In this document: piece after piece, positions 1 to 64,000 of the stretch
Layout: each line of letters begins with the position of its first letter
Numbering within the stretch: the first letter of the stretch is position 1
Assembly (NCBI GenBank): GCA_964549685.1
Contig: CAZJVE010000003.1
Location: forward strand, 32,344 to 96,343
DNA length: 64,000 nucleotides
Source of the DNA: an uncultured archaeon
GTDB taxonomy: Archaea > Altiarchaeota > Altiarchaeia > IMC4 > QMZM01
Direction: 5' to 3'
Program-made: the position numbers and the translations under genes
The notes under the pieces: model-generated
What the model was told of the DNA's origin: nothing
Seen by the model: only the letters and a program-made list of their open reading frames with translations
Databases searched by the model: none

Positions 1-675
1 GTTTCAGAGGAGAAACTGTTCCATATCCTTGTCAACGAAAAGCACCTCCTTTCCCTGTTCGCGCTTCCCAATAACCTAGAGGAGATGGTGACCGGTTTTC
101 TTGTCTCAGAGGGAGTTACTGGCTATGAGAATGTCAAGGGGATAAGGAGGGCGAACTGCGAGCTGTGGGTAAAGACAAGGGAGGATATTCCTGAGTTGAA
201 ACCGGAGCTGAGAAGCTCGGGCTGCAGCGGAATTGCGATGTATAAGGCTCCAGAGCCGGTGGAATCAAAACAGGAATTTAATAGCAAGGTGATTGTGAAT
301 TCCCTGGAATATTTCAAAAAAGCTAAGGAGTGGAAAATCACTGGAGGTACTCACTTCGCGGCCTTAATCTCGGCGGATGGAAGATTTCTGCAGGGTTTTG
401 AGGATGTGGGCAGGCACAATGCCCTGGACAAGGTCATAGGATGGGCCCTCATGAACAATCATGGTCTGGCCGACAAATTCGTCCTCTTTACTGGAAGGCT
501 CTCGACAGGGATGGTGATGAAGGCTGCGAGAGCGGGAATACCGCTGCTTGTCTCGAATACCGCCGTGCTGTATCAAGCCATTCATCTTGCTGAGGAACTG
601 AATATCACGCTGGTTGGATTCGCAAGGGGAGAGGAGTTCAATGTCTACAGCAACCTGTGGAGAATCGGGAAATAA
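1..675 (+). CDS. fdhD: Formate dehydrogenase accessory sulfurtransferase FdhD (5' truncated by window edge)
   Basis: SSGCSG, TGGTHFAA, EDVGRHNALDKVIG and TGRLS motifs; frame is open from base 1 (VSEEKLFHILVNE...). Confidence 0.9.
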   Translation, partial: VSEEKLFHILVNEKHLLSLFALPNNLEEMVTGFLVSEGVTGYENVKGIRRANCELWVKTREDIPELKPELRSSGCSGIAMYKAPEPVESKQEFNSKVIVNSLEYFKKAKEWKITGGTHFAALISADGRFLQGFEDVGRHNALDKVIGWALMNNHGLADKFVLFTGRLSTGMVMKAARAGIPLLVSNTAVLYQAIHLAEELNITLVGFARGEEFNVYSNLWRIGK

Positions 676-676
676 T

Positions 677-1960
677 TCAGCTCTCTATCTTCTTTATCTC
701 TGCCAGGACCTGCTTCAGGGTGTCCACCGTGGACTTCGTCTCCTTTAACGGCGACTTGGCAAACTTTCTGACGCGTATCGGTACGTTGTCCATTCTGTAA
801 AAGGTTCCCTCGCACTCCATCGCGTTCAGGACATCCGGGATGACAACGTTGCTGAGCATGGTCGTGGGGCAGTGAGCAACCTCAACCGAGATTAGAGGTA
901 TGTCTGCGAGATGCTCTATGGCTTCTCTGGGAAGATGGGCCCCCAAATCGGCCCCTACCACAAGGACCGCATCTACTTCGCCCCTCGCAAGCAGATCAAC
1001 TGTTGTCGTTTCGCCGGGGTTGAAGCGGGGAATTCTCCTCGAATAGTCCACTCCGAAGGGATAGCCCGAGGTCCAGGTCATAATCTGATTGAAACCTGCA
1101 ACGTTGCTGTGGCCCCTGTTTGCCAGAAGGATGAACCGTGAATAATTGTTTACGTTCTTCACGAGGCGCATCGCCTTCTCCAGGTTCCTATACTTTCCAA
1201 CGGAGCTTGCTATTCCAAGGCCCACGAAAATGACACCGTACTTGCAGGACTTCATCATCTCCGCGAGCTTCCTGACGGTTTTGGGTGGAACTCCCCCGAC
1301 TGCCTTGTCTATGTCATGGCCGTTGATTACTGCACCTATGGCTGACATCAGCTCGAAGTCCTTGTTCGGCTCTATCTGTATGTGAAGGTCGGCAAGTTCC
1401 GCGGTTGGGGTCTTTCTTGGGTCCACCACTATGATGGTCCTCTCCTGACCACCGTGCTCCCTGAAGTAGCCCCGGGGGAACAATGAATAGCGGGATAACA
1501 GACGGGGATGCGATTCAATGGGGTTGCAGCCCCAGTATATCAGTAAATCGGCCCTGTTCTTGACCTCTCCGAGGGTTGCTGATGGGAGCCCGGCCTCCTG
1601 GATGCCGAGGACTGTCGGGCCGTGGCACATTGTCGAATTTCCATCCACCACTCCACCGAGGTATTCTGCCATTTCGATTCCGACTCTCATGGATTCCGTA
1701 GAAATCTCGCTGCCCATGAAGATTAGCGGCCTCTTTGCCTTGCCGAGAATTTCAGCAGTCTTTTTGATTGCATCCTTCCAGCCGGCTTTCTTTCCGTCTA
1801 TTGTTGGAGTCAGGACTCTGTCCTTGTCCCTGAGCTTGTGGTACTTGGCCTCGCCCATGCTGCATGCATTGTAGACCTTGATATCATCTCTTGTGAGTTC
1901 TATGTCTATGTCGTCGCATGCAAGCCCACAGACCGAGCAGGTTATGTCCTTATGCAGCAT
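677..1960 (-). CDS. fwdB: Formylmethanofuran dehydrogenase subunit B (Cys ligand, not Sec)
   Basis: N-terminal CSVCGLACDD, MCHGP metal-ligand motif, TLGEVKNRAD, WGCNPxxSHPR, RGHSNVAGF. Confidence 0.93.
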   Translation of the reverse strand: MLHKDITCSVCGLACDDIDIELTRDDIKVYNACSMGEAKYHKLRDKDRVLTPTIDGKKAGWKDAIKKTAEILGKAKRPLIFMGSEISTESMRVGIEMAEYLGGVVDGNSTMCHGPTVLGIQEAGLPSATLGEVKNRADLLIYWGCNPIESHPRLLSRYSLFPRGYFREHGGQERTIIVVDPRKTPTAELADLHIQIEPNKDFELMSAIGAVINGHDIDKAVGGVPPKTVRKLAEMMKSCKYGVIFVGLGIASSVGKYRNLEKAMRLVKNVNNYSRFILLANRGHSNVAGFNQIMTWTSGYPFGVDYSRRIPRFNPGETTTVDLLARGEVDAVLVVGADLGAHLPREAIEHLADIPLISVEVAHCPTTMLSNVVIPDVLNAMECEGTFYRMDNVPIRVRKFAKSPLKETKSTVDTLKQVLAEIKKIES

Positions 1961-2462
1961 TCAGTTCACCCATGATTTTCTCAGCGAGCTGGTCTCTGTT
2001 CTCCTGGTTGATGATGAATTTCCTGAATTCTACGCCGGGGAATTTACTAGTGAATTCCTCAAGCATTTTCTTTCTGATTACGATGATTACGTCCTTCTCT
2101 GTTGCTATTGCCCTCTCGGCTTCTGGAGAGAGGCCGTCCCCTTTCCTTTCGAGAGGGCCTATCTCGTCGATGAAGACGAGGTCGGAGCCGTTTTCTATTG
2201 AGCAGTGAATTGCTTTTCTGCTAAGGGAAATTCCTTTTTTAGTTATAATATAATTTCCAACCGGAATCCCCTCTGCCTTTGAGTCCGTTGTTGCCATCTC
2301 CTCCTTTTCTCCCGTGGAGAGGTCAATGGCAGTGCTGCCCTCTCCAGCCCCAGGGCAGAGCACGCCGCCGCATTTCCTGCCGTTCTCTTCTGCAATCTCT
2401 ACTATCCTTTCGCAGAGGGTTGTCTTCCCGACTCCCGAAATTCCCGATATGAGTATTTTCAT
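1950..2462 (-). CDS. THEP1-family nucleoside triphosphatase
   Basis: Walker A GISGVGKTT, GGVLCP, Walker B VFIDEIGPLE. Confidence 0.85.
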   Translation of the reverse strand: MKILISGISGVGKTTLCERIVEIAEENGRKCGGVLCPGAGEGSTAIDLSTGEKEEMATTDSKAEGIPVGNYIITKKGISLSRKAIHCSIENGSDLVFIDEIGPLERKGDGLSPEAERAIATEKDVIIVIRKKMLEEFTSKFPGVEFRKFIINQENRDQLAEKIMGELNAA

Positions 2463-3118
2463 ATTCCTTTCACGCCCATGAGCCAGCAGAGCCCTGTGAG
2501 AAGGGCTGCAAGCTCGTAGAAGATTCCCGAGCGCACCGCCTTTTTCTGGATTAATGCCATTATGTCTCCCGCCCTGTAGCCGGCCATTACTGTAACCGCT
2601 GATAGCAGGGCGGCCTGCGTTCCGTCAGCCAGGATGAAATTCATCATGTCTGTCAGGGACATGTTCAGCCAGAATCTCGAGCCAATGCCCAGGTACTTGA
2701 AGACCATGCCGAAGCCCATATAGCTGAGGTAGGCGAAGCCCGCTCCTGTGGAGAGGTGGTTTATTATCGGTGCTTTTATCCTGTGCGTTACAGTAAGGAC
2801 GGCGCCGAAGGCCATTGCCTCTATCAGTATGGAAATCATCGGCCTGAATACCATCGGGCTGGGGCCGACTATGAAGATGTCAAATCCTTTCAGGAGTGAG
2901 GCCACAGCACCAATGCCGAGCAGGAATCCTATCCTGTTACTCGGCCGGTATGTTCTCAGGGCCGCTGACATGAGGAACGCGCCGAGGGAGAACATTATCG
3001 CTCCCTTGAGCATGAAGTGAATCATGTGCAGGAATACGCCAAGCGTGGCCTCAAACATTCCCCAGATTGAACCGAATAGTAGAATTCCAATCAGTATTTG
3101 TTTTTGTTTTTCATCCAT
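2459..3118 (-). CDS. Multi-pass membrane protein (ECF S-component-like size)
   Basis: About 6-7 hydrophobic segments; GSIWGMFEATLGxxLH motif; stop overlaps the NTPase start. Confidence 0.65.
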   Translation of the reverse strand: MDEKQKQILIGILLFGSIWGMFEATLGVFLHMIHFMLKGAIMFSLGAFLMSAALRTYRPSNRIGFLLGIGAVASLLKGFDIFIVGPSPMVFRPMISILIEAMAFGAVLTVTHRIKAPIINHLSTGAGFAYLSYMGFGMVFKYLGIGSRFWLNMSLTDMMNFILADGTQAALLSAVTVMAGYRAGDIMALIQKKAVRSGIFYELAALLTGLCWLMGVKGI

Positions 3119-3119
3119 T

Positions 3120-3518
3120 TTAATCGCCTCTCAAAATTTGTTTTTTCATCAGGTTCTCGCAGTCCAGGACAGGGTCATCCGTGCCTTCAACCTTGGCCTC
3201 CATCCCCTTGTAGAACGGGGAGCCCGAGTCAAAGGTTTCGGAGCTGATGACCATATTGGCCCAGAGGCCCCTTGGAATAAAGGCATGGCCCTTCTTCACC
3301 CCGGGGTCTGATTTCGCATGGACAGTGACAGAGCCCGACTTTGTCTTTACCTTAACGTTCTCCAGGTAGGAACCCTTTCGGTACCATACTCTCTTGAAGT
3401 CTTCGGGGTTGAGGCTGCAGAAAGCCGCCTCCTTGGTGTATTGGGGAGTCATCTTCTTTCCGCCCTTCGTTACCTTGCCCTGATTTATGGTCGAGGCTGT
3501 ATTCAGGATGACTTTCAT
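3120..3518 (-). CDS. fwdD: Formylmethanofuran dehydrogenase subunit D
   Basis: Start reassigned to MKVILNTASTINQG (ATGA overlap with fwdG stop); FIPRGLWAN and GSPFYKG motifs. Confidence 0.88.
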   Translation of the reverse strand: MKVILNTASTINQGKVTKGGKKMTPQYTKEAAFCSLNPEDFKRVWYRKGSYLENVKVKTKSGSVTVHAKSDPGVKKGHAFIPRGLWANMVISSETFDSGSPFYKGMEAKVEGTDDPVLDCENLMKKQILRGD

Positions 3519-3790
3519 TCTTCTTTTTCCTCCTCCGCAGGAATTTCCTCCCGGACAAGCTCGCCCTCGGCCAGAATTTTTATTGCCTCCAGGGGACATA
3601 CCTCCATGCAGATTCCACAGCCGGTGCATGGGGCATCGAACTCCGCCATGGCCTTGACTATCCTTATGACGCTACCGCTGTCGCCGATGCCATATCCTGC
3701 CTTGGTTGAGAGCGATGCTGAATTTGGACAGGCAACAACGCAGTTCGCGCATCCTATGCAAAGGTCCTTGTCTATTTTAACCCTAAACAT
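3515..3790 (-). CDS. fwdG: FwdG-like 2x[4Fe-4S] ferredoxin
   Basis: CIGCANCVVACP and CTGCGICMEVCP; located directly upstream of fwdD. Confidence 0.8.
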   Translation of the reverse strand: MFRVKIDKDLCIGCANCVVACPNSASLSTKAGYGIGDSGSVIRIVKAMAEFDAPCTGCGICMEVCPLEAIKILAEGELVREEIPAEEEKEE

Positions 3791-4611
3791 TTTTTTATCA
3801 GGCTTTCTGCACTTATCTGATGATACTGAACCCCCAACTCATTGGGATGGAAGCCAAATGCAATTGCAATGAGCTCGGGGTAGTAAAAAACTGGGAGTTC
3901 CATCCCGAGTCTCTTCTGGGCCAGTTCGTACTGGAGGAAACATAGCGGACAGGGGGTGCAAAGTGCATCCGCCCCTGATTCCTTCAGCTCGTTGAGCTTT
4001 AATTCAACAAGGTCGTTTGCTACCTCCTGGTCGACTGCCGCAAGGGCTGAACCGCAGCATAAGTCCCTGTGAGGGTATTCGACAACCTCCAATCCTATCA
4101 TTTTTACCAGGTCGTCCATCCGTTCAATGCAGTAATCCATTACCTTGGACGGCCTCTGGATGTGGCAGCCGTCATGGATTGCGACCTTCATCTTCATGGG
4201 GAACTGGATTAATTCTCTGGCCCTGTCAATGTTCTCGTGGATGAAATTCACTATGTGCCTGACATCGTTTTTGCCCTCGTAGCTCAGGCCTATCTTCTTG
4301 AGTTCCTTGTTGACCTCGTTCCTCTTCTTCTCGTCCTGGAGTAAATGCTTCGCATCCAGTAGTGTGCCGCTGCAGCCAGAGCAGAGCGCTATTATGTCGA
4401 GGTTCTCCTTCTCTGCGAGGGCGAGGTTCCTTGCCGCTATCGCAAGCCAGGTTTCCTCATCCATTGACTTCATGTGGGTGTTTGGGCAGCATGAAAACTC
4501 CAGGTATCTGGGTTCAACCCCCAGTTTCTTCAATACCTCTACCGATGCCTTTTCAAGCCATGGTAGCTTCGCAGGGATGAAGCATCCTGTGAATAGTGCA
4601 TGGGGTTTCAT
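3772..4611 (-). CDS. hdrB: Heterodisulfide reductase subunit B (two CCG domains)
   Basis: FTGC...SCCP...ARNLALAE...CSGC and GCH...CCG...CPLCFLQY motifs. Confidence 0.9.
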   Translation of the reverse strand: MKPHALFTGCFIPAKLPWLEKASVEVLKKLGVEPRYLEFSCCPNTHMKSMDEETWLAIAARNLALAEKENLDIIALCSGCSGTLLDAKHLLQDEKKRNEVNKELKKIGLSYEGKNDVRHIVNFIHENIDRARELIQFPMKMKVAIHDGCHIQRPSKVMDYCIERMDDLVKMIGLEVVEYPHRDLCCGSALAAVDQEVANDLVELKLNELKESGADALCTPCPLCFLQYELAQKRLGMELPVFYYPELIAIAFGFHPNELGVQYHQISAESLIKKCLGLK

Positions 4612-5072
4612 TCTGTCTTGATTTTGGATAGTTTCTTCAGGTCCTCGGGCCTTGGCTTCTTTATCTCCTCAAGCTTCAGTTCCTCCCTCCACCGGGCTGC
4701 CCGCCCTATTATCGGGAGGACAAGGCCGTCCTTCACTATTGTCGCTGCCAGGGATTTTATCCTGCCAGGACACTGATGGCCCGATTCACGGGCGTGATTC
4801 CTTGCTGCTATGAAGAGCTCGTCCGGGTCGACTCCCTTGGGGCACATCTCAGAGCATGAATGGCATGTTGTGCATAACCATAGCTGGTCCGAGTCAAGGA
4901 CTTCCTCATCTTCAATGAGGAGCCTATATATGGTCTTCCTCGGGGAGTGCTCCTCCCGGACATAACCTATCGGACAGACAGAGCCGCATTCCCCGCACTG
5001 GAGGCACTTGCCCATTATCTTCTCCGACTCCTCTTCTATGAGCTTCCTGAACTTACTCTTCCTTTTTTCCAT
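4608..5072 (-). CDS. hdrC: Heterodisulfide reductase subunit C
   Basis: CLQCGECGSVCP and LWLCTTCHSCSEMCPKGV; overlaps hdrB start; an alternative TTG start lies at 5090. Confidence 0.88.
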   Translation of the reverse strand: MEKRKSKFRKLIEEESEKIMGKCLQCGECGSVCPIGYVREEHSPRKTIYRLLIEDEEVLDSDQLWLCTTCHSCSEMCPKGVDPDELFIAARNHARESGHQCPGRIKSLAATIVKDGLVLPIIGRAARWREELKLEEIKKPRPEDLKKLSKIKTE

Positions 5073-5658
5073 CCTTGTCGAAATTCTCAAGCTTTATCTC
5101 ACCGAGGAACTTCTCCCTCAGCCTTTTCATTATCCTGGTTTCAGGGTCCTTTTTGCAGACAATCTTGATTCTCTTAAGCGCTATCGCACTGGAAGGGCAT
5201 CCAAGAGCGCAGGCGCCGCAGTAGGTGCATTTGTCAAGGTCAATCTCCACCTCCTTGGTAATCTTTATCGCATCCTCCCTGCAGAGAACCTCACATACAT
5301 CACAGAGCTTGGGGCATTTTTCCTGTTCGACTGAAATCTTGCCCTCGAATTCCATCTCCTTGGGAATTCCTTCGTTCTCGACTATAAGGATCCTCTCCTC
5401 GCCGTTTATCATTGTTTTGAATGCCTTTTTGATGCAGATTGCTGCGCAGACTCCGCAGAGAACGCACTTGTCCTTGTCGAATTTCAGGGGTGGTTCTGAA
5501 ATGTCCTCTTTTACCGATGCGCCTATCGGGTTCAGCTCCAGGGCCTCTTTCGGACACGCCTGAACGCAGAGAGCGCATCCGTTGCACTTCTCCCCGTCAT
5601 AGAGCAGCTGGACCCTTTCCTGCCACATCTCGATTGACTTTAACTCCTCGTGGGTCAT
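5053..5658 (-). CDS. fwdF: FwdF-like polyferredoxin, short form (four cluster motifs)
   Basis: Start reassigned to MTHEELK (ATGA overlap with hdrA stop); [47 protein letters not shown]. Confidence 0.72.
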
Positions 5659-8075
5659 TTTATCGCGCCCTCCTTTTTCAGCTTCTCCAAGGTGCTGGTT
5701 AATTCTTTCATGAGTCCTGCGAATTCCGCTCCCTCGGAGGCTGATATCCATGCGAGCCTGAATCTTCGTGAATCGATGCCCTTCTCCTCCAGGGCCTTTT
5801 CATACTTGTCTATTCTCTTCTCGCACTCGAAGTTTCCTGAAATATAATGGCAGTCGTGCAGGTGGCAACCAGTAAGTGCAACAATTCCGGCCCCCAGCTC
5901 CAATGCCCGGTCTATGAATTTGGTAGCTACCCTTCCGGAGCACATGACCCTTATTACGCGAAGGTTCTCGGGGTATTTGAATCTGGAGACTCCTGCCGTG
6001 TCCGCTCCTCCATAGGAGCACCAGTTGCATAGGAATCCAAGGATTTTGTCCTGGGGATTCTCTTTCAGTGCCGCCTCTATCTGGGAGAATATCTGCTCGT
6101 CGGTGAAGCCCCGCTGCTGCAATGCATCCTTGGGGCAGATGGCAACACAAGTGCCGCAGCCCTTGCAGGCGGCAGGGATTATCTCCACGGGCTTGCCCTT
6201 CTCGTGCCTTATTGCGCTGTAGGGACAGTACTTGGCGCATAAACCGCAGCTTATGCAGAGCTCCGGGTTTACCTCCGCTATGATTGAGTCGGGTTCAACG
6301 AAACCCCTGCTCATCGGGATTGCGGCTCCTGCTGCCGCGGCTCTTGCCTGTGATACCGATGCGGGAATGTCCTTGGGTCCCTGGGCAGCTCCGGCAAGGA
6401 ATACGCCGTCCGTCGGAGTATCGACAGGCCTCAGCTTTGGGTGGGCCTCCATGAAGAACCCGTCTCCTGTGCAGGAGATGTTCAGCTTTCTCTGGAGCTC
6501 CTTTGCGTCATCGGTTGGCTCAGCCCCTGAGGAGAGAATTACCATGTCCAGCTTCATCTCCTTAATCTTTCCGGAGAGGGTGTCATCAACCCTGATTATA
6601 AGTTTGCCATCCATGTCCTGTATTACATTAGAGGGCCTTCCGCGGATGAATTTCACGCCCTTGTTCCTCAGCCGCTCATAGAACTCCTCGTAGTCCTTTC
6701 CGAATGAGCGGACGTCCATGTAGAATATGTAGATGTCCAGGTCGGGATACTTCTCCTTGAGCTGGGTTGCGTGCTTCATCGCATACATGCAGCAGAAGTT
6801 CGAACAGTAGGGGTTTTCCTCGTTCCTTGAGCCGACGCACTGGATGATGCCCACGCTCTTCGGCTTCTCACCGTTCTTCAGGGTTACCTTGCCCTGCGTT
6901 GGGCCTGAGGCGTTGATAATTCTCTCGAAGTCGATTCCTGTAAGGACGTTATCGTATTTGCCGTAGCCGTATTCTCCCGTAGCATCGTGGTCCTTGAATC
7001 CAGTGGCGGCTATTATCGTTCCGACCTCCAGGTCTATTATCTCGTCCTCCTGGTCGAAATCCACGGCTTCCCTTTCGCAGACCTTCTCGCAGAGGCCACA
7101 TTCTATGCACGAGTCCTTGTCTATCGTCGCTGTCAACGGAACCGCCTGAGGGAAAGAGATGTAGCAGGCCTTTCTTGGTCCCGTGCCCCTGTCGAATTCG
7201 TTCTTGCAGATTACGGGGCATACCTCCCAGCACTCGCCGCAGCCGTTGCAGTCCTCGTTGGTATAGCGGGCCTTCTTCCTCACCTTCACACTGAAATTCC
7301 CGATGTAGCCCTCGACGCTCTCCACCTCCGAATATGCCAGTAACTCTATGTTCGGGTGGTTGCCGACATCTGACATTTTAGGACCAAGGATGCAAATGGA
7401 ACAATCTATTGTGGGGAAAGTCTTGTCCAGCATCGCCATGTGCCCTCCGATAGATGGGTTCTTCTCAACAAGGTATGTTTTGAATCCCATATCCGCCAAA
7501 TCCAGTGCTGATTGAATCCCTGCAACTCCGGCCCCTATGACGAGGGCCTTCTTAGTTACGGGGGAGCGTATCTTCGGCAGGGGCATGAGGTGCCTTGCCT
7601 TTGACACGGCCATGGCGACCAGGTCCTTTGCCTTCTCTGTTGCCTTGGCCTTGTCCTCATGGACCCATGAGCAATGCTCCCTGATGTTAGCCATCTCGAA
7701 CATGTACCGGTTCAGGCCAGCCGCTTCTATGCACTTTCTGAAGGTCGGTTCATGAAGCCTTGGAGAGCATGATGCTACGACGACCCTGTCGAGGTCAAGC
7801 TCCTTTATGTCCTGCTTTATCTCCTCCTGTCCAGAGTCGGAGCAGGTGTATTTGTTTTCCCGGGCTATTACGACGCCGTTTAGCTTGGAGGCGAATTCAG
7901 TAACGGCCTTGCAGTCGACCACCGAGGCGATGTTAAGGCCGCAGTCGCAGACATAGACGCCAATCTTTGGCTTCTCCTTGCCAGTGACAAGGTGTCCTTT
8001 ATGTACGGGGATGTCCCCTATTGAGAGCTTCGGGCCCTTTTTAGCCTTCTTCGATGTAGATTTCGCCTTTGCCAT
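5655..8075 (-). CDS. hdrA: Heterodisulfide reductase subunit A fused to a C-terminal MvhD domain
   Basis: [36 protein letters not shown] motif, DKTFPTxDCSxCIL, CVGSR...[14 protein letters not shown]; C-terminal [12 protein letters not shown]...RVMCSGR...GCHxxDCHY (MvhD). Confidence 0.95.
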
Positions 8076-8781
8076 TCTCGGACAGGTCACCTATATATTT
8101 ATTGCCTTCCTTTTTGAAGGAGGGAAGCATTTCCTCCGCCTTGCCTTTTATCGTGATTCTGCCGGCCTCCATCTCGGCCCCGGCTCTTGCTCCAGAATTC
8201 CCATCGACGATGATTTCACCGTCCTGCATCCTGAAGCCCAGGAACTGCCCGGCATTGCCATGAACGGAAATCTTCCCCCCAAGCATGCATGTTCCAAGGT
8301 TGTCTCCGACGTTGCCGTGGATTATTATCTCCCCGGCCTTCATGCCCTTCCAAGCGCCCCTGTAGGCGGAGCCGATGAAGTTTCGAGCGTTGCCTTTGAT
8401 TTCTATCCTGCCGTCTTTCATCTCCATCCCGGCCCAGGAGTCGGCATTCCCTTCCACCATGATTTTGCCGCCACTCATTCTGGAACCGAGGTGCATTCCC
8501 ACATTGCCCTTGACCAGAATTTCCCCGCCAGTCATTGCCTGGCCGATTCTTTTGACCCTAGAGCAGTCACCCTCTATGACTATTTTTATTTCAGTGGATT
8601 TATCTGACTTTTCCCCATGGATGTCGAAGTACCTGCCCAGCTTCCCGGCCTGGTTGCCCGCATAGACGTTCATGTCTTCTATCTCCTTCATGGTCTTCCC
8701 TGCGAATTTATCGGGTGAGATGCAGTCGGCTTCCAGCCCCGTTGACGGGATTTCCTTTGCCCTCAGTATTATTTCAGCCAT
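8041..8781 (-). CDS. fwdC: Formylmethanofuran dehydrogenase subunit C
   Basis: ISPD near the N-terminus; GxxMxGGxIxVxG beta-helix repeats; GSAYRG. Confidence 0.93.
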
Positions 8782-10402
8782 TTGTCTTCACCTCCACCGG
8801 ATTTGGGAGGTACTCCATGCCGACCCCATAGTTCCCAACGTTCACTGTATAGTATAGGAATCTCTTCCTGATGTCCTCTTCTATGTCGACCTTTACCTTT
8901 GGACAGACATAGTAGGTCTTTCCTATCGCTGAATCTACGACCTTTCCGCCCTTCACCACAATCTTCCCGTCCTTTATCGTACACGATGCTGAGGAGAATG
9001 CCTTCTCTATCTTCTTGCCATCCCTCTCCCCCGGACCGATATCATATATTGCAATGTTTGCGGGGTTCCCCTCCTTCAGGGAGAGGTCAAGGCCCAGCCT
9101 CTTCGCGGGACCAGCTCTGGTCATTATTGCTATTTCCTCAAGAGTTAATTCCCTGTCCAGCGAACCGAGTCCAGTCCTGCTTGATGCCCACTTGTGGCTT
9201 CTTTCCATAGTTCCGTCCCTATACTTTTTACTCATCAGCCAGGCTATAATCTTTGGGTAATGGGTAAAGACCCCTGCATTTGGATTGTCCGTTGTTATGA
9301 AAGCCTGCCAGGGGTTCTTGATTCCTAGAGCGAGCTCGAGCCCGATGGTCCACTGTACCGAGTTAACGCCGGATTTCCTGCTGTAGTAGTAAGGGACAAC
9401 GCCGCCGCTGGTTTCATTCTCTACGTCTCCATTGCTCCACTTCTGCCTGTTTATCAGGGAGAGACCGAATTCAAACGGGGCGTCAGCCGTCATGGTCGTT
9501 ACATCCCCGTAGACGACCTGACCCAGGTCAATGCTGATGTCCTTATTCCTGTTTACCGCCATTGCGAGTTTCTCCGCCCCTGAGCTGAACGTCTTCCATG
9601 AGTCCCCGCCATAGGAGCTGAACTGCAGATGCGTAATGTGCAGGGGGGAGAATTTCATCGTCTTTATCGCTGTTTCAAAGTTCCCAGGATGCCCGAGGTT
9701 GTTCGTATGCAGATGCACCGGGTGGGGGAGCTTCAGTTCCCTGTTGATTCTGATTAGCTCCTTGATAATCTCGGCAGGAGTTACCTCAAAGTATGGTACA
9801 GGGTCATCAAGGGATTTGACGTTCTTGCCCCAGCCCCATGCGAAGGTTCCACCGGGGTTCGCCGCCTTTATACCATAGGTCTTTGTCCTTGAGAGCATCC
9901 ATGCTATGAGCGATGTTGCCTTTTCCTTCTCTCCCTTGGAGATGTACTCTATGAGCTGGTGGTTATTGCCAAGGAGGAGGAGACCCAGCTTGTCTATTAT
10001 TGGGGTATCGATGAATTCCTCATGGGTGTGGATGGCCGTTAATGGAGGAACCGCTGGCTCATTCACAGTAGTATAGCCCATCTCCGCATACTTATAGCCG
10101 GTTGCCCATGTGCTTGGAACGATAAAACCAGACCCGGCCCTGAATTTGCCCCTTGCCGGAATTTCGTTTCCCAGATGGTCCTCAGGCCGGAATAAGCGCC
10201 CCATGTTTACCTTGGCCCCTGCGAAATGGGAGTGTATGTCCACACCCCCTGGGAAGACGGCCTTGCCTGATGCGTCTATTGTCTTTGCATTCTTCTGAGC
10301 CTTAGCTGCTATCTTCCCCCCGCTAATGAAGATGTCCTTCTCTTCCCCATTGAGTCCGTTGAGGGGGTCGAAGACCCGGCCGTTCCTGATTACGAGGTCC
10401 AT
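8774..10402 (-). CDS. fwdA: Formylmethanofuran dehydrogenase subunit A
   Basis: GGVDIHSH, GYTTVNEPA, NPGG, HLHTNNLG, THLQFSSYGG, TMTADAP, TTDNPN, TRAGPAK. Confidence 0.95.
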   Translation of the reverse strand: MDLVIRNGRVFDPLNGLNGEEKDIFISGGKIAAKAQKNAKTIDASGKAVFPGGVDIHSHFAGAKVNMGRLFRPEDHLGNEIPARGKFRAGSGFIVPSTWATGYKYAEMGYTTVNEPAVPPLTAIHTHEEFIDTPIIDKLGLLLLGNNHQLIEYISKGEKEKATSLIAWMLSRTKTYGIKAANPGGTFAWGWGKNVKSLDDPVPYFEVTPAEIIKELIRINRELKLPHPVHLHTNNLGHPGNFETAIKTMKFSPLHITHLQFSSYGGDSWKTFSSGAEKLAMAVNRNKDISIDLGQVVYGDVTTMTADAPFEFGLSLINRQKWSNGDVENETSGGVVPYYYSRKSGVNSVQWTIGLELALGIKNPWQAFITTDNPNAGVFTHYPKIIAWLMSKKYRDGTMERSHKWASSRTGLGSLDRELTLEEIAIMTRAGPAKRLGLDLSLKEGNPANIAIYDIGPGERDGKKIEKAFSSASCTIKDGKIVVKGGKVVDSAIGKTYYVCPKVKVDIEEDIRKRFLYYTVNVGNYGVGMEYLPNPVEVKTNG

Positions 10403-10501
10403 GTTTTTGGCATGATTTTTCCATATAGATAGCAGAACCCAGGTTAAAATATAGGGTTAGATGCTTTATTTGAATAAGCATATCCGGAAAAAAACAAGGA
10501 C

Positions 10502-10915
10502 TTACTTGTGCTTCTCTATCTCGCCCTTCTGCCATTCAACTGCAGCTTCGCCCTTCATGAGATTGTTCACATCATCAGGGCTGCTCATCTCAATCTTGAA
10601 TACCCAGCCCTCTCCGTAGGGGTCCTTGTTGATGGTGGTGGGGTCATCATACAGCTTCTCATTCGTCGCGGAAACCTTTCCTGAGACCGGGGCAAACATC
10701 TTTCCAACCCACTTGCCTGTTTCTATCGTTCCGACCTCGCCGTCCTGGGAAACCTCATCTCCATCAAAGGGCATCTCGACATAGCTAACGTCTCCCGCCA
10801 TCTTCTGCGCAAAGTCCGTAAAGCCAATAGTAGCAACGTTTCCTTCAATCTTCGCCCACATGTATTCCTTGTGATAATAAAGGTCATCGGGCATATTGTA
10901 TCCTTCAACGTCCAT
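10502..10915 (-). CDS. gcvH: GcvH-fold lipoyl-carrier protein (LbpA-like ETGKWVG motif)
   Basis: PDDLYY...W...GFTDFAQ...ETGKWVG...APVSG...NKDPYGEGW. Confidence 0.88.
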   Translation of the reverse strand: MDVEGYNMPDDLYYHKEYMWAKIEGNVATIGFTDFAQKMAGDVSYVEMPFDGDEVSQDGEVGTIETGKWVGKMFAPVSGKVSATNEKLYDDPTTINKDPYGEGWVFKIEMSSPDDVNNLMKGEAAVEWQKGEIEKHK

Positions 10916-10974
10916 TTTATCTCATCAGATCGTAATTATTATTAAGAACTGAGAATAAATAAAACTGAATCCAA

Positions 10975-11172
10975 ATGGCAGACATACCTCTAGCATCGGT
11001 AGAACGCCTGATGAGAAAGGCAGGAGCTGATAGGGTTAGCGTTGACGGGGCAAAGGAGCTGAGAGACACTCTGGAAGAGATTGGTAAGGGGATTAGCGAG
11101 AGAGCAGCAAAGTTCGCAAAGCACGCCGGCAGAAAGACGGTCAAGGCAGAGGACGTGAAGCTTGCAAAATAG
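10975..11172 (+). CDS. Archaeal histone (HMf type)
   Basis: IPLASVERLMRKAGADRVS...AKHAGRKTVKAED. Confidence 0.95.
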   Translation: MADIPLASVERLMRKAGADRVSVDGAKELRDTLEEIGKGISERAAKFAKHAGRKTVKAEDVKLAK

Positions 11173-11204
11173 ATTTAAAGTCCCGAATTCTAATCTCTAA
11201 CAGG

Positions 11205-11669
11205 ATGCAATCAAATTCCGGAAAGGCCCAGTCATCTGTCGAATATTCAATAATCTACAGCCTTGGTGTTGTGGTGATAATTCTTGCCATTATTATCGTG
11301 TGGCGGATGGATGCCTTCACTCCGGAGGCCCCGCTGAAGGGAAATGCCGGCTTCTCCCAGCTCGAGATTACGGATCAGGCAGCCTACGTGGACTCGAGCA
11401 GGCTTGTTCTTGCTGTGAGAAATGATGCAGGCAATGATATTAAGGTTACAAGGACTGATGCCAACATCGAGAGTATATACTGCTACAACTCTTCCCCGAT
11501 TACAATGACTCCGGGAATGAAAACGCTTGCAGACCTGAGGTGCTCAGATTTTCCAGACGACTATGTTGGGGGATCTTACTACAGGGCCAATGTAACCATA
11601 AATTACACAAACCTTGAAACGGGGAATATCCACTACAGCAAGGGCATGGTGTGGGGTGGGGTTGAATAG
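11205..11669 (+). CDS. Class III signal-peptide (type IV pilin-like) protein
   Basis: KAQSSVEY followed by a hydrophobic helix and a beta-rich domain with two Cys. Confidence 0.7.
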   Translation: MQSNSGKAQSSVEYSIIYSLGVVVIILAIIIVWRMDAFTPEAPLKGNAGFSQLEITDQAAYVDSSRLVLAVRNDAGNDIKVTRTDANIESIYCYNSSPITMTPGMKTLADLRCSDFPDDYVGGSYYRANVTINYTNLETGNIHYSKGMVWGGVE

Positions 11670-11700
11670 ATTTAATAACATAAAACAAAAATAATACGAA

Positions 11701-12729
11701 ATGGTAAAAGTAACGGTTGTTGGGGCATCCGGCTATCTTGGGGGTGAACTCCTCCGGGTTCTTGTGAATCATCCAAAGGTCAATGAGATAGAGGCTGTCT
11801 CAAGGACACATGCGGGGAAGGCAGTCTCTACAATACACAGTAATCTGGCGGACGTCTTTGACGAAAAATTTATGGATTTTAAGGCCGAGAAGATTGGCTC
11901 AGACGTTGTGTTCTTTGCCTCTCCCCCGGGGGAGTGGCTGAAGAAGGTCTCCATGCTTCTGGACAAGGGCATGAAGGTAATTACGCTGGGGGGGAAGTTC
12001 AGGATTCAGGATGCCGAGTTGGACGAGAGAATCTACCCCGACTATAAGAACAAAAGGCTCCTGGAGGAAAGGGTCTACGGTTTGCCTGAGGTATACAGAA
12101 AGGAGATAAAGAATGCAAGATTTGTTACAAACCCCGGCTGCTATCCAACCTCCGTAATCCTCGCCATGATGCCCCTGGCGAAGCTTGATGGGGATGTTGA
12201 GCTGGACAAGGTTGTGATAAACTCAGTCTCCGGAAGCTCCGGGGCCGGGGCAGACACATCCAAATTTTTACACCACCCGGAGGTCTCCGGGAATCTCAGG
12301 CCATACAAGCTATTTGTGCATAGACACAAACCGGAGATGGACTTCATCCTTGGGGATGTGTTCAATGCAACGGTGAATGCCCTCTTCACCCCCTCGGTGG
12401 GGGACTTCGCGAGGGGAATTCTGAGCTATGTAACCGTCTTTTCGGCGGGAATCAATGAGAATTTAACAAAGCATTACAGGGAATTCTACGCCAAGGAGCC
12501 GTTCGTCAGGATTATCGACCAGGACATTGAGAACGTTCCAAATCTCAAGGACGTTATTGGCACGAATTTCTGCGACGTTGGGGTGAATTTCAACTCTGAC
12601 AGGATTATCATTCTGAGCGCGATAGACAACCTGCTGAAAGGGGGTTCAGGCCAGGCAGTCCAGAACATGAACCTGATGCTCGGCTTTGATGAAAAGGCGG
12701 GGCTGAACCTGGTCGGGGGGCGTCCCTAA
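11701..12729 (+). CDS. argC: N-acetyl-gamma-glutamyl-phosphate reductase (ArgC/LysY family)
   Basis: GASGYLGGEL, YGLPE, NPGCYPT, SGSSGAG, HRHxPE, IDNLLKGGSGQAVQNMN. Confidence 0.92.
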   Translation: MVKVTVVGASGYLGGELLRVLVNHPKVNEIEAVSRTHAGKAVSTIHSNLADVFDEKFMDFKAEKIGSDVVFFASPPGEWLKKVSMLLDKGMKVITLGGKFRIQDAELDERIYPDYKNKRLLEERVYGLPEVYRKEIKNARFVTNPGCYPTSVILAMMPLAKLDGDVELDKVVINSVSGSSGAGADTSKFLHHPEVSGNLRPYKLFVHRHKPEMDFILGDVFNATVNALFTPSVGDFARGILSYVTVFSAGINENLTKHYREFYAKEPFVRIIDQDIENVPNLKDVIGTNFCDVGVNFNSDRIIILSAIDNLLKGGSGQAVQNMNLMLGFDEKAGLNLVGGRP

Positions 12730-12770
12730 AGCATATTTTAACCCTTAATCGAATAAATAAAAACTTTAAG

Positions 12771-13193
12771 ATGGCAATAGCAAACTTCAGGCTTGAGAAG
12801 ATAGCCGGTGAGAGAAATGATAAGGATGCGAAGAACGTAGAAGTAGTCTCGAACTTTAAGATAAGGTCCATGAGTAAGGAGAAGAACAAACGGATGGGCG
12901 ATTATCTCAGGGTGAATTTTGAGTTCGACATAAGCTACAAACCCTCTCTCGGCAAGATTGAGATGGAGGGCGTCCTCTGGTATCAGGATTCTGACCTCAA
13001 CAAGAACGTGAAGGACAAGGGGAAGAAGTTCGAGCTGGATTCCAAGGTAGTGAAGGAGATTTCCACCGCAATCATAAGGGAGTCGCTACTGGAGTCTCTT
13101 GACGTGTCGAAAAAGCTGAGGCTTCCAGCGCCGATAAGGCTGCCCAAGGTCAACGTGGAACCAAAGCAGGTGGAGTTTCTGAAGGCTTCGTGA
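12771..13193 (+). CDS. Conserved archaeal hypothetical protein (possibly SecB-like fold)
   Basis: Beta-strand pattern FEFDISY...IEMEG, a C-terminal helix and LPAPIRLP; clean ORF. Confidence 0.6.
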   Translation: MAIANFRLEKIAGERNDKDAKNVEVVSNFKIRSMSKEKNKRMGDYLRVNFEFDISYKPSLGKIEMEGVLWYQDSDLNKNVKDKGKKFELDSKVVKEISTAIIRESLLESLDVSKKLRLPAPIRLPKVNVEPKQVEFLKAS

Positions 13194-13288
13194 GTTTCCT
13201 GATGCACATCTAATTCTGGGGAATTCCTTTGTGTTAATGGACAATTCTTGCTAGTTAGTTATTTATTCCAGAAATAGTATATTATCAT

Positions 13289-13426
13289 ATGGTGGAGGGC
13301 CTGTGCGACATCTGCGGCGGGGCAGCAGCGATTCAAAGCTGCAAGCTCTGCGGAAAGAGGATATGTTCTTCGTGCATGACCGAGAGAGGGGTCTGTAAGG
13401 TCTGTCTGTCAGGGATGAAATACTAA
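13289..13426 (+). CDS. 45-aa zinc-finger microprotein (four CxxC), not in the ORF track
   Basis: Manual translation MVEGLCDICGGAAAIQSCKLCGKRICSSCMTERGVCKVCLSGMKY*; ends 1 nt before the next ATG. Confidence 0.8.
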   Translation: MVEGLCDICGGAAAIQSCKLCGKRICSSCMTERGVCKVCLSGMKY

Positions 13427-13427
13427 A

Positions 13428-14417
13428 ATGAGAGTTTGTCTCTATCTTGAGCTTGAATCGAAGATGAGGGGGAGCGGAATCGGAGCCGCCATAAAGAACC
13501 AGAGGAGAGGGTTGGAGCTGAATGATGTCGAATATACGAGCGACCTGAATGAAGAATTCGACATCCTCCATACGAATTCTATCGGCCTGAACTCTCTCAG
13601 AGTGGCTAGAGGGATGAAGAAAAAGGGGAAGAAGGTCGTCATGCATGCCCATACAACGGCAGATGATTTCAGGAACAGCTACAGGTTCAGCAATGTCATA
13701 GCGCCCTTTCTCAAAAAATATCTCAACTACTATTATAACCACGCCGACCTCGTTCTTTGCCCCTCAGAGTATACGAAGGGCGTGCTAGAGAAGGCGGGGG
13801 TTAAAGCCCCCATAATACCGATAAGCAACGGCATAGACATAGAGAGGTTTAAGTTCTCCAAGAAGAAGAGGAGGGAATTCAGAAAAGAGTTTGAACTGGA
13901 GGGAATTACTCCCCTCTCAGTTGGCCATGTATTCAGGAGGAAAGGTGTATCGACCTTCACCCGTCTCGCTGAAAGGCTTCCCAACAGATTCGTCTGGGTC
14001 GGCAGGAGATACAAGAGGATGGAGGACCCCTCAATTGCCAAGCTGATAAAGAACGCGCCCAGTAACTTCATACTCATACATTTCATCAAGGACATTGTCT
14101 CTGCCTATTCGGGCTCGGACATATTTCTGTTTCCCAGCCACTGCGAGAACCAGGGCATAGTTATTCTGGAGGCGAGCTCCTGCAGGATGCCCATTATAGT
14201 AAGGGATTTGCCAGTCTATAAGGGCTGGTTGGAAGATGGAGTTAATTGTCTCAAGGCCAGGAACGAAGGGGATTTCAAGAAAAAACTGAAAATATTGATA
14301 GAGGACGAGAAACTAAGAGATAAACTGGCCAAGAACGCCTACAAGATGTCGAGGGAGCACTCCCTCCAGAAGGTAGGTAAAAAACTCAAGGAGATATACT
14401 CTGGGCTTCTGGAATAG
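13428..14417 (+). CDS. GT4 glycosyltransferase (glycolipid synthase-like)
   Basis: HAHTTADDF, CPSEY, ISNGID, FLFPSHCENQGIVILEA. Confidence 0.88.
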   Translation: MRVCLYLELESKMRGSGIGAAIKNQRRGLELNDVEYTSDLNEEFDILHTNSIGLNSLRVARGMKKKGKKVVMHAHTTADDFRNSYRFSNVIAPFLKKYLNYYYNHADLVLCPSEYTKGVLEKAGVKAPIIPISNGIDIERFKFSKKKRREFRKEFELEGITPLSVGHVFRRKGVSTFTRLAERLPNRFVWVGRRYKRMEDPSIAKLIKNAPSNFILIHFIKDIVSAYSGSDIFLFPSHCENQGIVILEASSCRMPIIVRDLPVYKGWLEDGVNCLKARNEGDFKKKLKILIEDEKLRDKLAKNAYKMSREHSLQKVGKKLKEIYSGLLE

Positions 14418-16551
14418 TCAGCGGCTCTGGTACAGGGATAATCTCGGCCTCCAGGTTCTTTTTCTCGGTTATGTCCTCAACAATAGCCACCAGACCAGTA
14501 ACCTTACCCTTCATATCCATTAGAGGAAACACCTTCAGCCTTGCAAAAATCCTCTTTCCCCAGTGGGATACGTACTCCTTCTCGAGGTCGAATTCCTTTC
14601 CCTCCATAAGGACCTTCTTGAATACCTTGTCCAGGCCAGCTTTCTTTATGGCAGCCAGTTTGAAGAGATTGAGGCTCTTTGTCTTCTCCTCAGAGGGACT
14701 TCCTAGGATTTGGATAATGGCAGGATTTGTATGTATTATATTCCCTTCTTTATCCCCTGTCAGAATCCCAAAAGGCGCGTTGTCTATAACGCTCCTTTTA
14801 AGCTCGTTGAGATATTTTATCCGGTTCTCGGCCCCTTTGCGCTCGGTTATGTCTTCAACCATCCCAAGGACTGTTTTTTCACCGTTGATAGTGACTACTT
14901 TAGTCCGGACTTCAATGGACTTCGTAGTACCATCTTTCCTGCTTATCTCAAACTCATCAGGACCCGTTGGCTTCCCCATTCTATTTAGGGTAAGTAGCTT
15001 TGTTGCCTTGAGGACGTCTTTTGAACTGAGAAGCTTAAGTTCCAGAAAGTTCTTGCCAACCAATTCGTTGGATTCATAACCCACTATTTCTTCAGCTTTT
15101 TTATTGCCATAAAGGAAGGCTCCATTCATGTCGTTATAATAGATTCCAATAGGTGCATTCTCCGTAAGGATCCTGAACCTGTCCTCTGAATTCTTAAGTG
15201 CATCCTCCGCCTTCTTGCGCTCGGTGATGTCTCTGAATATCCCCTGAATCACTGGTTTTCCCCTGATTAAAGTAACGGATGCCGATATGTGAACCGGTTT
15301 TATCTTTCCTGACTTGGTTATTATCTCGGCCTCGTCGTCAACGGCCCCTTTTCGTTCTATATGCTCTTTGAACTGGTTGCTGTAATATTCCGATTTTTCC
15401 GGGGAATGGAGCTTTGTTTGATGTAGTCCAATAATCTCGTGCCTTTCTCTCTCCAAAAGGGTTTCTGCCGCCCTATTACAGTTGGTAATCAGGCCGGTCT
15501 TGGGGTCTGCCCAGAAGATTGCGTCCTTTGCATTCTCGAATGTTAGCCTGAATTCCTCCTCGCTCTCCCGCACTGCCTCCCTCGCCTCCTTGCGCTCGGT
15601 GATGTCCCGTGTAGTAGCAATAAAGGCATTTGGTTTCCCATTGGCATCTTTAATCAGTGCGGCGTTCAATTCACCGGTAAAGGTGGTTCCATCTTTCCTC
15701 AGTAAGGTATATTCCAACCCCCTTGAAACCCCTTCCGTGAGGGTTTTCTGGAGATTTGCAGCCGCATTTTCGTGGTCTTCTGGAGATATAAATTCAAAGG
15801 CGTTTTTTCCGATTAACTCCTTGGTCTTTTTGAAACCATGTATTTCAAGTGTTCGCTGGGATACGTAAGTAATATTCCCCTCCAAATCGGTTACAGTCAC
15901 TGCCTCAGGGGAGGTTTTTACCAGCGTCTTATACATTTCCTCTGACCCCCGCATCGCCTCCTCCGCCCGTTTCATCTCGGTTATGTCCCTAACCATCTCA
16001 ATGACGGACACGCTTCCGTCGGGGTTCTTCATTGGCGAAGCAATCAGGTCATATGACTTGTCATCTTTGTCTGTTGCCTGGTATCTCATCGGGGCCAGGT
16101 TTCCTTTATGCAGAATTTCTGTGACCGGGCATTTTACGCATGGTTCGTCCCGCCCTATAAAGGCCTTGTAGCACTTCTCTCCAACCCTGTTGCCAAATTT
16201 TTTGATAAGGGACTCGTTCATGAACTCAATCTCATAGTTTTCGTTCTCTACCACTATGCCATCGGGCATTGTAGACAGGATATGCCCAAGGGTTGTTTTC
16301 AGGCCAGTGTCAACAATATCCTTTGATCCATTTGAAACGCCATGTAGTGGGGACTTCTCTATGAACCATATCTTCCCCATGCCTGCTCTCTTGAAGCCTA
16401 TCTTACCCTCGGCATTCAGTATATTAAGATACTTGGCGAGGGTGTGCCGGTTGATTCCCAGCGCTTTTGAGATTTCGGTGGATGAGGCCCCGTGCAGGCC
16501 GTGCTCCTTTATGCAGCCGATAATCCTCTCCTCGATATCTGAAGATTTCAT
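14386..16551 (-). CDS. Winged-HTH plus five PAS domains (one-component sensor)
   Basis: N-terminal SSTEISKALGINRHTLAKYL; five PAS/PAC units ending in DITE(R/K/M)K; no kinase domain. Confidence 0.85.
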   Translation of the reverse strand: MKSSDIEERIIGCIKEHGLHGASSTEISKALGINRHTLAKYLNILNAEGKIGFKRAGMGKIWFIEKSPLHGVSNGSKDIVDTGLKTTLGHILSTMPDGIVVENENYEIEFMNESLIKKFGNRVGEKCYKAFIGRDEPCVKCPVTEILHKGNLAPMRYQATDKDDKSYDLIASPMKNPDGSVSVIEMVRDITEMKRAEEAMRGSEEMYKTLVKTSPEAVTVTDLEGNITYVSQRTLEIHGFKKTKELIGKNAFEFISPEDHENAAANLQKTLTEGVSRGLEYTLLRKDGTTFTGELNAALIKDANGKPNAFIATTRDITERKEAREAVRESEEEFRLTFENAKDAIFWADPKTGLITNCNRAAETLLERERHEIIGLHQTKLHSPEKSEYYSNQFKEHIERKGAVDDEAEIITKSGKIKPVHISASVTLIRGKPVIQGIFRDITERKKAEDALKNSEDRFRILTENAPIGIYYNDMNGAFLYGNKKAEEIVGYESNELVGKNFLELKLLSSKDVLKATKLLTLNRMGKPTGPDEFEISRKDGTTKSIEVRTKVVTINGEKTVLGMVEDITERKGAENRIKYLNELKRSVIDNAPFGILTGDKEGNIIHTNPAIIQILGSPSEEKTKSLNLFKLAAIKKAGLDKVFKKVLMEGKEFDLEKEYVSHWGKRIFARLKVFPLMDMKGKVTGLVAIVEDITEKKNLEAEIIPVPEPLTIPEAQSISP

Positions 16552-16592
16552 CTTCCCTTGGTTAGATTAATATTCCAATGAACATTAAAATC

Positions 16593-16850
16593 CTATCTAT
16601 GTGATGCCCTGCGGTTCTTGAACCACAGTTTTGTGCCTCCCGAGGTCTCAATCCTTCTCGATGCTATGGCGTTCCTTATCCTGGGTTTCAGCTCATCGAG
16701 AACGCCATTATTGCTATCCTCGAGAGCAGTAAGAATAATGGATATCAACTCCTGAAATTCATCATCGTCACTATATCTTTTTGAATAACCAGTGCATACC
16801 TCTTCCAGGCGCTCCGTCCTGTTCCTCTCCAAAAGGCTTAGCACGTCCAT
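16593..16850 (-). CDS. Small hypothetical protein (85 aa)
   Basis: Likely start MDVLSLLER at 16850 (upstream sequence looks promoter-like); same strand as the PAS gene. Confidence 0.5.
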   Translation of the reverse strand: MDVLSLLERNRTERLEEVCTGYSKRYSDDDEFQELISIILTALEDSNNGVLDELKPRIRNAIASRRIETSGGTKLWFKNRRASHR

Positions 16851-16899
16851 GAAGATATAGTGGCTTGCTAAGACCATTATAATGACCACCCACCCCATT

Positions 16900-16953
16900 G
16901 TATTGGTTACCAATACTGGTAACCAACAGAGTATATATGGATATACATATATA
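16900..16953. promoter_or_regulatory. Palindromic operator-like sites in a divergent promoter
   Basis: GTATTGGT-T-ACCAATAC (16900-16916), a second TGGTAACCA (16917-16925), and TATATATG-N6-CATATATA (16932-16953). Confidence 0.55.
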
Positions 16954-16979
16954 AAAGGGGGAAATTCCATTATTTAATA

Positions 16980-17636
16980 ATGGCAAAATTCGACAGAAGG
17001 GAATTTCCATCCCTGTTGCTGGTTATATTGATGTTTGTATTTGGTTTTGCCCTGTCAGCTGAATTCCCGTCCAGTGTCCCGACGCAGTGGAATGTGTGGG
17101 GCGAGATAATAGGCTACGGTTCAAGCAATCAGGCCCTCTTCGTTATACCGCTGATAAGCCTTATCACTTACATAATCCTGAGTGTCATCCCGAAGATAGC
17201 AGTGATGAAGACGAACATGGAGCTCTTCCTGGACTACATCTTCAGGATAAAGGCGGCCATAATTCTCTTCTTCTTCGGGCTGTACATGAGCAGCGTTCTG
17301 AATTCCCTTGGCTATGAATTCAACATGAGCTACTACATAATACCCTCGCTTGCCGTCCTCCTCTATTATATCGGCTGGATTCTGCAGTACTCGAAGAGGA
17401 ACTTCTTCATAGGTATAAAGACCCCGTGGACGCTCTCGGATGACAGGGTATGGGAAAACACCCACAGGATTGGGAGTATCACACTCAGGATAAACGCCGC
17501 GCTTCTCCTCCTTGCATTGCTTTTCCCGAACGTGATTCTCATAATATTCACTGTTCCGGTAATACTGAACTTTGTCTTCTTCTGGGTTTTCTCCTACTGG
17601 GAATATCGAAGGCTTGGCCTCAACAAGCATGCTTGA
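16980..17636 (+). CDS. SdpI/DUF1648 family membrane immunity-like protein
   Basis: PSSVPTQWN...G; RNFFIGIKTPWTLSDDRVWENTHR motif. Confidence 0.88.
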   Translation: MAKFDRREFPSLLLVILMFVFGFALSAEFPSSVPTQWNVWGEIIGYGSSNQALFVIPLISLITYIILSVIPKIAVMKTNMELFLDYIFRIKAAIILFFFGLYMSSVLNSLGYEFNMSYYIIPSLAVLLYYIGWILQYSKRNFFIGIKTPWTLSDDRVWENTHRIGSITLRINAALLLLALLFPNVILIIFTVPVILNFVFFWVFSYWEYRRLGLNKHA

Positions 17637-17675
17637 TTCGGTGAAAACCGAAGAAAACCGAAATCGCTTTATATA
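17637..17675 (+). promoter_or_regulatory. Operator-like palindrome and TATA box upstream of the ArsR-like gene
   Basis: TTCGGT-GAAA-ACCGAA (17637-17652), tandem GAAAACCGAA x2 (17643-17662), TTTATATA (17668-17675) 26 nt before the ATG. Confidence 0.6.
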
Positions 17676-17701
17676 TTCCTGGAGCATAGATTATTGGTAG
17701 A

Positions 17702-18400
17702 ATGCAAGACAAGATAACTCTGGACAGGGAGACCTTCAAGGCCCTTGCGATGGACACCAGAGTCAAGATATTGAAGAGGCTGGACGAGAACTACCAGTAC
17801 ACGCTGACGGACCTGGCCAGTGAAATGGACATGGCCCCCTCCACCATCAAGGAGCACCTGGACAAACTGCTCGAGGTGGGGCTGATTAAGCAGGTGGAAA
17901 GAGGGAAAAAATGGAAATATTACCGCCTTACTGACAAGGGGAAGAAGATTCTCAATCCGTATGAGAAAAGGGTGATGATAGTCCTTGCAGCAACGATGCT
18001 CTTCCTATTCGGCGTCGTCTACCGCCTTATCTACCTGATGGGCGGTCTTGTTAAGCCAGTAATTGTGCAGCAGGTTCCTGGCATACTTGCGGGGACTGCC
18101 AAGAAGGAGACAGCGCTCGACCTCACCAGGGGAGCCGAGAAGGCGCTGACTACTGTTCCTGCCGATAGTATGGAGTACGCCGACACTGCGCTTAGTGCCG
18201 CGGAGGAGGGCGCGGCGGAGACAACGACCACGGTAATTGCAACTGTTGAAGAAGCGGCGAGTACAATAATAGAAACAACGACCATACCGGCAGAATTCCC
18301 GGTCATGGAGCTTCCCTATGCCGAATTAGTCCTCGCACTGGTTCTTACCCTAATTGCAGGGATATGCATAGGATATTTAGTCAGGAGGAGAATAACTTAA
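17702..18400 (+). CDS. Membrane-anchored ArsR-family winged-HTH regulator
   Basis: FKALAMDTRVKILKRL...STIKEHLDKL...KYYRLT; two TM helices flanking an Ala/Thr/Glu-rich loop. Confidence 0.82.
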   Translation: MQDKITLDRETFKALAMDTRVKILKRLDENYQYTLTDLASEMDMAPSTIKEHLDKLLEVGLIKQVERGKKWKYYRLTDKGKKILNPYEKRVMIVLAATMLFLFGVVYRLIYLMGGLVKPVIVQQVPGILAGTAKKETALDLTRGAEKALTTVPADSMEYADTALSAAEEGAAETTTTVIATVEEAASTIIETTTIPAEFPVMELPYAELVLALVLTLIAGICIGYLVRRRIT

Positions 18401-18404
18401 TGTC

Positions 18405-19496
18405 ATGAAGATTGGGATATTCACGGACACCTATTTTCCGCAGATTAACGGCGTAACCTTCACGGTAAAGGCCTGGAAGGATAGACTTAAGGAAACGCAT
18501 GAGGTATCCATCTATTATCCAAAGGGGAAGTACAAGCCGGAACATGACGAATTTCCCTTCAAGTCCATGGAGTTCAAGTTCTACAAGGGCTACAAGGTTG
18601 CCTTTCCCGTTGACATATCAAGGAAGGCAAAGGACCTGGACATAGTCCACATCCACGGGCTGTTCTCGATGGCCCTGGCTGGGCTTTACGTCTCAAAAAG
18701 ATACAAGCTGCCGAGAATTCTCACATACCATACACCTGCCGACCAGTACATCAGCTACATGACCAAGAACAAGACCCTCCAGAGCAGCCTGATGAAACTC
18801 TATAACCTCTGGGAGAGAAAGCTGCTGAATTCCTGCGACTTTGTCACATGCCCGTCAAACCCCATCAGGAAGATGCTGCTGAAGAAGGGCGTGAAAGACG
18901 TAACCGTTCTCTCCAACGGCATAGACCTGGAATTCTTCAGGCCGACCGACCCGGCACAGTTCAGGGAGAAATTCGGGGTTAAGGCTGAAAAGGTGATAGG
19001 ATTCTGCGGCCGCTTCGGCTATGAAAAGCACCTGGAGGACCTGATAGGAATCGCTGATAAATTCGACGGAGATATTCTGATTGCCGGAATGGGCCCTGCC
19101 GAGGCGCATTTCAAGAAACTCGGCAAGGGGAAGAAGAATGTGAAATTCATCGGCTTTCTTACAAGAGAGGAGCTGCTTGCGTTCTACTCCTGCCTTGACA
19201 TCTTTGTGTTTCCGTCAACGGCAGAAACCCAGGGCCTTGTTGCCTTGGAGGCGATGGCCTGCGGAACTCCAGTTGTTGGAGCAGATGCAATGGCCCTGAA
19301 AGATACCATTCAGGAGGGGGTGAATGGCTATAGGTATAAACAGGGCGACCTGAAGAAACTGATGCAGCTGATTGACAAGGCCTACAAGAACAAGGATGAG
19401 CTGGCCAGTAACGGCCTTGAGACGGTGAAGGAACACTCGCTACACAATACTGTCGAGAAACTGAACGAAATCTACGAGAAGTTAGCCAGTCGCTGA
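18405..19496 (+). CDS. GT4 glycosyltransferase (1,2-diacylglycerol glucosyltransferase-like)
   Basis: MKIGIFTDTYFPQINGV, TYHT, SNGID, FPSTAETQGLVALEAMACG. Confidence 0.9.
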   Translation: MKIGIFTDTYFPQINGVTFTVKAWKDRLKETHEVSIYYPKGKYKPEHDEFPFKSMEFKFYKGYKVAFPVDISRKAKDLDIVHIHGLFSMALAGLYVSKRYKLPRILTYHTPADQYISYMTKNKTLQSSLMKLYNLWERKLLNSCDFVTCPSNPIRKMLLKKGVKDVTVLSNGIDLEFFRPTDPAQFREKFGVKAEKVIGFCGRFGYEKHLEDLIGIADKFDGDILIAGMGPAEAHFKKLGKGKKNVKFIGFLTREELLAFYSCLDIFVFPSTAETQGLVALEAMACGTPVVGADAMALKDTIQEGVNGYRYKQGDLKKLMQLIDKAYKNKDELASNGLETVKEHSLHNTVEKLNEIYEKLASR

Positions 19497-20756
19497 ATCC
19501 AGCCCGAGGCTGTCCTTGACTATTGTCTTTATTTCCTGTGGAGGATAACCAAGCCTTATCAGCCTTGTCGTGCCTCTTACTCCCTTACCTGACGCCCTCA
19601 GCGTAATCATACCCAGCATCTCTAATTCGTTCAGATAGTCTGAAAACTGCCTCATGGTCCTCGGGTTCCGCTCCAGTGAATTACAGTTGCCCTCATATGC
19701 CTCATACACCTCGCCGCTGAAGAGGTCGCCGTTATGTATCCCGGAAAGCCTCTTGTACATGCCCCCCTGCGATGCAAGCGCCGCTATCGAGTACATGACA
19801 ATCTGCTGGTGCTCTGGGAGGGTGCTTATCGCCTCGGCCATTATGTCTGTTTCAACTGCATTCTTCGCCTTCCCGACGTCATCGGCATTAACCTTCTTCC
19901 TCCCGGAGTCCTGCGCTATCTCCCCCGCCTTCTGCAGCAGCTTTAATGCATACCTGGCATCGCCGTCCTGGGCCGCAAACGCCGAAATCCTTGAGATGGC
20001 AGAATCATCCATAGTCTTCTTCTGGAATCCCGCCGCTACTCTCTGCTTTAGGATGCTCTTCAGCTGCATGGCGTTGTAGGGCTTGAACAGCCGCTCCTCC
20101 TCACACAGCGTGCTTTTGGTCCGTGGGTCCAGCCGTTTCTTAAACCTTGCATCGTTCGATATCCCTATTACCGAGAGTGAGCCGGATTTTATCTCGTCGT
20201 TTATCCTGGTTAAGAGGTAGACAACATCATTTAGGCCCTTGGTTATCATGTCAATCTCATCGAGAACGACTACGATGTTAAGGCCGTTGTCCTGGATAAC
20301 CTTCAGGAGCCTTTCGTACAAATCCGCGGGGTCCATGCCCTTCAGCCCTTTATCAGACCTGTCGGAGAGGGGAATGCTCTTCAGCCCCTCGGTGTTCAGG
20401 GCCTCGTCCTCCAGAATCTTCAGGAAAACCTGGTATTTCGAGTTCCTTACCTTGCAGTTCATATACACGACTCCCACTATAACGTTGTTGGAATTCTTAT
20501 CCGGGTTTTGGACGAATTCCTCCAGTTTCCTGAGAACGTATTTTACCGATACTGTCTTTCCTGTGCCTGTCTTCCCATAGACGAAGATGTTGTCCGGCTT
20601 CTCGTTCCTCAGGACGTGGGCTATAATCCGCGTCAGGTCCCTTATCTCGTTCTCCCTGTGAGGAAGCTCCACTGGAACATAGTGCGGAGACAGGATTGAG
20701 ACGTTCTTGAATATCTTTCTTTCCTTCAGCTCCTTTTCGAATAAATCGTCTACCAT
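19482..20756 (-). CDS. cdc6: Orc1/Cdc6 replication initiator
   Basis: LPHRE, GKTGTGKT, VVLDEID, PYNA, GDAR, C-terminal wHTH with GVRGTTR. Confidence 0.93.
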   Translation of the reverse strand: MVDDLFEKELKERKIFKNVSILSPHYVPVELPHRENEIRDLTRIIAHVLRNEKPDNIFVYGKTGTGKTVSVKYVLRKLEEFVQNPDKNSNNVIVGVVYMNCKVRNSKYQVFLKILEDEALNTEGLKSIPLSDRSDKGLKGMDPADLYERLLKVIQDNGLNIVVVLDEIDMITKGLNDVVYLLTRINDEIKSGSLSVIGISNDARFKKRLDPRTKSTLCEEERLFKPYNAMQLKSILKQRVAAGFQKKTMDDSAISRISAFAAQDGDARYALKLLQKAGEIAQDSGRKKVNADDVGKAKNAVETDIMAEAISTLPEHQQIVMYSIAALASQGGMYKRLSGIHNGDLFSGEVYEAYEGNCNSLERNPRTMRQFSDYLNELEMLGMITLRASGKGVRGTTRLIRLGYPPQEIKTIVKDSLGLDSATG

Positions 20757-20834
20757 TTTCCTGGCTAGGTTGTTTTTTAACCAAAGAAGTATAATTTATT
20801 AAGTAATCCTTTTAATTAACTGGTGAGACTAAAA

Positions 20835-21203
20835 ATGGTGCTTAAGAAGATTTTAGGGCGTGGAGAAGAGGTGGAAGAGGAGGAGATAGACATAGAGGAG
20901 TATCTCAATGATCTAAGCATAAGGGAAGGCAAAATCATCGAAAGGGACGACATCACCTACGTAAAGCCAGTTGACCTTGACAGGGAGGGCGGAGGACTGG
21001 CCCAGGCCATGCAGGAGCTGGAGAAGGACAACATAGTCGTCCTGAACGTAAGAACCCTTATGGACAACAAGCTGCTCCTGAGGAAGATAGTCAAGGAGTT
21101 GAGGGATGCCTGCCTCGATGCAGATGGAGATATAGGTAAAATATCAGACGAGAAGATTCTGATAGTCCCCAGCGGAATGAGAATAGTCCATAGGGGAAGC
21201 TAA
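20835..21203 (+). CDS. sepF: Archaeal SepF (DUF552) cell-division protein
   Basis: NIVVLNV...GDIGKI...ILIVP; GGTGA Shine-Dalgarno before the ATG at 20835. Confidence 0.8.
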   Translation: MVLKKILGRGEEVEEEEIDIEEYLNDLSIREGKIIERDDITYVKPVDLDREGGGLAQAMQELEKDNIVVLNVRTLMDNKLLLRKIVKELRDACLDADGDIGKISDEKILIVPSGMRIVHRGS

Positions 21204-21211
21204 CCCGTAGG

Positions 21212-21814
21212 ATGAGAGTTTTTGGAACGAATGTTGGCTTCATTGAGTCTGTAATTGCAGTATGTTTTCTCGCCTTTATGGCCATCCAGATAGGGGGCAG
21301 GGCGGTCATTGCACTTATCGTATTGAGCCCCAGCACTGTTGCGATTTTTCCATGGACAGTTGTAAGCAGCATATTCGCCCACGCCGGAGTAACGCATCTC
21401 ATATTCAACATGCTCGGGATGTACCTCTGGGGGAGCTATTTGCAGTCGATTATAGGTGAAAAGAGGCTGATAAGGGTTTTCTTTGCCGGCGGTCTTCTGG
21501 GAAGCGTCTTAAGCGTCATAATCTATTCAATCTCTAATCCCACAGTCTTTGTTCTCGGGGCTTCTGGAGCCATATTCGCAATCGCAGCAACCCTTGCAAT
21601 GTTGAGGCCAAATATGAGGGTTATGATGATTCCAGTTCCTATCCCCATGCAGCTATGGAAGGCGGTATTTGGATTCATGCTGCTTCTCTCATTCATTCCC
21701 GGAACTGCGTGGCCGGGCCATCTTGGAGGGCTTGTAGCAGGGGCATTGATGGGACACTTCTACAAGAAAAAAGGCATCGGCAAGGCGCCGGCTCATGGCT
21801 TCAGATTCTACTAA
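21212..21814 (+). CDS. Rhomboid intramembrane serine protease
   Basis: HLIFNM, GASGAI and GHLGG catalytic motifs. Confidence 0.92.
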   Translation: MRVFGTNVGFIESVIAVCFLAFMAIQIGGRAVIALIVLSPSTVAIFPWTVVSSIFAHAGVTHLIFNMLGMYLWGSYLQSIIGEKRLIRVFFAGGLLGSVLSVIIYSISNPTVFVLGASGAIFAIAATLAMLRPNMRVMMIPVPIPMQLWKAVFGFMLLLSFIPGTAWPGHLGGLVAGALMGHFYKKKGIGKAPAHGFRFY

Positions 21815-21816
21815 AA

Positions 21817-23601
21817 CTACCTCCCGAAATAATCATTCCAGGACTTTACCTCCATCTCCCTGTGCCTTACCAGGTCGATGGCATTGGCAGCAGCCAGAGC
21901 CCCTGCCACGGTCGTTATATAGGGGACATCCAAATCCACGGCGCTGCATCTAATCTTATAGCCATCTCTCTTCGGCTTCTTTCCGATGGTGGGTGTGTTT
22001 ATTATGAGGTCTATGCTTTTTTCCCTCATCAAGTCGAGAACATTGGGGCTTCCCTCACTTATCTTCAGGACCTTCCGGTTATCCACCCCATTCTTTGTCA
22101 GGAAATCGGAGGTTCCGGTCGTAGCGATTATCTCAAAACCCATATCCGAAAATTTCTTGGCTATTGGAAGAAGCACTGGCTGATGCTTCGTGTTAACACT
22201 CATGAATATCTTTCCTTGCAATGGCAACTCGTTGCCTGCTGCAATCTGAGACTTGTAATAGGCCATTGCAAAGTCACGGTCTATACCCATAACCTCTCCA
22301 GTCGATTTCATCTCAGGGCCGAGGACCGGGTCGACATTCGGCAGTTTTATGAATGGAAAAACGACCTCCTTTACCGAAACGTGCTTGATCTTCCCCATTG
22401 GATTAAAATCAGTAACTATGTCCTTCAGCTTCATCCCAATCATTGCCTTGGCCGCTATCTTTGCCAATGGAATCCCGACCGATTTGCCGACAAACGGAAC
22501 GGTTCTTGATGATCTTGGATTGGCTTCCAGTGCATAGACCTTTCCGTCCCTTACAGCGTACTGTATATTCAGCAGGCCGACGACGTTCAGTTCAAGAGCA
22601 AGCTTCTTCGAATACTCCTCTATTGTCTTGATTATCCCCTTCTCCAGAGTCTGTGGCGGAATTACGCATGCTGAATCTCCGGAATGGATTCCCGCCTCTT
22701 CGATGTGCTCCATTATAGCTCCTATAAGAACGTCCTTTCCGTCAGAGACGACATCGACATCAACCTCAACAGCATCCTGAAGGAACTTGTCCACCAGAAT
22801 CGGGTGCTTCGGCGACACCCTGACTGCCTCCTGGATGTAGTCCTCAAGTTCATCCTCGTCATGAACTATCTCCATTGCTCTCCCACCAAGAACATAGCTC
22901 GGCCTTACGAGGACCGGGTATCCGATTCTCGAGGCAATCTCTTTTGCCTCCTTGAAGCTGTGAGCCGTGCCCCAGTCAGCAGAGGGTATCTTCAGTTTAT
23001 CCAGAACCTTCCCGAAGAGGTCCCTGTTCTCTGCCCGGTCTATGTCCTCCGGCCTTGTGCCGAGAATCTTTACGCCGTTCTCATTTAATGAATGCACGAG
23101 ATTTATTGCCGTCTGGCCCCCGAACTGGACCATCACTCCAAGCAGGTTTTTGGACTCCTCCTCAACGATATCCATAACATTCTCGAGTGTTATTGGCTCG
23201 AAGTACAGCTTGTCGGATATATCAAAATCCGTAGAAACCGTCTCAGGGTTGTTGTTAACAACAACAGTCTCAATCCCTACCTCCCCTAATGCGAATACTG
23301 CATGCACCGTGCAGCAATCGAATTCTATCCCCTGGCCAATCCTTATTGGACCGGAGCCGAGAATTATGACCTTCTTCTTGTCTGAAACCTCGGATTCATC
23401 CTCGTGCTCATAGGTCGAATAGTAGTAGGGCGTTTCTGCATCGAATTCGGCTGCACACGTATCGACCATCTTATAGGTGGTTTCTATGGAACTCTTCCTT
23501 CTCAATTCCCTCAGCTTTTTCTCATCCCCCAACTGACTGTCCAGAAAGCCCATTCTCTTCAGCTTCTTTAGTTCCTCTGCATCAATCTTGACCATATCCA
23601 T
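21817..23601 (-). CDS. carB: Carbamoyl-phosphate synthase large chain, C-terminal half only (split CarB)
   Basis: YKMVDTCAAEF, GSGPIRIGQGIEFD, RPSYVLGG, GPEMKSTGE, MGS domain; the N-terminal carboxyphosphate half is absent. Confidence 0.92.
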   Translation of the reverse strand: MDMVKIDAEELKKLKRMGFLDSQLGDEKKLRELRRKSSIETTYKMVDTCAAEFDAETPYYYSTYEHEDESEVSDKKKVIILGSGPIRIGQGIEFDCCTVHAVFALGEVGIETVVVNNNPETVSTDFDISDKLYFEPITLENVMDIVEEESKNLLGVMVQFGGQTAINLVHSLNENGVKILGTRPEDIDRAENRDLFGKVLDKLKIPSADWGTAHSFKEAKEIASRIGYPVLVRPSYVLGGRAMEIVHDEDELEDYIQEAVRVSPKHPILVDKFLQDAVEVDVDVVSDGKDVLIGAIMEHIEEAGIHSGDSACVIPPQTLEKGIIKTIEEYSKKLALELNVVGLLNIQYAVRDGKVYALEANPRSSRTVPFVGKSVGIPLAKIAAKAMIGMKLKDIVTDFNPMGKIKHVSVKEVVFPFIKLPNVDPVLGPEMKSTGEVMGIDRDFAMAYYKSQIAAGNELPLQGKIFMSVNTKHQPVLLPIAKKFSDMGFEIIATTGTSDFLTKNGVDNRKVLKISEGSPNVLDLMREKSIDLIINTPTIGKKPKRDGYKIRCSAVDLDVPYITTVAGALAAANAIDLVRHREMEVKSWNDYFGR

Positions 23602-23635
23602 ATATATTTAAATTCATTCAATATATTCAGTATCC

Positions 23636-24517
23636 ATGAAAACCGATAGGATAAAGGAATGGTTAAAGGCGCTCATTGATATTCTGAGGCTAAGAAACGG
23701 CATTATGTCATTCTTCGGCGTTTTGATTGCAGCCGAGATAGCGCTCTATGGCGGCCATCTTATGCTACCTGTCAGGGTAATAATCGCAGGAATCTCTGCA
23801 GCCATGATAACCAGTGCCGGAAATATAATCAACGACTACTTCGACGTTGAGATAGACAAGATTAACAAGCCGGACAGGCCCATCCCATCAGGGAGGATAT
23901 CCAGGAGCGACGCCCTCATGCTGTCGTTCGCTCTCTTCATGATAGGGCTCGGCTTGGCAAAATATGTGAACGTCTACTGTCTCGCCCTTGCGGGACTGAA
24001 CTCCGTTCTCCTGATAATATACGGCAGATACTCAAAGAAGATGTTCATCATCTCGAATCTCATAGTGAGTTACCTTGTTGCCTCAATATTTATCTTTGGA
24101 GCGCTGTCCGTGATAAATATGGCTGATTTCGGTTCGATGGGTTTGAGGCTCGTGGCTTTATTGTCCTCCTGCGCGTTCCTTATAACCCTCTCAAGGGAGA
24201 TTGTAAAGGACGTTGAGGACATTGAGGGCGATAAAAAGAACTACTGCAGCACGCTGCCCATATGCATAGGCCCGGATAATGCAAAGAACCTGGCAAAGAT
24301 CTTCATTGCCTTCGCCATAGTCCTGAGCCTTGTGCCGTTTGTAACGCAACCAGTTAGATTCGACCTTTTGTCCTATGCTCTCCCGATAATAGCTGCGGAC
24401 CTCATCTTCATCATATCACTGACAATGAGCCCGACAATCGCGCAGAGGATTATGGTTTTCGCCATGTTTCTTGCATTAGTTGGCTTCTCCCTCGGTGCAA
24501 TAATGCCAAAGGTATAA
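23636..24517 (+). CDS. Digeranylgeranylglyceryl phosphate synthase (UbiA family)
   Basis: GNIINDYFDVEIDKINKPDRPIPSG; REIVKDVEDIEGD. Confidence 0.88.
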   Translation: MKTDRIKEWLKALIDILRLRNGIMSFFGVLIAAEIALYGGHLMLPVRVIIAGISAAMITSAGNIINDYFDVEIDKINKPDRPIPSGRISRSDALMLSFALFMIGLGLAKYVNVYCLALAGLNSVLLIIYGRYSKKMFIISNLIVSYLVASIFIFGALSVINMADFGSMGLRLVALLSSCAFLITLSREIVKDVEDIEGDKKNYCSTLPICIGPDNAKNLAKIFIAFAIVLSLVPFVTQPVRFDLLSYALPIIAADLIFIISLTMSPTIAQRIMVFAMFLALVGFSLGAIMPKV

Positions 24518-24554
24518 CTTAAATTCTGAATCTAATTATTAGAATATCTATTCG

Positions 24555-24666
24555 GCCTCAGTAGCTCAGTAGGTAGAGCGTTGCCTTGGTATCGCGACCT
24601 CGTCGCGATGACGGAGCGTAAGCGACAGAAAGGCAAAGGTCGTGGGTTCGATTCCCACCTGAGGCT
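24555..24666 (+). tRNA. tRNA-Thr(GGT) with a 39-nt intron at 37/38 (about 24592-24630)
   Basis: Acceptor GCCTCAG/CTGAGGC, anticodon stem TTGCC/GGCAA, T arm GTGGG-TTCGATT-CCCAC, U discriminator. Confidence 0.9.
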
Positions 24667-24675
24667 TATTTCTGC

Positions 24676-26415
24676 TCAGTATTTCTCAAGTGTTGAAGTG
24701 TCTCCCAAGGGAAGGCCTAACTCCTGCGCCTTGAGAAGCCGCCTCATTATTTTCCCGCTTCTTGTTTTCGGCAAGGACTTCCTGAACTCTATCTCCCTTG
24801 GATATGCGTGGCCTGCAAGCCGTGTCTTGACGAACTTCTGGACATCCTTCATCAGCTTGTCCGTGGGCTTGTATCTCTCCCTCAGAACAACGAAGGCCTT
24901 TACTATCTCCCCCCTCATCTTGTCAGGTTTTCCTATCACTCCGGCTTCCACTATTGCGGGATGCTCCACAAGAGCTGATTCTACTTCAAAGGGCCCAACC
25001 CTCTCCCCTGCTGTCTTGATAACATCATCAGCACGACCTATAAACCAGAAATAACCGTCCTCGTCCATCCATGCCTTATCTCCTGAGATGTACCACTTCT
25101 TCCTAAAATATGACTTATACTTCTGGGGATTCCCCCATATCTCCCTCATCATTGATGGCCACCCAGGCTTCAGGGCCAGGTCTCCCTCGGTTCCGGGCGG
25201 AAGCTCCTTCCCATTGTCATCGATTATAGCAGCGCTAACCCCGGGAAAAGGCTTGCCCATGGACCCCGGTTTGATGGGCATGCAAGCATAATTTGCAATG
25301 AGAATTCCGCCGCCCTCGGTCTGCCACCAGTTGTCGTGAAACGGAAGCCCGAACACCTTTAAACTCCAGCGTATCGGCTCAGGGTTTAATGGTTCTCCAA
25401 CTGAGCATAAATGCCTCAGGGTTGAGAGGTCGTATTTTTTCGGGAGCCTGTTGCCGGCCTTCATCAGCATCCGTATGGCAGTAGGAGCAGTATACCATAT
25501 GCTGACCTTATATTTCTCAATCAATGAATACCACTTCTCTGGATTGAACCTCCCTGCGTAGACAACCTGGGAAACGCCACTGGACCAGGAGCCAAGGATT
25601 TCATAGGCGACACCCGTGACCCATCCCGGGTCTGCGGTGCACCAGTAGACATCATCGTCATTCAAATCGAGAACCCATTTTGCAGTTATGTGCTCCTGAA
25701 TTATGGAGTAATGGGCGTGCATCACGCCCTTCGGCTTTCCTGTTGTTCCTGACGTATAGAGCATGAAGGCATGGTCTTCGGGGTCCATCTCCCTCGTTTT
25801 GAAATTCCTGCTCGCCCGGTCCATCTCCTTTTCATAGCATACCTCGTTGTGATGGAAGTTTTTGTCCCCCACAAGAATAATCTTCTCAAGCTCAGGCAGC
25901 TCCTTCTCGATCTGGTAGGCCCTGTGCTTCAGTTCGGAATTAGTTATAAGAAATTTCGCCCCGGAATTCTCCAGCCTGTCCTTGATTCCCTGCGGACCAA
26001 ATGCGGAGAACATAGTGCCAGCGATGGCTCCGGTCTTCACAATGCCCAGAAAGCTTATATACAGCTCCGGAATCCTCGGCAGGAATATGAATACTCTGTC
26101 ACCTTTCCTGACACCCATCTTCTTCAGGACGTTGGCGAATTTATTGGACAGATTCTTAAGGTCCTGGAACGTGTATTTCTCCTCCTCCCCGTCGGCTCCC
26201 TCCCAGTAGAGCGCTACCTTGTTCTTTCTCCACCCGTTTGCGTGCCTGTCAATCGCGTTATGGGCGACATTAATCTTTCTTCCCTTGAAGAACTCAATCT
26301 CCTTCTCCATATCCTTCCATCTGAAATCATTTACTGCATCATCATAGTCCCTAAAGTTGGGCTCCTTCTTTAGTTTTTTCTTATGAACAAGTTTAGAAGA
26401 CTGCATTTTTATCAT
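24676..26415 (-). CDS. acsA: Acetate--CoA ligase (AMP-forming)
   Basis: YTSGTTGKPKG, WCTADPGWVTG, VGEPLNPE, DNWWQTE, LPKTRSGKIMRR. Confidence 0.92.
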   Translation of the reverse strand: MIKMQSSKLVHKKKLKKEPNFRDYDDAVNDFRWKDMEKEIEFFKGRKINVAHNAIDRHANGWRKNKVALYWEGADGEEEKYTFQDLKNLSNKFANVLKKMGVRKGDRVFIFLPRIPELYISFLGIVKTGAIAGTMFSAFGPQGIKDRLENSGAKFLITNSELKHRAYQIEKELPELEKIILVGDKNFHHNEVCYEKEMDRASRNFKTREMDPEDHAFMLYTSGTTGKPKGVMHAHYSIIQEHITAKWVLDLNDDDVYWCTADPGWVTGVAYEILGSWSSGVSQVVYAGRFNPEKWYSLIEKYKVSIWYTAPTAIRMLMKAGNRLPKKYDLSTLRHLCSVGEPLNPEPIRWSLKVFGLPFHDNWWQTEGGGILIANYACMPIKPGSMGKPFPGVSAAIIDDNGKELPPGTEGDLALKPGWPSMMREIWGNPQKYKSYFRKKWYISGDKAWMDEDGYFWFIGRADDVIKTAGERVGPFEVESALVEHPAIVEAGVIGKPDKMRGEIVKAFVVLRERYKPTDKLMKDVQKFVKTRLAGHAYPREIEFRKSLPKTRSGKIMRRLLKAQELGLPLGDTSTLEKY

Positions 26416-26445
26416 TAGACTATTTCTCGCAGAAGTTAAAAAGAT

Positions 26446-27249
26446 TCATTTTCCTTTTGATTGGATAATGACGGAGTTTATAAGAGCCCCGAGCAAAAGG
26501 AGAACCGCTGTGATGTAAACCCATGTGAGTAGAACTATTATCCCCCCTATGGAGCCGTAGATTACGCTATATCTTCCAAAATTCCTTACATAGAATCTGA
26601 AGACATAGGTTGCAAGAATCCAGACGAAGGAGAAGAACGCTGCTCCAGGTAAAAGCCTGTGGAAGGGCCGGTTTATGTTTGGCACGAACCTGTTCAGGAG
26701 CAGTATATTCAGGGTTACAAGAACGAATGTTCCGGCCACCTGGAGCAGCTCCAAAGGCAGATTACCTCCGCCCGCCCATCCGAGAATCGTGTCCCCGATG
26801 AAGACAAACATTGTTGAAAGCATGAAGAGAGAAACAGCAACGATGAGCAGAACCATCGAGAATATCTTCCTCCTGAGGAATGACCTGCTCTCCTCCACCT
26901 CGTAAATCCTGTCGAATGCCTTTATCGTAGAGTCCATTACTGTCGAGCCGGCCCATAGGGTAATCAGTAAGCTCAGGCCGAATATACCTATTGAATTGGA
27001 GCCAATCATGTCCACAATTGCACTGTTTATGAAATCTATCGCCATTGGGGGTGCAAAGTCATAGATGAGGACAAAAAACTGGGCCTGTATACCGGAGTAT
27101 TTAGACAGAAGGCCAACAATGGAAACTAGAAGGAGGAGGAATGGGAACATAGAGAACAGGCTCTGGTACGATATTTCAGCAGATAAACCGAAACAGTCGT
27201 GCCTGTTGAATTTTTCATATATCCTTTTTACAAATTCCATTAATTTCAT
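26446..27249 (-). CDS. YihY/BrkB family membrane protein
   Basis: SLFSMFPFLL...YGSIGGIIVLLTWVY...GA; start reassigned to MKLMEF. Confidence 0.88.
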   Translation of the reverse strand: MKLMEFVKRIYEKFNRHDCFGLSAEISYQSLFSMFPFLLLLVSIVGLLSKYSGIQAQFFVLIYDFAPPMAIDFINSAIVDMIGSNSIGIFGLSLLITLWAGSTVMDSTIKAFDRIYEVEESRSFLRRKIFSMVLLIVAVSLFMLSTMFVFIGDTILGWAGGGNLPLELLQVAGTFVLVTLNILLLNRFVPNINRPFHRLLPGAAFFSFVWILATYVFRFYVRNFGRYSVIYGSIGGIIVLLTWVYITAVLLLLGALINSVIIQSKGK

Positions 27250-27285
27250 CTTGTTAATTATATTAGATAAAACACAATAGATAAC

Positions 27286-27870
27286 ATGCCTGTCAAAAAA
27301 GCGATGCTCGAGGTTGTGAGGCACGTTGAGGACATAGTAGAGGGACTTAATGAGAAGCAGATAGCCGCCATGATAGAGGCCATAGAGGGGGCCGATAAGG
27401 TTTTCATGATTGGTGCGGGAAGGTCGGGAATGGCTTCAAGGGCTTTTGCGATGCGTCTCGTGCAGCTGGGTCTTACAGCCTATGTTGTCGGCGAATCAGT
27501 GACCCCTGCAATGACTGACAGAGACCTGCTAATAGCCGTCTCCGGCTCCGGAGAAACGAAATCCATCGTTTCTGCTGCCAGGACCGCAAAGGGTGTAGGG
27601 TCGACGATTCTTGCTGTTACATCATATCCAAGCTCAAGGCTCGGCAGGATTGCTGACATGAGGGTCACGATAAAGGGTAGAACCAAGATAGACGTTGAGA
27701 AGGACCACCTGAAGCACCAGATTGTGGGCACGCACTCGACTCTAACCCCACTGGGAACCCTCTTCGAGGACACTGTCATGATATTCTTCGACGGGATAAT
27801 AGCAAAGCTGATGTCGGACCTGAAAAAGGATGAGTTAGAGATGAAGAACAGGCACGCGACGCTTGAGTGA
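27286..27870 (+). CDS. hxlB: 6-phospho-3-hexuloisomerase
   Basis: GAGRSG, VVGESVTPA, SGSGET, PLGTLFE, RHATLE C-terminus. Confidence 0.92.
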   Translation: MPVKKAMLEVVRHVEDIVEGLNEKQIAAMIEAIEGADKVFMIGAGRSGMASRAFAMRLVQLGLTAYVVGESVTPAMTDRDLLIAVSGSGETKSIVSAARTAKGVGSTILAVTSYPSSRLGRIADMRVTIKGRTKIDVEKDHLKHQIVGTHSTLTPLGTLFEDTVMIFFDGIIAKLMSDLKKDELEMKNRHATLE

Positions 27871-27885
27871 AACAGGTATATCATA

Positions 27886-28449
27886 TTACTGCAACATTCC
27901 AAACCTCTTGTTTTTTGCAGTCATTTTGAGGAAGTATATCAAGCGCTTCTCAAAAACAGGTGGGCGATTTCTCGCCATTTCTATCCATCCTATTCGAATT
28001 CTTTTGTAGGATTCGGGAAATTTCTGAAAATTCTCCCATGTATTTTTATCTTGTTTCAAAGCCGTCAATATATCGGGCGCGATTTCTAATTCTTCTCGTT
28101 TTGAAGAAGAGTCAAAAGCGTGTTTTATCGCTTTCAGACCGTGGGAGGTCATCCTCTTTTGTTCGATCATTCGGAAAATGCGTTCCTTATTCATCTCGGA
28201 AAGAACACTACCCTTTCTGCGTGGAGTAAATCGCTGTGCGAATCTCTCTTCATCAATCTTTTTTACAGTGCTGTCAATCCATCCGTAGCATAATGCCTCT
28301 TCCACCGCATCATTATACGGAATCCTTGGTTTACCGGTATGTTTTTTATAGTAAACTAACCAAATTTCAGTTTCAGTATCATGATGTTTTTTCAACCAAG
28401 AACGCCATGCCTTTCTGTCAGTTACATAAAGTGTTTTTCCTATTTCCAT
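27886..28449 (-). CDS. YdeI/OmpD-associated family protein
   Basis: WRSWL..H...EIWLVYYKK, EEALCYGWIDS, RFTPRR. Confidence 0.88.
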   Translation of the reverse strand: MEIGKTLYVTDRKAWRSWLKKHHDTETEIWLVYYKKHTGKPRIPYNDAVEEALCYGWIDSTVKKIDEERFAQRFTPRRKGSVLSEMNKERIFRMIEQKRMTSHGLKAIKHAFDSSSKREELEIAPDILTALKQDKNTWENFQKFPESYKRIRIGWIEMARNRPPVFEKRLIYFLKMTAKNKRFGMLQ

Positions 28450-28451
28450 GT

Positions 28452-29516
28452 CTAGTTCATCTTAAACCTGAGAACCGCCCCGATTCCGCCCAACGAATGC
28501 AGCTGCTTTCCGGCCTCCTCCTCGTGGTTCATTAGATGGAATTTTCCGCTGGTTGACTCTACCGCCTTCATCATCGGCTCTATCCTCCCTCTTTCCTCAA
28601 GGAACAGGTTGTCGCATATCAGAAGGACATCAACAGCGCCAATATTCGCGGCCCGCTCCACCTCGTCCAGGCCGTAAACAGCAAGGCCTGTTTCCCTGCC
28701 TATCTCGGCAAGGAGCTTGCTAAGGAGCCTTATATCCCTGGCGGAGCTTATGTCACTGCTTATCTTATTTACTGCGTCCCTCTTCATGACCTCTGCTATT
28801 CCATTGGCCCCATGGGAACCGATGTGTTCCAGCACAAGCCTGTCCTTCAGCTCGGGGTGCTTCTCCTGCATGAACCGGAAGAAATTCTCAGGCTCGAACC
28901 CCGCCCCCGCCACGATTATGGTAGATATCTTCTCCCTTTTTTCCGTGTCAAGAATGAATTGCGAGCTATGGTGGTAGAATTCCTCCTTTCTCTTTTCCCT
29001 CCCCTTGGTTTCGTACTTGCCACCTATTATGTCGGAGAGGGAGTAGTGCTCAATCTTTGATTCCCTTACAAGGCCGAAATTCGCATCGCCCTCGTCGATT
29101 ATCGCGATGAGGAGCTTTGGTCTGACGGATGCCTTTTCTGCAGTCCTTAACCTGTCAAGGTCAAGCTTGGACCAGCCCTCCTTCTGTATCTTAATTGTCG
29201 TTCCCTCAACGACGTTGAACGTGTGATGCGAGCCCATTGGGATAAGGTCTTCGGGGCCTTCCTCGATAACCCCTGTAATCCTCAACGTGTCAGAGATGGA
29301 GCTGAATTCCACCTTCTCCAGCCTGATTCCCATGGTTACCTTGACCCTGCTGCTCTTCTCCCGCGCCATGTCGTCCTTTGCCTTTATCCGCCTGTCTGTC
29401 TTTGTTTTAACGAGGTCTCCGGCAGCGAGAACGCTGCTCAGATACCAGAGGTCGTCCAGGTTCTCTACCTTGAGCTTTACCATGCCGGTCTTCCTGTCAG
29501 TGTAGAAGATTTTCAT
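28452..29516 (-). CDS. pelA: Pelota (Dom34) ribosome-rescue factor
   Basis: ENLDDLWYL, GSHHT, AGAGF, VYG, GKQLHSLGGIGAVLRF. Confidence 0.93.
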   Translation of the reverse strand: MKIFYTDRKTGMVKLKVENLDDLWYLSSVLAAGDLVKTKTDRRIKAKDDMAREKSSRVKVTMGIRLEKVEFSSISDTLRITGVIEEGPEDLIPMGSHHTFNVVEGTTIKIQKEGWSKLDLDRLRTAEKASVRPKLLIAIIDEGDANFGLVRESKIEHYSLSDIIGGKYETKGREKRKEEFYHHSSQFILDTEKREKISTIIVAGAGFEPENFFRFMQEKHPELKDRLVLEHIGSHGANGIAEVMKRDAVNKISSDISSARDIRLLSKLLAEIGRETGLAVYGLDEVERAANIGAVDVLLICDNLFLEERGRIEPMMKAVESTSGKFHLMNHEEEAGKQLHSLGGIGAVLRFKMN

Positions 29517-29561
29517 GCTATTAGTTATTGATATATCTGTCTGCCTTCAAATAAGGTTACG

Positions 29562-29834
29562 ATGAAACGTTTGAAAAGAGTCAGAAAATCCGCAATTACA
29601 AGGGAGGAGCTCATTGCCGATGCAATATTCCTGTTTATCTCCGCATTCATTTCGTTCGGCATAGTTTTCCTGTTCGACATACACCGCAGTTTTTATAAGT
29701 GGCCCATCTTTCCGCTGAGGTTTATATTCAAGACATATCAACCCTACGTCCTCTTTACGTTCATCGGTACGGTTCTCGTGTTCTTTATAATCAAGCTGTT
29801 TATCTTTGGTATAAGGGAGGAAGAGGGCGAATAA
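29562..29834 (+). CDS. Small membrane protein
   Basis: Two hydrophobic helices; clean ORF with an acidic tail. Confidence 0.6.
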   Translation: MKRLKRVRKSAITREELIADAIFLFISAFISFGIVFLFDIHRSFYKWPIFPLRFIFKTYQPYVLFTFIGTVLVFFIIKLFIFGIREEEGE

Positions 29835-29835
29835 G

Positions 29836-29845
29836 TGCTCCCGTC
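29836..29845. repeat. 10-bp direct copy of the tRNA-Glu 3' end (candidate att site)
   Basis: TGCTCCCGTC, identical to 32663-32672, intergenic and in the same orientation. Confidence 0.5.
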
Positions 29846-29935
29846 AGAAACGCCTGGAATACTATATCCTCCAGGATAGTGAGTTTCTTTTCAGATACTA
29901 TCGTGTTTTTAACGATGGCCTGCGTAATCTTACGT

Positions 29936-30790
29936 ATGGACAAATTGTTCGTATTCTTTTTGGCCATTGTATTGGTTGTTGCAGCATACGCCATGTATGC
30001 AGGCATTAGCGATGTTGCTGAGACCACGTATGAGACCACGTCAACCATTCCTTCTCCCCCAGACGCATCTGAGGCAGTATCTTCCACGACCACTACGACA
30101 ACGTCGAGTACCACTAGCACCGTGCCCAGATACGTGGAGGTTGATGTATTTTATGTTGAGGACTGCAAAAACACTATTTTAGGGAGAATGAATAACATCC
30201 TGGTTAATGTTTCAGGCAATAATGTAAATGGTACATGGGGAACTGAACCCAAGCCCAGGTTTTATTTCTCATGCAATGGTGGTGAATTAACAGAATTTGA
30301 CAAGGTCCTGGTCAGGGGGGGATCAAGCATCAAGCCGGAAAGTTCTGTCGAGGGGCTCTACAGGCTTTCAGAAAAATGCGGCCTGACTAAGAAGTTGAAG
30401 GATTTTGACAGCTGCTCTGATTTGCAGGTCTTTATAGATTTGGCGTACTTTGACGTCTCTTCAATTAACTCTTCCAAAGTGACGCAAACATCGTGGGGCA
30501 TTCCCACAACCACAACAACTACAATCCTGTCAGACAATCCATATCTTGATAAATTCCGGGGTATGGGCTATCGTAGGCTTGACGTGCATGTTGCCTGGAT
30601 ATGCCCAACGTGCGTTCCGACAGTCAATAAACTGGTCAGGGAGCAGGAGGGCGTCAAGTCCAGGAGTCTATCCTACGGGCAAGAGGCCAGCTACGTCATA
30701 TATGACCCCACCCTAGTATCCCAGGAACAGATTCTGAGGTTGATTAACGCAGGGGCCACGGCCACCGTCCTCAACGATACCGAGATGTAG
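29936..30790 (+). CDS. Membrane-anchored protein with Thr-rich linkers and a C-terminal heavy-metal-associated (HMA/MerP-like) domain
   Basis: Start reassigned to MDKLFVFF; TM helix; TTTT linkers; WICPTC...GV...VIYDP...QEQI. Confidence 0.72.
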   Translation: MDKLFVFFLAIVLVVAAYAMYAGISDVAETTYETTSTIPSPPDASEAVSSTTTTTTSSTTSTVPRYVEVDVFYVEDCKNTILGRMNNILVNVSGNNVNGTWGTEPKPRFYFSCNGGELTEFDKVLVRGGSSIKPESSVEGLYRLSEKCGLTKKLKDFDSCSDLQVFIDLAYFDVSSINSSKVTQTSWGIPTTTTTTILSDNPYLDKFRGMGYRRLDVHVAWICPTCVPTVNKLVREQEGVKSRSLSYGQEASYVIYDPTLVSQEQILRLINAGATATVLNDTEM

Positions 30791-30791
30791 T

Positions 30792-31139
30792 ATGAAATTC
30801 AGGGACTTGTTTGCTGGCATTAAAGCGAGCATTATCGCCTCGAGCTGCTGCAGCCTTCCGCTCGCGCTCGCGTTCCTCTTCATGGCAACGGGCGTTGGAA
30901 ATGTCGTGCTCGCTCTCCATATAGCAAAATATAAGGATTATTTCATCGGGCTGGGGACGGCATTCCTGTTCGCTTCCCTTTACGTGCTGATAAAAGAGAA
31001 GTCGGGCGGCACGTGCAATGTTTGCGACATGAAGAAAAACTGGAAGATTATCCTGATTAACATACTGACGTATGCCGTATTAACGGCAGCAATAGTCTAC
31101 GGCGTCCTTCCCATTCTGGCTGAGGAGCTATTCAGATAA
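30792..31139 (+). CDS. MerT-like metal transport membrane protein
   Basis: ASSCCSLPLAL in the first helix, three TM segments, cytoplasmic CNVC. Confidence 0.7.
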   Translation: MKFRDLFAGIKASIIASSCCSLPLALAFLFMATGVGNVVLALHIAKYKDYFIGLGTAFLFASLYVLIKEKSGGTCNVCDMKKNWKIILINILTYAVLTAAIVYGVLPILAEELFR

Positions 31140-31976
31140 CTCGCCTTTTACCCCAACAACGACCTGTTTAAAGAGTATATTCTTACCAGATGCATCAAGT
31201 GCATCCTTTGCGATTTTATACAGGCCAAAACAGCAAGGGACTTCCATATTTGCAACGGTTAAACTCTTTATCTCGTTGTTCTTCAGTATATGGGTAATCT
31301 TCTCCCTGTACAGTTCAGCATCGTCCAGTTTAGGACATCCTATCAGCAAACTCTTTCCCTTTAATAGTTCATCATGAAAATTGGCGTGGGCGAATGGAAC
31401 GCAATCTGCTGCTATTAACAAATCTGCCCCGTTCAGATAGGGGGCATTTGGTGGAACGAGCATTAGCTGTACTGGCCATTGCCTCAGCTGAGATGCGGCT
31501 TTGGTAACGGGTTTGTCATCTCCAGCAGGCCCCTCATCCTTTTCCCTGAAATCCATCACCTTTGAGCCAGGGCATCCACAGAGCAGGTCTGTATGTTCAT
31601 GGCCTTGCGAGGGTTCTTCATCCAGCGGGACTTCAATGCTCTTTTCCTTCAGGAAGTCTATCGCCTGACCGAGATACTCGTCCTGATTGTGGTCCTTAAG
31701 GTGCTCCAAGTGAGCCTTTATAACGTTGTTGCCCTGCTTTACGATATTTTCCATGACCCTTCTTTCGTCATATACCTCAGCCTCCCTTTCTTCAATATCA
31801 ATAGCGCCTTCCGGACAGTGGCCAATGCAGGCACCCAGGCCATCACAGAACAAATCGCTTACAAGCCTCGCTTTACCGTCTATTATCTGTAGTGCACCCT
31901 CAGGACAGTTAGGAATACATTGCCCGCAGCCGGTACATTTTTCCTCGTCGATTTTTATGATATTTCTTTTTACCAT
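31128..31976 (-). CDS. 4Fe-4S ferredoxin-domain oxidoreductase
   Basis: CTGCGQCIPNCP, CDGLGACIGHCP, GCPGS, QWPVQL, ADC, GCPKLD, MEVPCC. Confidence 0.85.
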   Translation of the reverse strand: MVKRNIIKIDEEKCTGCGQCIPNCPEGALQIIDGKARLVSDLFCDGLGACIGHCPEGAIDIEEREAEVYDERRVMENIVKQGNNVIKAHLEHLKDHNQDEYLGQAIDFLKEKSIEVPLDEEPSQGHEHTDLLCGCPGSKVMDFREKDEGPAGDDKPVTKAASQLRQWPVQLMLVPPNAPYLNGADLLIAADCVPFAHANFHDELLKGKSLLIGCPKLDDAELYREKITHILKNNEIKSLTVANMEVPCCFGLYKIAKDALDASGKNILFKQVVVGVKGELSE

Positions 31977-31977
31977 T

Positions 31978-32451
31978 TTAGTCCTCCTCTCTCTTTAACC
32001 ATTCCTTTGCCAATGTCTTTGAATGTTCGTTATACATGGAATTCATGATGGAATTCCAATCGGTATTTCTTGAATCATAGTAATAGAACTCTTCCTTGGA
32101 AAATTTTGCGAGTTGGTCAGCATCATATAGGATTTTAAATGCTTCGGACGGATTTTCCAGCCTTTCATGATGCGTCCTTATCATTTCGCAGACCTCCTCA
32201 ATGATTTGAGCCGGATAACCGGCCTGTTTCAGTAGTTTTGCAGCTATCTCAGGGCCCATTTCGTACTGTTCCTTTATGGAACTTCCGCCAATATCGTGCA
32301 GTATAACCAGGGCACGTGCCTTTTCCTCAATATTATCGGGGATCCTAAAATACTCTTTTGCTATGTCAAATACTCTTTGGGTGTGGGCTACTCCAAAGTC
32401 ATTCCTCTCGAGATATGGCTTCGCCAGCTCAAACAATTTTTCATGTTTCAT
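31978..32451 (-). CDS. HD-domain protein
   Basis: HTQRV...LHDIG...HH...DAD; start reassigned to MKHEKLF. Confidence 0.82.
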   Translation of the reverse strand: MKHEKLFELAKPYLERNDFGVAHTQRVFDIAKEYFRIPDNIEEKARALVILHDIGGSSIKEQYEMGPEIAAKLLKQAGYPAQIIEEVCEMIRTHHERLENPSEAFKILYDADQLAKFSKEEFYYYDSRNTDWNSIMNSMYNEHSKTLAKEWLKREED

Positions 32452-32455
32452 CGTC

Positions 32456-32557
32456 TTATTCGCACTTCTCAAATGTCCCGCCACAGCCACAGGTTTTCCT
32501 TGGCTTACAGCGGCTTTCCCTTTCAAGTCCACATTTTTCACACATATATTTTGCCAT
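32456..32557 (-). CDS. 33-aa RCKP-type rubredoxin-like microprotein, not in the ORF track
   Basis: Manual translation MAKYMCEKCGLERESRCKPRKTCGCGGTFEKCE*; ends 4 nt before the HD gene start. Confidence 0.75.
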   Translation of the reverse strand: MAKYMCEKCGLERESRCKPRKTCGCGGTFEKCE

Positions 32558-32564
32558 TTTGCTT

Positions 32565-32585
32565 TAACTATACTTTGTATAGTTA
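32565..32585. promoter_or_regulatory. Perfect 9-3-9 palindromic operator
   Basis: TAACTATAC-TTT-GTATAGTTA, 7 nt upstream of the microprotein ATG. Confidence 0.65.
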
Positions 32586-32662
32586 GTATATTGCATGCAG
32601 ACATAAAAAGCATGCAGGTATCTAACTGGATAGGGGTTGCAAAGGAGAAAAGATTAGGTTTT

Positions 32663-32737
32663 TGCTCCCGTCGGGATTCGAACCCGAGTCACCGGCTCGA
32701 AAGGCCGGAATGATTGGCCGGACTACACTACGGGAGC
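32663..32737 (-). tRNA. tRNA-Glu(TTC)
   Basis: GCTCCCG...CCGGC-CTTTCGA-GCCGG...TCGGG-TTCGAAT-CCCGA-CGGGAGC-A. Confidence 0.95.
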
Positions 32738-32785
32738 GTTGTATAGAAGAATATATTCAGAGTTAATCAAGAAAAATAGAAGAAT

Positions 32786-33094
32786 TTACTTGGTCAGCTC
32801 AATCTCGATATGCACCCTGTCAGGCACCTGGACACGCATTATCTGCCTCAGCGAGCGCTCATCTGCATCGACGTCAATAACCCGCTTATGGATGCGCATC
32901 TCCCACCTCTCCCACGTCTCGGTTCCCTCGCCATCGGGGGACTTCCTCGTGGTTATCTGCATTTTCTTGGTGGGCAAGGGAATAGGACCAGAGTACTTGG
33001 TACCTATCCTCTTTGTTATGTCGACTATCTGAGTGCAGACTTCGCCAAGCTTTTTTGGGTCGTGGCCGATGATGATTATTCTCGCTTTCTCCAA
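32786..33094 (-). CDS. rps10: 30S ribosomal protein uS10
   Basis: GPIPLPTK...RKSPDGEG...WEMRIHKR. Confidence 0.95.
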   Translation of the reverse strand: MEKARIIIIGHDPKKLGEVCTQIVDITKRIGTKYSGPIPLPTKKMQITTRKSPDGEGTETWERWEMRIHKRVIDVDADERSLRQIMRVQVPDRVHIEIELTK

Positions 33095-33095
33095 T

Positions 33096-34367
33096 TTAGA
33101 TCTGTTTCTTCTTGACTTCCATCACCATGCCGGCTGCGACTGTCGAACCCATGTCCCTTATCGCGAACCTGCCCAACTGCGGGAATTCCTTGGCTGATTC
33201 TATAACGAGCAGCTTGGTCGGCTTCAGCTTTACGACTGCAACATCGCCAGTCTGTAAGAACTCGGGCTTCTCCTGAAGAACCCCACCAGTTTTGGGGTCT
33301 ATCTTCTTCACAAGCTCAGTAAAGGTGCATGCAACCTGGGCCGTATGCACGTGGAAAACGGGTGTGTATCCAACGGTAATTGCTGAGGGGTGCTGCAGAA
33401 CGACAATCTGTGCGGTAAATTCCTCAGCCACCGTGGGTGGATTGTCAACCGGCCCAACAACATCGCCTCTCTTGGCATCTTTCTTCCCGATGCCTCTTAC
33501 GTTGAAACCAACGTTGTCTCCCGGCTCTGCCTGTGGAAGCTCTTCATGGTGCATTTCCACGGTTTTTACCTCTCCTTGAGCTCCAGAAGGCATGAATACT
33601 ATCTTCATCCCAGGCTTCAATACGCCTGTTTCGACTCTCCCCACAGGAACAGAGCCTACTCCAGTTATAGTATAGAGGTCCTGAACCGGCAATCTCAGTG
33701 GCTTGTCAACCGGCTTCTCCGGTGCTGTTAAAGTGTTTAAAGCCTCAAGAAGGGTCGGGCCCTTGTACCAGGACATGTTCTCGCTCTTCTTGGTTAGGTT
33801 ATCCCCGCCATACGCCGACGTGGGTATGATAGGTATCTGGTCGACCTTGTAGCCGATGCTTGTAAGTAGCTTGCTTAATTCATCTTTTACCTTGTTGTAC
33901 TGGGCCTCGTCGTATTTGACTGCATCCATCTTGTTCATGGACACAATCAGCTGCTGGACTCCAAGTGTTTTTGATAGAAAAGCGTGCTCCTTGGTCTGGG
34001 GCTGAATCCCGTCCTTTACCGAGCAGACAAGAACTGCAGCATCTGCCTGGCTTGTTCCGGTAATCATGTTTTTGACGAAGTCTCTGTGTCCGGGAGCGTC
34101 AATGATGGTGAAAAAATTCTTGTCGGTCTGGAACTTCTTGTGAGCTATGTCTATTGTTAAACCTCTCTCCCTCTCGTCCTTGAGAGAGTCCATGACCCAT
34201 GCAAACTCGAATGTGCCTTTCCCTAGCTTCTCTGCTTCGTCCTTGTACTTCTTCATAGTCTGCTCTGTTACCTCTCCAAGCTCATAGAGCATCCTACCCA
34301 CGGTTGTTGACTTACCGTGGTCTACGTGTCCTATAAACACCAGGTTTATGTGTGGTTTATCTGCCAT
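33096..34367 (-). CDS. tuf: Elongation factor 1-alpha
   Basis: [36 protein letters not shown]. Confidence 0.98.
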
Positions 34368-34498
34368 TTTGAATCTACCTCAATTTTACGTATAACGTAT
34401 TCTACTGTAAAAAAGATGTTTAATACTATTCGAATTAACCTTTAAAAAAGGCCTGCTGCCCCCATCTACTCTTCTACTGGAGCTGGCTGGATTTAAAA

Positions 34499-37400
34499 TC
34501 AGCCGGAACTTGCCCAGTTATTTATGGCCTCGATTACGTCTGCAAGAGTGAGCTCATCATCGTACCACATGCTTATGGCGTCTATCACCTCGGACAGGGT
34601 AACTTCACCATCCCCGTCAAAGTCTCCTGTAAGAGCACTCTCTGAGACGTCAATGGTTGTATCTCCCGCTATCGCCTGATCATCCACATCACCATATTCA
34701 AGCGTTCCGGAGAAGGTGTGGGTTCCGTTTGCACTTCCAAGTACCTGCACTGTGTAGGTTATGGTGGTATTCTCAACCGGATTGCCCAGGGCCCAGAACA
34801 GCCATTCTATCTTGTCTTCGCTCGGAGTATACTTTGCAGTTGGCGAAGTAGCGGTTACATTCCATCCAGAGGGCACGTTTTCGGTCACTCCCAGGGCCTC
34901 TGGAGGCATGCCACCAACAACAAGGTTTAGAGATACGGTAAATGTTCCACCAGGTGATGCCGTTGATGGGAGAGTTCTCGTAACCGTTATCTGTTCAATA
35001 GCGGTCGTATAGTTCACATAAAACCCGCCCATCAGGACATCGTACTGCGAGTCCGGATTTGTAACCTTGACGTTCTTGTACCCTCCTGAGAGCCCTGCCG
35101 GGACCGTTCCCGTGATGGAGGTTGAGTTTACAACCACAACGTTGTTAACGGCGGATCCCCCTACCAGAACCGTAGCCCCGCTCTCAAAGTTGGTGCCGGT
35201 TATTGTCACCGCCGTTGGCTGGTCGTTTGTTCCAGAGGTTGGGCTGATGCTTGTTACGGATGGCGGGTAGGTTGTCGTTACTGTGAATGCGTTTGAGCTT
35301 GTTGCCTGCTCGGCATTCGGGTTTATCACGGTGATGTCGTAGGTTCCGTCAGCGAGTGAAGGCACCGATACCTGTATTAGCGAGGAGCTGACAACGGAGA
35401 CTGTAGTTGCATAGGTAGTTCCAAACATTACGCTCGCTCCGTTCATAAAGTTGGTTCCGGCTATTACAACCTCCGCACCTGTAGCCCCTGTGCTTGGCGC
35501 CACCGCCTCAATTGTGGGCGTAATTGCAGCCCCTGTCGTACCTACCATCACGTCATCTATAATCCATCCCCTGAAGCCGTTGTACAGGTTGTCTATAGTG
35601 TTGAAGGTAAACTTGATTACAGTCTGGCTGGATGCATAGTCGCTTATGTCAAAGTACTGCGAGATCCAGACTCCGGGCAGCCCAAGGCCGCCGGAGCTGT
35701 ATGACTTGAATGTTTCTCCATCGACGTCGTTTATCGGGTTTATCGCCCCCAGTTGTGTGTATGTAACTCCTCCGTCCGTGGAGATGTAGACGTACATCAT
35801 GTCATAGCGGTCAACATCAAAACCCTCTATCTCGTACCAAGACATGAAGGTCAGGCTTGAGTTGGCTACTCCTGTAAGGTCTATCGTTGGGGATATGAGG
35901 TCGCCTGTATTCGCGGCATATGAAGTGCCGCCGCCCTTCGGGTTCTGGCAGTCGCCGTTGTAGTAGTAGTATGTAATATTATCGCATATGTTGGTGTAAT
36001 AGTCAGACCCTATGAAGGTTCCTGTTGAGTTCTCTCCATACCACCAGACCGTGGAGCCGCTGTATGCGCTCGGTAGATAGCCGTTGTCAGGCAATGAAAC
36101 CAGTTCCGGGTTGATGCCGGAGATTATGCTGACCAGCTCAGGGTTTGTCTCCTGGTGCCAGAAGCCCGTTGAGGTCCATCCGTTCGTTCCGCTTTCCATG
36201 TTGTCAAAAAACGATGTGTTTACGACCGCGCTTGAGCCGGTAACAGAGACGTTGTAGGCAGTGTCTGAAGTAACACTTGTATATCCTCCGTAGGGTGCTA
36301 TCTTCACATAATACGTTCCTGAGGATGTCGCAGTCCATTCTATCTTGGATTCCAGTCCGAGATAGTCGTCGTTCTCGCTCAGCAGCGATACGCAGTCCGT
36401 GTCGTATAGATAAAGGTAGGTGTCCGCGTTCGCAAACAGCTCGGACGTCTCTATCGTGTACACACCACCAGAAACGGCAGTGAATTTCACCCAGTCCTGG
36501 TCGTTGTATGGAACAAAGTTATGCGTCTGCTTGGTTCCATCAGTTGAGATTGTGGTTGCATCTGAGCAGGTGTCATCGGGCTCATAAGCGTCTGCTTCAG
36601 CTAAGATTGTGGTCGTTGATGTTGTCGTAGTAGTAGTCGTGTCATTGCACTCGTTGCAGGGAGACACCTCGGTCAGGACGTATCTCATGACAAGCGGGTC
36701 GGTGCAGGTGGGATACATGAGTGTTGTCGAGTATATCTCGCCGGTGTAGCAGTGCCCTGCAACCGGAGTAATGCCCATGCCGGAATTCATCACGTCGTCC
36801 AGCCAGACCCATGCCTGCTCACCGCAGTCGTCGCCGCTTCTTAGCTCTATGAGGTATTCTGTGGCGTTTCCTGCTCCCTCGCCGCAGCCGGCCTGGGTGC
36901 AGCCCTCGGAAACGACGTAGAACTCGATGCTTCCTGTCGTCCAGCCGGGGTCAGAGTGCGGGGTGTTGCATGTTCCAGAGACGGTGGTTGTGGTGGTAGG
37001 TACGGTCGTGGTTGTTGTTACGTTGATTGTGGTTGTGGTTGTTACGTTGATTGTGCTGGTTGTTGTAGTAGTAACGCAGCATGCCTCGGGCACGTTTACC
37101 GTCACATTAACGGTGTTAGAATCCACGTTTGATGAGGTTACAGTCACAGTGATGGTCATATTGCCGCAGACCCCGCCGTAGGGCTCCACGCTCCATGACG
37201 ATTGGTTGCTGCTGCCGTTGGCAATATTCCCCATGTCCTTCTGTGATGTTTCTCCGGCTGAGAGCATAAGGCCTGCGGGCAGCGAAATTGTCGCTGCAAC
37301 GTCGTTTGCTGTAGAGCCACCTACATTGCTGACATAGGCAACGACCGTGAAATTGCTGCAGTTACTTACAGTAGACGTTGCCGTAAGGCCGGCTGTCAGA

Positions 37401-38259
37401 TTACCTGAAGCAATCGTAACCTTTCCAAGCCCGTAGTAGGTCGTGTAGGTTCTGGATTGGCCTGCTGCGAGTGTCGTTGGATTCCAGTAGATAGCTACCG
37501 CGCTGTCCCCTGTTGCTTGCCCGGGGGTTACAGTGTAATTCCAATAGTAATCGTATATCTCATCCCACGAGGCAATAGTAAACTTATCGGGAGTTGTGGC
37601 GCCCCCTGTGGTGAGGGTTCCCTGGGCAATCAGGGTTGGGTTGGTTAAGGTATCAAAGCCCTGCCAGTATTCGGGTATGTTCGCCCCGGTGAATTCCATC
37701 TCAGTCGTTACAGCACCGGTTCCGGGAACGTTGAATGGGACGGCGTCATTGGAAGCAATCATCGTATCCAGCATCACTCTGGCGCCCACGTCCTGAGAAA
37801 CTGAGCCATTGTTCGTTACGGTATATTTAATCTCCACGGTATCTGCCTTCCAGTCGTTGAGCTTGTGACTATGGTAAGGGTCTGGGTTATGACTATGTCG
37901 GCTATAGTTTCTGTGAGAGTTATGGCATTCGTTGATGTCGTTGGAGCCGTAACCGCAATCGTGCCGGTACCATAGAGATAATTACTTCCATTTATCCTTA
38001 GTGAAGTGAAGGAACTCCATGGACTAGGGTGTCCAAACATCAATATCTGGTTATCGTCATTCGCATTGGCCGGGTCGCCTTGTTTGGTTCCCACGGTAAA
38101 TTTGGTGTTATCGGCGACGGCAATTTCTACATAAGTGTTATTGACCGTCACAATAGTAGCCGGCTCTATTCCGGCTTTCTCAACAGCAGTAACATTCAAA
38201 GATGCAAAAACAAGCAAAACAAAAAGGCACGTCCAGAGTTTGAGGGTGCTGAATTCCAT
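34499..38259 (-). pseudogene. Large secreted modular surface protein split by a 1-nt frameshift near 37847 (beta-domains, PPC, jelly-roll, 2x IPT/TIG, cohesin-like, dockerin-like)
   Basis: ORF 37816-38259 carries the signal peptide and ORF 34499-37837 continues the domain; one added base gives ...STTGRADTVEIKYTVTN; may be an assembly error rather than a true pseudogene. Confidence 0.72.
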
Positions 38260-38285
38260 TGTGATTATATATTGCACAATGGAAT
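38253..38285. promoter_or_regulatory. 11-bp perfect inverted repeat covering the start codon
   Basis: ATTCCATTGTG-N11-CACAATGGAAT; the ATG (38259-38257) lies inside one arm. Confidence 0.6.
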
Positions 38286-38299
38286 AAAAAAGGGTTTTT

Positions 38300-40495
38300 T
38301 CAGCGCTCCATGAAGCCCTCTGCCTTTGGAATTTCCATGCTGAGGCCCTTCCTTTTTCTGACGTCCATGACTACCTTGCCCTGGAGCTCGCTGGGCAATT
38401 TCTCGAAGCCCGAATTCTCGGTGCTCCAGAGGGCGTGGCCCTCGGTTGCGCTTCTTATATCTCCCGCAAAACCGAAGGATTCACCCACCGGCACCTTTCC
38501 TTCCACGGTCATGAGGTCGTCCTTCTGGTTCATCTGCAGTATTACGCCCCTTCTCTTCTGCAGCTCCTGGGTTACGGAGCCCATGTATTCCTGGGGCGTG
38601 TCTATCCATACCATCTGCATGGGTTCCATCATGCACGGTTCTGACTTGAGCAGGCAGGCATATATGGGATTCTTTACTGCAGGATATATCTGTGCCGGGC
38701 CCCTGTGGATTGCGTCCTCGTGCAGAGTAGCGTCCATCAGCTTTACCTTGACCTTTATCGTCGGCTCCTTCGCCAGGGGACCGTTCTCCATGATGTCCTC
38801 AAATGCGTCGAACATCAGCTCCATGACCTCGTCCAGGTGCTGGACTCCCCTCGTCATGTCAATGAACATATTGCCGCGGTAGATGTTGATTACTCTCTTT
38901 GCTTCCTCGCCGTCCATTCCCAGCTCTACGAGTTCAGCCCTTATGTCCTTGCTCTTGCCCTTTCTCCTGCCTTCTTCGATGTCGCCCTCGACTATTGCCT
39001 CGTATACTGAGTCTTCGAGGGGCTCCACCATGAGTTGGAACTTGTTGTGCTTGTTGGGGGACTTGCCCTCGATGGGACCAAATTTCCCGGAGATTGTCTC
39101 CCTGTAAACGACTATCGGCGGGGATGCGTTTATCTCAAGGCCGTCGGCCTTTATCCTGTTTACTATGACATCGAGATGGAGCTCGCCCATTCCCGAAAGG
39201 AGGTTCTCGCCTGTTTCCTCGTCAATCTGAACTCGCAATGCGGGGTCTTCCTTGGCTGTTTGTCTTAGAACCTCAACGACCTTTGGTAAATCCTTCATGC
39301 TCTTGGCCTCTATTGCCATGGTAACTACTGGCTCGGAGGTGTGAATCATGGCCTCGAAGGGCTTTATATCCTCAACGGAGACCGTTTCTCCGGCAAATGC
39401 CTTTTTAAGGCCAGTTATCCCGACGATGTTGCCTGCGGAAACAGCATCGGTATTCAGCCTGCTTGCGCCCATGTAGACGCTCACCTGCTGCACTCTCTCG
39501 GTGGATTTTGCCCCGACCAGGTAGACGTCCTGCCCCTGCTTAACAGTGCCTGAGAAGAGCCTGCCCGTAGCAACCTCGCCCTCCCTCTTGTCAAAGACGG
39601 ATATGTTGGTTATCATCATGGCCAGCTTTCCATTGGCGTCGCTGTTAATCATCGACTTGCCCATATCGCTCTCCAGGTCCCCCTTCCATATCTTGGGGAT
39701 TCTGAATCTCTGCGCCTCCAGCGGATTCGGTAGGTGCTTTACAGCAATGTTGAGAAGAATCTCGTGGGCCGGGGCCTTTTCAGAGAGCTCCCTCTGCCTT
39801 TCTTCATTGCAGTGGTCGATGATGTCCTTGAATGTGATGTTGCTCTGCTTCATATAGGGGACTGAAATTGCCCAGTTATGATAGGCAGAGCCAAAGGCAA
39901 CGCTTCCTCCGTCAACGCTTACGGCCCAGTCGACTCCTTCAGGCTGCCTCTGCTTTATTATCTTGTTGACCTCAGTTATGATTTTAACGAATCTCTTCTG
40001 CAGCTCCTCTGGAGTAAGCTTCAATTCGTTGATGAGGCGGTCGACCTTGTTTATGAACAATGTGGGCTTAACCCCCTCCTTGAGGGCCTGGCTGACTACG
40101 GTCTTCGTCTGGGGCATTACTCCCTCCACCGCACATGCCACTACTATTACTCCGTCAACTGCTCTCATTGCCCGGGTAACGTCTCCGCCAAAGTCAACGT
40201 GGCCGGGGGTGTCAATCATGTTTATGAGATATTTCCTGTCCTCGTAGGGGTGAACCATGGATACGTTGGCTGCGTTTATGGTAATGCCTCTCTCCCTCTC
40301 ATCGTCGTGGAAGTCCAGAGCAAGCTGCTTGCCAGCCATCTCCTTGGATATCATCCCTGCATTGCACAGGAGATTGTCCGAAAGGGTCGTCTTTCCGTGG
40401 TCTATATGAGCGACAATACCCATGTTCCGAATCTGCTCGGGCTTGCCAATCAGCTCCGTTATTTCCCGCATAATCTTATCTTCTCTAGCACCCAT
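38300..40495 (-). CDS. fusA: Elongation factor 2
   Basis: [28 protein letters not shown], diphthamide loop [11 protein letters not shown]. Confidence 0.98.
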
Positions 40496-40497
40496 TT

Positions 40498-41109
40498 TTA
40501 TCTTGAAGACTTTGCAATCCTCTCTGTTTCCTCCTTGCGCTGGATTGCATAGCTCTTTGTATCAGAATTCGCGGCCCAGATTATCTCATTGGCCAGGCAG
40601 TCCTCAACGGAATTCTTTGAATTAAAGGCTGTTGAGAAAGCGCCCAGGGATATGTACTTGAGAGCGAAGTCGACCCTTCTTTGCGAGGAAACATCAACGG
40701 CTTTGTGATAGCGGATTCCGCCGTATATTATGGTGGTGGTTTCTTCACTGGGCCCTGCATTTATGACGGCATTTACCAGTACCTGTACTGGATTCTGCTT
40801 TGTCCTCTTCTCTATGATTGCAAAAGCGTCCCTGACGATGTTTATCGCGTTCTGCTTCTTCCCTGTATTCCCGCCTCCCCGTATATAGCGGCCGGCTACC
40901 TTCTTTGTTCCCTGACCGGAGCGCATCATCTTGTTTGCCAAACGCTCAACGATATTCATCTTGCTCTTTGCGAACTGCTTGCCGGTCCTTCTTCCTGCCG
41001 TGTGTGGAATGTATACGGGCTCAAGGCATATGTATCTCTTCAGGCCCTCATCCTTCACATCGACCTTGAAGTCCCACTTCCCGAATAGCTTCTTTGTGTC
41101 TATGTCCAT
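40498..41109 (-). CDS. rps7: 30S ribosomal protein uS7
   Basis: [39 protein letters not shown]. Confidence 0.96.
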
Positions 41110-41111
41110 CT

Positions 41112-41264
41112 CTAACTGTATTTTTTGAATCCTATGTTATTCGCATTCTCCCTGAAGCACCTCCTGCAGATGTTCAGACCGTATTTGTGGATAATGCCAT
41201 CGTGGGCGCCGCATACCGAGCATACCAACTTCCTTGCGTCTATCTTTTCGTTCTTCTTAAACAT
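41112..41264 (-). CDS. rps14: 30S ribosomal protein uS14 (Zn-binding type), not in the ORF track
   Basis: Manual translation [50 protein letters not shown]. Confidence 0.95.
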
Positions 41265-41265
41265 T

Positions 41266-41787
41266 TTACTCCTCTGATATCTGAACCCCGAATTTTTCGC
41301 GCATGAATTCGATGGATTCCTCCCTCTTTATCAGGCTCTTGGCCGGAATCCTCGACTTTTTGAATCTCCTCCTCTTTACCCTGAAGCCTGGCCTCTCCAT
41401 CCTTACCGAGATGTTCATCCCAAATACACCGATGTCAGGGTCATATCTTGTTCCAGGCAAATCGATATACTCGGTAATTCCGAATGATATGTTTCCGTTG
41501 TTGTCAAAGCAGGACTCCTTGATGCTGTTCTCCTTGGCCTGGAATCCCTTCTTCAGGAATTCCTCCGCCTTTTCTCCCCTCATGGTCACCTTGCAGCCTA
41601 TTGGGTCTCCTTTCTTGAGGTTCCAGGAGGGAATCTTGTGCCTCGATACGGTCCTGACTGGCTTGCACTCCGTCAGCTCCTCCAGGAGCTTCTCTGCCTT
41701 TACAAGCTTCTCTCCCGAGTCTCCCACACCTATATTCACGACGATTTTCTCTATTCTCGGTTTCCTCATGGAGTTGGGGTATTCCAT
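41266..41787 (-). CDS. rpl5: 50S ribosomal protein uL5
   Basis: [35 protein letters not shown]. Confidence 0.96.
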
Positions 41788-41788
41788 C

Positions 41789-42454
41789 TTAGATAGATAT
41801 TGAGGGCTTGTCCTTGCCTATAACGAAAAGGTATCTTGTGAGTGTCTGAAGCTCTCCGACCTTGGTTAGCGAGTCTCTCTTCATGGTTCCTGGAAGTATC
41901 TCGCCAATCTTCCCGGCCTCTCCTGAATGCCTGCCATGCACAACCATGGCAGTATTCCCCTCCTTGAATTCTATCGAGTCCTTTACCTTCCCTGTCTTTA
42001 TGTCAATCACCAGGGTGTCCTTTCGCTTGTATTCGTTCTTATCGAGCAGGATATTGGTTCCGTCATGGAGGTTCAGCTGTATCTTGCCCTTTGGCATGGT
42101 TGATTTGCTGACTATCTTGCACAGCCTTGTTCCTGCCTCCTTGTCGTCAATCCCCTTTGGATAGAGGCCCTTCTTGCTCGGAAGAATCCTGAAGGATTTT
42201 TTGAGTGTCGGTATCTCGATTATATCCATAAGTCCGACAGCGTATTTTGGTTCCCTTCTTGCCTTTCCATTAACGATGATATGGCCGTCCCTTATTGCCC
42301 TCCTGGCCTCTCTTGCGGTGTCAGCATGGCCAAGGACATCCCTTAATAGCGTAATCAGGGGTATGCTCCCCTCCTTTGAATGCGCTCCTGGGTTGGGTAC
42401 GGTTATGAATATCGGGTGCTTTCCCTGGCCGGATGCAATTCTCTTTTGGTGCAT
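41789..42454 (-). CDS. rps4e: 30S ribosomal protein eS4
   Basis: PGAHS...IPL...LRD, VGLMD, QLNLHDG; operon position. Confidence 0.93.
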   Translation of the reverse strand: MHQKRIASGQGKHPIFITVPNPGAHSKEGSIPLITLLRDVLGHADTAREARRAIRDGHIIVNGKARREPKYAVGLMDIIEIPTLKKSFRILPSKKGLYPKGIDDKEAGTRLCKIVSKSTMPKGKIQLNLHDGTNILLDKNEYKRKDTLVIDIKTGKVKDSIEFKEGNTAMVVHGRHSGEAGKIGEILPGTMKRDSLTKVGELQTLTRYLFVIGKDKPSISI

Positions 42455-42455
42455 T

Positions 42456-42827
42456 TTATTTTATGTTCCTCTCAAGGAGGTCCATCCTCTCCTTGTCGTC
42501 CATATAAAGGTCGGTTATCATGACATTCGATGGGTCTATCGCCTTCTCAACGTCTGTGCCGTCTGCCTTCTTTATCGTTATACCATCGACGTAGATTTTG
42601 TAGTCCTTGAGGCTTACTCTCGTTATCTCCCCCACATTGTCCTTGAAGTCCCCCCTCATTACCCTCACCTTGTCGCCCTTCCTGACGTTGAGGGTCCTTC
42701 TCTTGTACTTCTGTCCAAGTTCCTTGCTTAAAGGAGAGGAAAGCATCTTCTGCCTCCTGTGCAATGGAGCAACTGCCTTCCATTTCCTCTGCTTTCCTGG
42801 CTTCTTGGAACTTGGATGCGTTTTCAT
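42456..42827 (-). CDS. rpl24: 50S ribosomal protein uL24
   Basis: KQRK...APLH, RKGDKVRVMRG, PSNVMI. Confidence 0.95.
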   Translation of the reverse strand: MKTHPSSKKPGKQRKWKAVAPLHRRQKMLSSPLSKELGQKYKRRTLNVRKGDKVRVMRGDFKDNVGEITRVSLKDYKIYVDGITIKKADGTDVEKAIDPSNVMITDLYMDDKERMDLLERNIK

Positions 42828-42828
42828 C

Positions 42829-43266
42829 TTAAATTACAATGCTTGCTATCGAGCCGATTTTGTTCCACTTCTCGGTGGCTTCTCTTGCAATGGCCCCCTT
42901 TATCTCGGTGCCTTTCGGAAGTCCGTCATCATTCACAAGAACAGCAGCATTGTCCTCGAATTTTATCTTCGAGCCGTTGAATCTTGTGTACTCCTTCCTC
43001 TGCCTCACTATGACTGCAAGGGATGTTTGATGCCTGAGCTCCGGCTTGCCCTTCTTTATTGAAACGGTGACCAAATCGCCAATCCCTGCCTTTGGAAGCC
43101 TCCTCCTCACCCCCTTGTATGCCCTCACTGAGATTATCTCCACCTCCTTGGCTCCCGTGTTGTCTGCACAGGTCAGCTTCGAACCTGTAACTAATGATTT
43201 TGTTATTTTTGCCGTAACCGCCTTCCCCAGCGGCAGGTTCTTCATTACTCCCAGTGGTTTTGCCAT
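42829..43266 (-). CDS. rpl14: 50S ribosomal protein uL14
   Basis: CADNTGAK, AVIVRQRK, FEDNAAV. Confidence 0.96.
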   Translation of the reverse strand: MAKPLGVMKNLPLGKAVTAKITKSLVTGSKLTCADNTGAKEVEIISVRAYKGVRRRLPKAGIGDLVTVSIKKGKPELRHQTSLAVIVRQRKEYTRFNGSKIKFEDNAAVLVNDDGLPKGTEIKGAIAREATEKWNKIGSIASIVI

Positions 43267-43267
43267 T

Positions 43268-43594
43268 CTAATCCAATTTCTCGGTAACGACGAAACTAAC
43301 GGTCTTGCTCAGTTTCCTGCATTCCCTTATCCTGACCCTGTCCCCGGCCTTTGCATCAATGCATGGGGGGTTGTGGGCAGCAATCCTCGACTTTGAGGAC
43401 CTGTAACGCTCATACTTGTTCAGCCTTATCTTGTAATCACTCTGCACAATCACCGTCTTGTCCATCTTGTCCGAGGCCACGGCTCCCTCGAGAACCGCCC
43501 CTCTCGTCGATAGAGAGCCATGAATGGGACAATTCATGTCATTGCATCCCTTTGCCTCCTTCTTGGCAGCCTTCTTCTTTGGTTTCTCTTCCAT
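43268..43594 (-). CDS. rps17: 30S ribosomal protein uS17
   Basis: CPIHG, KMDKT, KYERY, AHNPPC, ECRKLSKT. Confidence 0.95.
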   Translation of the reverse strand: MEEKPKKKAAKKEAKGCNDMNCPIHGSLSTRGAVLEGAVASDKMDKTVIVQSDYKIRLNKYERYRSSKSRIAAHNPPCIDAKAGDRVRIRECRKLSKTVSFVVTEKLD

Positions 43595-43640
43595 TCTTCA
43601 AGCAAATGATATTTTGATGAGTAACGATACAAGAAGAAAA

Positions 43641-43925
43641 TTACGCGAATTTTATCCTGTATTTCTTCTTCACCCGGTCCTCTGGTCTTGCGACTATCAG
43701 CCTTCCATCAAGCCTGACTTTCTCACCACCAGGAAGCCTCAATTCCAGCGTTATGCAATCCTTGGGGAGCTTTCTGACCTTTTTGTCGCGTCCCTGTATT
43801 TCCAGCGTATTCCTTGTCTCCCTGATTATGGTTCCGTTACACTTGTAGCCAGGATGCGCCGAATCCACTATTTTTGCTTCCAGGCCGATTAGCTCGTGCT
43901 GCAATATGTTGTAAGGGGTGATCAT
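43641..43925 (-). CDS. rnp1: Ribonuclease P protein component 1 (aRpp29)
   Basis: HELIGL...G.II.ETRNT...RPEDR; canonical operon position. Confidence 0.92.
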   Translation of the reverse strand: MITPYNILQHELIGLEAKIVDSAHPGYKCNGTIIRETRNTLEIQGRDKKVRKLPKDCITLELRLPGGEKVRLDGRLIVARPEDRVKKKYRIKFA

Positions 43926-43927
43926 GT

Positions 43928-44224
43928 CTATCCTATATCAATCATGTCCTCGGAGAAGCCCATGCTTACGAGAACATTCTTCATCTTGGTAAGATGGTTT
44001 CCCTGTAGCTCAATCGTATTGCCCTTGGATGTCCCGCCGCACGCCATTTTTGTCTTAAGTTCCTTGGCAATCTTGTGGACATCCACGTTGTCCAGGCCGT
44101 CAATGATTGTCACGGGTTTGCCGTATTTTCTCCTGTCATTGCGAACTCTGATGCGCTGACCCTCCTTGGTCATTTCGTCGCAGACACACAACTCCTCGGG
44201 AAGCCCACACCTAGGACAATTCAT
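43928..44224 (-). CDS. Translation initiation factor aIF1 (SUI1)
   Basis: CPRCGLPEELC, YGKPVTII, LKTKMACGGT, IELQG. Confidence 0.93.
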   Translation of the reverse strand: MNCPRCGLPEELCVCDEMTKEGQRIRVRNDRRKYGKPVTIIDGLDNVDVHKIAKELKTKMACGGTSKGNTIELQGNHLTKMKNVLVSMGFSEDMIDIG

Positions 44225-44432
44225 TTCGTTTTTCTTTTGAATCTTCGTTTTTTATCGTTAGTATTCTGGCTATGGTGCGTTTTATCTCCCTTGCCTTTCC
44301 TATGTCTTCCGGAATTCCGCCGGACGATAAAACGCCCTTAATCTTCATGTACTCGAGCCTCAGCTCAGAGAGATGCTTGTCCAGTTCCTCGTCGTTCATC
44401 CCCCTTAACTCCTCCGCCCTTAGTATTGCCAT
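44211..44432 (-). CDS. rpl29: 50S ribosomal protein uL29
   Basis: MAILRAEELR...IKRTIARILT. Confidence 0.93.
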   Translation of the reverse strand: MAILRAEELRGMNDEELDKHLSELRLEYMKIKGVLSSGGIPEDIGKAREIKRTIARILTIKNEDSKEKRNELS

Positions 44433-44472
44433 GCTATGAAGTATAATATATATGATTGTTATTATTAAAAAT

Positions 44473-45234
44473 CTACTTGGCCTTGGCCTTTTCTGACTTT
44501 TTCTTTTTCTCGGCCCTTGGTTTTTTTGTTTCCTTTTTCCTGGCCTTCTTCTTTTTCTCTTCCTTGGCCTCGCTCTCCCTGGCTTCCTTCTCCTTCAGGG
44601 CCTCGGCCTCCTTTGCCTTCTCCTCCTTTCGGGCGGCCTTGGATATGACCTCTATCTGATCTGGAAATATAACATCTGGGCGGACTATCTTCACGGTCAC
44701 TCCAATAACGCCTGCCTTCAGATATGCCTGAGTAGCGCCATTATCAACCAACTTTGAGGAATCACCGGCCTTCTTCATATACCCTTCGAGGTACTTTTCA
44801 GTTCTGGACCTTCCCCCCTTCCCGACCAGTTTGCCACGGAGGGTTATCTCAATGCCCCTGGCCCCGCAGCCCATGACTGCCCTCAGGGCCTTATAGATTA
44901 CCCTTCTCCGGTTCATTCCCCTCTCCAGTGCGACTGCAATCCTCCTTGCGACTATGTTCGCATCGAGAGTAGGTACTTCAATCTTCTGGACATCTATGGC
45001 GGGATTGTCGACCCCATACTTCTCCTGAAGCACCCTTGTGAGTCTGTTTATCCTCTTGCCCTTCTTACCTATGACAAGGGGGGGTTTCTCAACATAGAGA
45101 ATCACCCTTGTTGCAAGAGGGGTCTTCTGTATGTTTATCCCTGAATAGCCTGACCTGTTCAATTCGCTCTTTAGGTAGTTCTCTATTTCTGAGCGGATTA
45201 TTCCCTCCTGAATGAAATGCTTTTCCATCGCCAT
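44473..45234 (-). CDS. rps3: 30S ribosomal protein uS3 (Lys/Glu-rich tail)
   Basis: KH domain VIGKKG; GARGIEI..GK; GVIGVTVKI. Confidence 0.95.
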   Translation of the reverse strand: MAMEKHFIQEGIIRSEIENYLKSELNRSGYSGINIQKTPLATRVILYVEKPPLVIGKKGKRINRLTRVLQEKYGVDNPAIDVQKIEVPTLDANIVARRIAVALERGMNRRRVIYKALRAVMGCGARGIEITLRGKLVGKGGRSRTEKYLEGYMKKAGDSSKLVDNGATQAYLKAGVIGVTVKIVRPDVIFPDQIEVISKAARKEEKAKEAEALKEKEARESEAKEEKKKKARKKETKKPRAEKKKKSEKAKAK

Positions 45235-45235
45235 C

Positions 45236-45688
45236 TTACTTTTCCTTTGCTATTGCCTGTATATGGACAAGCTCCGTTCTCCAGAGCTTCCATCTACCCT
45301 TGGGCTTTATCCTCCTTCTTCTGGCTCCCTTGTGCGCCTCTATATGAGTCAGCTTTAGTTTCTCCGTATCCAGGCCCTTGTAGTCTGCATTGGCCTCGAC
45401 GTTCCTCAGGACCTTGAGAATCTCGGAGGCCGCCTTCTTTGGGTATTTTGCAATGGTCTCCTTGCCATCGCCCTTCCTGTGGCCAACGCCCGTCCTGAAC
45501 CTCTTGAATGGAATTGGCCTCTCCTTTGAGATTACCGACTCCAGGAGATTTATGGCCTTGGACAGCTCCATGCTCCTTATCCTGTCACAGACCGTTACCG
45601 AGTGCTTGAATGACATATTAAGGCCAACGCCCATGCCCTTCGCAAGCTTGCTCTCGTCCTCCAGCTTTTGTGAATATTTGAGTTCCAT
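45236..45688 (-). CDS. rpl22: 50S ribosomal protein uL22
   Basis: SFKHS, VGHRKG, YPKKA, NADYKGLD. Confidence 0.94.
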   Translation of the reverse strand: MELKYSQKLEDESKLAKGMGVGLNMSFKHSVTVCDRIRSMELSKAINLLESVISKERPIPFKRFRTGVGHRKGDGKETIAKYPKKAASEILKVLRNVEANADYKGLDTEKLKLTHIEAHKGARRRRIKPKGRWKLWRTELVHIQAIAKEK

Positions 45689-45692
45689 TCTA

Positions 45693-46100
45693 CTATTTTA
45701 TTGGTACGAATAATGAGGAGCGGGTTGCTCCAACGCCCGGGGCTGAGTGCTTGACCGGCTTCCTTGTTGGGGAATATTCTCCAAGGTACTGGCCAATCAT
45801 CTCCGTTTTAATCTCAACCCGGGTAAATTCCTTCCCGTTATAAATCTCAAAGTCGAGGCCCACCATCTCCGGGAGTATGGGCGTGTCCCTGCAGTGTGTC
45901 TTTACGGCCTCCTTCTTCCCTTCCTTCAGGGCCTCCTGTGCCTTCTTTACCTTCTTCAGAAGCTTCTTCTGCTCCTCGTTAAGGCCCCTCGTCAAAGACC
46001 TTCTTGCTCTGGACGGCAGTATCTTTACCAGCTCGTCCATCGACATTGCATTCAGCTCTTCCAGGCTATGGCCCCTGTACTTGAAAACCTTCTTTACCAT
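45693..46100 (-). CDS. rps19: 30S ribosomal protein uS19
   Basis: FKYRG, KTHCRD, ILPEMVG, GATRSS. Confidence 0.95.
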
Positions 46101-46822
46101 TATCTTTTCCTCCTGCCCGTCCTTTTAGGAGATATATGTCCCACCTTTGCCCCCGGAGGCGTGTCATGGGTTACCGACGGCCTTGAGTGCGGGTTCCTTC
46201 CGCCTCCGTGTGGATGGTCGACAGCATTCATCGCGTTTCCAGAGGTTCGGGGATATAGTTTATTTCTTGCTTTATGCTTATAAAACGCCTGTCCTGCATG
46301 CACGAGGGGCTTTTCCTTTCTGCCGCCTCCGGCAACCTTGCCTATGGTCGCCCTCGCATTGCTGTTTATCGCTATGGTCTTCTTTGAAGGCATCTGGACA
46401 TAGGTTAGATTTGAGCCCTTCTCATGGGAAACGACATAGGCACTGGTTCCTGAGGCCCTTACCAGTTTTCCTCCGTCGCCGGGTTTCATCTCAAGGTTAT
46501 AGACCTGAGTGCCTTCCTGTATCTTGCCCAGGGGGAGGATATTTCCCTTGCCGGGCTTGGCCTTCTCCCCCAGGTCAATCCAGTCTCCAACCTGGATTCC
46601 CTCCGGAGCTATTATCATAATCCCCTGGAAATTCTCCAGTAGAATTCTCGCGAGTGGGGCAGACCTTCCTGGGTCGTTTATCAGCTCGGTTACCTGTCCC
46701 GAAATCCCCTTGCCGTAGTCCTTGACCGATGGGTATTTTATATCGCCCTTGAACCTGTGCGAAGGGGTCCTGTAACGGGGAGTTCCCCTCCCTCTCCTCT
46801 GCGGTATAAGTCTCTTGCCCAT
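46100..46822 (-). CDS. rpl2: 50S ribosomal protein uL2
   Basis: [28 protein letters not shown]. Confidence 0.96.
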
Positions 46823-46824
46823 TT

Positions 46825-47085
46825 TTACAGCACTCCGAACTGTGAAGCAACCTCCTCTGCCGAGAACTTCTCAGAGAGTTTTATATGTGCCTTCTTCTTG
46901 CCGTCCATTGTATTCATGGTGTTCACGTCAAGTATCTCCACATCATACAGAGATTCAACCGCGTCCCTGATGTCCTTCTTTGTCGACTCTTTCGACACTA
47001 TGAATGTGAGCTTGTTTTCCATTTCCCTCAGCATGGTGGCCTTTTCGCCCATCATGGGGTATAAAAGAACCTTATTTGGATCCAT
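46825..47085 (-). CDS. rpl23: 50S ribosomal protein uL23
   Basis: EKA...NKLTFIV...VNT...KKA; operon position. Confidence 0.94.
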   Translation of the reverse strand: MDPNKVLLYPMMGEKATMLREMENKLTFIVSKESTKKDIRDAVESLYDVEILDVNTMNTMDGKKKAHIKLSEKFSAEEVASQFGVL

Positions 47086-47881
47086 TCTCGTTTATCGCCT
47101 TCTCCACGTTGTTAATGGCTCCCTTTGTCCAGAGAGTCAGTCTTCCGGCATGGGTTCCGGGAGCAAGCAGCTCGATGTTCAGTTCATCGACCCTGGCTAT
47201 GTCAACGCCGGGGATGTTCCTTGCCCCTGACTTTATGCCAGAGTCCTCGTTGACAATTATTAGCAGACTCTTCCTTTTCTTGTATTTTCTTCCCCTCATC
47301 TTGCCTCTGCCGGCCCTTATCCTTTTCTCTTCGGCCCTTGCGAGGTCGTCATCAAGCCCAAGGATATCGAGCGTCTTCTTGACCTCCTTGGTTTTGTTCA
47401 GCTTCTCGAACGAATCCTCGACAACGAGGGGGAATTCCTTGACCTTTTCTATCTTGTGGCCCCTTCCTTTTATTAAATCGGAGTCCGCGGTTGCAGCAAT
47501 CGCGGATTTTATTGCAAGAATGTATTCCTTTTTGTTTATCTTCTTTGTGAAATCCTGTCCAACGGGTGGGTGGGACCTTCTGCCGCCGACTGATTGGGGA
47601 ACTCTCCTTACCTTGCCAAGTCCGCCACCCCCTGTCTTCTCTCTCGGAAGTCTTGACTGCCCCCTGTTTATCGTCTGCCTGTACGTGTCTCTCCTTCTTC
47701 CGAAGTAGTCTGCACTGGTTCCCAGGCCGGCTCTCTTCTTTACCGAGTAGTGCTGCCTCTTATTGGCCTCGGCCGATACCACTGCCCTCTGAATCAGGTC
47801 GGGCCTGAATTCTACCTTGAACAACTCGGGTAATTGGATATTTCCTGCCTCCTTACCGTCTAGAGAATAAATCTTTGACAT
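47072..47881 (-). CDS. rpl4: 50S ribosomal protein uL4
   Basis: RPDLIQRA, GGRRSHPP, KINKKE, LAPGTHAGRLT. Confidence 0.95.
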   Translation of the reverse strand: MSKIYSLDGKEAGNIQLPELFKVEFRPDLIQRAVVSAEANKRQHYSVKKRAGLGTSADYFGRRRDTYRQTINRGQSRLPREKTGGGGLGKVRRVPQSVGGRRSHPPVGQDFTKKINKKEYILAIKSAIAATADSDLIKGRGHKIEKVKEFPLVVEDSFEKLNKTKEVKKTLDILGLDDDLARAEEKRIRAGRGKMRGRKYKKRKSLLIIVNEDSGIKSGARNIPGVDIARVDELNIELLAPGTHAGRLTLWTKGAINNVEKAINENGSK

Positions 47882-47882
47882 A

Positions 47883-48872
47883 TTATACTCCCTGTTTTGA
47901 TTCCACGTTAATGTGCTTTATCTCGAGGTTTATCTCCCCCGCCTCACGCCTTGGGTTGTTGATTCTTATCAGCCTTTTAGTGGGACCTGGAACGGAGCCC
48001 TTCACAATGATGTAACTGCCACTGACATTCCCGTACTTGAGAAAGCCGCCCTTGGGAGTCACCTCCTTACCGTCGTTGCCCACCCTTATGATGCCCTTGT
48101 TGAGCTCAGTCCTTGTGTGATAACCCATCTGCCCCGGAAGCGGCTCGGACCACAGCTTATAGGCGGGCTTCCATGCCCCGCCGCTACCCATGTGCCTCCT
48201 GCCCTTGCTCGCCTTCCTCTGCTGTTTCCTGAGCCCGTATCTCTTTATGATGCCCTGGAAGCCCTTTCCCTTGGTTACTGCAGTCACATCAGCCATAGAA
48301 TTCTCCTGCAGAATCTCATCGGCCTTTATCTCCTTGCCAAGGTGCTCCTTTGCGAATTCGAGCTTTTCCTGAATCTGCCCTCCCAGGGCAATCTCCATCA
48401 TGTCCGGAACCTTTTTTGATAATGACGTAAGTCTTGGCTGTGTATGGGCCAGAAGCCTTATGTCCGAGATACTGTCAAGGTTCTTCTCCAATCCCTTTAT
48501 GCCCTTGTCATGGTCCCTCTTCTTCGGGAGCTTGGTCCTCTTATCAAGGTCCTTGCTCAGTTCCTTGGTCCAGACATCGACAGAGGTCTTCTTTCCGCCG
48601 TAGCCGTTCGAATATGCGCGAAAACCAGCAATCACCATCGGGGGGGCGTCTATCACCGTAACCGGAACGAAGATTTCCAGGCCCGCGGTGGGGCTGTTCT
48701 TCCCGTTGTCTTTTGCTATTATGTGGGTCATTCCCACCTTGTAGCCGACAAAACCGAGCGGCTTGGCCTCATCTGAACCGGGCCATGAGCGCTGCCTGGG
48801 CGTCTGCTTCTTCGCCCTCTTTCTCGGTTTATAGGCCAGTGAACCTCTTCTCGGTTTATGGATGCTTGCCAT
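47883..48872 (-). CDS. rpl3: 50S ribosomal protein uL3
   Basis: PRRGSL, GYKVGMTH, TKGKGFQG, GQMGYHTRT, GSVPGP. Confidence 0.96.
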   Translation of the reverse strand: MASIHKPRRGSLAYKPRKRAKKQTPRQRSWPGSDEAKPLGFVGYKVGMTHIIAKDNGKNSPTAGLEIFVPVTVIDAPPMVIAGFRAYSNGYGGKKTSVDVWTKELSKDLDKRTKLPKKRDHDKGIKGLEKNLDSISDIRLLAHTQPRLTSLSKKVPDMMEIALGGQIQEKLEFAKEHLGKEIKADEILQENSMADVTAVTKGKGFQGIIKRYGLRKQQRKASKGRRHMGSGGAWKPAYKLWSEPLPGQMGYHTRTELNKGIIRVGNDGKEVTPKGGFLKYGNVSGSYIIVKGSVPGPTKRLIRINNPRREAGEINLEIKHINVESKQGV

Positions 48873-48924
48873 TTTGTGAAGTAAGTATAAGACATAAGAA
48901 CTGAGATATAAAAATAGGCCCTTG

Positions 48925-49695
48925 CTACTGAAATGAGGGTAGAATCGAATTCCTCAGGCTGGGGCCAATCCCGAGAATGAGAATCACTAATTTCAGCATT
49001 TTGTAGAGGGTCTCGTCCTTTTCTTCCTCCTCCCGATACCACTTCTCGAGGAGATATAGGACTGTCAGGATTACCAACAGCTTGAGGGGAATCATGATTA
49101 TCGCATTTCCTGCAAAATCTATCAGAAGCCTGGGCAGGAGATGCTCCTCAAGGAAGCCATAATACTCTATACCATAAAAGGAAGAGGTGCCGTCAAGGAG
49201 GTGGGCGAATATTATTGCAACGTTCTCCTGCTTCCGGAATATTCGCAGCCCTGGAGTTGATGATGCAAAATAGACGATTCCCGTGATAAATGCAGCAATG
49301 GCCACTGGATAGAGGATTACGAGGGGATTTTTTATGTAAGGGATAAGGTAGTAGATGAGAATTCCATCGGCCACGGCTCCGGCAGCCAATGGGAAAAGCC
49401 AGTAGTCAGTCCCAAACCTCCTGTTCAGGAGGATTCCCATTGCCAGCGCCAGGAGACCCGCCCCCAGGGCAAGGACATAGACGCCGGGGGTTATGCTCCA
49501 CCACTGGCTCCTTGGAAAGAAGCCGACGTCGGCAAGAATCCTCACGAGGATTCCGGCCAGGACGTATGGCATCGAAGCGAGCAGAAAATCCCTGTTCAGT
49601 TTGATTCTGATGAAAAGATACCTGTAGAGAATCCATAGTATCGCAATCAGTATCAGGATATACACTACATAATCCTGTATAGAATAGTAGCCCAT
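48925..49695 (-). CDS. DUF63 family membrane protein
   Basis: TPGVY, AHLLDG, EEH, LGIGPSLRN; multiple TM helices. Confidence 0.8.
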   Translation of the reverse strand: MGYYSIQDYVVYILILIAILWILYRYLFIRIKLNRDFLLASMPYVLAGILVRILADVGFFPRSQWWSITPGVYVLALGAGLLALAMGILLNRRFGTDYWLFPLAAGAVADGILIYYLIPYIKNPLVILYPVAIAAFITGIVYFASSTPGLRIFRKQENVAIIFAHLLDGTSSFYGIEYYGFLEEHLLPRLLIDFAGNAIIMIPLKLLVILTVLYLLEKWYREEEEKDETLYKMLKLVILILGIGPSLRNSILPSFQ

Positions 49696-49696
49696 C

Positions 49697-51328
49697 CTAA
49701 ACCACTTCGTCAACGATAAATTCCAGTTGGTCGGAAAACTCGCTGTATTTGACCCTTCCGATAACGGTCACGCTCCTGTCGCCGAGGGATTTCTTTGCCT
49801 TTCTCAGCGGCTCCTGCTCATCCTGCGTCTCCCCTATGATGTTCATGACCTCCTCCATGTCCATACCAAGGATTCTCTCCGCGTTCTCCCTGAAACAGAT
49901 GGCCCTTACTGTCCCCGTCTCATCCTCAAGAATGAAGGACGCAATCAGGTTGGATTTTGGCTCTATGTCCTTATTGCACTGCTCGCAGAACCACCCGACG
50001 CCCGAGTTCTGTATGCTCCTGCTGCAGTCGGGGCATGTCGTGTATATCGGCCTCTTTCCCTCGTCGATATCGACGAGTTTTCCTTTTATTTGGATATCTG
50101 AATCGAGATTCTCCAGCTGCGCAATGCTCTTTTCCTTTATCAGCGACTTCTTTATGTCCTTTATCGATGGAAGTTCGAGATCCTGGTTTACCACTATCTC
50201 AGAATACTTTCCGACATGAGCCTCCACTCCGCCATTTAGGCCCGCTCTTGAGTAGGCGTTCTTTATCACGATTGGGTCGCCTGGCTTCAGCTCCTTTGCT
50301 ATCTCCGAATTCTCGTTCCAGAGAACGGCCCTTGTTGTTCCTGTCTCGTCTCCAAGGATAACAGAGGCCATCATACCGTTCGTGTAGGGCTTCTGTGGAA
50401 AAACCTGTATGACTCTCCCTGAAACGCTTAAATTTTGCATGCCCCCCTTCAGGTCGGAGATTTTCACCCCCGCCTGTTCCTGTAATGGAGGCAATTTTAT
50501 AGCTGCATCGGTCTTGATTACCCTGCTTCTGCCCCCCGCCTGGAGCTCTATCCCTCCGCTCAGACCCTGCTTCGTGTATGCATTCTCGAGCTTCACGAAA
50601 TCGCCCCTTTCAAGCTCAAGCCTTGCTGCTGAATCCCAGAGAACAGCCCTTATCGTCCCTGTCTCGTCCTCCCCGGTAAAGGACGCCCTCATCCCAGTGC
50701 TTCCATCGGCCCTGCTGAATTCAACAGGGGGATAGTAAGAGGAAACCCTGCACACCAGGTCGACGGAGCCCATGTCCGGCCCCAGTTTGTCAATCTTGAT
50801 GAGGTTCTCCTCAATCTCGGGGAGATTCACACTGACTTCAGGGTTGATGCTCATGCCCGTCAAAGAGGTAGCATGCAGCTCAGCCCCTCCATTCAGGCTC
50901 TCTCTCCCGTAGCCGTTCTTTACAAGAAGGGTATCCCCTTTCTTGACCCGGTTCACCATCTCAGAGTTCTTGTCCCAGAGAACCAGCCTTGTTTCTCCGG
51001 AGTCATCGACCAGAAGCAGAGAGGCCATCCTTCCCTTTGAGTTATCCTTCCTCTGAAATTCCTTGACAGGGTAGGCCATTTTTATTCTGCCCGCAATATT
51101 GGACGGCCTTCCGGGGGCTATGTCGGATATCTTGGACAGGGTTATTGTCCCGGCGTTGTCGAGGCTGATTCCGAATTCCTTTGCAACCGCATAGAGGGCC
51201 CCGTAGTCGGAAAGAAGCCCGTGGGTGATTTCCTTGCGCTGGTTCATCATCCCCCTGATGCCATCAGTAGTTTTTCCGCTGTCGCTTGCTACCTTTTCAA
51301 CAAGAGAATCTACATCCATCTCAGACAT
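49697..51328 (-). CDS. rpa: Replication protein A (multi-OB-fold with Zn finger)
   Basis: Repeated D(E/D)(T/S)GxxRxVLW OB folds; CPDC...CEQC. Confidence 0.88.
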   Translation of the reverse strand: MSEMDVDSLVEKVASDSGKTTDGIRGMMNQRKEITHGLLSDYGALYAVAKEFGISLDNAGTITLSKISDIAPGRPSNIAGRIKMAYPVKEFQRKDNSKGRMASLLLVDDSGETRLVLWDKNSEMVNRVKKGDTLLVKNGYGRESLNGGAELHATSLTGMSINPEVSVNLPEIEENLIKIDKLGPDMGSVDLVCRVSSYYPPVEFSRADGSTGMRASFTGEDETGTIRAVLWDSAARLELERGDFVKLENAYTKQGLSGGIELQAGGRSRVIKTDAAIKLPPLQEQAGVKISDLKGGMQNLSVSGRVIQVFPQKPYTNGMMASVILGDETGTTRAVLWNENSEIAKELKPGDPIVIKNAYSRAGLNGGVEAHVGKYSEIVVNQDLELPSIKDIKKSLIKEKSIAQLENLDSDIQIKGKLVDIDEGKRPIYTTCPDCSRSIQNSGVGWFCEQCNKDIEPKSNLIASFILEDETGTVRAICFRENAERILGMDMEEVMNIIGETQDEQEPLRKAKKSLGDRSVTVIGRVKYSEFSDQLEFIVDEVV

Positions 51329-51362
51329 AGAATAGAATTAGATTCGGAGGGATATAAAGCGT

Positions 51363-51875
51363 TCACCAATGCTCGTTATGGACCTCTATATTCCTTGGCG
51401 AAGCGGATGGTTCCTCAGCCGGATAGCCAATAGGGATTATGGCAACGGGCCTGATTTCGGAAGGAATTCCCAGCACCTTTCTGACTGAGTTCTCGTCGAA
51501 TGCCCCGACCCAGCAGGCTCCGAGGCCAAGGGAATGCACCGCAAGGAGAATATTCTGTGCTGCTGCCGTTGCGTCCTGTATGCAGTAGAGTTCCTCTCCT
51601 CTGGAGCCGTATTTTGCAGCAGATTTCCCGGGATTTGCGCAGACAACGATAACTAGGGGCGCTTCAGAAACAGAATTCTGGGAGAGAGCAGCATCAGCAA
51701 GAACTCTCCTCCTCTCCGAATCCCTGACAACGATGAAGTCCCTCGCCTGCAGGTTTCCTGCCGAGGGAGCCTCCTTTGCAGCCTCCAGAATTTCCTCTAC
51801 TTTTTCTGCATCTATTTCATCAGGCCTGAACCTCCTGATGCAGTGCCTCCCTCTTATTGCTTCGAATAGTTGCAT
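51363..51875 (-). CDS. Nitroreductase family protein
   Basis: R..IR.F, APSAGNLQ, AAQNILL, GLGACWVG, IGYP. Confidence 0.92.
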   Translation of the reverse strand: MQLFEAIRGRHCIRRFRPDEIDAEKVEEILEAAKEAPSAGNLQARDFIVVRDSERRRVLADAALSQNSVSEAPLVIVVCANPGKSAAKYGSRGEELYCIQDATAAAQNILLAVHSLGLGACWVGAFDENSVRKVLGIPSEIRPVAIIPIGYPAEEPSASPRNIEVHNEHW

Positions 51876-51880
51876 GCCTA

Positions 51881-53782
51881 TCAACCAGACCAGGCAGTTA
51901 TCAGTGCTACAACGTCGGCAAGGGTTGCTTCTCCCAGGCTCCAGAGTGTTATGTGAGCCACAACCTCGGCAAGCGCAACCTCTCCACAGGGAGGTTCATC
52001 ACCAGTTAGTTCACAGCCAAAAATTGCAAGAATCTCTGTGTCCCCGATTACAACAGGGTATACGCTAGTCAGGCCGTAATAGGATGTGCCGTTAAAGGCA
52101 TAGGTGCCATTGGCATCTGAGGGAACAGTCACTGAATAGGTTATGTTTGTATCCTGCACCGGGCTGCCCAGTTCCCAGAATAGCCATTCTATGGAGCCGT
52201 TTTCCACTAAACCAGTTGGCTCAGTTGCAGTTACATTCCAGCCGCTTGGTGGGGTTTCGGTTACCCCGATTGAGTCAGGAAGATTTGATTCATCAACGTC
52301 CATCATAAGGGTTACTGTCAGTTCAGAGCCGGAGGTAACGTTCTCCGACAGGACTCTTGTCACATTCAGGGGATGGGTCGCCGGTATTGTTGTAGTAGTA
52401 ACTGCAATGTCGCTAATCCAGATTCCCGAATCTCCGCCGATGGCAGGGTCAACTGCTCCGCCATAGTCGACGGTCCCTGAAAAGGTATAGGTGCCGCTTG
52501 CGTTTGCCGGGACCTGGAGCATGTAGGTAAAGTCCTGGTCCTCGACTGCTGTTCCAAAACTCCAGAACAGCCACTCTATCCTGTTGGGGTTTGTCTTTTG
52601 CTCGCCTGTTACGCTCATCCCCAGAATATTCCATCCCTCAGGCAGGTATTCAATGACACCAGCCGAATCAGGAATATCCGATTCGTCCACCTCCATGGTC
52701 ATGGTAACGGTAATGTTGCTGCCAGGGGTTCCACTGCTTACCAGGGTTCTGTTCACCATGACTGGATATTCACTCGCAGATATTGTGGATGTGGATGTGG
52801 TTGAGGTCGTAGACGTTGAGGTCGTTGTAGTCAGGGGCGTTCCTATGACAAAGAGTACATAATCGCCGCTAACTGAGGGGTCAGTGTCTCCACCATAGTC
52901 TATCGTTCCATTAAAGGTATATTGGCCATTGGCATCAGATGGTGCTCTTATGCTATAGGTTATGGTCTGGTCCTCCAACGCAAGACCGAATGCCCAGAAT
53001 ATCCAGCTTATCCTGTCGCTCTCTGAGTTATAATCCCCGGTCGGCGACATAGATACGAATTCCCAGCCATCGGGAAGTTCCTCAACCAGGCCTGCTGAAT
53101 CCAGTCCCGCCGCTTCATTGATGTCCATAGTCAGAGTAACTGAAACGGCCTCGTTAGGATTTGCGCTACTAGGCAAATCCCTGCTAACATATACTGAATG
53201 CTCATACGGCCATACAGTGGTTGTTGTTTCAACGGCTGTTGTTGAGGTGGATGTCGTGGATGTTGATGTGGTTGACGTCACTACAGGCCCGCTGACTGAG
53301 ATTGTTGTATCCCCTCCAACGGATGGGTTGCTTGCTCCTCCATAGTCTATCGTCCCGCTAAATGTATAGGAACCATCCGCATCCTGGGGAATTCTTATCG
53401 TATAGGTTATCGTGGTGTCCTGAACCGGCAGGCCGAAAAGGGCCGAAAAAAGCCAGTTTACCTTGTTGTTTTCTGCGCTGTAATCTCCGTCGGGGGATTC
53501 GGCCGTTACTGTCCATCCCGAAGGGACGAATTCGCTAAGACCGATGGAAGTTGGCTCCTGGCCCTCAGTAACGTCCATGGTAAGAGTTACCTGGATGCTG
53601 TCGCCCGGATTTGCAGTATCGGGCAAGTCCCTTATTGCTGCCACTGGATCGGATGCAATCCCTATGACCTTCCCTATCGCACCCGTATCCCTTTCCTGTT
53701 CTCCTAAGAAGCAGCCGATTGACACAAAAAGAAAAAATAGAATCAACCCTGCTTTAATTGTATATCCTTTCGTTATTGGCAT
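51881..53782 (-). CDS. Secreted protein with four tandem cohesin-like beta-domains, Thr linkers and a dockerin-like tail
   Basis: Signal peptide ending SIGC; 4x RxL...VT(L/M)xM(D/E)...GW...W(L/I)F...TY...F.GT..YG...GD; C-terminal GDEPPCGEV...W...W. Confidence 0.8.
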   Translation of the reverse strand: MPITKGYTIKAGLILFFLFVSIGCFLGEQERDTGAIGKVIGIASDPVAAIRDLPDTANPGDSIQVTLTMDVTEGQEPTSIGLSEFVPSGWTVTAESPDGDYSAENNKVNWLFSALFGLPVQDTTITYTIRIPQDADGSYTFSGTIDYGGASNPSVGGDTTISVSGPVVTSTTSTSTTSTSTTAVETTTTVWPYEHSVYVSRDLPSSANPNEAVSVTLTMDINEAAGLDSAGLVEELPDGWEFVSMSPTGDYNSESDRISWIFWAFGLALEDQTITYSIRAPSDANGQYTFNGTIDYGGDTDPSVSGDYVLFVIGTPLTTTTSTSTTSTTSTSTISASEYPVMVNRTLVSSGTPGSNITVTMTMEVDESDIPDSAGVIEYLPEGWNILGMSVTGEQKTNPNRIEWLFWSFGTAVEDQDFTYMLQVPANASGTYTFSGTVDYGGAVDPAIGGDSGIWISDIAVTTTTIPATHPLNVTRVLSENVTSGSELTVTLMMDVDESNLPDSIGVTETPPSGWNVTATEPTGLVENGSIEWLFWELGSPVQDTNITYSVTVPSDANGTYAFNGTSYYGLTSVYPVVIGDTEILAIFGCELTGDEPPCGEVALAEVVAHITLWSLGEATLADVVALITAWSG

Positions 53783-53828
53783 TCTACATCATTACTATTT
53801 GGTTTGCGGTGCTATATAAGTTTGTCTG

Positions 53829-56800
53829 TCAAGTCGCCCATGCAGTTATCAGGTCTATTACGGCGGCTAGCTCTGCATTGCCTGCGGACCATAGGGTTAT
53901 GTAGTCAACTACCTCTGCCAATGAAACCACTCCACAGGGAGATTCATCCCCAAGCAGTGTGCATACTGACCCAACAGTTACCGCTCCGTTTGAGGTGCTC
54001 AGGGTGAGTGAGGTCCCGTTAACATCTCTCACGGTTACGTTTTCCAGGGTCAGAGTTGCGCTTCCGTCCGCAATCGAATTGAAGTTTATTGCTGCTATAA
54101 CTCCGGATGCCGTAAGCCCGCCGTCTACTGCACTGCGGCTTCTGCTGAAGGTTACCGTCCCTGCCGTATTGCTGTAGGTCGGAGCATCTCCAGTCGTATC
54201 CGCTCCATCTGAGCTAAGGAAGTCACCCTCCGTAACGCTTGTAGCCTGTAGCACGCTCTTGTTGAACAGCAGGACAAACTCCACTCCGAGCACATTATCG
54301 GTCTCTGTCGAGGTTATGTTTATGCTGAACGACTCATCACTATCAGCACTGACTGATGACGGAGTCACCCTCACTATCGTTCCGCCTTCCTGAACCGTTA
54401 TTATGACCTCGTCCGTGTCCGTGTTGTCGTCGTTGTCCGTAGCTGTCAGCGTTATTGTGTGCGTCCCAACGGCAAAGTCACTCTTTGTGAAGGAGCTCTG
54501 CGTGCTCAGGACATCGGTTCCATCCTTCCACTCATATGCGTCGATGGTGCCGTCTGTATCGTAAGAGTCAGAGGCATCAAGGGTTACTGATTCGCCACTG
54601 TTTATAGTCTGGTCTGTTCCAGCATCAGCCACGGGGTCCTGCTGGGCACTGACGCTTATCGTTACTGTATCGGTGTCCTTAAGGCCGTCGTCGTCGGTAA
54701 TCTCCAGAGTTACCGTGTATGTCCCTGCAGTGGAGTACTTGTGCGACGGCTTTATCTCTGTGGATTCAGAGCCGTCATTGAAGTCCCAGTGGTAGGAGAT
54801 TATCTCACCATCAGAGTCACTGGACGCCGAGCCGTCGAACGAAACGCTGTTGTCCAGGTCGACCGTCTGGTCGTTCCCTGCGTTTGATGTGGGCTCTGCA
54901 GCTGCCGCTGAGACTGTAACGGTCAGGGTGTCAGTTCCTGTGAGGCTCTCATCGTCCGTTACCGTCAGAGTCACCGTGTAGGTTCCGGGTGTTGAATAGA
55001 TGTGGGACTGCGTGACTCCATAGACAACGTCTCCATCGGCGAAGTTCCATGCATAGGACTGTATTGTCCCGTCATCAGTGGAATCGTCGCCGCCTACATA
55101 GACTGTCGTTCCAAGGCTTATCGTCTGGTCAGGGCCCGCACTTGCGGTCGGCGATGTCCCTATTCCAGGAGCTATGGATGCCATCTTTATCATCGAGGAA
55201 TTTACGCTCTGTAGGGTGAAGTCCTGTGTCGTTGTCGCTCCGTCTGTAATCGTCACGTTCACCTCAACGTCATCATAGCCCTCCAGATACGCCTCGATAG
55301 TATAGGTTCCGGCTGGAATTCCATCTATGAGGTAGGTGCCATCGTCCTCTGTCTCCTCCCAGTCTTCCCCGAAGCCTTCTCCAGGAATCCAGATGTTTAT
55401 GTTTACCTCCTCAAGTGGAGTTCCATTGGAATCCGTTACCGTTCCTGTGAGATTCCCTCCGTCCGATAGGGTGAAGTCCACTCCGGTGGTATTCACTCCT
55501 GCGGTTACAGATACATCCTCTTCCATCGTGCCCGCATATCCTTCGGCCTCGGGCTTTACCTTGTAGGTTCCTGCAGGGAGGTCGTCTATCACATAGTTTC
55601 CGCTGGCGTCGGTGAGTGCCTCGCCGCCCGCGTATGTACCTGGGCTCCATGCAAATACCTCTATGTCGGCAACCCCTGCTCCGCCATAGGTTACCGTTCC
55701 GGATATTGCCCCCGCCGCTGCCAGGGTAAAGTCTATTCCGGAGGTAGTCTGCCCGGCTGTTACGGAGACTGACGACTGCATCTGCGGTGCATAGTTGGAA
55801 TAGTGCACCTCGACGTTATACGTGCCTGCTGGAAGCCCCGTTATTGTGTAGGTTCCGCTGGAACCGGTCTTCGTCCATCCGTGGCCGGTATCCTCATCAT
55901 TCCAGGCCTCGACGTGGACATCCGATACTGCCCCGCTGGCATCTGTTACTGTCCCTGAGATTGAGCCTCCCTGGGCAAGTGCAAAGTCTATGCTGGAGGT
56001 TTCTGCTCCTGCAGTAACAGTGACCGTCTGCTCATTCGCAGTATAACTCTCATAGGTGGTTCCCATGAGGTCAAGGCCGACATGATAGCTTCCCGAGGAC
56101 AGGCCGCTTATCGTGTAGGTGCCTGAGTCATCCGTTATCGTGTCGCCCCAGTCTGGTGCACCCTCTCTCCAGGCCCATACCCTGACGTAGGAGACCGCGG
56201 CGCTGCTCAGAGTAACGGTTCCGGAAATAGAACCTCCCGTGGTCAGAGCAAAGTCGACTCCTGTCTCCGAGCCTCCGGCAGCCACAGTTACGGTCTGCTC
56301 CAGAGATGCGTAGCTTGCGTAGGATGTGTCTTCTGTCCTTATATTGACGTGGTACTTGCCTCCCATCAGGCCGTTTATCGTATAGGTTCCGTCAGAGGCC
56401 GTAACTGTGTCACCCCAGTCCGGGGTTTCTCCTGACTCCCAGTCTCTCCATGCATCGACCCTTACATACTGGGCTGCTGCTCCGCCCGCAGTTACTGTCC
56501 CGGAAATCGATGCTCCCTGAGTCAGAGAGAAGTCAACTCCGGACCTTTCTTCTCCTGCAGTCACGCTGACTATCTTCTCCGATGCAGCATATCCTGAATA
56601 AGAACTGCCTGTTGCATCTACCTTCACGTGATAGGTTCCTGTTGTCAGACCGCTCAGCGTATAGGTTCCGTCGGAGGCCGTCCATGTATCGCCCCAGTCA
56701 GGCGACTCCTCCTTCCAGGCCTCTATCCTTGCATACTGGACCGCCTGCCCTCCGGTGGTTACCGTTCCTGAGATGGAGCCTCCGGTGGTCAGTAAAAAGT

Positions 56801-59800
56801 CCACCCCAGAGGTTGTCTGGCCGGCTGCTACAGTAACGACCTTCTCCTCGGATGCGTAGTTGGTATAGGTCGTGCCGGTCGGACCCCAGCCGAAGTGCAC
56901 CTCGACGTGGTATATTCCTGCCGAAAGCCCGGGAATCGTGTAGGTTCCGTCGGATGCGGTCATGCTTCCGCCCCAGCCCGGAGCCCCTTCTTTCCATGCC
57001 TCGACCCTCAGGTAGGCTACAGCTCCATCTGCATCCGTTACTGTTCCGGATATCGAGCCCCCGCTCTCCAGTGCGAAGTCGATGCCGGTGACTGCCTCGC
57101 CTGTGCTTATGGCTATTCTCTGGTTGGTTGTGGCGTAATTTTCATAGGTCGTTCCCTCAAGCCTGACCTCCACGAAGTAGTCTCCCCCTATCAGGCCGGT
57201 TATCGTGTAGGTGCCGTCAGACTCTGTCATGGTTCCGCCCCAGCCGCCACCTTCTTCCTTGAAGGCCTCTACCTTTACGTAGGGGACTCCCGCGCCGCTA
57301 AGAGTAACGGTGCCTGAGATTGATGCCCCGTCGCTGAGGTCGAAATTCACACCGGAGGTTTCTGTTCCTGCAGTTACTGTTACGGTCTGCTCCTCTGCTG
57401 CGATATTCTGTGTTGTTCCTGTGGAACTCCAGAACGGGTGCGCGCTGATGTGGTAGGTCCCTGCTGCCAGCCCTGTAACTGTATAGGTCCCGTCAGAGTC
57501 GGACATTGCATTGCTCCATCCGGCCTCGCTCCATGCATCAACTATCACTCCGAGCATTGGAGCGCTGTTATAGGTCACTGTCCCCGATATGGAGCCACCC
57601 GTGATCAGCACGAAATTCACGCCGGACGTATCTGACCCCGCGGTAACGGTTACGGTCTGATCATCCGTCGCATAATTGGTTGTCGAGCCCCACTGCGCCC
57701 TGACGATGCAGTGATAGATTCCGCTGTTCAGACCCCTTACCTGGTAGGTTCCATCCTGCTGAACCATAGTCTCGCCGTGACCCTCCCCCATTTCCTTCCA
57801 GCACTCGACCCTCATGTCTGGCACCGGGCTGCCGCTGGAATCTTTAACGGTTCCTGATATTGAGCCTCCTGCAGTCAGCAAAAAGTCCACCCCGGAGGTT
57901 TCCGCTCCTGTTGTCACCGACACAATCTGCTCCTCGCTTGCATAATTTGTGCTGCTGCCCCAGGTATCGATATTCACGTGGTAAATTCCTGAATATAGAC
58001 CAGTTATGGTATAGGCCCCGTCAGATGAGGTCATGCTTCCGCCCCATCCGCCGGTCTCGCTCCATGCATGGATAGTTATGTAGGCAACCGCCCCGTTTGC
58101 ATCGGTCACGGTTCCGGATATTGAACCTCCTGTTGTCAGGGTGAAATCGACTCCAGATGTGTCAGCCCCTGTATCAACTGTTACCGTCTGCGGCTGGGCT
58201 GCGTAATCGGAGAAAATCTCTACTCTGTAGGTTCCGCTTGTCAGGCCAGTTATTGTATAGGTGCCATCTGATGCCGTCCAGGCGTTGCCCCACCCGTGTT
58301 CCATCTCCTTATGAGCCTCTACCATTATGTCAGATGCCCCGCTTCCGCCCGAATAAGTAACTGTTCCGGAGATTGAGCCGCCCGTGCTCAGATTGAAATT
58401 CACGCCACTTGTTTCCTGGCCTGCTGTGACTGAAACAACCTGCTCCTCGCTGGCATAATTCATGTCAGAATCGCTGGCACGAATCTGGACGTGGTAGGTT
58501 CCTGTTGAAAGCCCAGTTATTGTGAAAGTTCCGTCGGAGGATGTCCAGGCATCGCCCCATCCCGCGCCGTTCTCCATCCAGCACTCGACTCTTATATTTG
58601 CTACTGCAGTTCCTGAGGCAGTAACGGTTCCTGAGATGGAGCCGCCTGTTGTCATGGCAAAGTCGACTCCAGTAACTGCCTGGCCTGCTGTTACTGTTAC
58701 AATTATCTCCTCCGAGGCGTAGTTTGTTCCACTATCCCCGGAATGAACATCTACATGGTAGGTTCCGGACATAAGACCAGATATCGTGTAGGTCCCGTCG
58801 GATTCGGTCATGGCTCCTCCTCCTCCGCAGCCAGCTGTTTCGGTTGATTCGCACCATGCTCCCACGTTTGTATTGGCCACTGCCACCCCATTATAGGTTA
58901 CGGTTCCCGATATTGAGCCCCCTGTAGCCAGTGCAAAGTCCACGCCCGTAGTTTCCTGACCTTCCACGACCGAGACGGTCTGCTCCTCTGTCGCGTAATT
59001 GGTCGTTGAACCCCACTCGATGTGAATTCCTACTCTGTAGGTTCCGGTGGAGAGGCCCGTTATTGAATACTCCCCTGTTTCTGAGGTCATTGCCTCGCCC
59101 CAGCTGTCGCAGTTCTCGCAGTGTGCCTCGAGCCGGAGGTGTGATACTGCCCCGCTCGCATCAGTTACCGTTCCGGAGATGGTGCCGCCCAGAGTAAGTG
59201 CAAAGTCTATTCCAGTGACCTGCTGTCCCTCCGTCAGGATTACGACTATTTCATCAGCTGCGTAATTGCTTGTAGCTGCTGCTCCTGTCGGGTCCCAGTC
59301 GTTCCTTACCTTAACGCGGTATGTCCCTGCTGACAGGCCCGTTATCGTGTAGGTTCCGTCGGATGCCGTCTCGTCATCGCCCCAGCCGGAGCCCTGCTCG
59401 TTCCAGCACTCGACCCGCATATTTGTTACTGCAGAGCCGCCATAGGTAACGGTTCCGGATATTGAAGCTCCTGCTGAGAGGACGAAATTCACGCCAGTGG
59501 TTTCCTGGCCCGCCACGACCGTTACTGTCTGCGGGTCGGATGCGTAGGTTGTCGTCCCATCCGAGCGAACCTCTATCTCATAGACCCCGCTGGACAGACC
59601 GGTTATTGTGTAGGTGCCATCGCTCTCAGTCCAATCGTTGCCCCAGCCCATGCCCTCGTGATTCCAGCACTCGACGTGGGCGTTTGCGACAGGGCTTCCA
59701 CCATACGTAACGGTTCCTGATATTGAGCCGCCTGCTGTCAGTGAAAAGTCCACTCCAGTGGTTGCAGAACCCGCAGTAACAGACGCGGTCTGCTCCTCGG

Positions 59801-62800
59801 TGGCATAATTCAGGTTCTCCTCCTCTGTCCGGACCATCACACGGTAGGTTCCGGTTGACAGCCCGTTTATTGTATATGTTCCATCTGTGGCTGTCATGGC
59901 ATCGCCCCATCCTGAGCCCTGCTCGTTCCAGCACTCGACCCTTATGTTTGCTACCGCTCCACTGGCATCTGTTACTGTCCCTGAGATTGAGCCCCCTGCC
60001 GAGAGGACGAAATTCGCGCCGGATGTTTCACTGCCGGCAGTTACGCTGACCATCTGTGAATCCACTGCATAGTTCGCTGTGGAGTCGTCAATCCTGACCT
60101 CCACTCGGTATGTTCCGGTGGAAAGCCCACTTATTGTATATGTTCCGTCTGACTCTGTCCACGACTCACCCCCGCCTGAACCCATCTCGTTCCAGCACTC
60201 CACCCTAAGGTTAGGCGCTGGAGAAGCATCTGAGTAGGTTACCGTTCCGGAGATTGAACCGCCCAATGAGAGGACGAAATCCACGCCAGTGACATCCTGA
60301 CCCGATGTTACTGTAACCGTTGTTGTAGCGGATGCATAGCTTCCTGAGCTGACCTCCACATGATAAATTCCACTTGACAGACCAGTTATCGTATAGGTTC
60401 CATCAGAGTCTGTCATTGCCCAGCCGCTGCCGTCTCCACCCGCTGTATTCCATGCATTCAAATCTGCATTGGCTATCGGGCTTCCGGCAGAATCCGTAAC
60501 CGTCCCTGATATCGAGGCTCCGGATGCAAGTACGAAATTCACGCCCGTAGTCTCCTGGCCAGCGGTTACGGTGGCGGTCTGCGACTCAACCGCGTAGTTC
60601 ATATTCGGGTCGTCTATTCTGGCTTCAACCCGGTATGTCCCAGAGGGCAGGCCATTTAGTGTATAGGTTCCGTCGGAGGCTGTCCAGTCCTCTCCATGAC
60701 CACTTCCACCGGCCGCGTTATCTGACTCCTGCCAGGCCTCTATCCTTATATCCGATGCCCCTGTGCCATCGGAATAGGTAACGGTTCCTGAGATGGAGCC
60801 GCCGAGGGTCAGTACAAAGTCCACTCCGGATACCGTTTCTCCGGCAGTTACGGAAACCGTCTGCTCGGGCGCTGTGTAAGCTGAATAATCAGTATGTTCC
60901 AACCGAAGCATGACTGTATATGTATCGGTAACAAGCCCCGAAATGATGTAGTTCCCGTCGGATTCGGTCATTGCCGACCCACTTCCGGTGGGGCCCCATG
61001 CATCCAGATGCGCGTTTGGTACCCCTACTCCGCCTGCCGTAACGCTTCCGGTTATAGTTCCGCCTGCAGACAGCTGTATGTCCTTGGTTAATGCCCCTGA
61101 GATGTATATGTCGTCTTCATCATAGCCGGCCAGTCCCGAATCGCTGGGTGGTGAGACATGGAGAGTATAGTAGAGTCCGTCAGGAAGACCGTCCACGGCA
61201 TATGCTCCGCTGCTGTCGGTCATCTCCATCGTGCTATAGCCCCCCTCGTGATTCCAAACATCCACGTGTGCATTCGCTACTGCGTTTCCGTCCGATGATG
61301 TTATCGTTCCCGAAATCGATGCGGTGCAGGACATCTGGTAGTAGTAGGACCAGTCATCATCGCAGGGACTATAACATTCTGGAAGGGTCTCGCAGTCCGG
61401 GTCGTCGCAGTCCGCCAGCCCGTCACCATCGTTGTCCTCTCCGTCGGTGCATAGCCCGGATTCATCCCCAGGGCCAACGCCGGCCGTTTCACACGCATTG
61501 GATTCGTAGTTCCATTCGCAGTCCGCTTGCGCATTACACTCGGTTTCGCCCAGGTTGGGGCAGTCCACTGCTATTTCCGTGCAGGTATCGGTCTGGCTGT
61601 CCCATCCGCAGCCCGTTTGGCTGTTGCATGTGGTTTCGTCCATTAACTGTGAACACGTATCTTCGACGGTGCAGTCCTCCGGGCAGCTTCCCATTGTTTC
61701 GTCTGCGTCACAGACTCCGTCGTGGTTGCACTGCCCCCCGCCGACGCTGCAGGAGCCAGTTCCGGCGTCCCACAGGCAGCCAAACGGGCTGGCCGAGCAG
61801 TCGGGCTCGTTATAGCAGTAGTTACAGTCAGAGTTGCAGTCTGATGCCGCTCCGCAGTCATTGGGGCAGCTCTCAGCAGTCTCATCTGAATCACAGATGC
61901 CATCGTAGTTGCAGGCGCCCGTTATCGTGGTTGTGGTTGCGGCGCCGCAGGGGTCACCGAATGGATGGGGCATCGGAGTCGGCATCACCTCCCAGTCCGA
62001 AACGGAATCCGTGTCTGTGTTAAAGTCTAGTCTTGCTATTGATTCACCCTCATTCGCGATGATATCCCATCCCGAGATGTAGCCCTCCCACGCAACCATG
62101 TCGGTTTCATATCCGGTTGAGTCCATCAGGTACAGGACATCGCCGGAATTGCCGAGGGACAGGGTCAGGCCGTCGAGGTCTGGATCGCATCCTTGAAGAT
62201 TATTGAAGCCAAAGCTGTCCTTTGCTATCACGAAGGTATCGTGCGGTTCTATTACTCCTGAGGAGAAGGTGTATGTGAGTGTGTTATCCTCAATCGCATA
62301 GCCCGTGAGGTCTACGCTGTTGGGGGTCGGGTTATAAATCTCTATCCACTCCTCCTCAGAATCGCTTCCCGGGGTGTTGTAGAGGACCTCACTGAATATC
62401 AGATAGTCCAGTGTACTGACGATGGTGGTGGTTGTGGTCATTACAGCACAGTCATTCGGGCATGTCTCTACTGTCTCGTCTGCATCACAGACGCCGTCGT
62501 AGTTGCAGGCGCCCGTTATTGTGGTTGTGGCTGCTGCGTCGCACGTAGGGACACTTGAGTCAGGATTGCAGGAATCAGCATCGTTGGGGTCATAGAGAGA
62601 ATCCCCGGCTGGTGCATCCGTAAAATGGCCGTCCCTGTCATTATCTGTTGCATATCCTGAAAGAGGTGGTGCGGAGCTGAAGTCCCCTGAGCCATCCGAA
62701 AGATAGTAGACTGTGTAGTGCAGGTAGCACTTGGACGGCACATCAACCGAATCTCCATAGCAGTTGATTGCATGGACCTCCAGCGCGCCGTAGTTGCCCC

Positions 62801-64000
62801 CGCCATAGAGGAGGACTATATCGCCCTCATCGATGGTGACCGTAGCCATATCCACGACATAATTAGCAGCATTTACATTGACTATGTCGGTCTCGGATGT
62901 TAATGCTAGAAGGACGTTGCAGTTTACACAGCTTGAGCCGGAGCCATATATATACCCAGAAGTCGTACCCGCGACTGACCACATAGATGTTAGAACATCA
63001 TGGCTGAATTCCATTGAGTCCCATACGACGTCTGTGTAGATAGTTATCCCCCCGGATGGCATGGTCGTTGTGGTTCCCTGGCAAGCCGGGTCTGCCGTGT
63101 CTACATCGCCGTCGCAGTCGTTGTCTATTCCATCGGAGCAGTAAAAGGACTCGTCCATTCCGGGATTAACGTTGGGGTCAGCATCGTCGCAGTCATTTCC
63201 GTTGGGGCAGTTAACGGCATCGAAAACATAATAGCCGTCGCCGTCGCCGTCTGTGCAGGCCCCTGTGACGGTTGTTGATGTAACAGGGACTGTTGTTGTC
63301 GTAGCGCCTGAAACACAGCTCCACATACCGCCGCCGCTATCGATACATGTATCGCCTGCTGCACATACATAGCAAGTACATGCATGGTCAATAGGATAGG
63401 AATAGCAGGAATCGTTTGTATTGGCACAGGCGTCGTCGGGGCAGTCAAGAGGCTGGCACTGCAATGTTGTCTGATTGCAGACGTAGGTGTCGGTGCAGTC
63501 TGCGCTGGTGCTGCAGCCGGTTATTATGGAGGTTGTTGTGACGTTGGCTGTCGTGGTGGTTGGTAGGGTGGTTGAGGTTGACGTGCCTGGAACTGTAGTG
63601 GTTGTGGTTGGTGGTGCTGTGGTTGTGGTGGTTGGCAGGGTGGTGGTTGGTGCTGTTGTGGTGGTTGGTACGGTTGTTGTGGTCGGTATGGTCGTGGTTG
63701 GTGCTGTGGTTGTGGTTGGTATGGTGGTTGTGGTTGGGACTGTTGTGGTTGGTGCTGTTGAGGTGGTTGGTATGGTTGTTGTGGGTACAAGCTGACAGGT
63801 TCCGGAGTCGCAGAATTCATCAGGACCACAATCCTCCAGTACAGTAGGTACAGTACAGGGGTCTCCTACTGTGGCAGGAGCAATAGAGCCCGCGTCCTGC
63901 ACCCCGATAATATTCCCAATCATGGAGAAGATATCAGGAATCCATGGGTCTGCAGAGGCAACGCCGCTCAGGGAAATCAACAAAAAGGTAACAAAAATCG
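53829..64000 (-). CDS. Giant surface protein (>3,380 aa; start beyond window): Thr/Cys-rich region, MopE-like motif, lamin-tail domain, 23 carboxypeptidase-regulatory-like repeats, 3 PKD, cohesin, dockerin-like tail
   Basis: Frame open to the window edge (..IFVTFLLISLSG signal peptide); SEVLYN...EWIEIYN (LTD); GGSISGTV repeats; SDG.I.SY.W.F.DG (PKD); VEFVLLFNKSVLQATSVTEG (cohesin). Confidence 0.88.
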   Translation of the reverse strand, partial: IFVTFLLISLSGVASADPWIPDIFSMIGNIIGVQDAGSIAPATVGDPCTVPTVLEDCGPDEFCDSGTCQLVPTTTIPTTSTAPTTTVPTTTTIPTTTTAPTTTIPTTTTVPTTTTAPTTTLPTTTTTAPPTTTTTVPGTSTSTTLPTTTTANVTTTSIITGCSTSADCTDTYVCNQTTLQCQPLDCPDDACANTNDSCYSYPIDHACTCYVCAAGDTCIDSGGGMWSCVSGATTTTVPVTSTTVTGACTDGDGDGYYVFDAVNCPNGNDCDDADPNVNPGMDESFYCSDGIDNDCDGDVDTADPACQGTTTTMPSGGITIYTDVVWDSMEFSHDVLTSMWSVAGTTSGYIYGSGSSCVNCNVLLALTSETDIVNVNAANYVVDMATVTIDEGDIVLLYGGGNYGALEVHAINCYGDSVDVPSKCYLHYTVYYLSDGSGDFSSAPPLSGYATDNDRDGHFTDAPAGDSLYDPNDADSCNPDSSVPTCDAAATTTITGACNYDGVCDADETVETCPNDCAVMTTTTTIVSTLDYLIFSEVLYNTPGSDSEEEWIEIYNPTPNSVDLTGYAIEDNTLTYTFSSGVIEPHDTFVIAKDSFGFNNLQGCDPDLDGLTLSLGNSGDVLYLMDSTGYETDMVAWEGYISGWDIIANEGESIARLDFNTDTDSVSDWEVMPTPMPHPFGDPCGAATTTTITGACNYDGICDSDETAESCPNDCGAASDCNSDCNYCYNEPDCSASPFGCLWDAGTGSCSVGGGQCNHDGVCDADETMGSCPEDCTVEDTCSQLMDETTCNSQTGCGWDSQTDTCTEIAVDCPNLGETECNAQADCEWNYESNACETAGVGPGDESGLCTDGEDNDGDGLADCDDPDCETLPECYSPCDDDWSYYYQMSCTASISGTITSSDGNAVANAHVDVWNHEGGYSTMEMTDSSGAYAVDGLPDGLYYTLHVSPPSDSGLAGYDEDDIYISGALTKDIQLSAGGTITGSVTAGGVGVPNAHLDAWGPTGSGSAMTESDGNYIISGLVTDTYTVMLRLEHTDYSAYTAPEQTVSVTAGETVSGVDFVLTLGGSISGTVTYSDGTGASDIRIEAWQESDNAAGGSGHGEDWTASDGTYTLNGLPSGTYRVEARIDDPNMNYAVESQTATVTAGQETTGVNFVLASGASISGTVTDSAGSPIANADLNAWNTAGGDGSGWAMTDSDGTYTITGLSSGIYHVEVSSGSYASATTTVTVTSGQDVTGVDFVLSLGGSISGTVTYSDASPAPNLRVECWNEMGSGGGESWTESDGTYTISGLSTGTYRVEVRIDDSTANYAVDSQMVSVTAGSETSGANFVLSAGGSISGTVTDASGAVANIRVECWNEQGSGWGDAMTATDGTYTINGLSTGTYRVMVRTEEENLNYATEEQTASVTAGSATTGVDFSLTAGGSISGTVTYGGSPVANAHVECWNHEGMGWGNDWTESDGTYTITGLSSGVYEIEVRSDGTTTYASDPQTVTVVAGQETTGVNFVLSAGASISGTVTYGGSAVTNMRVECWNEQGSGWGDDETASDGTYTITGLSAGTYRVKVRNDWDPTGAAATSNYAADEIVVILTEGQQVTGIDFALTLGGTISGTVTDASGAVSHLRLEAHCENCDSWGEAMTSETGEYSITGLSTGTYRVGIHIEWGSTTNYATEEQTVSVVEGQETTGVDFALATGGSISGTVTYNGVAVANTNVGAWCESTETAGCGGGGAMTESDGTYTISGLMSGTYHVDVHSGDSGTNYASEEIIVTVTAGQAVTGVDFAMTTGGSISGTVTASGTAVANIRVECWMENGAGWGDAWTSSDGTFTITGLSTGTYHVQIRASDSDMNYASEEQVVSVTAGQETSGVNFNLSTGGSISGTVTYSGGSGASDIMVEAHKEMEHGWGNAWTASDGTYTITGLTSGTYRVEIFSDYAAQPQTVTVDTGADTSGVDFTLTTGGSISGTVTDANGAVAYITIHAWSETGGWGGSMTSSDGAYTITGLYSGIYHVNIDTWGSSTNYASEEQIVSVTTGAETSGVDFLLTAGGSISGTVKDSSGSPVPDMRVECWKEMGEGHGETMVQQDGTYQVRGLNSGIYHCIVRAQWGSTTNYATDDQTVTVTAGSDTSGVNFVLITGGSISGTVTYNSAPMLGVIVDAWSEAGWSNAMSDSDGTYTVTGLAAGTYHISAHPFWSSTGTTQNIAAEEQTVTVTAGTETSGVNFDLSDGASISGTVTLSGAGVPYVKVEAFKEEGGGWGGTMTESDGTYTITGLIGGDYFVEVRLEGTTYENYATTNQRIAISTGEAVTGIDFALESGGSISGTVTDADGAVAYLRVEAWKEGAPGWGGSMTASDGTYTIPGLSAGIYHVEVHFGWGPTGTTYTNYASEEKVVTVAAGQTTSGVDFLLTTGGSISGTVTTGGQAVQYARIEAWKEESPDWGDTWTASDGTYTLSGLTTGTYHVKVDATGSSYSGYAASEKIVSVTAGEERSGVDFSLTQGASISGTVTAGGAAAQYVRVDAWRDWESGETPDWGDTVTASDGTYTINGLMGGKYHVNIRTEDTSYASYASLEQTVTVAAGGSETGVDFALTTGGSISGTVTLSSAAVSYVRVWAWREGAPDWGDTITDDSGTYTISGLSSGSYHVGLDLMGTTYESYTANEQTVTVTAGAETSSIDFALAQGGSISGTVTDASGAVSDVHVEAWNDEDTGHGWTKTGSSGTYTITGLPAGTYNVEVHYSNYAPQMQSSVSVTAGQTTSGIDFTLAAAGAISGTVTYGGAGVADIEVFAWSPGTYAGGEALTDASGNYVIDDLPAGTYKVKPEAEGYAGTMEEDVSVTAGVNTTGVDFTLSDGGNLTGTVTDSNGTPLEEVNINIWIPGEGFGEDWEETEDDGTYLIDGIPAGTYTIEAYLEGYDDVEVNVTITDGATTTQDFTLQSVNSSMIKMASIAPGIGTSPTASAGPDQTISLGTTVYVGGDDSTDDGTIQSYAWNFADGDVVYGVTQSHIYSTPGTYTVTLTVTDDESLTGTDTLTVTVSAAAAEPTSNAGNDQTVDLDNSVSFDGSASSDSDGEIISYHWDFNDGSESTEIKPSHKYSTAGTYTVTLEITDDDGLKDTDTVTISVSAQQDPVADAGTDQTINSGESVTLDASDSYDTDGTIDAYEWKDGTDVLSTQSSFTKSDFAVGTHTITLTATDNDDNTDTDEVIITVQEGGTIVRVTPSSVSADSDESFSINITSTETDNVLGVEFVLLFNKSVLQATSVTEGDFLSSDGADTTGDAPTYSNTAGTVTFSRSRSAVDGGLTASGVIAAINFNSIADGSATLTLENVTVRDVNGTSLTLSTSNGAVTVGSVCTLLGDESPCGVVSLAEVVDYITLWSAGNAELAAVIDLITAWAT
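55207..61325 (-). repeat. 23 diverged tandem ~90-aa intragenic repeats
   Basis: Manual count of G(G/A)(S/T)ISGTV...DGTYTI.GL..GTY.V...V.AG..T.GV(D/N)F units. Confidence 0.85.
63525..63790 (-). repeat. Low-complexity PTTTT mucin-like linker
   Basis: GGTTGT/GGTTGG-rich tract encoding (PTTTT[AIV])n. Confidence 0.85.

Follow-up and report, generated by a model that had tools for sequence, protein, structure and literature searches.

In this study, we analysed a window of 64,000 nucleotides from the genome of an uncultured archaeon of the phylum Altiarchaeota. The results support the view that a gcvH-like gene in this window encodes an orphan H-type lipoyl protein, predicted to be lipoylated and to act outside glycine cleavage, and they show that the clade to which this protein belongs, referred to here as the ETGKW clade, is repeatedly linked to Hdr-like genes across many lineages. 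Because no glycine-cleavage partners were found in the genomes and loci searched and the clade recurs beside Hdr-like genes, the lipoamide of ETGKW carriers may be the long-sought Hdr disulfide outside methanogens. For the protein studied here, we put the chances at about even that it has left glycine cleavage and that its bound lipoamide is a dithiol/disulfide substrate of CCG-domain (HdrB-type) Fe-S reductases. An earlier sequence-only reading of the window, in which lipoamide was proposed to take the place of CoM-S-S-CoB, is partly supported.

The lipoyl-carrier gene and the adjacent operon

The carrier gene and the features on one side of it are as follows.

10502..10915, minus strand: gcvH-like gene of the ETGKW clade (T1), 137 aa, lipoyl-Lys68, no Cys, pI 4.37
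10403..10501, minus strand: spacer from the carrier gene to fwdA, 99 nt
8774..10402, minus strand: fwdA, formylmethanofuran dehydrogenase subunit A (TIGR03121, 720.5 bits, cut-off 392.75)
8041..8781, minus strand: fwdC (TIGR03122, 274 bits, cut-off 130.65)
5655..8090, minus strand: hdrA2 with a fused MvhD (FlpD) domain (PF02662, residues 683-804) and extra ferredoxin domains (NF040770, 1128.6 bits, cut-off 1100)
5053..5751, minus strand: polyferredoxin, FwdF-like
4608..5090, minus strand: divergent hdrC-like gene (TIGR03290, 79.6 bits, cut-off 160), 8 invariant Cys
3772..4611, minus strand: hdrB-like gene with two CCG domains (TIGR03288, 218 bits, cut-off 345)
3120..3629, minus strand: fwdD, family match from residue 38
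2459-3118: membrane protein of 219 aa, between fwdD and fwdB
1950-2462: NTPase, between fwdD and fwdB
677..1960, minus strand: fwdB
1..675, plus strand: fdhD, sulfurtransferase for a Mo/W-pterin enzyme, truncated by the window start

The carrier reading frame starts with an ATG at 10915 and ends with a TAA at 10504-10502. Its membership of the GCV_H family is clear from Pfam PF01597 (134.1 bits, cut-off 22.2) and from NCBIfam PRK01202 (137.5 bits, cut-off 117), while the score against the gcvH equivalog TIGR00527 falls 0.15 bit below the cut-off (115.7 against 115.85). In a PDB search, the nearest solved structures were GcvH proteins, with E values down to 2.5e-27 and all chains named GcvH. 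Residues 64-71 read IETGKWVG, and Lys68 (codon AAG at 10714-10712) pairs in a HMMER alignment with the lysine in the ESVKAAAD stretch of Thermotoga GcvH (1zko/2ka7), which we take to be the lipoyl lysine. Lys68 is invariant in 16/16 members of the ETGKW clade. These proteins contain 0-1 Cys each without a conserved pair, and their median pI is 4.46, whole-protein pI being a crude proxy for surface charge. The sequence-only reading had thus correctly described the lipoyl-lysine context, the lack of cysteine and the position of the gene 99 nt upstream of fwdA on the same strand. The strand itself had been left unstated; it is the minus strand.

The fwd and hdr genes downstream are interleaved, and this arrangement implies that electrons pass straight from the bifurcating flavin into CO2 reduction. 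Because the fwdD family match begins at residue 38, the true start of this gene is probably near 3518. Directly after the carrier stop codon there is a T7 run (10494-10488), and a TATA-like box at 10460-10443 before fwdA is conserved in two same-genus loci when the spacers are compared by eye. With the former as a putative terminator and the latter as a putative promoter, these elements suggest that the carrier gene and fwdA form separate transcripts, a caveat that had already been raised for this locus.

The host genome and its relatives

The host is represented by a metagenome-assembled genome of 1.17 Mb with a completeness of 84.97 %, and because it is only 85 % complete every absence reported for it is provisional. 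With profiles for GCV_T and GDC-P, neither gcvT nor gcvP was found in this genome, no lipoamide dehydrogenase (Lpd) scored above cut-off, and neither an E2 nor any other Biotin_lipoyl domain was detected, so that the lack of gcvP, gcvT and gcvL first noted for the window extends to the genome, for Lpd at the cut-off used. Likewise, mcrA, comA and comD were not found, in keeping with the suggestion that the host may do without CoM and CoB; the aks genes of CoB synthesis are of no diagnostic value here. Searches for electron donor modules of HdrA2, namely a [NiFe] hydrogenase large subunit and FrhB/FdhB, were also negative in this genome. As regards lipoate ligase and LipS, for which a check had been recommended, the genome carries two LplA genes and a LipS1-like gene. 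The latter adjoins, together with a second radical-SAM gene, the second of two GCV_H copies (contig C23); this copy belongs to another clade, ETIKSV, and is embedded in a lipoate-assembly cluster. Of three CCG proteins encoded in the genome, two lie within 13 kb of the carrier gene. One CCG protein (C3:29543-30364) is part of a membrane HdrBC/NapH-like cluster at C3:24829-31977, which ends 367 nt before the window.

A similar picture emerged for the relatives. In the host's own family, GCV_H was present in 19/21 genomes and gcvT and gcvP in 0/21 each, with 5 of the 21 listed at 90 % completeness or more. Across the 61 genomes of the phylum, GCV_H was found in 46, GcvT in 15 and GcvP in 13, and all GcvT and GcvP matches were confined to one other family (f6). 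In the sister family that does have T and P, the H genes inside gcvT-H-P clusters are of a different clade. Of the 60 rows of a tree, 26 formed the ETGKW clade (support 99/94), which was distinct from the gcvT/P-linked GcvH clade of 12 rows (support 100/96). The carrier is thus separate from the glycine-cleavage-linked GcvH of the phylum; a grouping with bona fide GcvH would have spoken against the earlier interpretation.

The linkage to fwdA, on the other hand, turned out to be narrow. Within the host's genus, the carrier gene precedes fwdAC-hdrA2-polyFd-hdrCB-fwdDB; however, two other genera (G022 and G019) have the same fwd-hdr operon with no gcvH-like gene upstream of fwdA, and no such gene was seen within the sequence stretch covered by partial operons in G025 and G014. 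Conserved hdr/fwd linkage, on which the sequence-only reading had relied, is therefore limited to one genus as far as fwdA is concerned, and we rejected fwdA synteny as a general rule. The neighbours of orthologues within the family vary widely and include Ftr, FMN reductase and LplA, among others. A second arrangement was found in G025, G032 and G050, where the ETGKW gene leads a c31-c30-Fd-Fd-NapH-HdrC-like-CCG-c9 cluster, and this is also the cluster that lies before the window in the host genome. Within family f6, only G032 and G050 (2/21) combine an ETGKW copy with this NapH/CCG cluster and an HdrB-like gene. Over the phylum, ETGKW and HdrB-like genes were both present in 22 genomes, ETGKW alone in 2, HdrB-like alone in 5 and neither in 32, the relatives being non-independent samples.

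ETGKW loci outside the phylum

We inspected 80 ETGKW loci, 56 bacterial and 24 archaeal, and none had a GcvT- or GcvP-like neighbour. A CCG gene in the same orientation was located no more than 7 kb away in 29/56 bacterial and 3/24 archaeal loci, whereas 21/24 archaeal loci had none within this distance. As a rough estimate, the background for such proximity is ~2-7 % per 14-kb window, based on 7-46 CCG domain matches per 1.1-5.3 Mb in five of the ETGKW genomes. The CCG/Hdr contexts comprise at least six different architectures, one of which is malic enzyme-FumAB-H-LplA-HdrCBA-fumarate-reductase-like. In a group from Bathyarchaeia that is sister to ETGKW, the order H-disulfide oxidoreductase-MvhG-MvhA was observed in 10/15 loci, with HdrA(CB) next in 5 of those.

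The HdrB pocket and the predicted complex

The HdrB encoded downstream of the carrier gene is matched twice by the Pfam CCG model and thus has two CCG motifs, and its residues C41, C42, C77, C80, C149, C185, C186, C221 and C224 are invariant or nearly so among 25 homologues, so that every invariant cysteine expected to bind the non-cubane [4Fe-4S] clusters is retained. Its putative substrate pocket, however, appears to have diverged from the CoB/CoM type, a conclusion supported by pairwise sequence alignments with five solved methanogen HdrB proteins, Methanosarcina HdrB2 being left out of the comparison. Arg14 and the CCGAGGGVR loop are kept in 5/5 of the solved proteins, whereas the protein studied here has Lys15 at the Arg14 equivalent, CCGS--ALA with a 2-residue deletion in place of the loop, and Ala for Arg201. 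Arg240, which is kept in 3/5, is replaced by Leu. The set of CoB/CoM contacts seen in 5ODR (Arg14, Gly198, Arg201 and Arg240) is therefore not retained. It should be noted that Methanosarcina HdrB2 has been reported to reduce CoM-S-S-CoB, according to a citation in PMC8407392.

Modelling of HdrBC with the carrier, as had been suggested, gave a median ipSAE of 0.52 (runs 0.53, 0.14 and 0.52), compared with 0.00 for the best of 3 controls; the calibration mark was reached by 58/80 solved complexes and 2/110 mismatched pairs, but only 7 of those solved complexes and both mismatches lay at or below 0.60. Partner pLDDT values were 88 or higher, and agreement between the runs covered at least 11 % of contacts. 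With one run at 0.14, the predicted fold lends weak support to a contact of HdrB and HdrC with the carrier.

A possible role of lipoamide in Hdr chemistry

Taken as a working model, the GcvH-fold carrier would bear a lipoamide that serves as dithiol/disulfide substrate for HdrB-type iron-sulfur disulfide reductases, so that lipoyl-H, in place of CoM-S-S-CoB, would provide the disulfide for the Hdr reactions to which Fwd couples the reduction of CO2. One candidate partner would be the HdrB of a soluble FwdABCD-HdrA2(MvhD)-polyferredoxin-HdrCB machine whose genes follow directly downstream, and the other the membrane HdrBC/NapH-like complex whose genes lie shortly upstream of the window; both modules lie within ~19 kb on one contig. 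Lipoylation of the carrier, its binding to HdrB, the direction in which electrons would move and a recycling of the carrier are all inferred. The proposal of the sequence-only reading that HdrB cycles a protein-bound lipoamide gains from the orphan status of the carrier, its Hdr-linked clade and the altered HdrB pocket, whereas the restriction of the fwdA linkage to one genus and the weak fold result tell against it. In that proposal, lipoamide was the high-potential arm of bifurcation. The standard potential of lipoamide is ~-0.29 V, far below the ~-0.14 V of CoM-S-S-CoB, and for this reason lipoamide in such a position would provide little driving force.

A more far-reaching version, which we regard as doubtful, is that non-methanogenic anaerobes run a cycle of protein-bound lipoamide instead of the CoM-S-S-CoB cycle, the ETGKW carrier shuttling between the membrane HdrBC/NapH complex and the bifurcating HdrA2B2C2(MvhD)-Fwd complex, in analogy to HdrDE versus HdrABC in methanogens. 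Reducing power acquired at the membrane would then drive the reduction of CO2 to formylmethanofuran. As no hydrogenase or F420 module was found in the host genome, the carrier could even be the mid-potential donor that is bifurcated. In other lineages, carriers of this class would work with Mvh-Hdr (Bathyarchaeia) and with Hdr-fumarate-reductase modules (Aerophobetes and Caldisericota).

Alternative functions of the carrier

Another explanation, which we think unlikely, is that the protein has a general role in thiol redox or antioxidant defence. A pyridine-nucleotide disulfide oxidoreductase would keep it reduced, and it would hand electrons on to AhpD-type, peroxiredoxin-type or other thiol proteins, in which case the Hdr neighbours would be some of many clients or a coincidence. 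The Lpd-DlaT-AhpD-AhpC system of Mycobacterium is a precedent for such a role. In class-level relatives (f9), a GcvH-like gene is found with a Nox/CoADR-like reductase, an AhpD-like CMD protein, a glutaredoxin-domain protein, LipA and LplA, and homologues of the reductase (C10) and of the AhpD-like protein (C20) are present in the host genome, where a TrxR-like gene also follows the second GCV_H copy. The same type of reductase is encoded directly after the Bathyarchaeia H gene, orthologues in one genus adjoin FMN reductase, and the available part of PMC10332631 states that lipoylated proteins help against reactive oxygen species. However, the f9 gene belongs to another clade than ETGKW, whose dominant conserved partners are CCG/Hdr-type proteins and a dedicated LplA rather than peroxidases, and no bona fide Lpd was found in the host genome.

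That the lipoyl arm moves persulfide sulfur to or from Hdr-like sites, as a sulfane-sulfur carrier of the sHdr-LbpA type and not by plain disulfide cycling, seems to us quite unlikely, even though sHdr-LbpA is the only pair of Hdr and lipoyl protein with genetic proof, going by the available part of PMC6067878. DsrE/F/H genes flank the ETGKW gene in 7/56 bacterial loci, the membrane Hdr-like cluster of the host is closely preceded by genes for a cysteine desulfurase and a NifU-like protein, and LipS1-type lipoate assembly is common to the host and to LbpA organisms, as far as the latter are described in the available part of PMC10332631. LbpA proteins have been defined by two conserved Cys, one near the N terminus and one near the C terminus, with some archaeal exceptions, according to the available part of Cao et al. 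(2018, eLife, PMC6067878), and by a basic surface with a pI above that of GcvH, a pI below 4.5 marking GcvH-like proteins (2026 preprint). Two further features of LbpA are a gene position within or beside an shdr cluster (hdrC1B1A-hyp-hdrC2B2) accompanied by DsrE/TusA sulfurtransferases, and modification by a dedicated sLpl(AB) with LipS1/LipS2 instead of canonical ligases. The assignment of the carrier as LbpA-type in the sequence-only reading does not hold against the features of cysteine content, pI and gene context: the clade lacks a conserved Cys pair and the carrier has no Cys at all, its pI of 4.37 is acidic, a search confined to bacterial DsrEFH seed sequences found no DsrEFH-like ORF in the host genome, and the neighbouring Hdr is not of the shdr kind, its HdrA being of the MvhD-fused HdrA2 type in an anaerobic autotroph.

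It is improbable that the protein serves mainly as a scaffold or relay, accepting lipoate while it is built and passing it on. A relay role of GcvH has been described, as in Bacillus and mitochondria (PMC10332631, available part), LplA adjoins the ETGKW gene in 16/56 bacterial and 3/24 archaeal loci, and its neighbours in Desulfosporosinus-type loci are LipB-radical-SAM, radical-SAM and E2 genes. Against this stand the host genome, in which no E2 or other lipoyl domain was detected as a recipient, and the fact that the copy in its assembly cluster is the other paralogue, and the Hdr linkage would be left unexplained. Finally, it is very improbable that the protein is an ordinary GcvH of a glycine cleavage or glycine synthase system and that an incomplete assembly lacks the T, P and L genes. 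We rejected this reading, because despite the near-threshold equivalog score, the PRK01202 match and the bona fide GcvH proteins among the best solved relatives, gcvT and gcvP are absent from the host and from 21/21 relatives, the sister family keeps a separate H clade for them, and no ETGKW locus has a T- or P-like neighbour.

Comparison with known systems

The preferred reading, a lipoyl carrier for HdrB-type reductases, has its closest parallels in two systems. As described in the available parts of PMC6067878 and of Tanabe et al. (2023, PMC10332631), sHdr-LbpA likewise involves a GcvH-fold lipoyl protein outside glycine cleavage. Its genetic link is again to an Hdr-like complex that has CCG-domain subunits, and its hosts lack CoM/CoB and use a dedicated lipoate ligase and LipS1/LipS2-type assembly, traits that are predicted for our host from its gene content. 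It differs in its Cys pair, where the carrier studied here has none together with an acidic pI and no DsrEFH-like gene found, in that our HdrA2 (MvhD-fused) is interleaved with Fwd, and in its sulfur-oxidizing host as opposed to an anaerobic CO2 fixer. The idea of a lipoyl disulfide for Hdr is already in print for Culexarchaeia: judging from the available part of Kohtz et al. (2022, ISME Commun, PMC9723716), GcvH is encoded in an Ehe-HdrA2B2C2 cluster and the authors suggest that its lipoyl disulfide is the Hdr substrate. Both cases thus combine a GcvH gene with HdrB and HdrA2B2C2 in a non-methanogenic archaeon without full CoM/CoB synthesis; however, Culexarchaeia belong to another phylum and the partners there are a membrane [NiFe] hydrogenase, SdhA and CdhA in place of Fwd and a NapH-type membrane complex.

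The methanogen Hdr-Fwd/Fmd supercomplexes (PDB 7BKB family) also unite FwdABCD, polyferredoxin and HdrABC, which in our case are encoded in one interleaved operon. In contrast to them, no Mcr, CoM-synthesis markers, Mvh/Vhu hydrogenase or FrhB/FdhB were found in the host genome, and its HdrB has neither the CCGAGGGVR loop nor the Arg201 that the five solved methanogen proteins share. Clostridial acetogens carry gcvH and lpdA in Wood-Ljungdahl clusters, where H again lies among CO2-fixation genes with no obvious glycine-cleavage role at the locus (PMC8515935, available part), but these systems are bacterial and folate-based and have a true dihydrolipoamide dehydrogenase. Coupling of lipoamide to methylene-THF reductase tested negative in them, and according to the same part of that paper its authors favour glycine cleavage.

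Non-methanogenic archaea and anaerobic bacteria that are unable to make CoM/CoB commonly carry genes for HdrABC, MvhADG and HdrA2B2C2. If true, a lipoamide cycle would put a name to the 'unknown disulfide' that Hdr uses outside methanogens. The literature on Altiarchaeota that we consulted still invokes CoM-S-S-CoB or persulfides and leaves lipoate unmentioned, with 0 occurrences of 'lipo' in PMC8407392. In a search of papers available without subscription, we found none tying Hdr of Altiarchaeota or Bathyarchaeia to a lipoyl protein, and the Culexarchaeia paper was the only one to propose an Hdr-lipoyl link outside sulfur oxidizers.

The ETGKW clade, which travels with Hdr-type genes across phyla, represents a concrete and assayable candidate disulfide for the Hdr of non-methanogens, and it also has a bearing on how the archaeal Wood-Ljungdahl pathway is energized without methanogenesis. 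The Bathyarchaeia group that is sister to it includes the complete-genome record 'Candidatus Bathyarchaeum tardum', an archaeon that is presumably held in enrichment culture, and such a culture could make bench work feasible.

An orphan carrier outside glycine cleavage

The protein encoded by the gcvH-like gene is an orphan lipoyl carrier in a distinct and widespread clade, and the most consistent genomic partners of that clade are Hdr-type disulfide reductases with the HdrB-type cysteine-rich (CCG) domain. The gene was recognized as an open reading frame with matches to GcvH-family profiles:

10915-10502, minus strand: gcvH-like carrier gene, 137 aa

By sequence the protein clearly belongs to the GcvH family, with 134 bits against Pfam GCV_H in a profile search and 137.5 bits against NCBIfam PRK01202 (cut-off 117), and it falls slightly short of the gcvH equivalog TIGR00527 (115.7 versus a cut-off of 115.85). 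In a HMMER alignment, Lys68 in IETGKWVG lines up with the lysine of ESVKAAAD in Thermotoga GcvH, which we take to be the lipoyl lysine. The sequence-only reading had reported this frame, its motif context, the complete lack of cysteine and the 99 nt that separate it from fwdA, the start of an interleaved operon downstream on the same strand, and all of these hold. An archaeal histone gene (65 aa; PF00808, 55 bits; 10975-11172, plus strand) lies divergent from the carrier gene, and since the two start codons are only about 60 nt apart the genes probably have a bidirectional promoter region in common.

Four clades, named here by their lipoyl-site motifs, were resolved when 60 GcvH-family rows were placed in a maximum-likelihood tree. 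The carrier falls in the ETGKW clade (26 rows, support 99/94) together with five further Altiarchaeota families, one Aerophobetes sequence and one uncultured bacterium, and is thus placed apart from the bona fide GcvH of the phylum, with which it might have clustered. The ESVKSVS clade (12 rows) comes from another Altiarchaeota family, f6, alone, each gene adjoining gcvT/gcvP. The ETIKSV clade (11 rows) includes the second copy of the host genome, its genes always lying inside an LplA/LplB-radical-SAM-LipS1-M23-like cluster, and the ESVKWSG clade (7 rows from class-level relatives) has a Nox/CoADR-like reductase, an AhpD-like protein, LipA and LplA as neighbours. Bathyarchaeia homologues are the sister group of ETGKW (support 92/77). 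The label of an LbpA-type protein is not supported by three LbpA features described by Cao et al. (2018; PMC6067878) and in a 2026 preprint: the Cys pair is absent from the carrier, its pI is 4.37, and no DsrEFH-like ORF was found in the host genome.

The host assembly (1.17 Mb, 27 contigs, 84.97% complete) has as its closest named relative a Candidatus Altiarchaeota MAG with 96% identity and identical gene order. Neither GcvT nor GcvP was found in this 84.97% complete genome, nor was a Biotin_lipoyl (E2) domain, and two H-type proteins, the carrier and a GcvH-like protein encoded on contig C23, are the sole lipoyl acceptors found in it. Among 61 genomes of the phylum searched for GCV_H, GcvT and GcvP, GCV_H was present in 46, GcvT in 15 and GcvP in 13, every one of the latter two in f6 with gcvT, gcvH and gcvP together; in the 21 relatives of the host's own family, GCV_H was found in 19 and GcvT and GcvP in none. 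A full glycine cleavage system that needs the carrier was therefore not found. In line with the suggestion that the host may lack CoM and CoB, mcrA, ComA and ComD were not found in the same incomplete assembly.

Linkage to the Fwd-Hdr operon

The operon runs fwdA, fwdC, hdrA2 (fused to MvhD), polyferredoxin, hdrC, hdrB, fwdD, membrane protein, NTPase and fwdB, with fdhD past its end on the opposite strand. The fwdD frame as called (3120-3629, minus strand) carries a Gly/Arg-rich, 37-residue N-terminal extension outside the family match; translation probably begins at Met38 (near 3518), in which case about 250 nt between hdrB and fwdD would hold no assigned gene.

Taken narrowly, a conserved hdr/fwd linkage of the carrier gene fails, as its adjacency to fwdA is confined to the host's own genus (loci L005 and L025). 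The fwdAC-hdrA2-polyferredoxin-hdrCB-fwdDB operon also occurs in two other Altiarchaeota genomes (G022 and G019), neither with a gcvH-like gene upstream of fwdA, and partially in G025 and G014, where none was present in the stretch examined. Other orthologues of the family have varied neighbours, among them Ftr at three loci, an FMN reductase alongside an HD protein in one genus, and LplA/LplB at one locus. A T7 run (10494-10488) directly follows the carrier stop codon in the spacer before fwdA, and a TATA-like box (10460-10443) is kept in two same-genus loci with differing flanks, so that the carrier gene and fwdA probably are separate transcripts, as the sequence-only reading had cautioned. 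Judged from gene order, the adjacency to Fwd reads as a genus-level accident, with a transcript of the carrier's own probable.

Three Altiarchaeota genomes (L030, L035, L037) encode a small conserved protein (about 95-125 aa, no Pfam match) beside Ftr and the ETGKW gene; its host paralogues lie at 16593-16970 (minus strand) and on contigs C15 and C11.

Hdr-type neighbours across the clade

A clade-alignment scan with one genome per species gave 80 ETGKW loci, with 24 from archaea and 56 from bacteria that include Desulfarculaceae, Aerophobetes, Caldisericota, WOR-3, Atribacterota, Desulfosporosinus and Thermoanaerobacteraceae. Neighbours were clustered and representatives compared with Pfam. 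A same-strand CCG gene lay within 7 kb at 29 of the 56 bacterial loci (30 with one cut ORF) and at 3 of the 24 archaeal loci; the chance of a CCG gene per 14-kb window is roughly 2-7%, an estimate from five of these genomes, which carry 7-46 hits to the CCG domain, about two in each protein, in 1.1-5.3 Mb. Any Hdr-like part was found at 34/56 bacterial loci, several of the other 22 being on short contigs, and LplA at 16/56. None of the 80 loci had a GcvT- or GcvP-like neighbour. The architectures differ and include (H, carrier):

malic enzyme-FumA-FumB-H-LplA-HdrC-HdrB-HdrA-FeS protein-FAD_binding_2 protein
HdrA-like-HdrC-HdrB ... DsrE-DsrF-DsrH-H
GlcD-HdrD-LplA-DsrEFH-H
H-LarA-GlcD/HdrD fusion
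E1-E2-LipB/radical-SAM-H-GlcD-HdrD-H-radical-SAM pair
H-LplA-LutA-LutB

The first of these, conserved at L156, L159, L164, L153, L163 and L181 (Aerophobetes, Caldisericota and others), has fumarase alpha/beta and an SdhB-like FeS protein and resembles a fumarate reductase coupled to Hdr; the methanogen thiol:fumarate reductase uses CoM/CoB, whereas this cluster would use a lipoyl protein instead.

In the Bathyarchaeia sister group, 10 of the 15 loci examined share the order H-disulfide oxidoreductase-MvhG-MvhA, and an eleventh locus breaks off after the oxidoreductase. HdrA(-HdrC-HdrB) comes next in five of the ten, unrelated genes in four and a contig edge in one; the flanks of the Bathyarchaeia loci showed neither a gcvT-like nor a gcvP-like gene. 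These loci (L214-L225, L009) include a 'Ca. Bathyarchaeum tardum' chromosome, and the oxidoreductase is of the pyridine-nucleotide type.

Within the Altiarchaeota, the ETGKW gene has a second, independent Hdr link. In G025 (host family) and in G032 and G050 (f6) it leads a conserved same-strand cluster, which comprises:

440-480-aa protein without a family match (470 aa in the host)
small FeS-like protein
two ferredoxins
NapH/MauN-type membrane ferredoxin
HdrC-like protein
CCG (HdrB-like) protein
Cys-bearing membrane protein

The cluster is present in 10 of 61 phylum genomes, three of them with the ETGKW gene at its head. The host copy (G000 C3:24829-31977; L096 6830-13978) also has a 4xCBS protein, is preceded by NadA, cysteine desulfurase and NifU, and ends 367 nt before the window, so that carrier gene, Fwd-Hdr operon and membrane cluster lie within about 19 kb. 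The host encodes three CCG proteins, two of them no more than 13 kb from the carrier gene. Within f6, the cluster occurs only in G032 and G050; these two alone in that family also have an HdrB-like gene and, in addition to a GCS-type GcvH, an ETGKW copy. The co-occurrence tabulated below is descriptive only, because relatives are not independent samples.

Table. Co-occurrence of ETGKW and HdrB-like genes in Altiarchaeota genomes
ETGKW present, HdrB-like present: 22
ETGKW present, HdrB-like absent: 2
ETGKW absent, HdrB-like present: 5
ETGKW absent, HdrB-like absent: 32

The HdrB pocket and a predicted contact

The HdrB encoded in the window retains both CCG motifs and all cluster cysteines, which are conserved in 25 homologues, and is divergent from the HdrB family model (TIGR03288, 218 versus a cut-off of 345); HdrC scores 79.6 versus a cut-off of 160. 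According to a 2026 study (PMC13261682) that describes structure 5ODR, the CoB phosphate is bound by Arg14 and Arg240, the CoB carboxylate by Arg201 and the CoM sulfonate by the backbone NH of Gly46 and Gly198, with Phe233 lining the tunnel. In HMMER alignments to five solved HdrB sequences, Arg14 and the CCGAGGGVR loop (Gly198, Arg201) are present in all five and Arg240 in three. The window protein has Lys15 at the Arg14 site, a CCGS--ALA loop with a two-residue deletion and Ala for Arg201, and Leu in place of both Arg240 and Phe233; four full-length orthologues also have the short loop without Arg. At the level of sequence, these replacements would fit a substrate other than CoM-S-S-CoB.

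Prediction of a complex of HdrB, HdrC and carrier, each supplied as an alignment, gave a median ipSAE of 0.52 against 0.00 for the best of three controls, but one of the runs (0.53, 0.14, 0.52) was low. The partners reached a pLDDT of at least 88, and at least 11% of contacts agreed between runs. The calibration mark was reached by 58/80 solved complexes and 2/110 mismatched pairs, and scores of 0.60 or under comprise only 7 of those 58 and both mismatches. The modelling thus weakly supports a predicted contact and shifts the odds of an Hdr partner only slightly.

Standing of the proposed lipoamide-Hdr mechanism

We consider the chances about even that the carrier partners an Hdr-type enzyme. 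The proposed mechanism, in which lipoamide replaces CoM-S-S-CoB, is plausible, with clade-level support better than the sequence alone could show; the genus-level nature of the Fwd adjacency and the lack of the LbpA features compared limit it. The claim of a lipoamide cycle is further limited by thermodynamics and by missing donor and recycling partners. In the host genome no Lpd scored above its cut-off (best hit 140.6 bits, a disulfide oxidoreductase in a 459-aa open frame on C10), and neither FrhB/FdhB nor the large subunit of a [NiFe] hydrogenase was found.

The concept of a lipoyl carrier as Hdr substrate is already in print and so is not new. The sHdr-LbpA system is the established example in which a GcvH-like lipoyl protein acts with an Hdr-like complex (PMC6067878). 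For the Culexarchaeia, non-methanogens without CoM/CoB, a passage of PMC9723716 proposes, as a proposal only, that a GcvH lipoyl disulfide feeds HdrB/HdrA2B2C2; among the portions covered of the literature naming both GcvH and heterodisulfide reductase, this was the only such link for non-sulfur-oxidisers. For Altiarchaeota, a comparative paper invokes CoM-S-S-CoB or persulfides, and no word in it starts with 'lipo' (PMC8407392). Wood-Ljungdahl clusters of acetogens also contain gcvH and lpdA, and an assay of lipoamide coupling to methylene-THF reductase is reported there as negative (PMC8515935, in part).

On C23, a LipS1-like radical-SAM gene (213.7 bits, narrowly missing its cut-off of 230) and then a TrxR-like gene lie directly downstream of the host's second GcvH-like gene; upstream of it are LplA, another radical-SAM gene and one that is M23-like. 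A conserved lipoate-assembly cluster (C23: L002, L004; also L081-L087) combines LplB-like, LplA, radical-SAM, LipS1-like, M23-peptidase-like and ETIKSV GcvH-like genes; the M23-like protein is not known to take part in lipoate assembly. In one Altiarchaeota genome (G024, L085), an hdrC-hdrB pair abuts such a cluster, which ends in the ETIKSV copy.

Follow-up and report, generated by a model that had tools for sequence, protein, structure and literature searches.

Classical type I dockerins (PF00404) include non-cellulosomal archaeal representatives, as described for Archaeoglobus fulgidus and for ANME (PMC9012536). According to Duarte et al. (2025, J Biol Chem, PMC12270676), natural dockerins can be as short as ~40 aa, with one calcium repeat, and still bind cohesin. 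Among stalk domains of surface proteins, many DUF11/CLIPPER members are reported to contain an isopeptide-forming Lys/Asn (bioRxiv 10.1101/2025.04.25.650565). In the open-access literature on Altiarchaeota, archaea and DPANN in connection with cohesin, dockerin or hami, we found no account of the module described below (subscription journals were outside the scope of this search).

Altiarchaeota are abundant, uncultivated archaea of the subsurface and marine environments with elaborate surface structures. The genome considered here is a 1.17-Mb Altiarchaeota MAG from an uncultivated archaeon, and the window is the whole stretch of 64,000 nucleotides that was analyzed. One 44-aa module, hereafter the tail, closes each of three minus-strand genes in this window. 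The three tail stretches given in a preliminary description of this DNA were recovered on translation of the minus strand, each at the extreme end of a long ORF. The features are as follows.

53829..63998, minus strand: giant secreted protein (3389 aa seen; N-terminal signal peptide lost at the contig end)
53967..54386, minus strand: cohesin domain of the giant (PF00963 profile match)
53832..53963, minus strand: 44-aa tail of the giant, Cys-stapled type (begins 1 residue past the cohesin boundary used)
51881..53782, minus strand: 633-aa secreted protein (signal peptide, four beta-domains, tail)
53291..53647, minus strand: beta-domain copy 1 of the 633-aa protein, a DUF11/CLIPPER-like sandwich
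52844..53200, minus strand: beta-domain copy 2 of the 633-aa protein
52412..52768, minus strand: beta-domain copy 3 of the 633-aa protein
52022..52375, minus strand: beta-domain copy 4 of the 633-aa protein, adjoining the tail (AF2 pLDDT 90.9; Foldseek)
51884..52015, minus strand: 44-aa tail of the 633-aa protein, Cys-stapled type (AF2 pLDDT 97.2)
34499..37837, minus strand: 1112-aa protein
34643..34993, minus strand: beta-domain of the 1112-aa protein, adjoining the tail
34502..34633, minus strand: tail of the 1112-aa protein, calcium-loop type (DFDGDGEVTLSE fits the EF-hand loop pattern)
37816..38277, minus strand: upstream overlapping ORF of 153 aa with a signal peptide

The giant is composed of Thr-rich linkers, Cys-rich modules, a lamin-tail domain, at least 23 CarboxypepD_reg-like repeats, three PKD domains, the cohesin and the tail. 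The gene of the 633-aa protein lies 46 nt downstream; its product contains a lipobox-like SIGC within the signal peptide and Thr/Ser linkers between the four beta-domains. In the 1112-aa protein, an unknown N-terminal domain is followed by a Cys-rich region, PPC, an InhA-like MAM, two TIG domains, one beta-domain and the tail; PPC and the InhA-like MAM are peptidase-accessory domains. The ORF at 37816-38277 is probably the true N-terminus of this protein, split off where the frame shifts by -1 near 37840-37850. At this site, contigs from two other runs read through with no indel. P0090, an ortholog that begins at an internal Met, is uninformative about the frame break.

All three proteins had been described as secreted, free of a C-terminal anchor and without recognizable enzymatic domains. 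We detected no hydrophobic stretch in them besides the N-terminal signal, which for the 1112-aa protein is located in the overlapping ORF, in agreement with secretion and with the lack of a C-terminal anchor. A Pfam scan of the three window proteins likewise identified no catalytic domain. Elsewhere in the genome, however, the tail is present on three S8 subtilases (Peptidase_S8), one Peptidase_C25 and one CHAT-domain protein, and the statement that no enzymes are involved therefore fails genome-wide. Further cargo in this genome comprises NosD/beta-helix, Laminin_G, FG-GAP and PQQ propeller proteins, as well as LTD plus cupredoxin. Among 50 of the 149 best database matches, a sample picked by length (~680 aa or less), cargo was NosD/beta-helix in 16, GEVED in 3, PQQ in 2 and assorted hydrolases in 1 each.

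The close alignment of the three tails was confirmed, with 43-48% identity across 44 residues and 15 invariant columns. An HMM built from them recovers each at E ~1e-25 and, in a genome-wide search, 19 further ORFs at a domain E <= 6e-8, so the likeness is far beyond chance. Of the resulting 22 carriers, 18 have the tail at the C-terminus and 3 internally, and 1 is cut by a contig end. A signal-like N-terminal hydrophobic stretch is present in 20 of the 22, and no other TM-like segment was found in any of them, C-terminus included. A 23rd copy, partial, was encountered in the survey of related genomes. In that survey, 10 of 31 genomes, all belonging to one family, possess between 1 and 27 tails each. 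Among 1.84 billion proteins there are 580 tail cluster representatives, and all four named loci retrieved with a 6-row tail alignment are from Altiarchaeota. Apart from the query protein itself, a homologue search with the tail region yielded a single protein, 98% identical. Protein-atlas leads consisted of Hydrogenedentota clusters only, with scores of 0.91-0.92, and, separately, of a 0.82 match to a cluster with 11% Dockerin_1.

The isolated tail of the 633-aa protein was modeled by AF2 at a pLDDT of 97.2, with helices at residues 15-26 and 32-43, and two helices are also present when the tail is modeled jointly with the beta-domain (pLDDT 90.9). The predicted fold is thus a loop and then two helices, each closed by an invariant Trp. 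According to alignment A2, there is a single loop, with the second helix beginning 5-6 residues later, and the helices share a conserved hydrophobic stripe (L15, V18, I19, I22, W25 / L32, V35, I36, I39, W42). Loop position 10 is occupied by Leu and position 11 by a small residue, and in most tails the calcium-ligand positions 3 and 5 are replaced by Pro and Cys. Most copies show a Cys-Cys staple, the canonical EF-hand loop being confined to a minority.

Among full-length tails in the best database matches, 112 of 138 (81%) are located 6 aa or less from the C-terminus, a strong bias that is equally compatible with a sorting signal, and 26 do not. Tail copies also occur in tandem (P0010, P0013), at the N-terminus (P0024, P0075) or nested inside a beta-domain loop (P0041, G017:C30, G014:C8). 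Given that it is also found internally, the tail is therefore a domain and not a sorting signal, more precisely an autonomous domain of 44 residues. A role merely as a sorting signal, raised earlier as the fallback interpretation, is made unlikely by these 26 copies and the confidently predicted fold. For the same positional reason, and with no hydrophobic C-terminal segment in the 22 carriers, we also dismissed a PGF-CTERM, PEP-CTERM, LPXTG or other sortase-type signal.

The proposal that the tail is dockerin-like finds support in signals of dockerin/EF-hand ancestry; no Pfam dockerin matched it, and the fold search retrieved no solved dockerin. Compared by hhalign with 12 classical dockerins of related genomes, the tail gave a probability of 65% (E 5.9e-5, 43 columns), a modest score from one pairwise comparison, and the alignment contains one 16-residue gap at the place of the second calcium loop. 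A deeper tail profile matched EF-hand loops best among PDB sequences (E 3.6e-4), with no dockerin in the best 60; a smaller profile retrieved two dockerins, 5n5p_B (E 0.03) and 2y3n_B (E 1). The loop DFDGDGEVTLSE of the tail at 34502-34633 fits DxDxDGxVxxxE, and Pfam EF-hand_1/6 scored 15 bits on tails against cut-offs of 25. Searched at E <= 10, neither the three tails nor the three C-terminal pieces matched Pfam Dockerin_1 (PF00404). In a genome scan at E <= 1 the profile matched no tail, and its sole match there, the C-terminal module of the protease L001, reached 21 bits, under the cut-off of 22.9. Compared with the PDB by Foldseek, the tail model gave a best E of 4.3 and no dockerin among the matches listed, a search in which a 44-residue query has little power. 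The tail has one loop, in place of the tandem ~22-residue calcium loop-helix repeats of Dockerin_1. By its size and loop number (44 aa, one loop) it falls within the definition of R. flavefaciens group 2 dockerins; it lacks the Gly-Arg pair that serves recognition at positions 10/11 of the loop in group 2/4 dockerins, and no group 2/4 chain was among the PDB sequence matches of the tail profiles. Judged from these sequence comparisons, the tail is most likely related to the dockerin/EF-hand "plug", shortened by loss of the second calcium loop and particular to this lineage.

The penultimate domain of the giant is a cohesin, as had been stated: PF00963 matches with 33.7 bits against a cut-off of 24.1, over profile positions 3-139 of 139 (34.4 bits in the genome scan). 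The genome contains three cohesin-bearing ORFs, namely the giant, L001 and L015. In the two other genomes of the genus (L030, L031), which retain the cohesin-plus-tail end of the giant, there is no Pfam dockerin, which leaves the tail as the sole dockerin-like module that this cohesin could use. The protease L001 combines a cohesin, a tail and a classical dockerin-like C-terminus in one protein, and tail and dockerin are thus probably not interchangeable. Neither the Pfam profile nor a lineage-specific profile detected a cohesin in the tail-carrying relatives G007, G011, G016 and G017, of which G007 is 97% complete and has 27 tails. A cohesin socket is therefore not the general mechanism, contrary to the earlier proposal, and the general partner of the tail is not cohesin. 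A complex prediction for the giant's cohesin and tail (ipSAE 0.00 and 0.00, mark 0.32), made with no controls, speaks neither for nor against binding.

The second candidate socket is the beta-domain of ~120 aa, and its reported numbers, four copies in the 633-aa protein and one in the 1112-aa protein, proved correct. It occurs in 10 copies in six ORFs of the genome. Its description as cohesin-like was not upheld at the sequence level: hhalign against 12 local cohesins gave a probability of 0.3%, and the PF00963 cohesin profile found no match. In Foldseek, the best structural match of the beta-domain model was DUF11/CLIPPER (PDB 9ifr; TM 0.76, rmsd 2.8 A, 121 columns). About 19 of the 44 matches listed were cohesins (E ~1e-5), with a TM of 0.47-0.58 and an rmsd of 4.4-5.7 A, a fit no better than that to unrelated sandwiches, for example YcnI and complement MG domains. 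Pfam DUF11 does not match the beta-domain, and its only Pfam match is a weak one to NPCBM_assoc/NEW3. Based on the predicted structure, the beta-domain appears closest to DUF11/CLIPPER and only loosely cohesin-like. An identity as an isopeptide-bonded CLIPPER was rejected in view of the lack of an invariant Lys (alignment A6).

We consider it somewhat probable that the tail is a general docking tag of one Altiarchaeota family, tethering diverse secreted proteins to a shared surface partner; both docking and its target we infer. The tail, mostly positioned at the tip of a Thr/Ser-rich linker, would attach its carriers to a common partner at the cell surface, and the tethered cargo would include giant adhesin-like stalks, beta-helix, lectin-like and propeller proteins, and S8/C25/CHAT proteases. 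The carriers of this kind in the window would be a giant stalk protein, a small four-beta-domain protein and a MAM/PPC/TIG protein. The N-terminal loop of the tail would be held by calcium in the minority of copies and, in the majority, by a disulfide between Cys1 and Cys10 of the module, with two of the calcium ligands replaced; the module most likely descended from the F-hand/dockerin type by loss of the second calcium loop. The DUF11-like beta-domain is the best remaining protein candidate for the partner. That it acts as a non-cohesin socket, with beta-domain-plus-tail proteins such as the one encoded at 51881-53782 serving as archaeal scaffoldins, seems to us quite improbable. If this were true, proteases, beta-helix proteins and giant adhesins would be joined in a cellulosome-like, non-cellulolytic surface network of Altiarchaeota, which would have evolved by replacement of both classical cohesin-dockerin partners.

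Alternatively, the tail could bind a non-protein component of the envelope (glycan, lipid or outer membrane) or be read by export or sorting machinery in the manner of T9SS CTD or PGF-CTERM tags. Altiarchaeota have a double membrane, and such envelope targeting would fit the predominantly C-terminal placement, the Thr/Ser-rich linker that typically precedes the tail, the many unrelated secreted cargoes per genome and the fact that a conserved protein receptor was not found and a cohesin is not needed. We nevertheless regard it as rather unlikely: the tail is a very confidently folded globular mini-domain by AF2 and has neither a hydrophobic or TM segment nor a cleavage-type motif, and known C-terminal sorting signals do not tolerate the internal, N-terminal, tandem or nested positions that account for 26 of 138 copies. 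Tails might also pair with one another, for example as hairpins forming a four-helix bundle, and thereby dimerize or cross-link their carriers or merely cap the C-terminus and stabilize it. Two amphipathic helices with a conserved hydrophobic stripe and the tandem copies agree with self-association, but heptad spacing suggests that the core of a 44-residue hairpin explains the conserved hydrophobics, and indiscriminate cross-linking of proteases and adhesins has no obvious use. We judge self-association to be highly unlikely.

The preliminary description had instead envisaged a closed mesh in which the tail is the plug and the giant's cohesin and the beta-domains are sockets, giving a head-to-tail polymer that branches at the four-domain protein. 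All three cohesin-bearing ORFs of the genome indeed have a tail, and the giant ends in cohesin plus tail in the other two genomes of the genus as well. The beta-domain is restricted to tail-bearing ORFs here (6 of 6) and tracks the tail across relatives (9 of 10 tail-positive versus 1 of 21 tail-negative genomes), although this co-occurrence is partly trivial because both modules share proteins, and kinship among the genomes means that they do not count as independent cases. Several genera have proteins built from nothing but a signal peptide, two to four beta-domains and a tail (P0129, P0133, G014:C40, G001:C52), a composition that would be odd for a mere spacer domain. The cohesins among the Foldseek matches also favor a mesh, whereas the hhalign and Pfam results and the better fit to DUF11/CLIPPER argue against it, as does G016 (80% complete), with 11 tails and no beta-domain match. 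Moreover, three cohesins and about five beta-domains located away from a tail could not hold all carriers of 22 tails, and no component has a cell anchor. We therefore hold a closed mesh to be quite doubtful.

Under the docking-tag reading, a sharply defined 44-residue module that marks ~2% of the genes in a 1.2-Mb genome, those of proteases and giant adhesin-like proteins among them, points to a dedicated surface-assembly system. The tail would also be a natural case of an F-hand/dockerin-type loop with a disulfide in place of calcium, a swap of interest for the evolution of cohesin-dockerin pairs and for very small affinity tags. If its partner is not a cohesin, tail and partner would constitute a new plug-socket pair.

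With R. flavefaciens group 2 dockerins, as characterized in PMC12270676, the tail shares a length of ~40-44 residues, one calcium-binding loop-helix repeat and a mostly C-terminal location on secreted proteins. It differs from them in that no sequence or fold match to them was retrieved, most tails have Pro/Cys at calcium ligands 3/5 together with a disulfide, position 12 is Glu and both helices end in an invariant Trp. Glu at loop position 12 is an EF-hand rather than a dockerin residue. In addition, the tail lineage is archaeal, and several carrier genomes have no detected cohesin. Common to the tail and classical type I dockerins are the F-hand loop-helix logic, a location at the C-terminus of varied secreted proteins, occurrence alongside a cohesin in one polypeptide and a weak profile-profile similarity to the lineage's own dockerins, whereas the tail lacks a PF00404 match, a second calcium loop and an inter-repeat linker. 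Calcium-type tails resemble EF-hand loops (calmodulin EF-hand 4, Entamoeba CaBP) in the full DxDxDGxVxxxE and the exiting helix, but lack both the entering helix and a second, paired EF-hand, and the Cys-stapled majority is unable to bind calcium canonically. The beta-domain, finally, has the DUF11/CLIPPER stalk domain (PDB 9ifr; bioRxiv 10.1101/2025.04.25.650565) as its best structural match, and both are arranged as tandem repeats in surface proteins of archaea and bacteria; the likeness is one of fold only, and the beta-domain, for its part, is linked to the tail.

Three proteins encoded in the window end in the same 44-residue module, referred to here as the tail:

34499-37837, minus strand: 1112-aa protein with PPC, InhA-like MAM and two TIG domains, then one ~120-aa beta-domain, then the tail
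51881-53782, minus strand: 633-aa protein with a signal peptide, four ~120-aa beta-domains and the tail
53829-63998, minus strand: giant protein (3389 aa up to the contig end, which truncates the gene)

As the preliminary description had stated, the last 44 residues of these proteins translate exactly as quoted there; their pairwise identity is 43-48% in an alignment free of internal gaps, 15 columns of which are invariant. The cohesin that it placed before the tail of the giant is a genuine Pfam match (PF00963, 33.7 bits versus a cut-off of 24.1) and immediately precedes the tail, the remainder comprising a lamin-tail domain, at least 23 CarboxypepD_reg-like repeats and three PKD domains. None of the three proteins has a C-terminal hydrophobic segment, in agreement with the proposed lack of a C-terminal transmembrane (TM) anchor, and Pfam identified no catalytic domain in any of them. 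The signal peptide of the 633-aa protein (residues 14-25) terminates in a lipobox-like SIGC; a lipid anchor is doubtful because P0129 and P0133, database proteins of the same architecture, have plain signal peptides. A nitroreductase-family gene (51363-51884) lies on the same strand as the 633-aa gene, the stop of which it overlaps by 4 nt; the giant's end lies 46 nt upstream of the 633-aa gene, and the three genes may be co-transcribed.

Searching all six-frame ORFs of the genome (1.17 Mb, 27 contigs, estimated 85% complete) with an HMM built from the three window tails, we counted 22 tail ORFs at a domain E <= 6e-8; a later profile scan added a partial 23rd copy. The module lies within 6 residues of the stop in 18 of the 22, is internal and followed by a Thr/Ser linker in three, and is cut by a contig end in one. 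A signal-like hydrophobic N-terminal stretch is present in 20 of these 22 carriers, and an additional TM-like segment in none. The cargo includes three S8 subtilases, a C25 (gingipain-type) peptidase and a CHAT-domain protein, as well as many NosD/beta-helix proteins, Laminin_G, FG-GAP and PQQ propellers, and an LTD-cohesin-cupredoxin protein. The earlier statement that there are no evident enzymes is thus correct for the three window genes and fails for the system as a whole.

The neighbouring genes for aEF-2, aEF-1alpha, RPA and ribosomal proteins L3, L4, S3 and S7 are archaeal, all four named public contigs with the tail belong to Candidatus Altiarchaeota MAGs, and the runs containing window DNA are seawater or marine metagenomes. 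A tail-bearing gene (34499-38277) interrupts an otherwise conserved archaeal translation-factor/ribosomal-protein cluster, sitting between aEF-1alpha and aEF-2 (flanks 33096-34367 and 38300-40495). The 1112-aa protein is without a signal peptide of its own; an overlapping upstream 153-aa ORF (37816-38277, minus strand) has one, and near 37840-37850 there is a -1 shift between its frame and that of 34499-37981 (minus strand). Contigs of X6 and X9, two sequencing runs from two other studies, cross 37709-37872 without an indel, so that the frame break is shared by the population and does not come from one faulty assembly. A genuine frameshift mutation, recoding and a pair of separate genes are the possible explanations.

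Of 1.84 billion cluster representatives, 580 matched a 21-sequence tail profile at E <= 1e-3; 255 did so at E <= 1e-10. Among 138 full-length modules of the best matches, 112 are C-terminal (at most 6 aa from the end) and 26 lie elsewhere; the Cys of the stapled form described below opens 134. Tails occur in tandem (P0010, P0013) and at the N terminus right behind the signal peptide (P0024, P0075). They are also nested within a beta-domain loop (P0041, G017:C30:4454-4924 and G014:C8:16282-16752), which divides the match to the beta-domain HMM at about position 55-60; this architecture is present in at least two genomes. The cargo tally, made on 50 of the best 149 matches picked by length, gave 16 NosD/beta-helix, three GEVED and two PQQ proteins, and single hydrolases. 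Ten of 31 related genomes, all in the window's own family, contain 1-27 copies, and a profile scan of 12 genomes from six other families of the same order found none. We found no description of the module in the literature searched.

The tail has the consensus CxLxGDxxPCGEVxLAEVIDxIxLWxxxxAxLxDVIDLIxxWA, in which E17, W25, I39 and W42 are invariant. AlphaFold2 predicts helices at residues 15-26 and 32-43, with a pLDDT of 97.2 for the tail alone and 90.9 together with the preceding beta-domain. The loop of the calcium-type minority, for example DFDGDGEVTLSE at 34502-34633, matches the canonical EF-hand pattern DxDxDGxVxxxE. The majority form retains Asp1, Gly6, Val8 and Glu12 and has Pro and Cys at loop positions 3 and 5 and a further Cys nine residues upstream, which suggests that a disulfide replaces calcium. 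The two forms interconvert between close relatives: the giant has a Cys-stapled tail of the EVI/DVI form, whereas in its same-genus orthologs L030 (G001:C72) and L031 (G002:C5) the cohesin is followed by a calcium-type variant with ELL/DLL helices (GDVDGNGTVSDFELLDYIDQW...DLLAAIASW). In the related genome G009, the cohesins (L033, L039) are followed by a classical dockerin.

Among PDB sequences, EF-hand loops were the top matches of a 46-row tail profile (E 3.6e-4), and the matches of a 21-row profile included two dockerins (5n5p_B, E 0.03; 2y3n_B, E 1). Pfam Dockerin_1 left the tails unmatched, and Foldseek with the tail model returned no significant match and no dockerin among the matches listed. 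When the tail profile was compared with that of 12 classical two-repeat dockerins of related Altiarchaeota genomes, the probability was 65% (E 5.9e-5) over all 43 columns, with one 16-residue gap where the dockerins have their linker and second calcium loop. We read the tail as a putative shortened F-hand/dockerin-type module that falls outside the Pfam dockerin family. The earlier term "dockerin-like" survives as this weak likeness to local dockerins, and not as a Dockerin_1 or Foldseek dockerin match.

The preliminary description had also called the beta-domain cohesin-like. Cohesins make up about 19 of the 44 PDB matches listed for its AF2 model, but their TM (0.47-0.58) and rmsd (4.4-5.7 Å) are on par with those of unrelated sandwiches, and hhalign against 12 local cohesins gave a probability of 0.3%, so that any likeness to cohesins is at best loose and one of fold. 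The DUF11/CLIPPER stalk domain 9ifr fits best (TM 0.76, rmsd 2.8 Å); Pfam returned nothing beyond weak NPCBM_assoc/NEW3 matches. All six beta-domain ORFs of the window's genome (10 copies) also carry the tail, which adjoins the last copy in five. Across the 31 genomes, the domain occurs in 9 of 10 tail-positive and 1 of 21 tail-negative ones, a co-occurrence that is only suggestive because the genomes are kin and the modules share proteins. Proteins with only a signal peptide (ordinary, without an anchor), 2-4 beta-domains and the tail recur in several genera, which argues that the beta-domain has its own function. The window's 633-aa protein, with its four copies, is a candidate scaffold.

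The best-supported reading of the mechanism, and in our view a somewhat probable one, is that the tail is a general docking tag that would tether diverse secreted proteins to one common putative surface partner. The closed plug-and-socket mesh proposed earlier is a special case of such a tag and appears distinctly improbable. The tail could instead bind the envelope or direct sorting, which is unlikely and is weakened by its internal, tandem and nested copies. Putative self-association of the tail seems highly improbable.

As the socket for the tail, cohesin is at most a lineage-local putative partner. In the window's genome, each of the three cohesin ORFs has a tail as well, and both further genomes of the genus encode the giant's cohesin, with no Pfam dockerin found in either. 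However, Pfam and Altiarchaeota-cohesin profiles detected no cohesin in the carrier genomes G007 (97% complete, 27 tails), G011, G016 and G017. Moreover, cohesin, tail and a classical dockerin-like C terminus all lie within one protease, L001, suggesting different partners for tail and dockerin. L001 (G000:C2:84437-89749, minus strand) is an S8 subtilase of the window's genome with a cohesin, a CUB-like Cys-rich domain and an internal tail; its two-repeat dockerin-like C terminus scores 21 bits, slightly below the Pfam cut-off.

In size and in having a single loop, the tail proposed here as a docking tag resembles the group 2 dockerins of R. flavefaciens, natural truncated forms that bind cohesin (PMC12270676).
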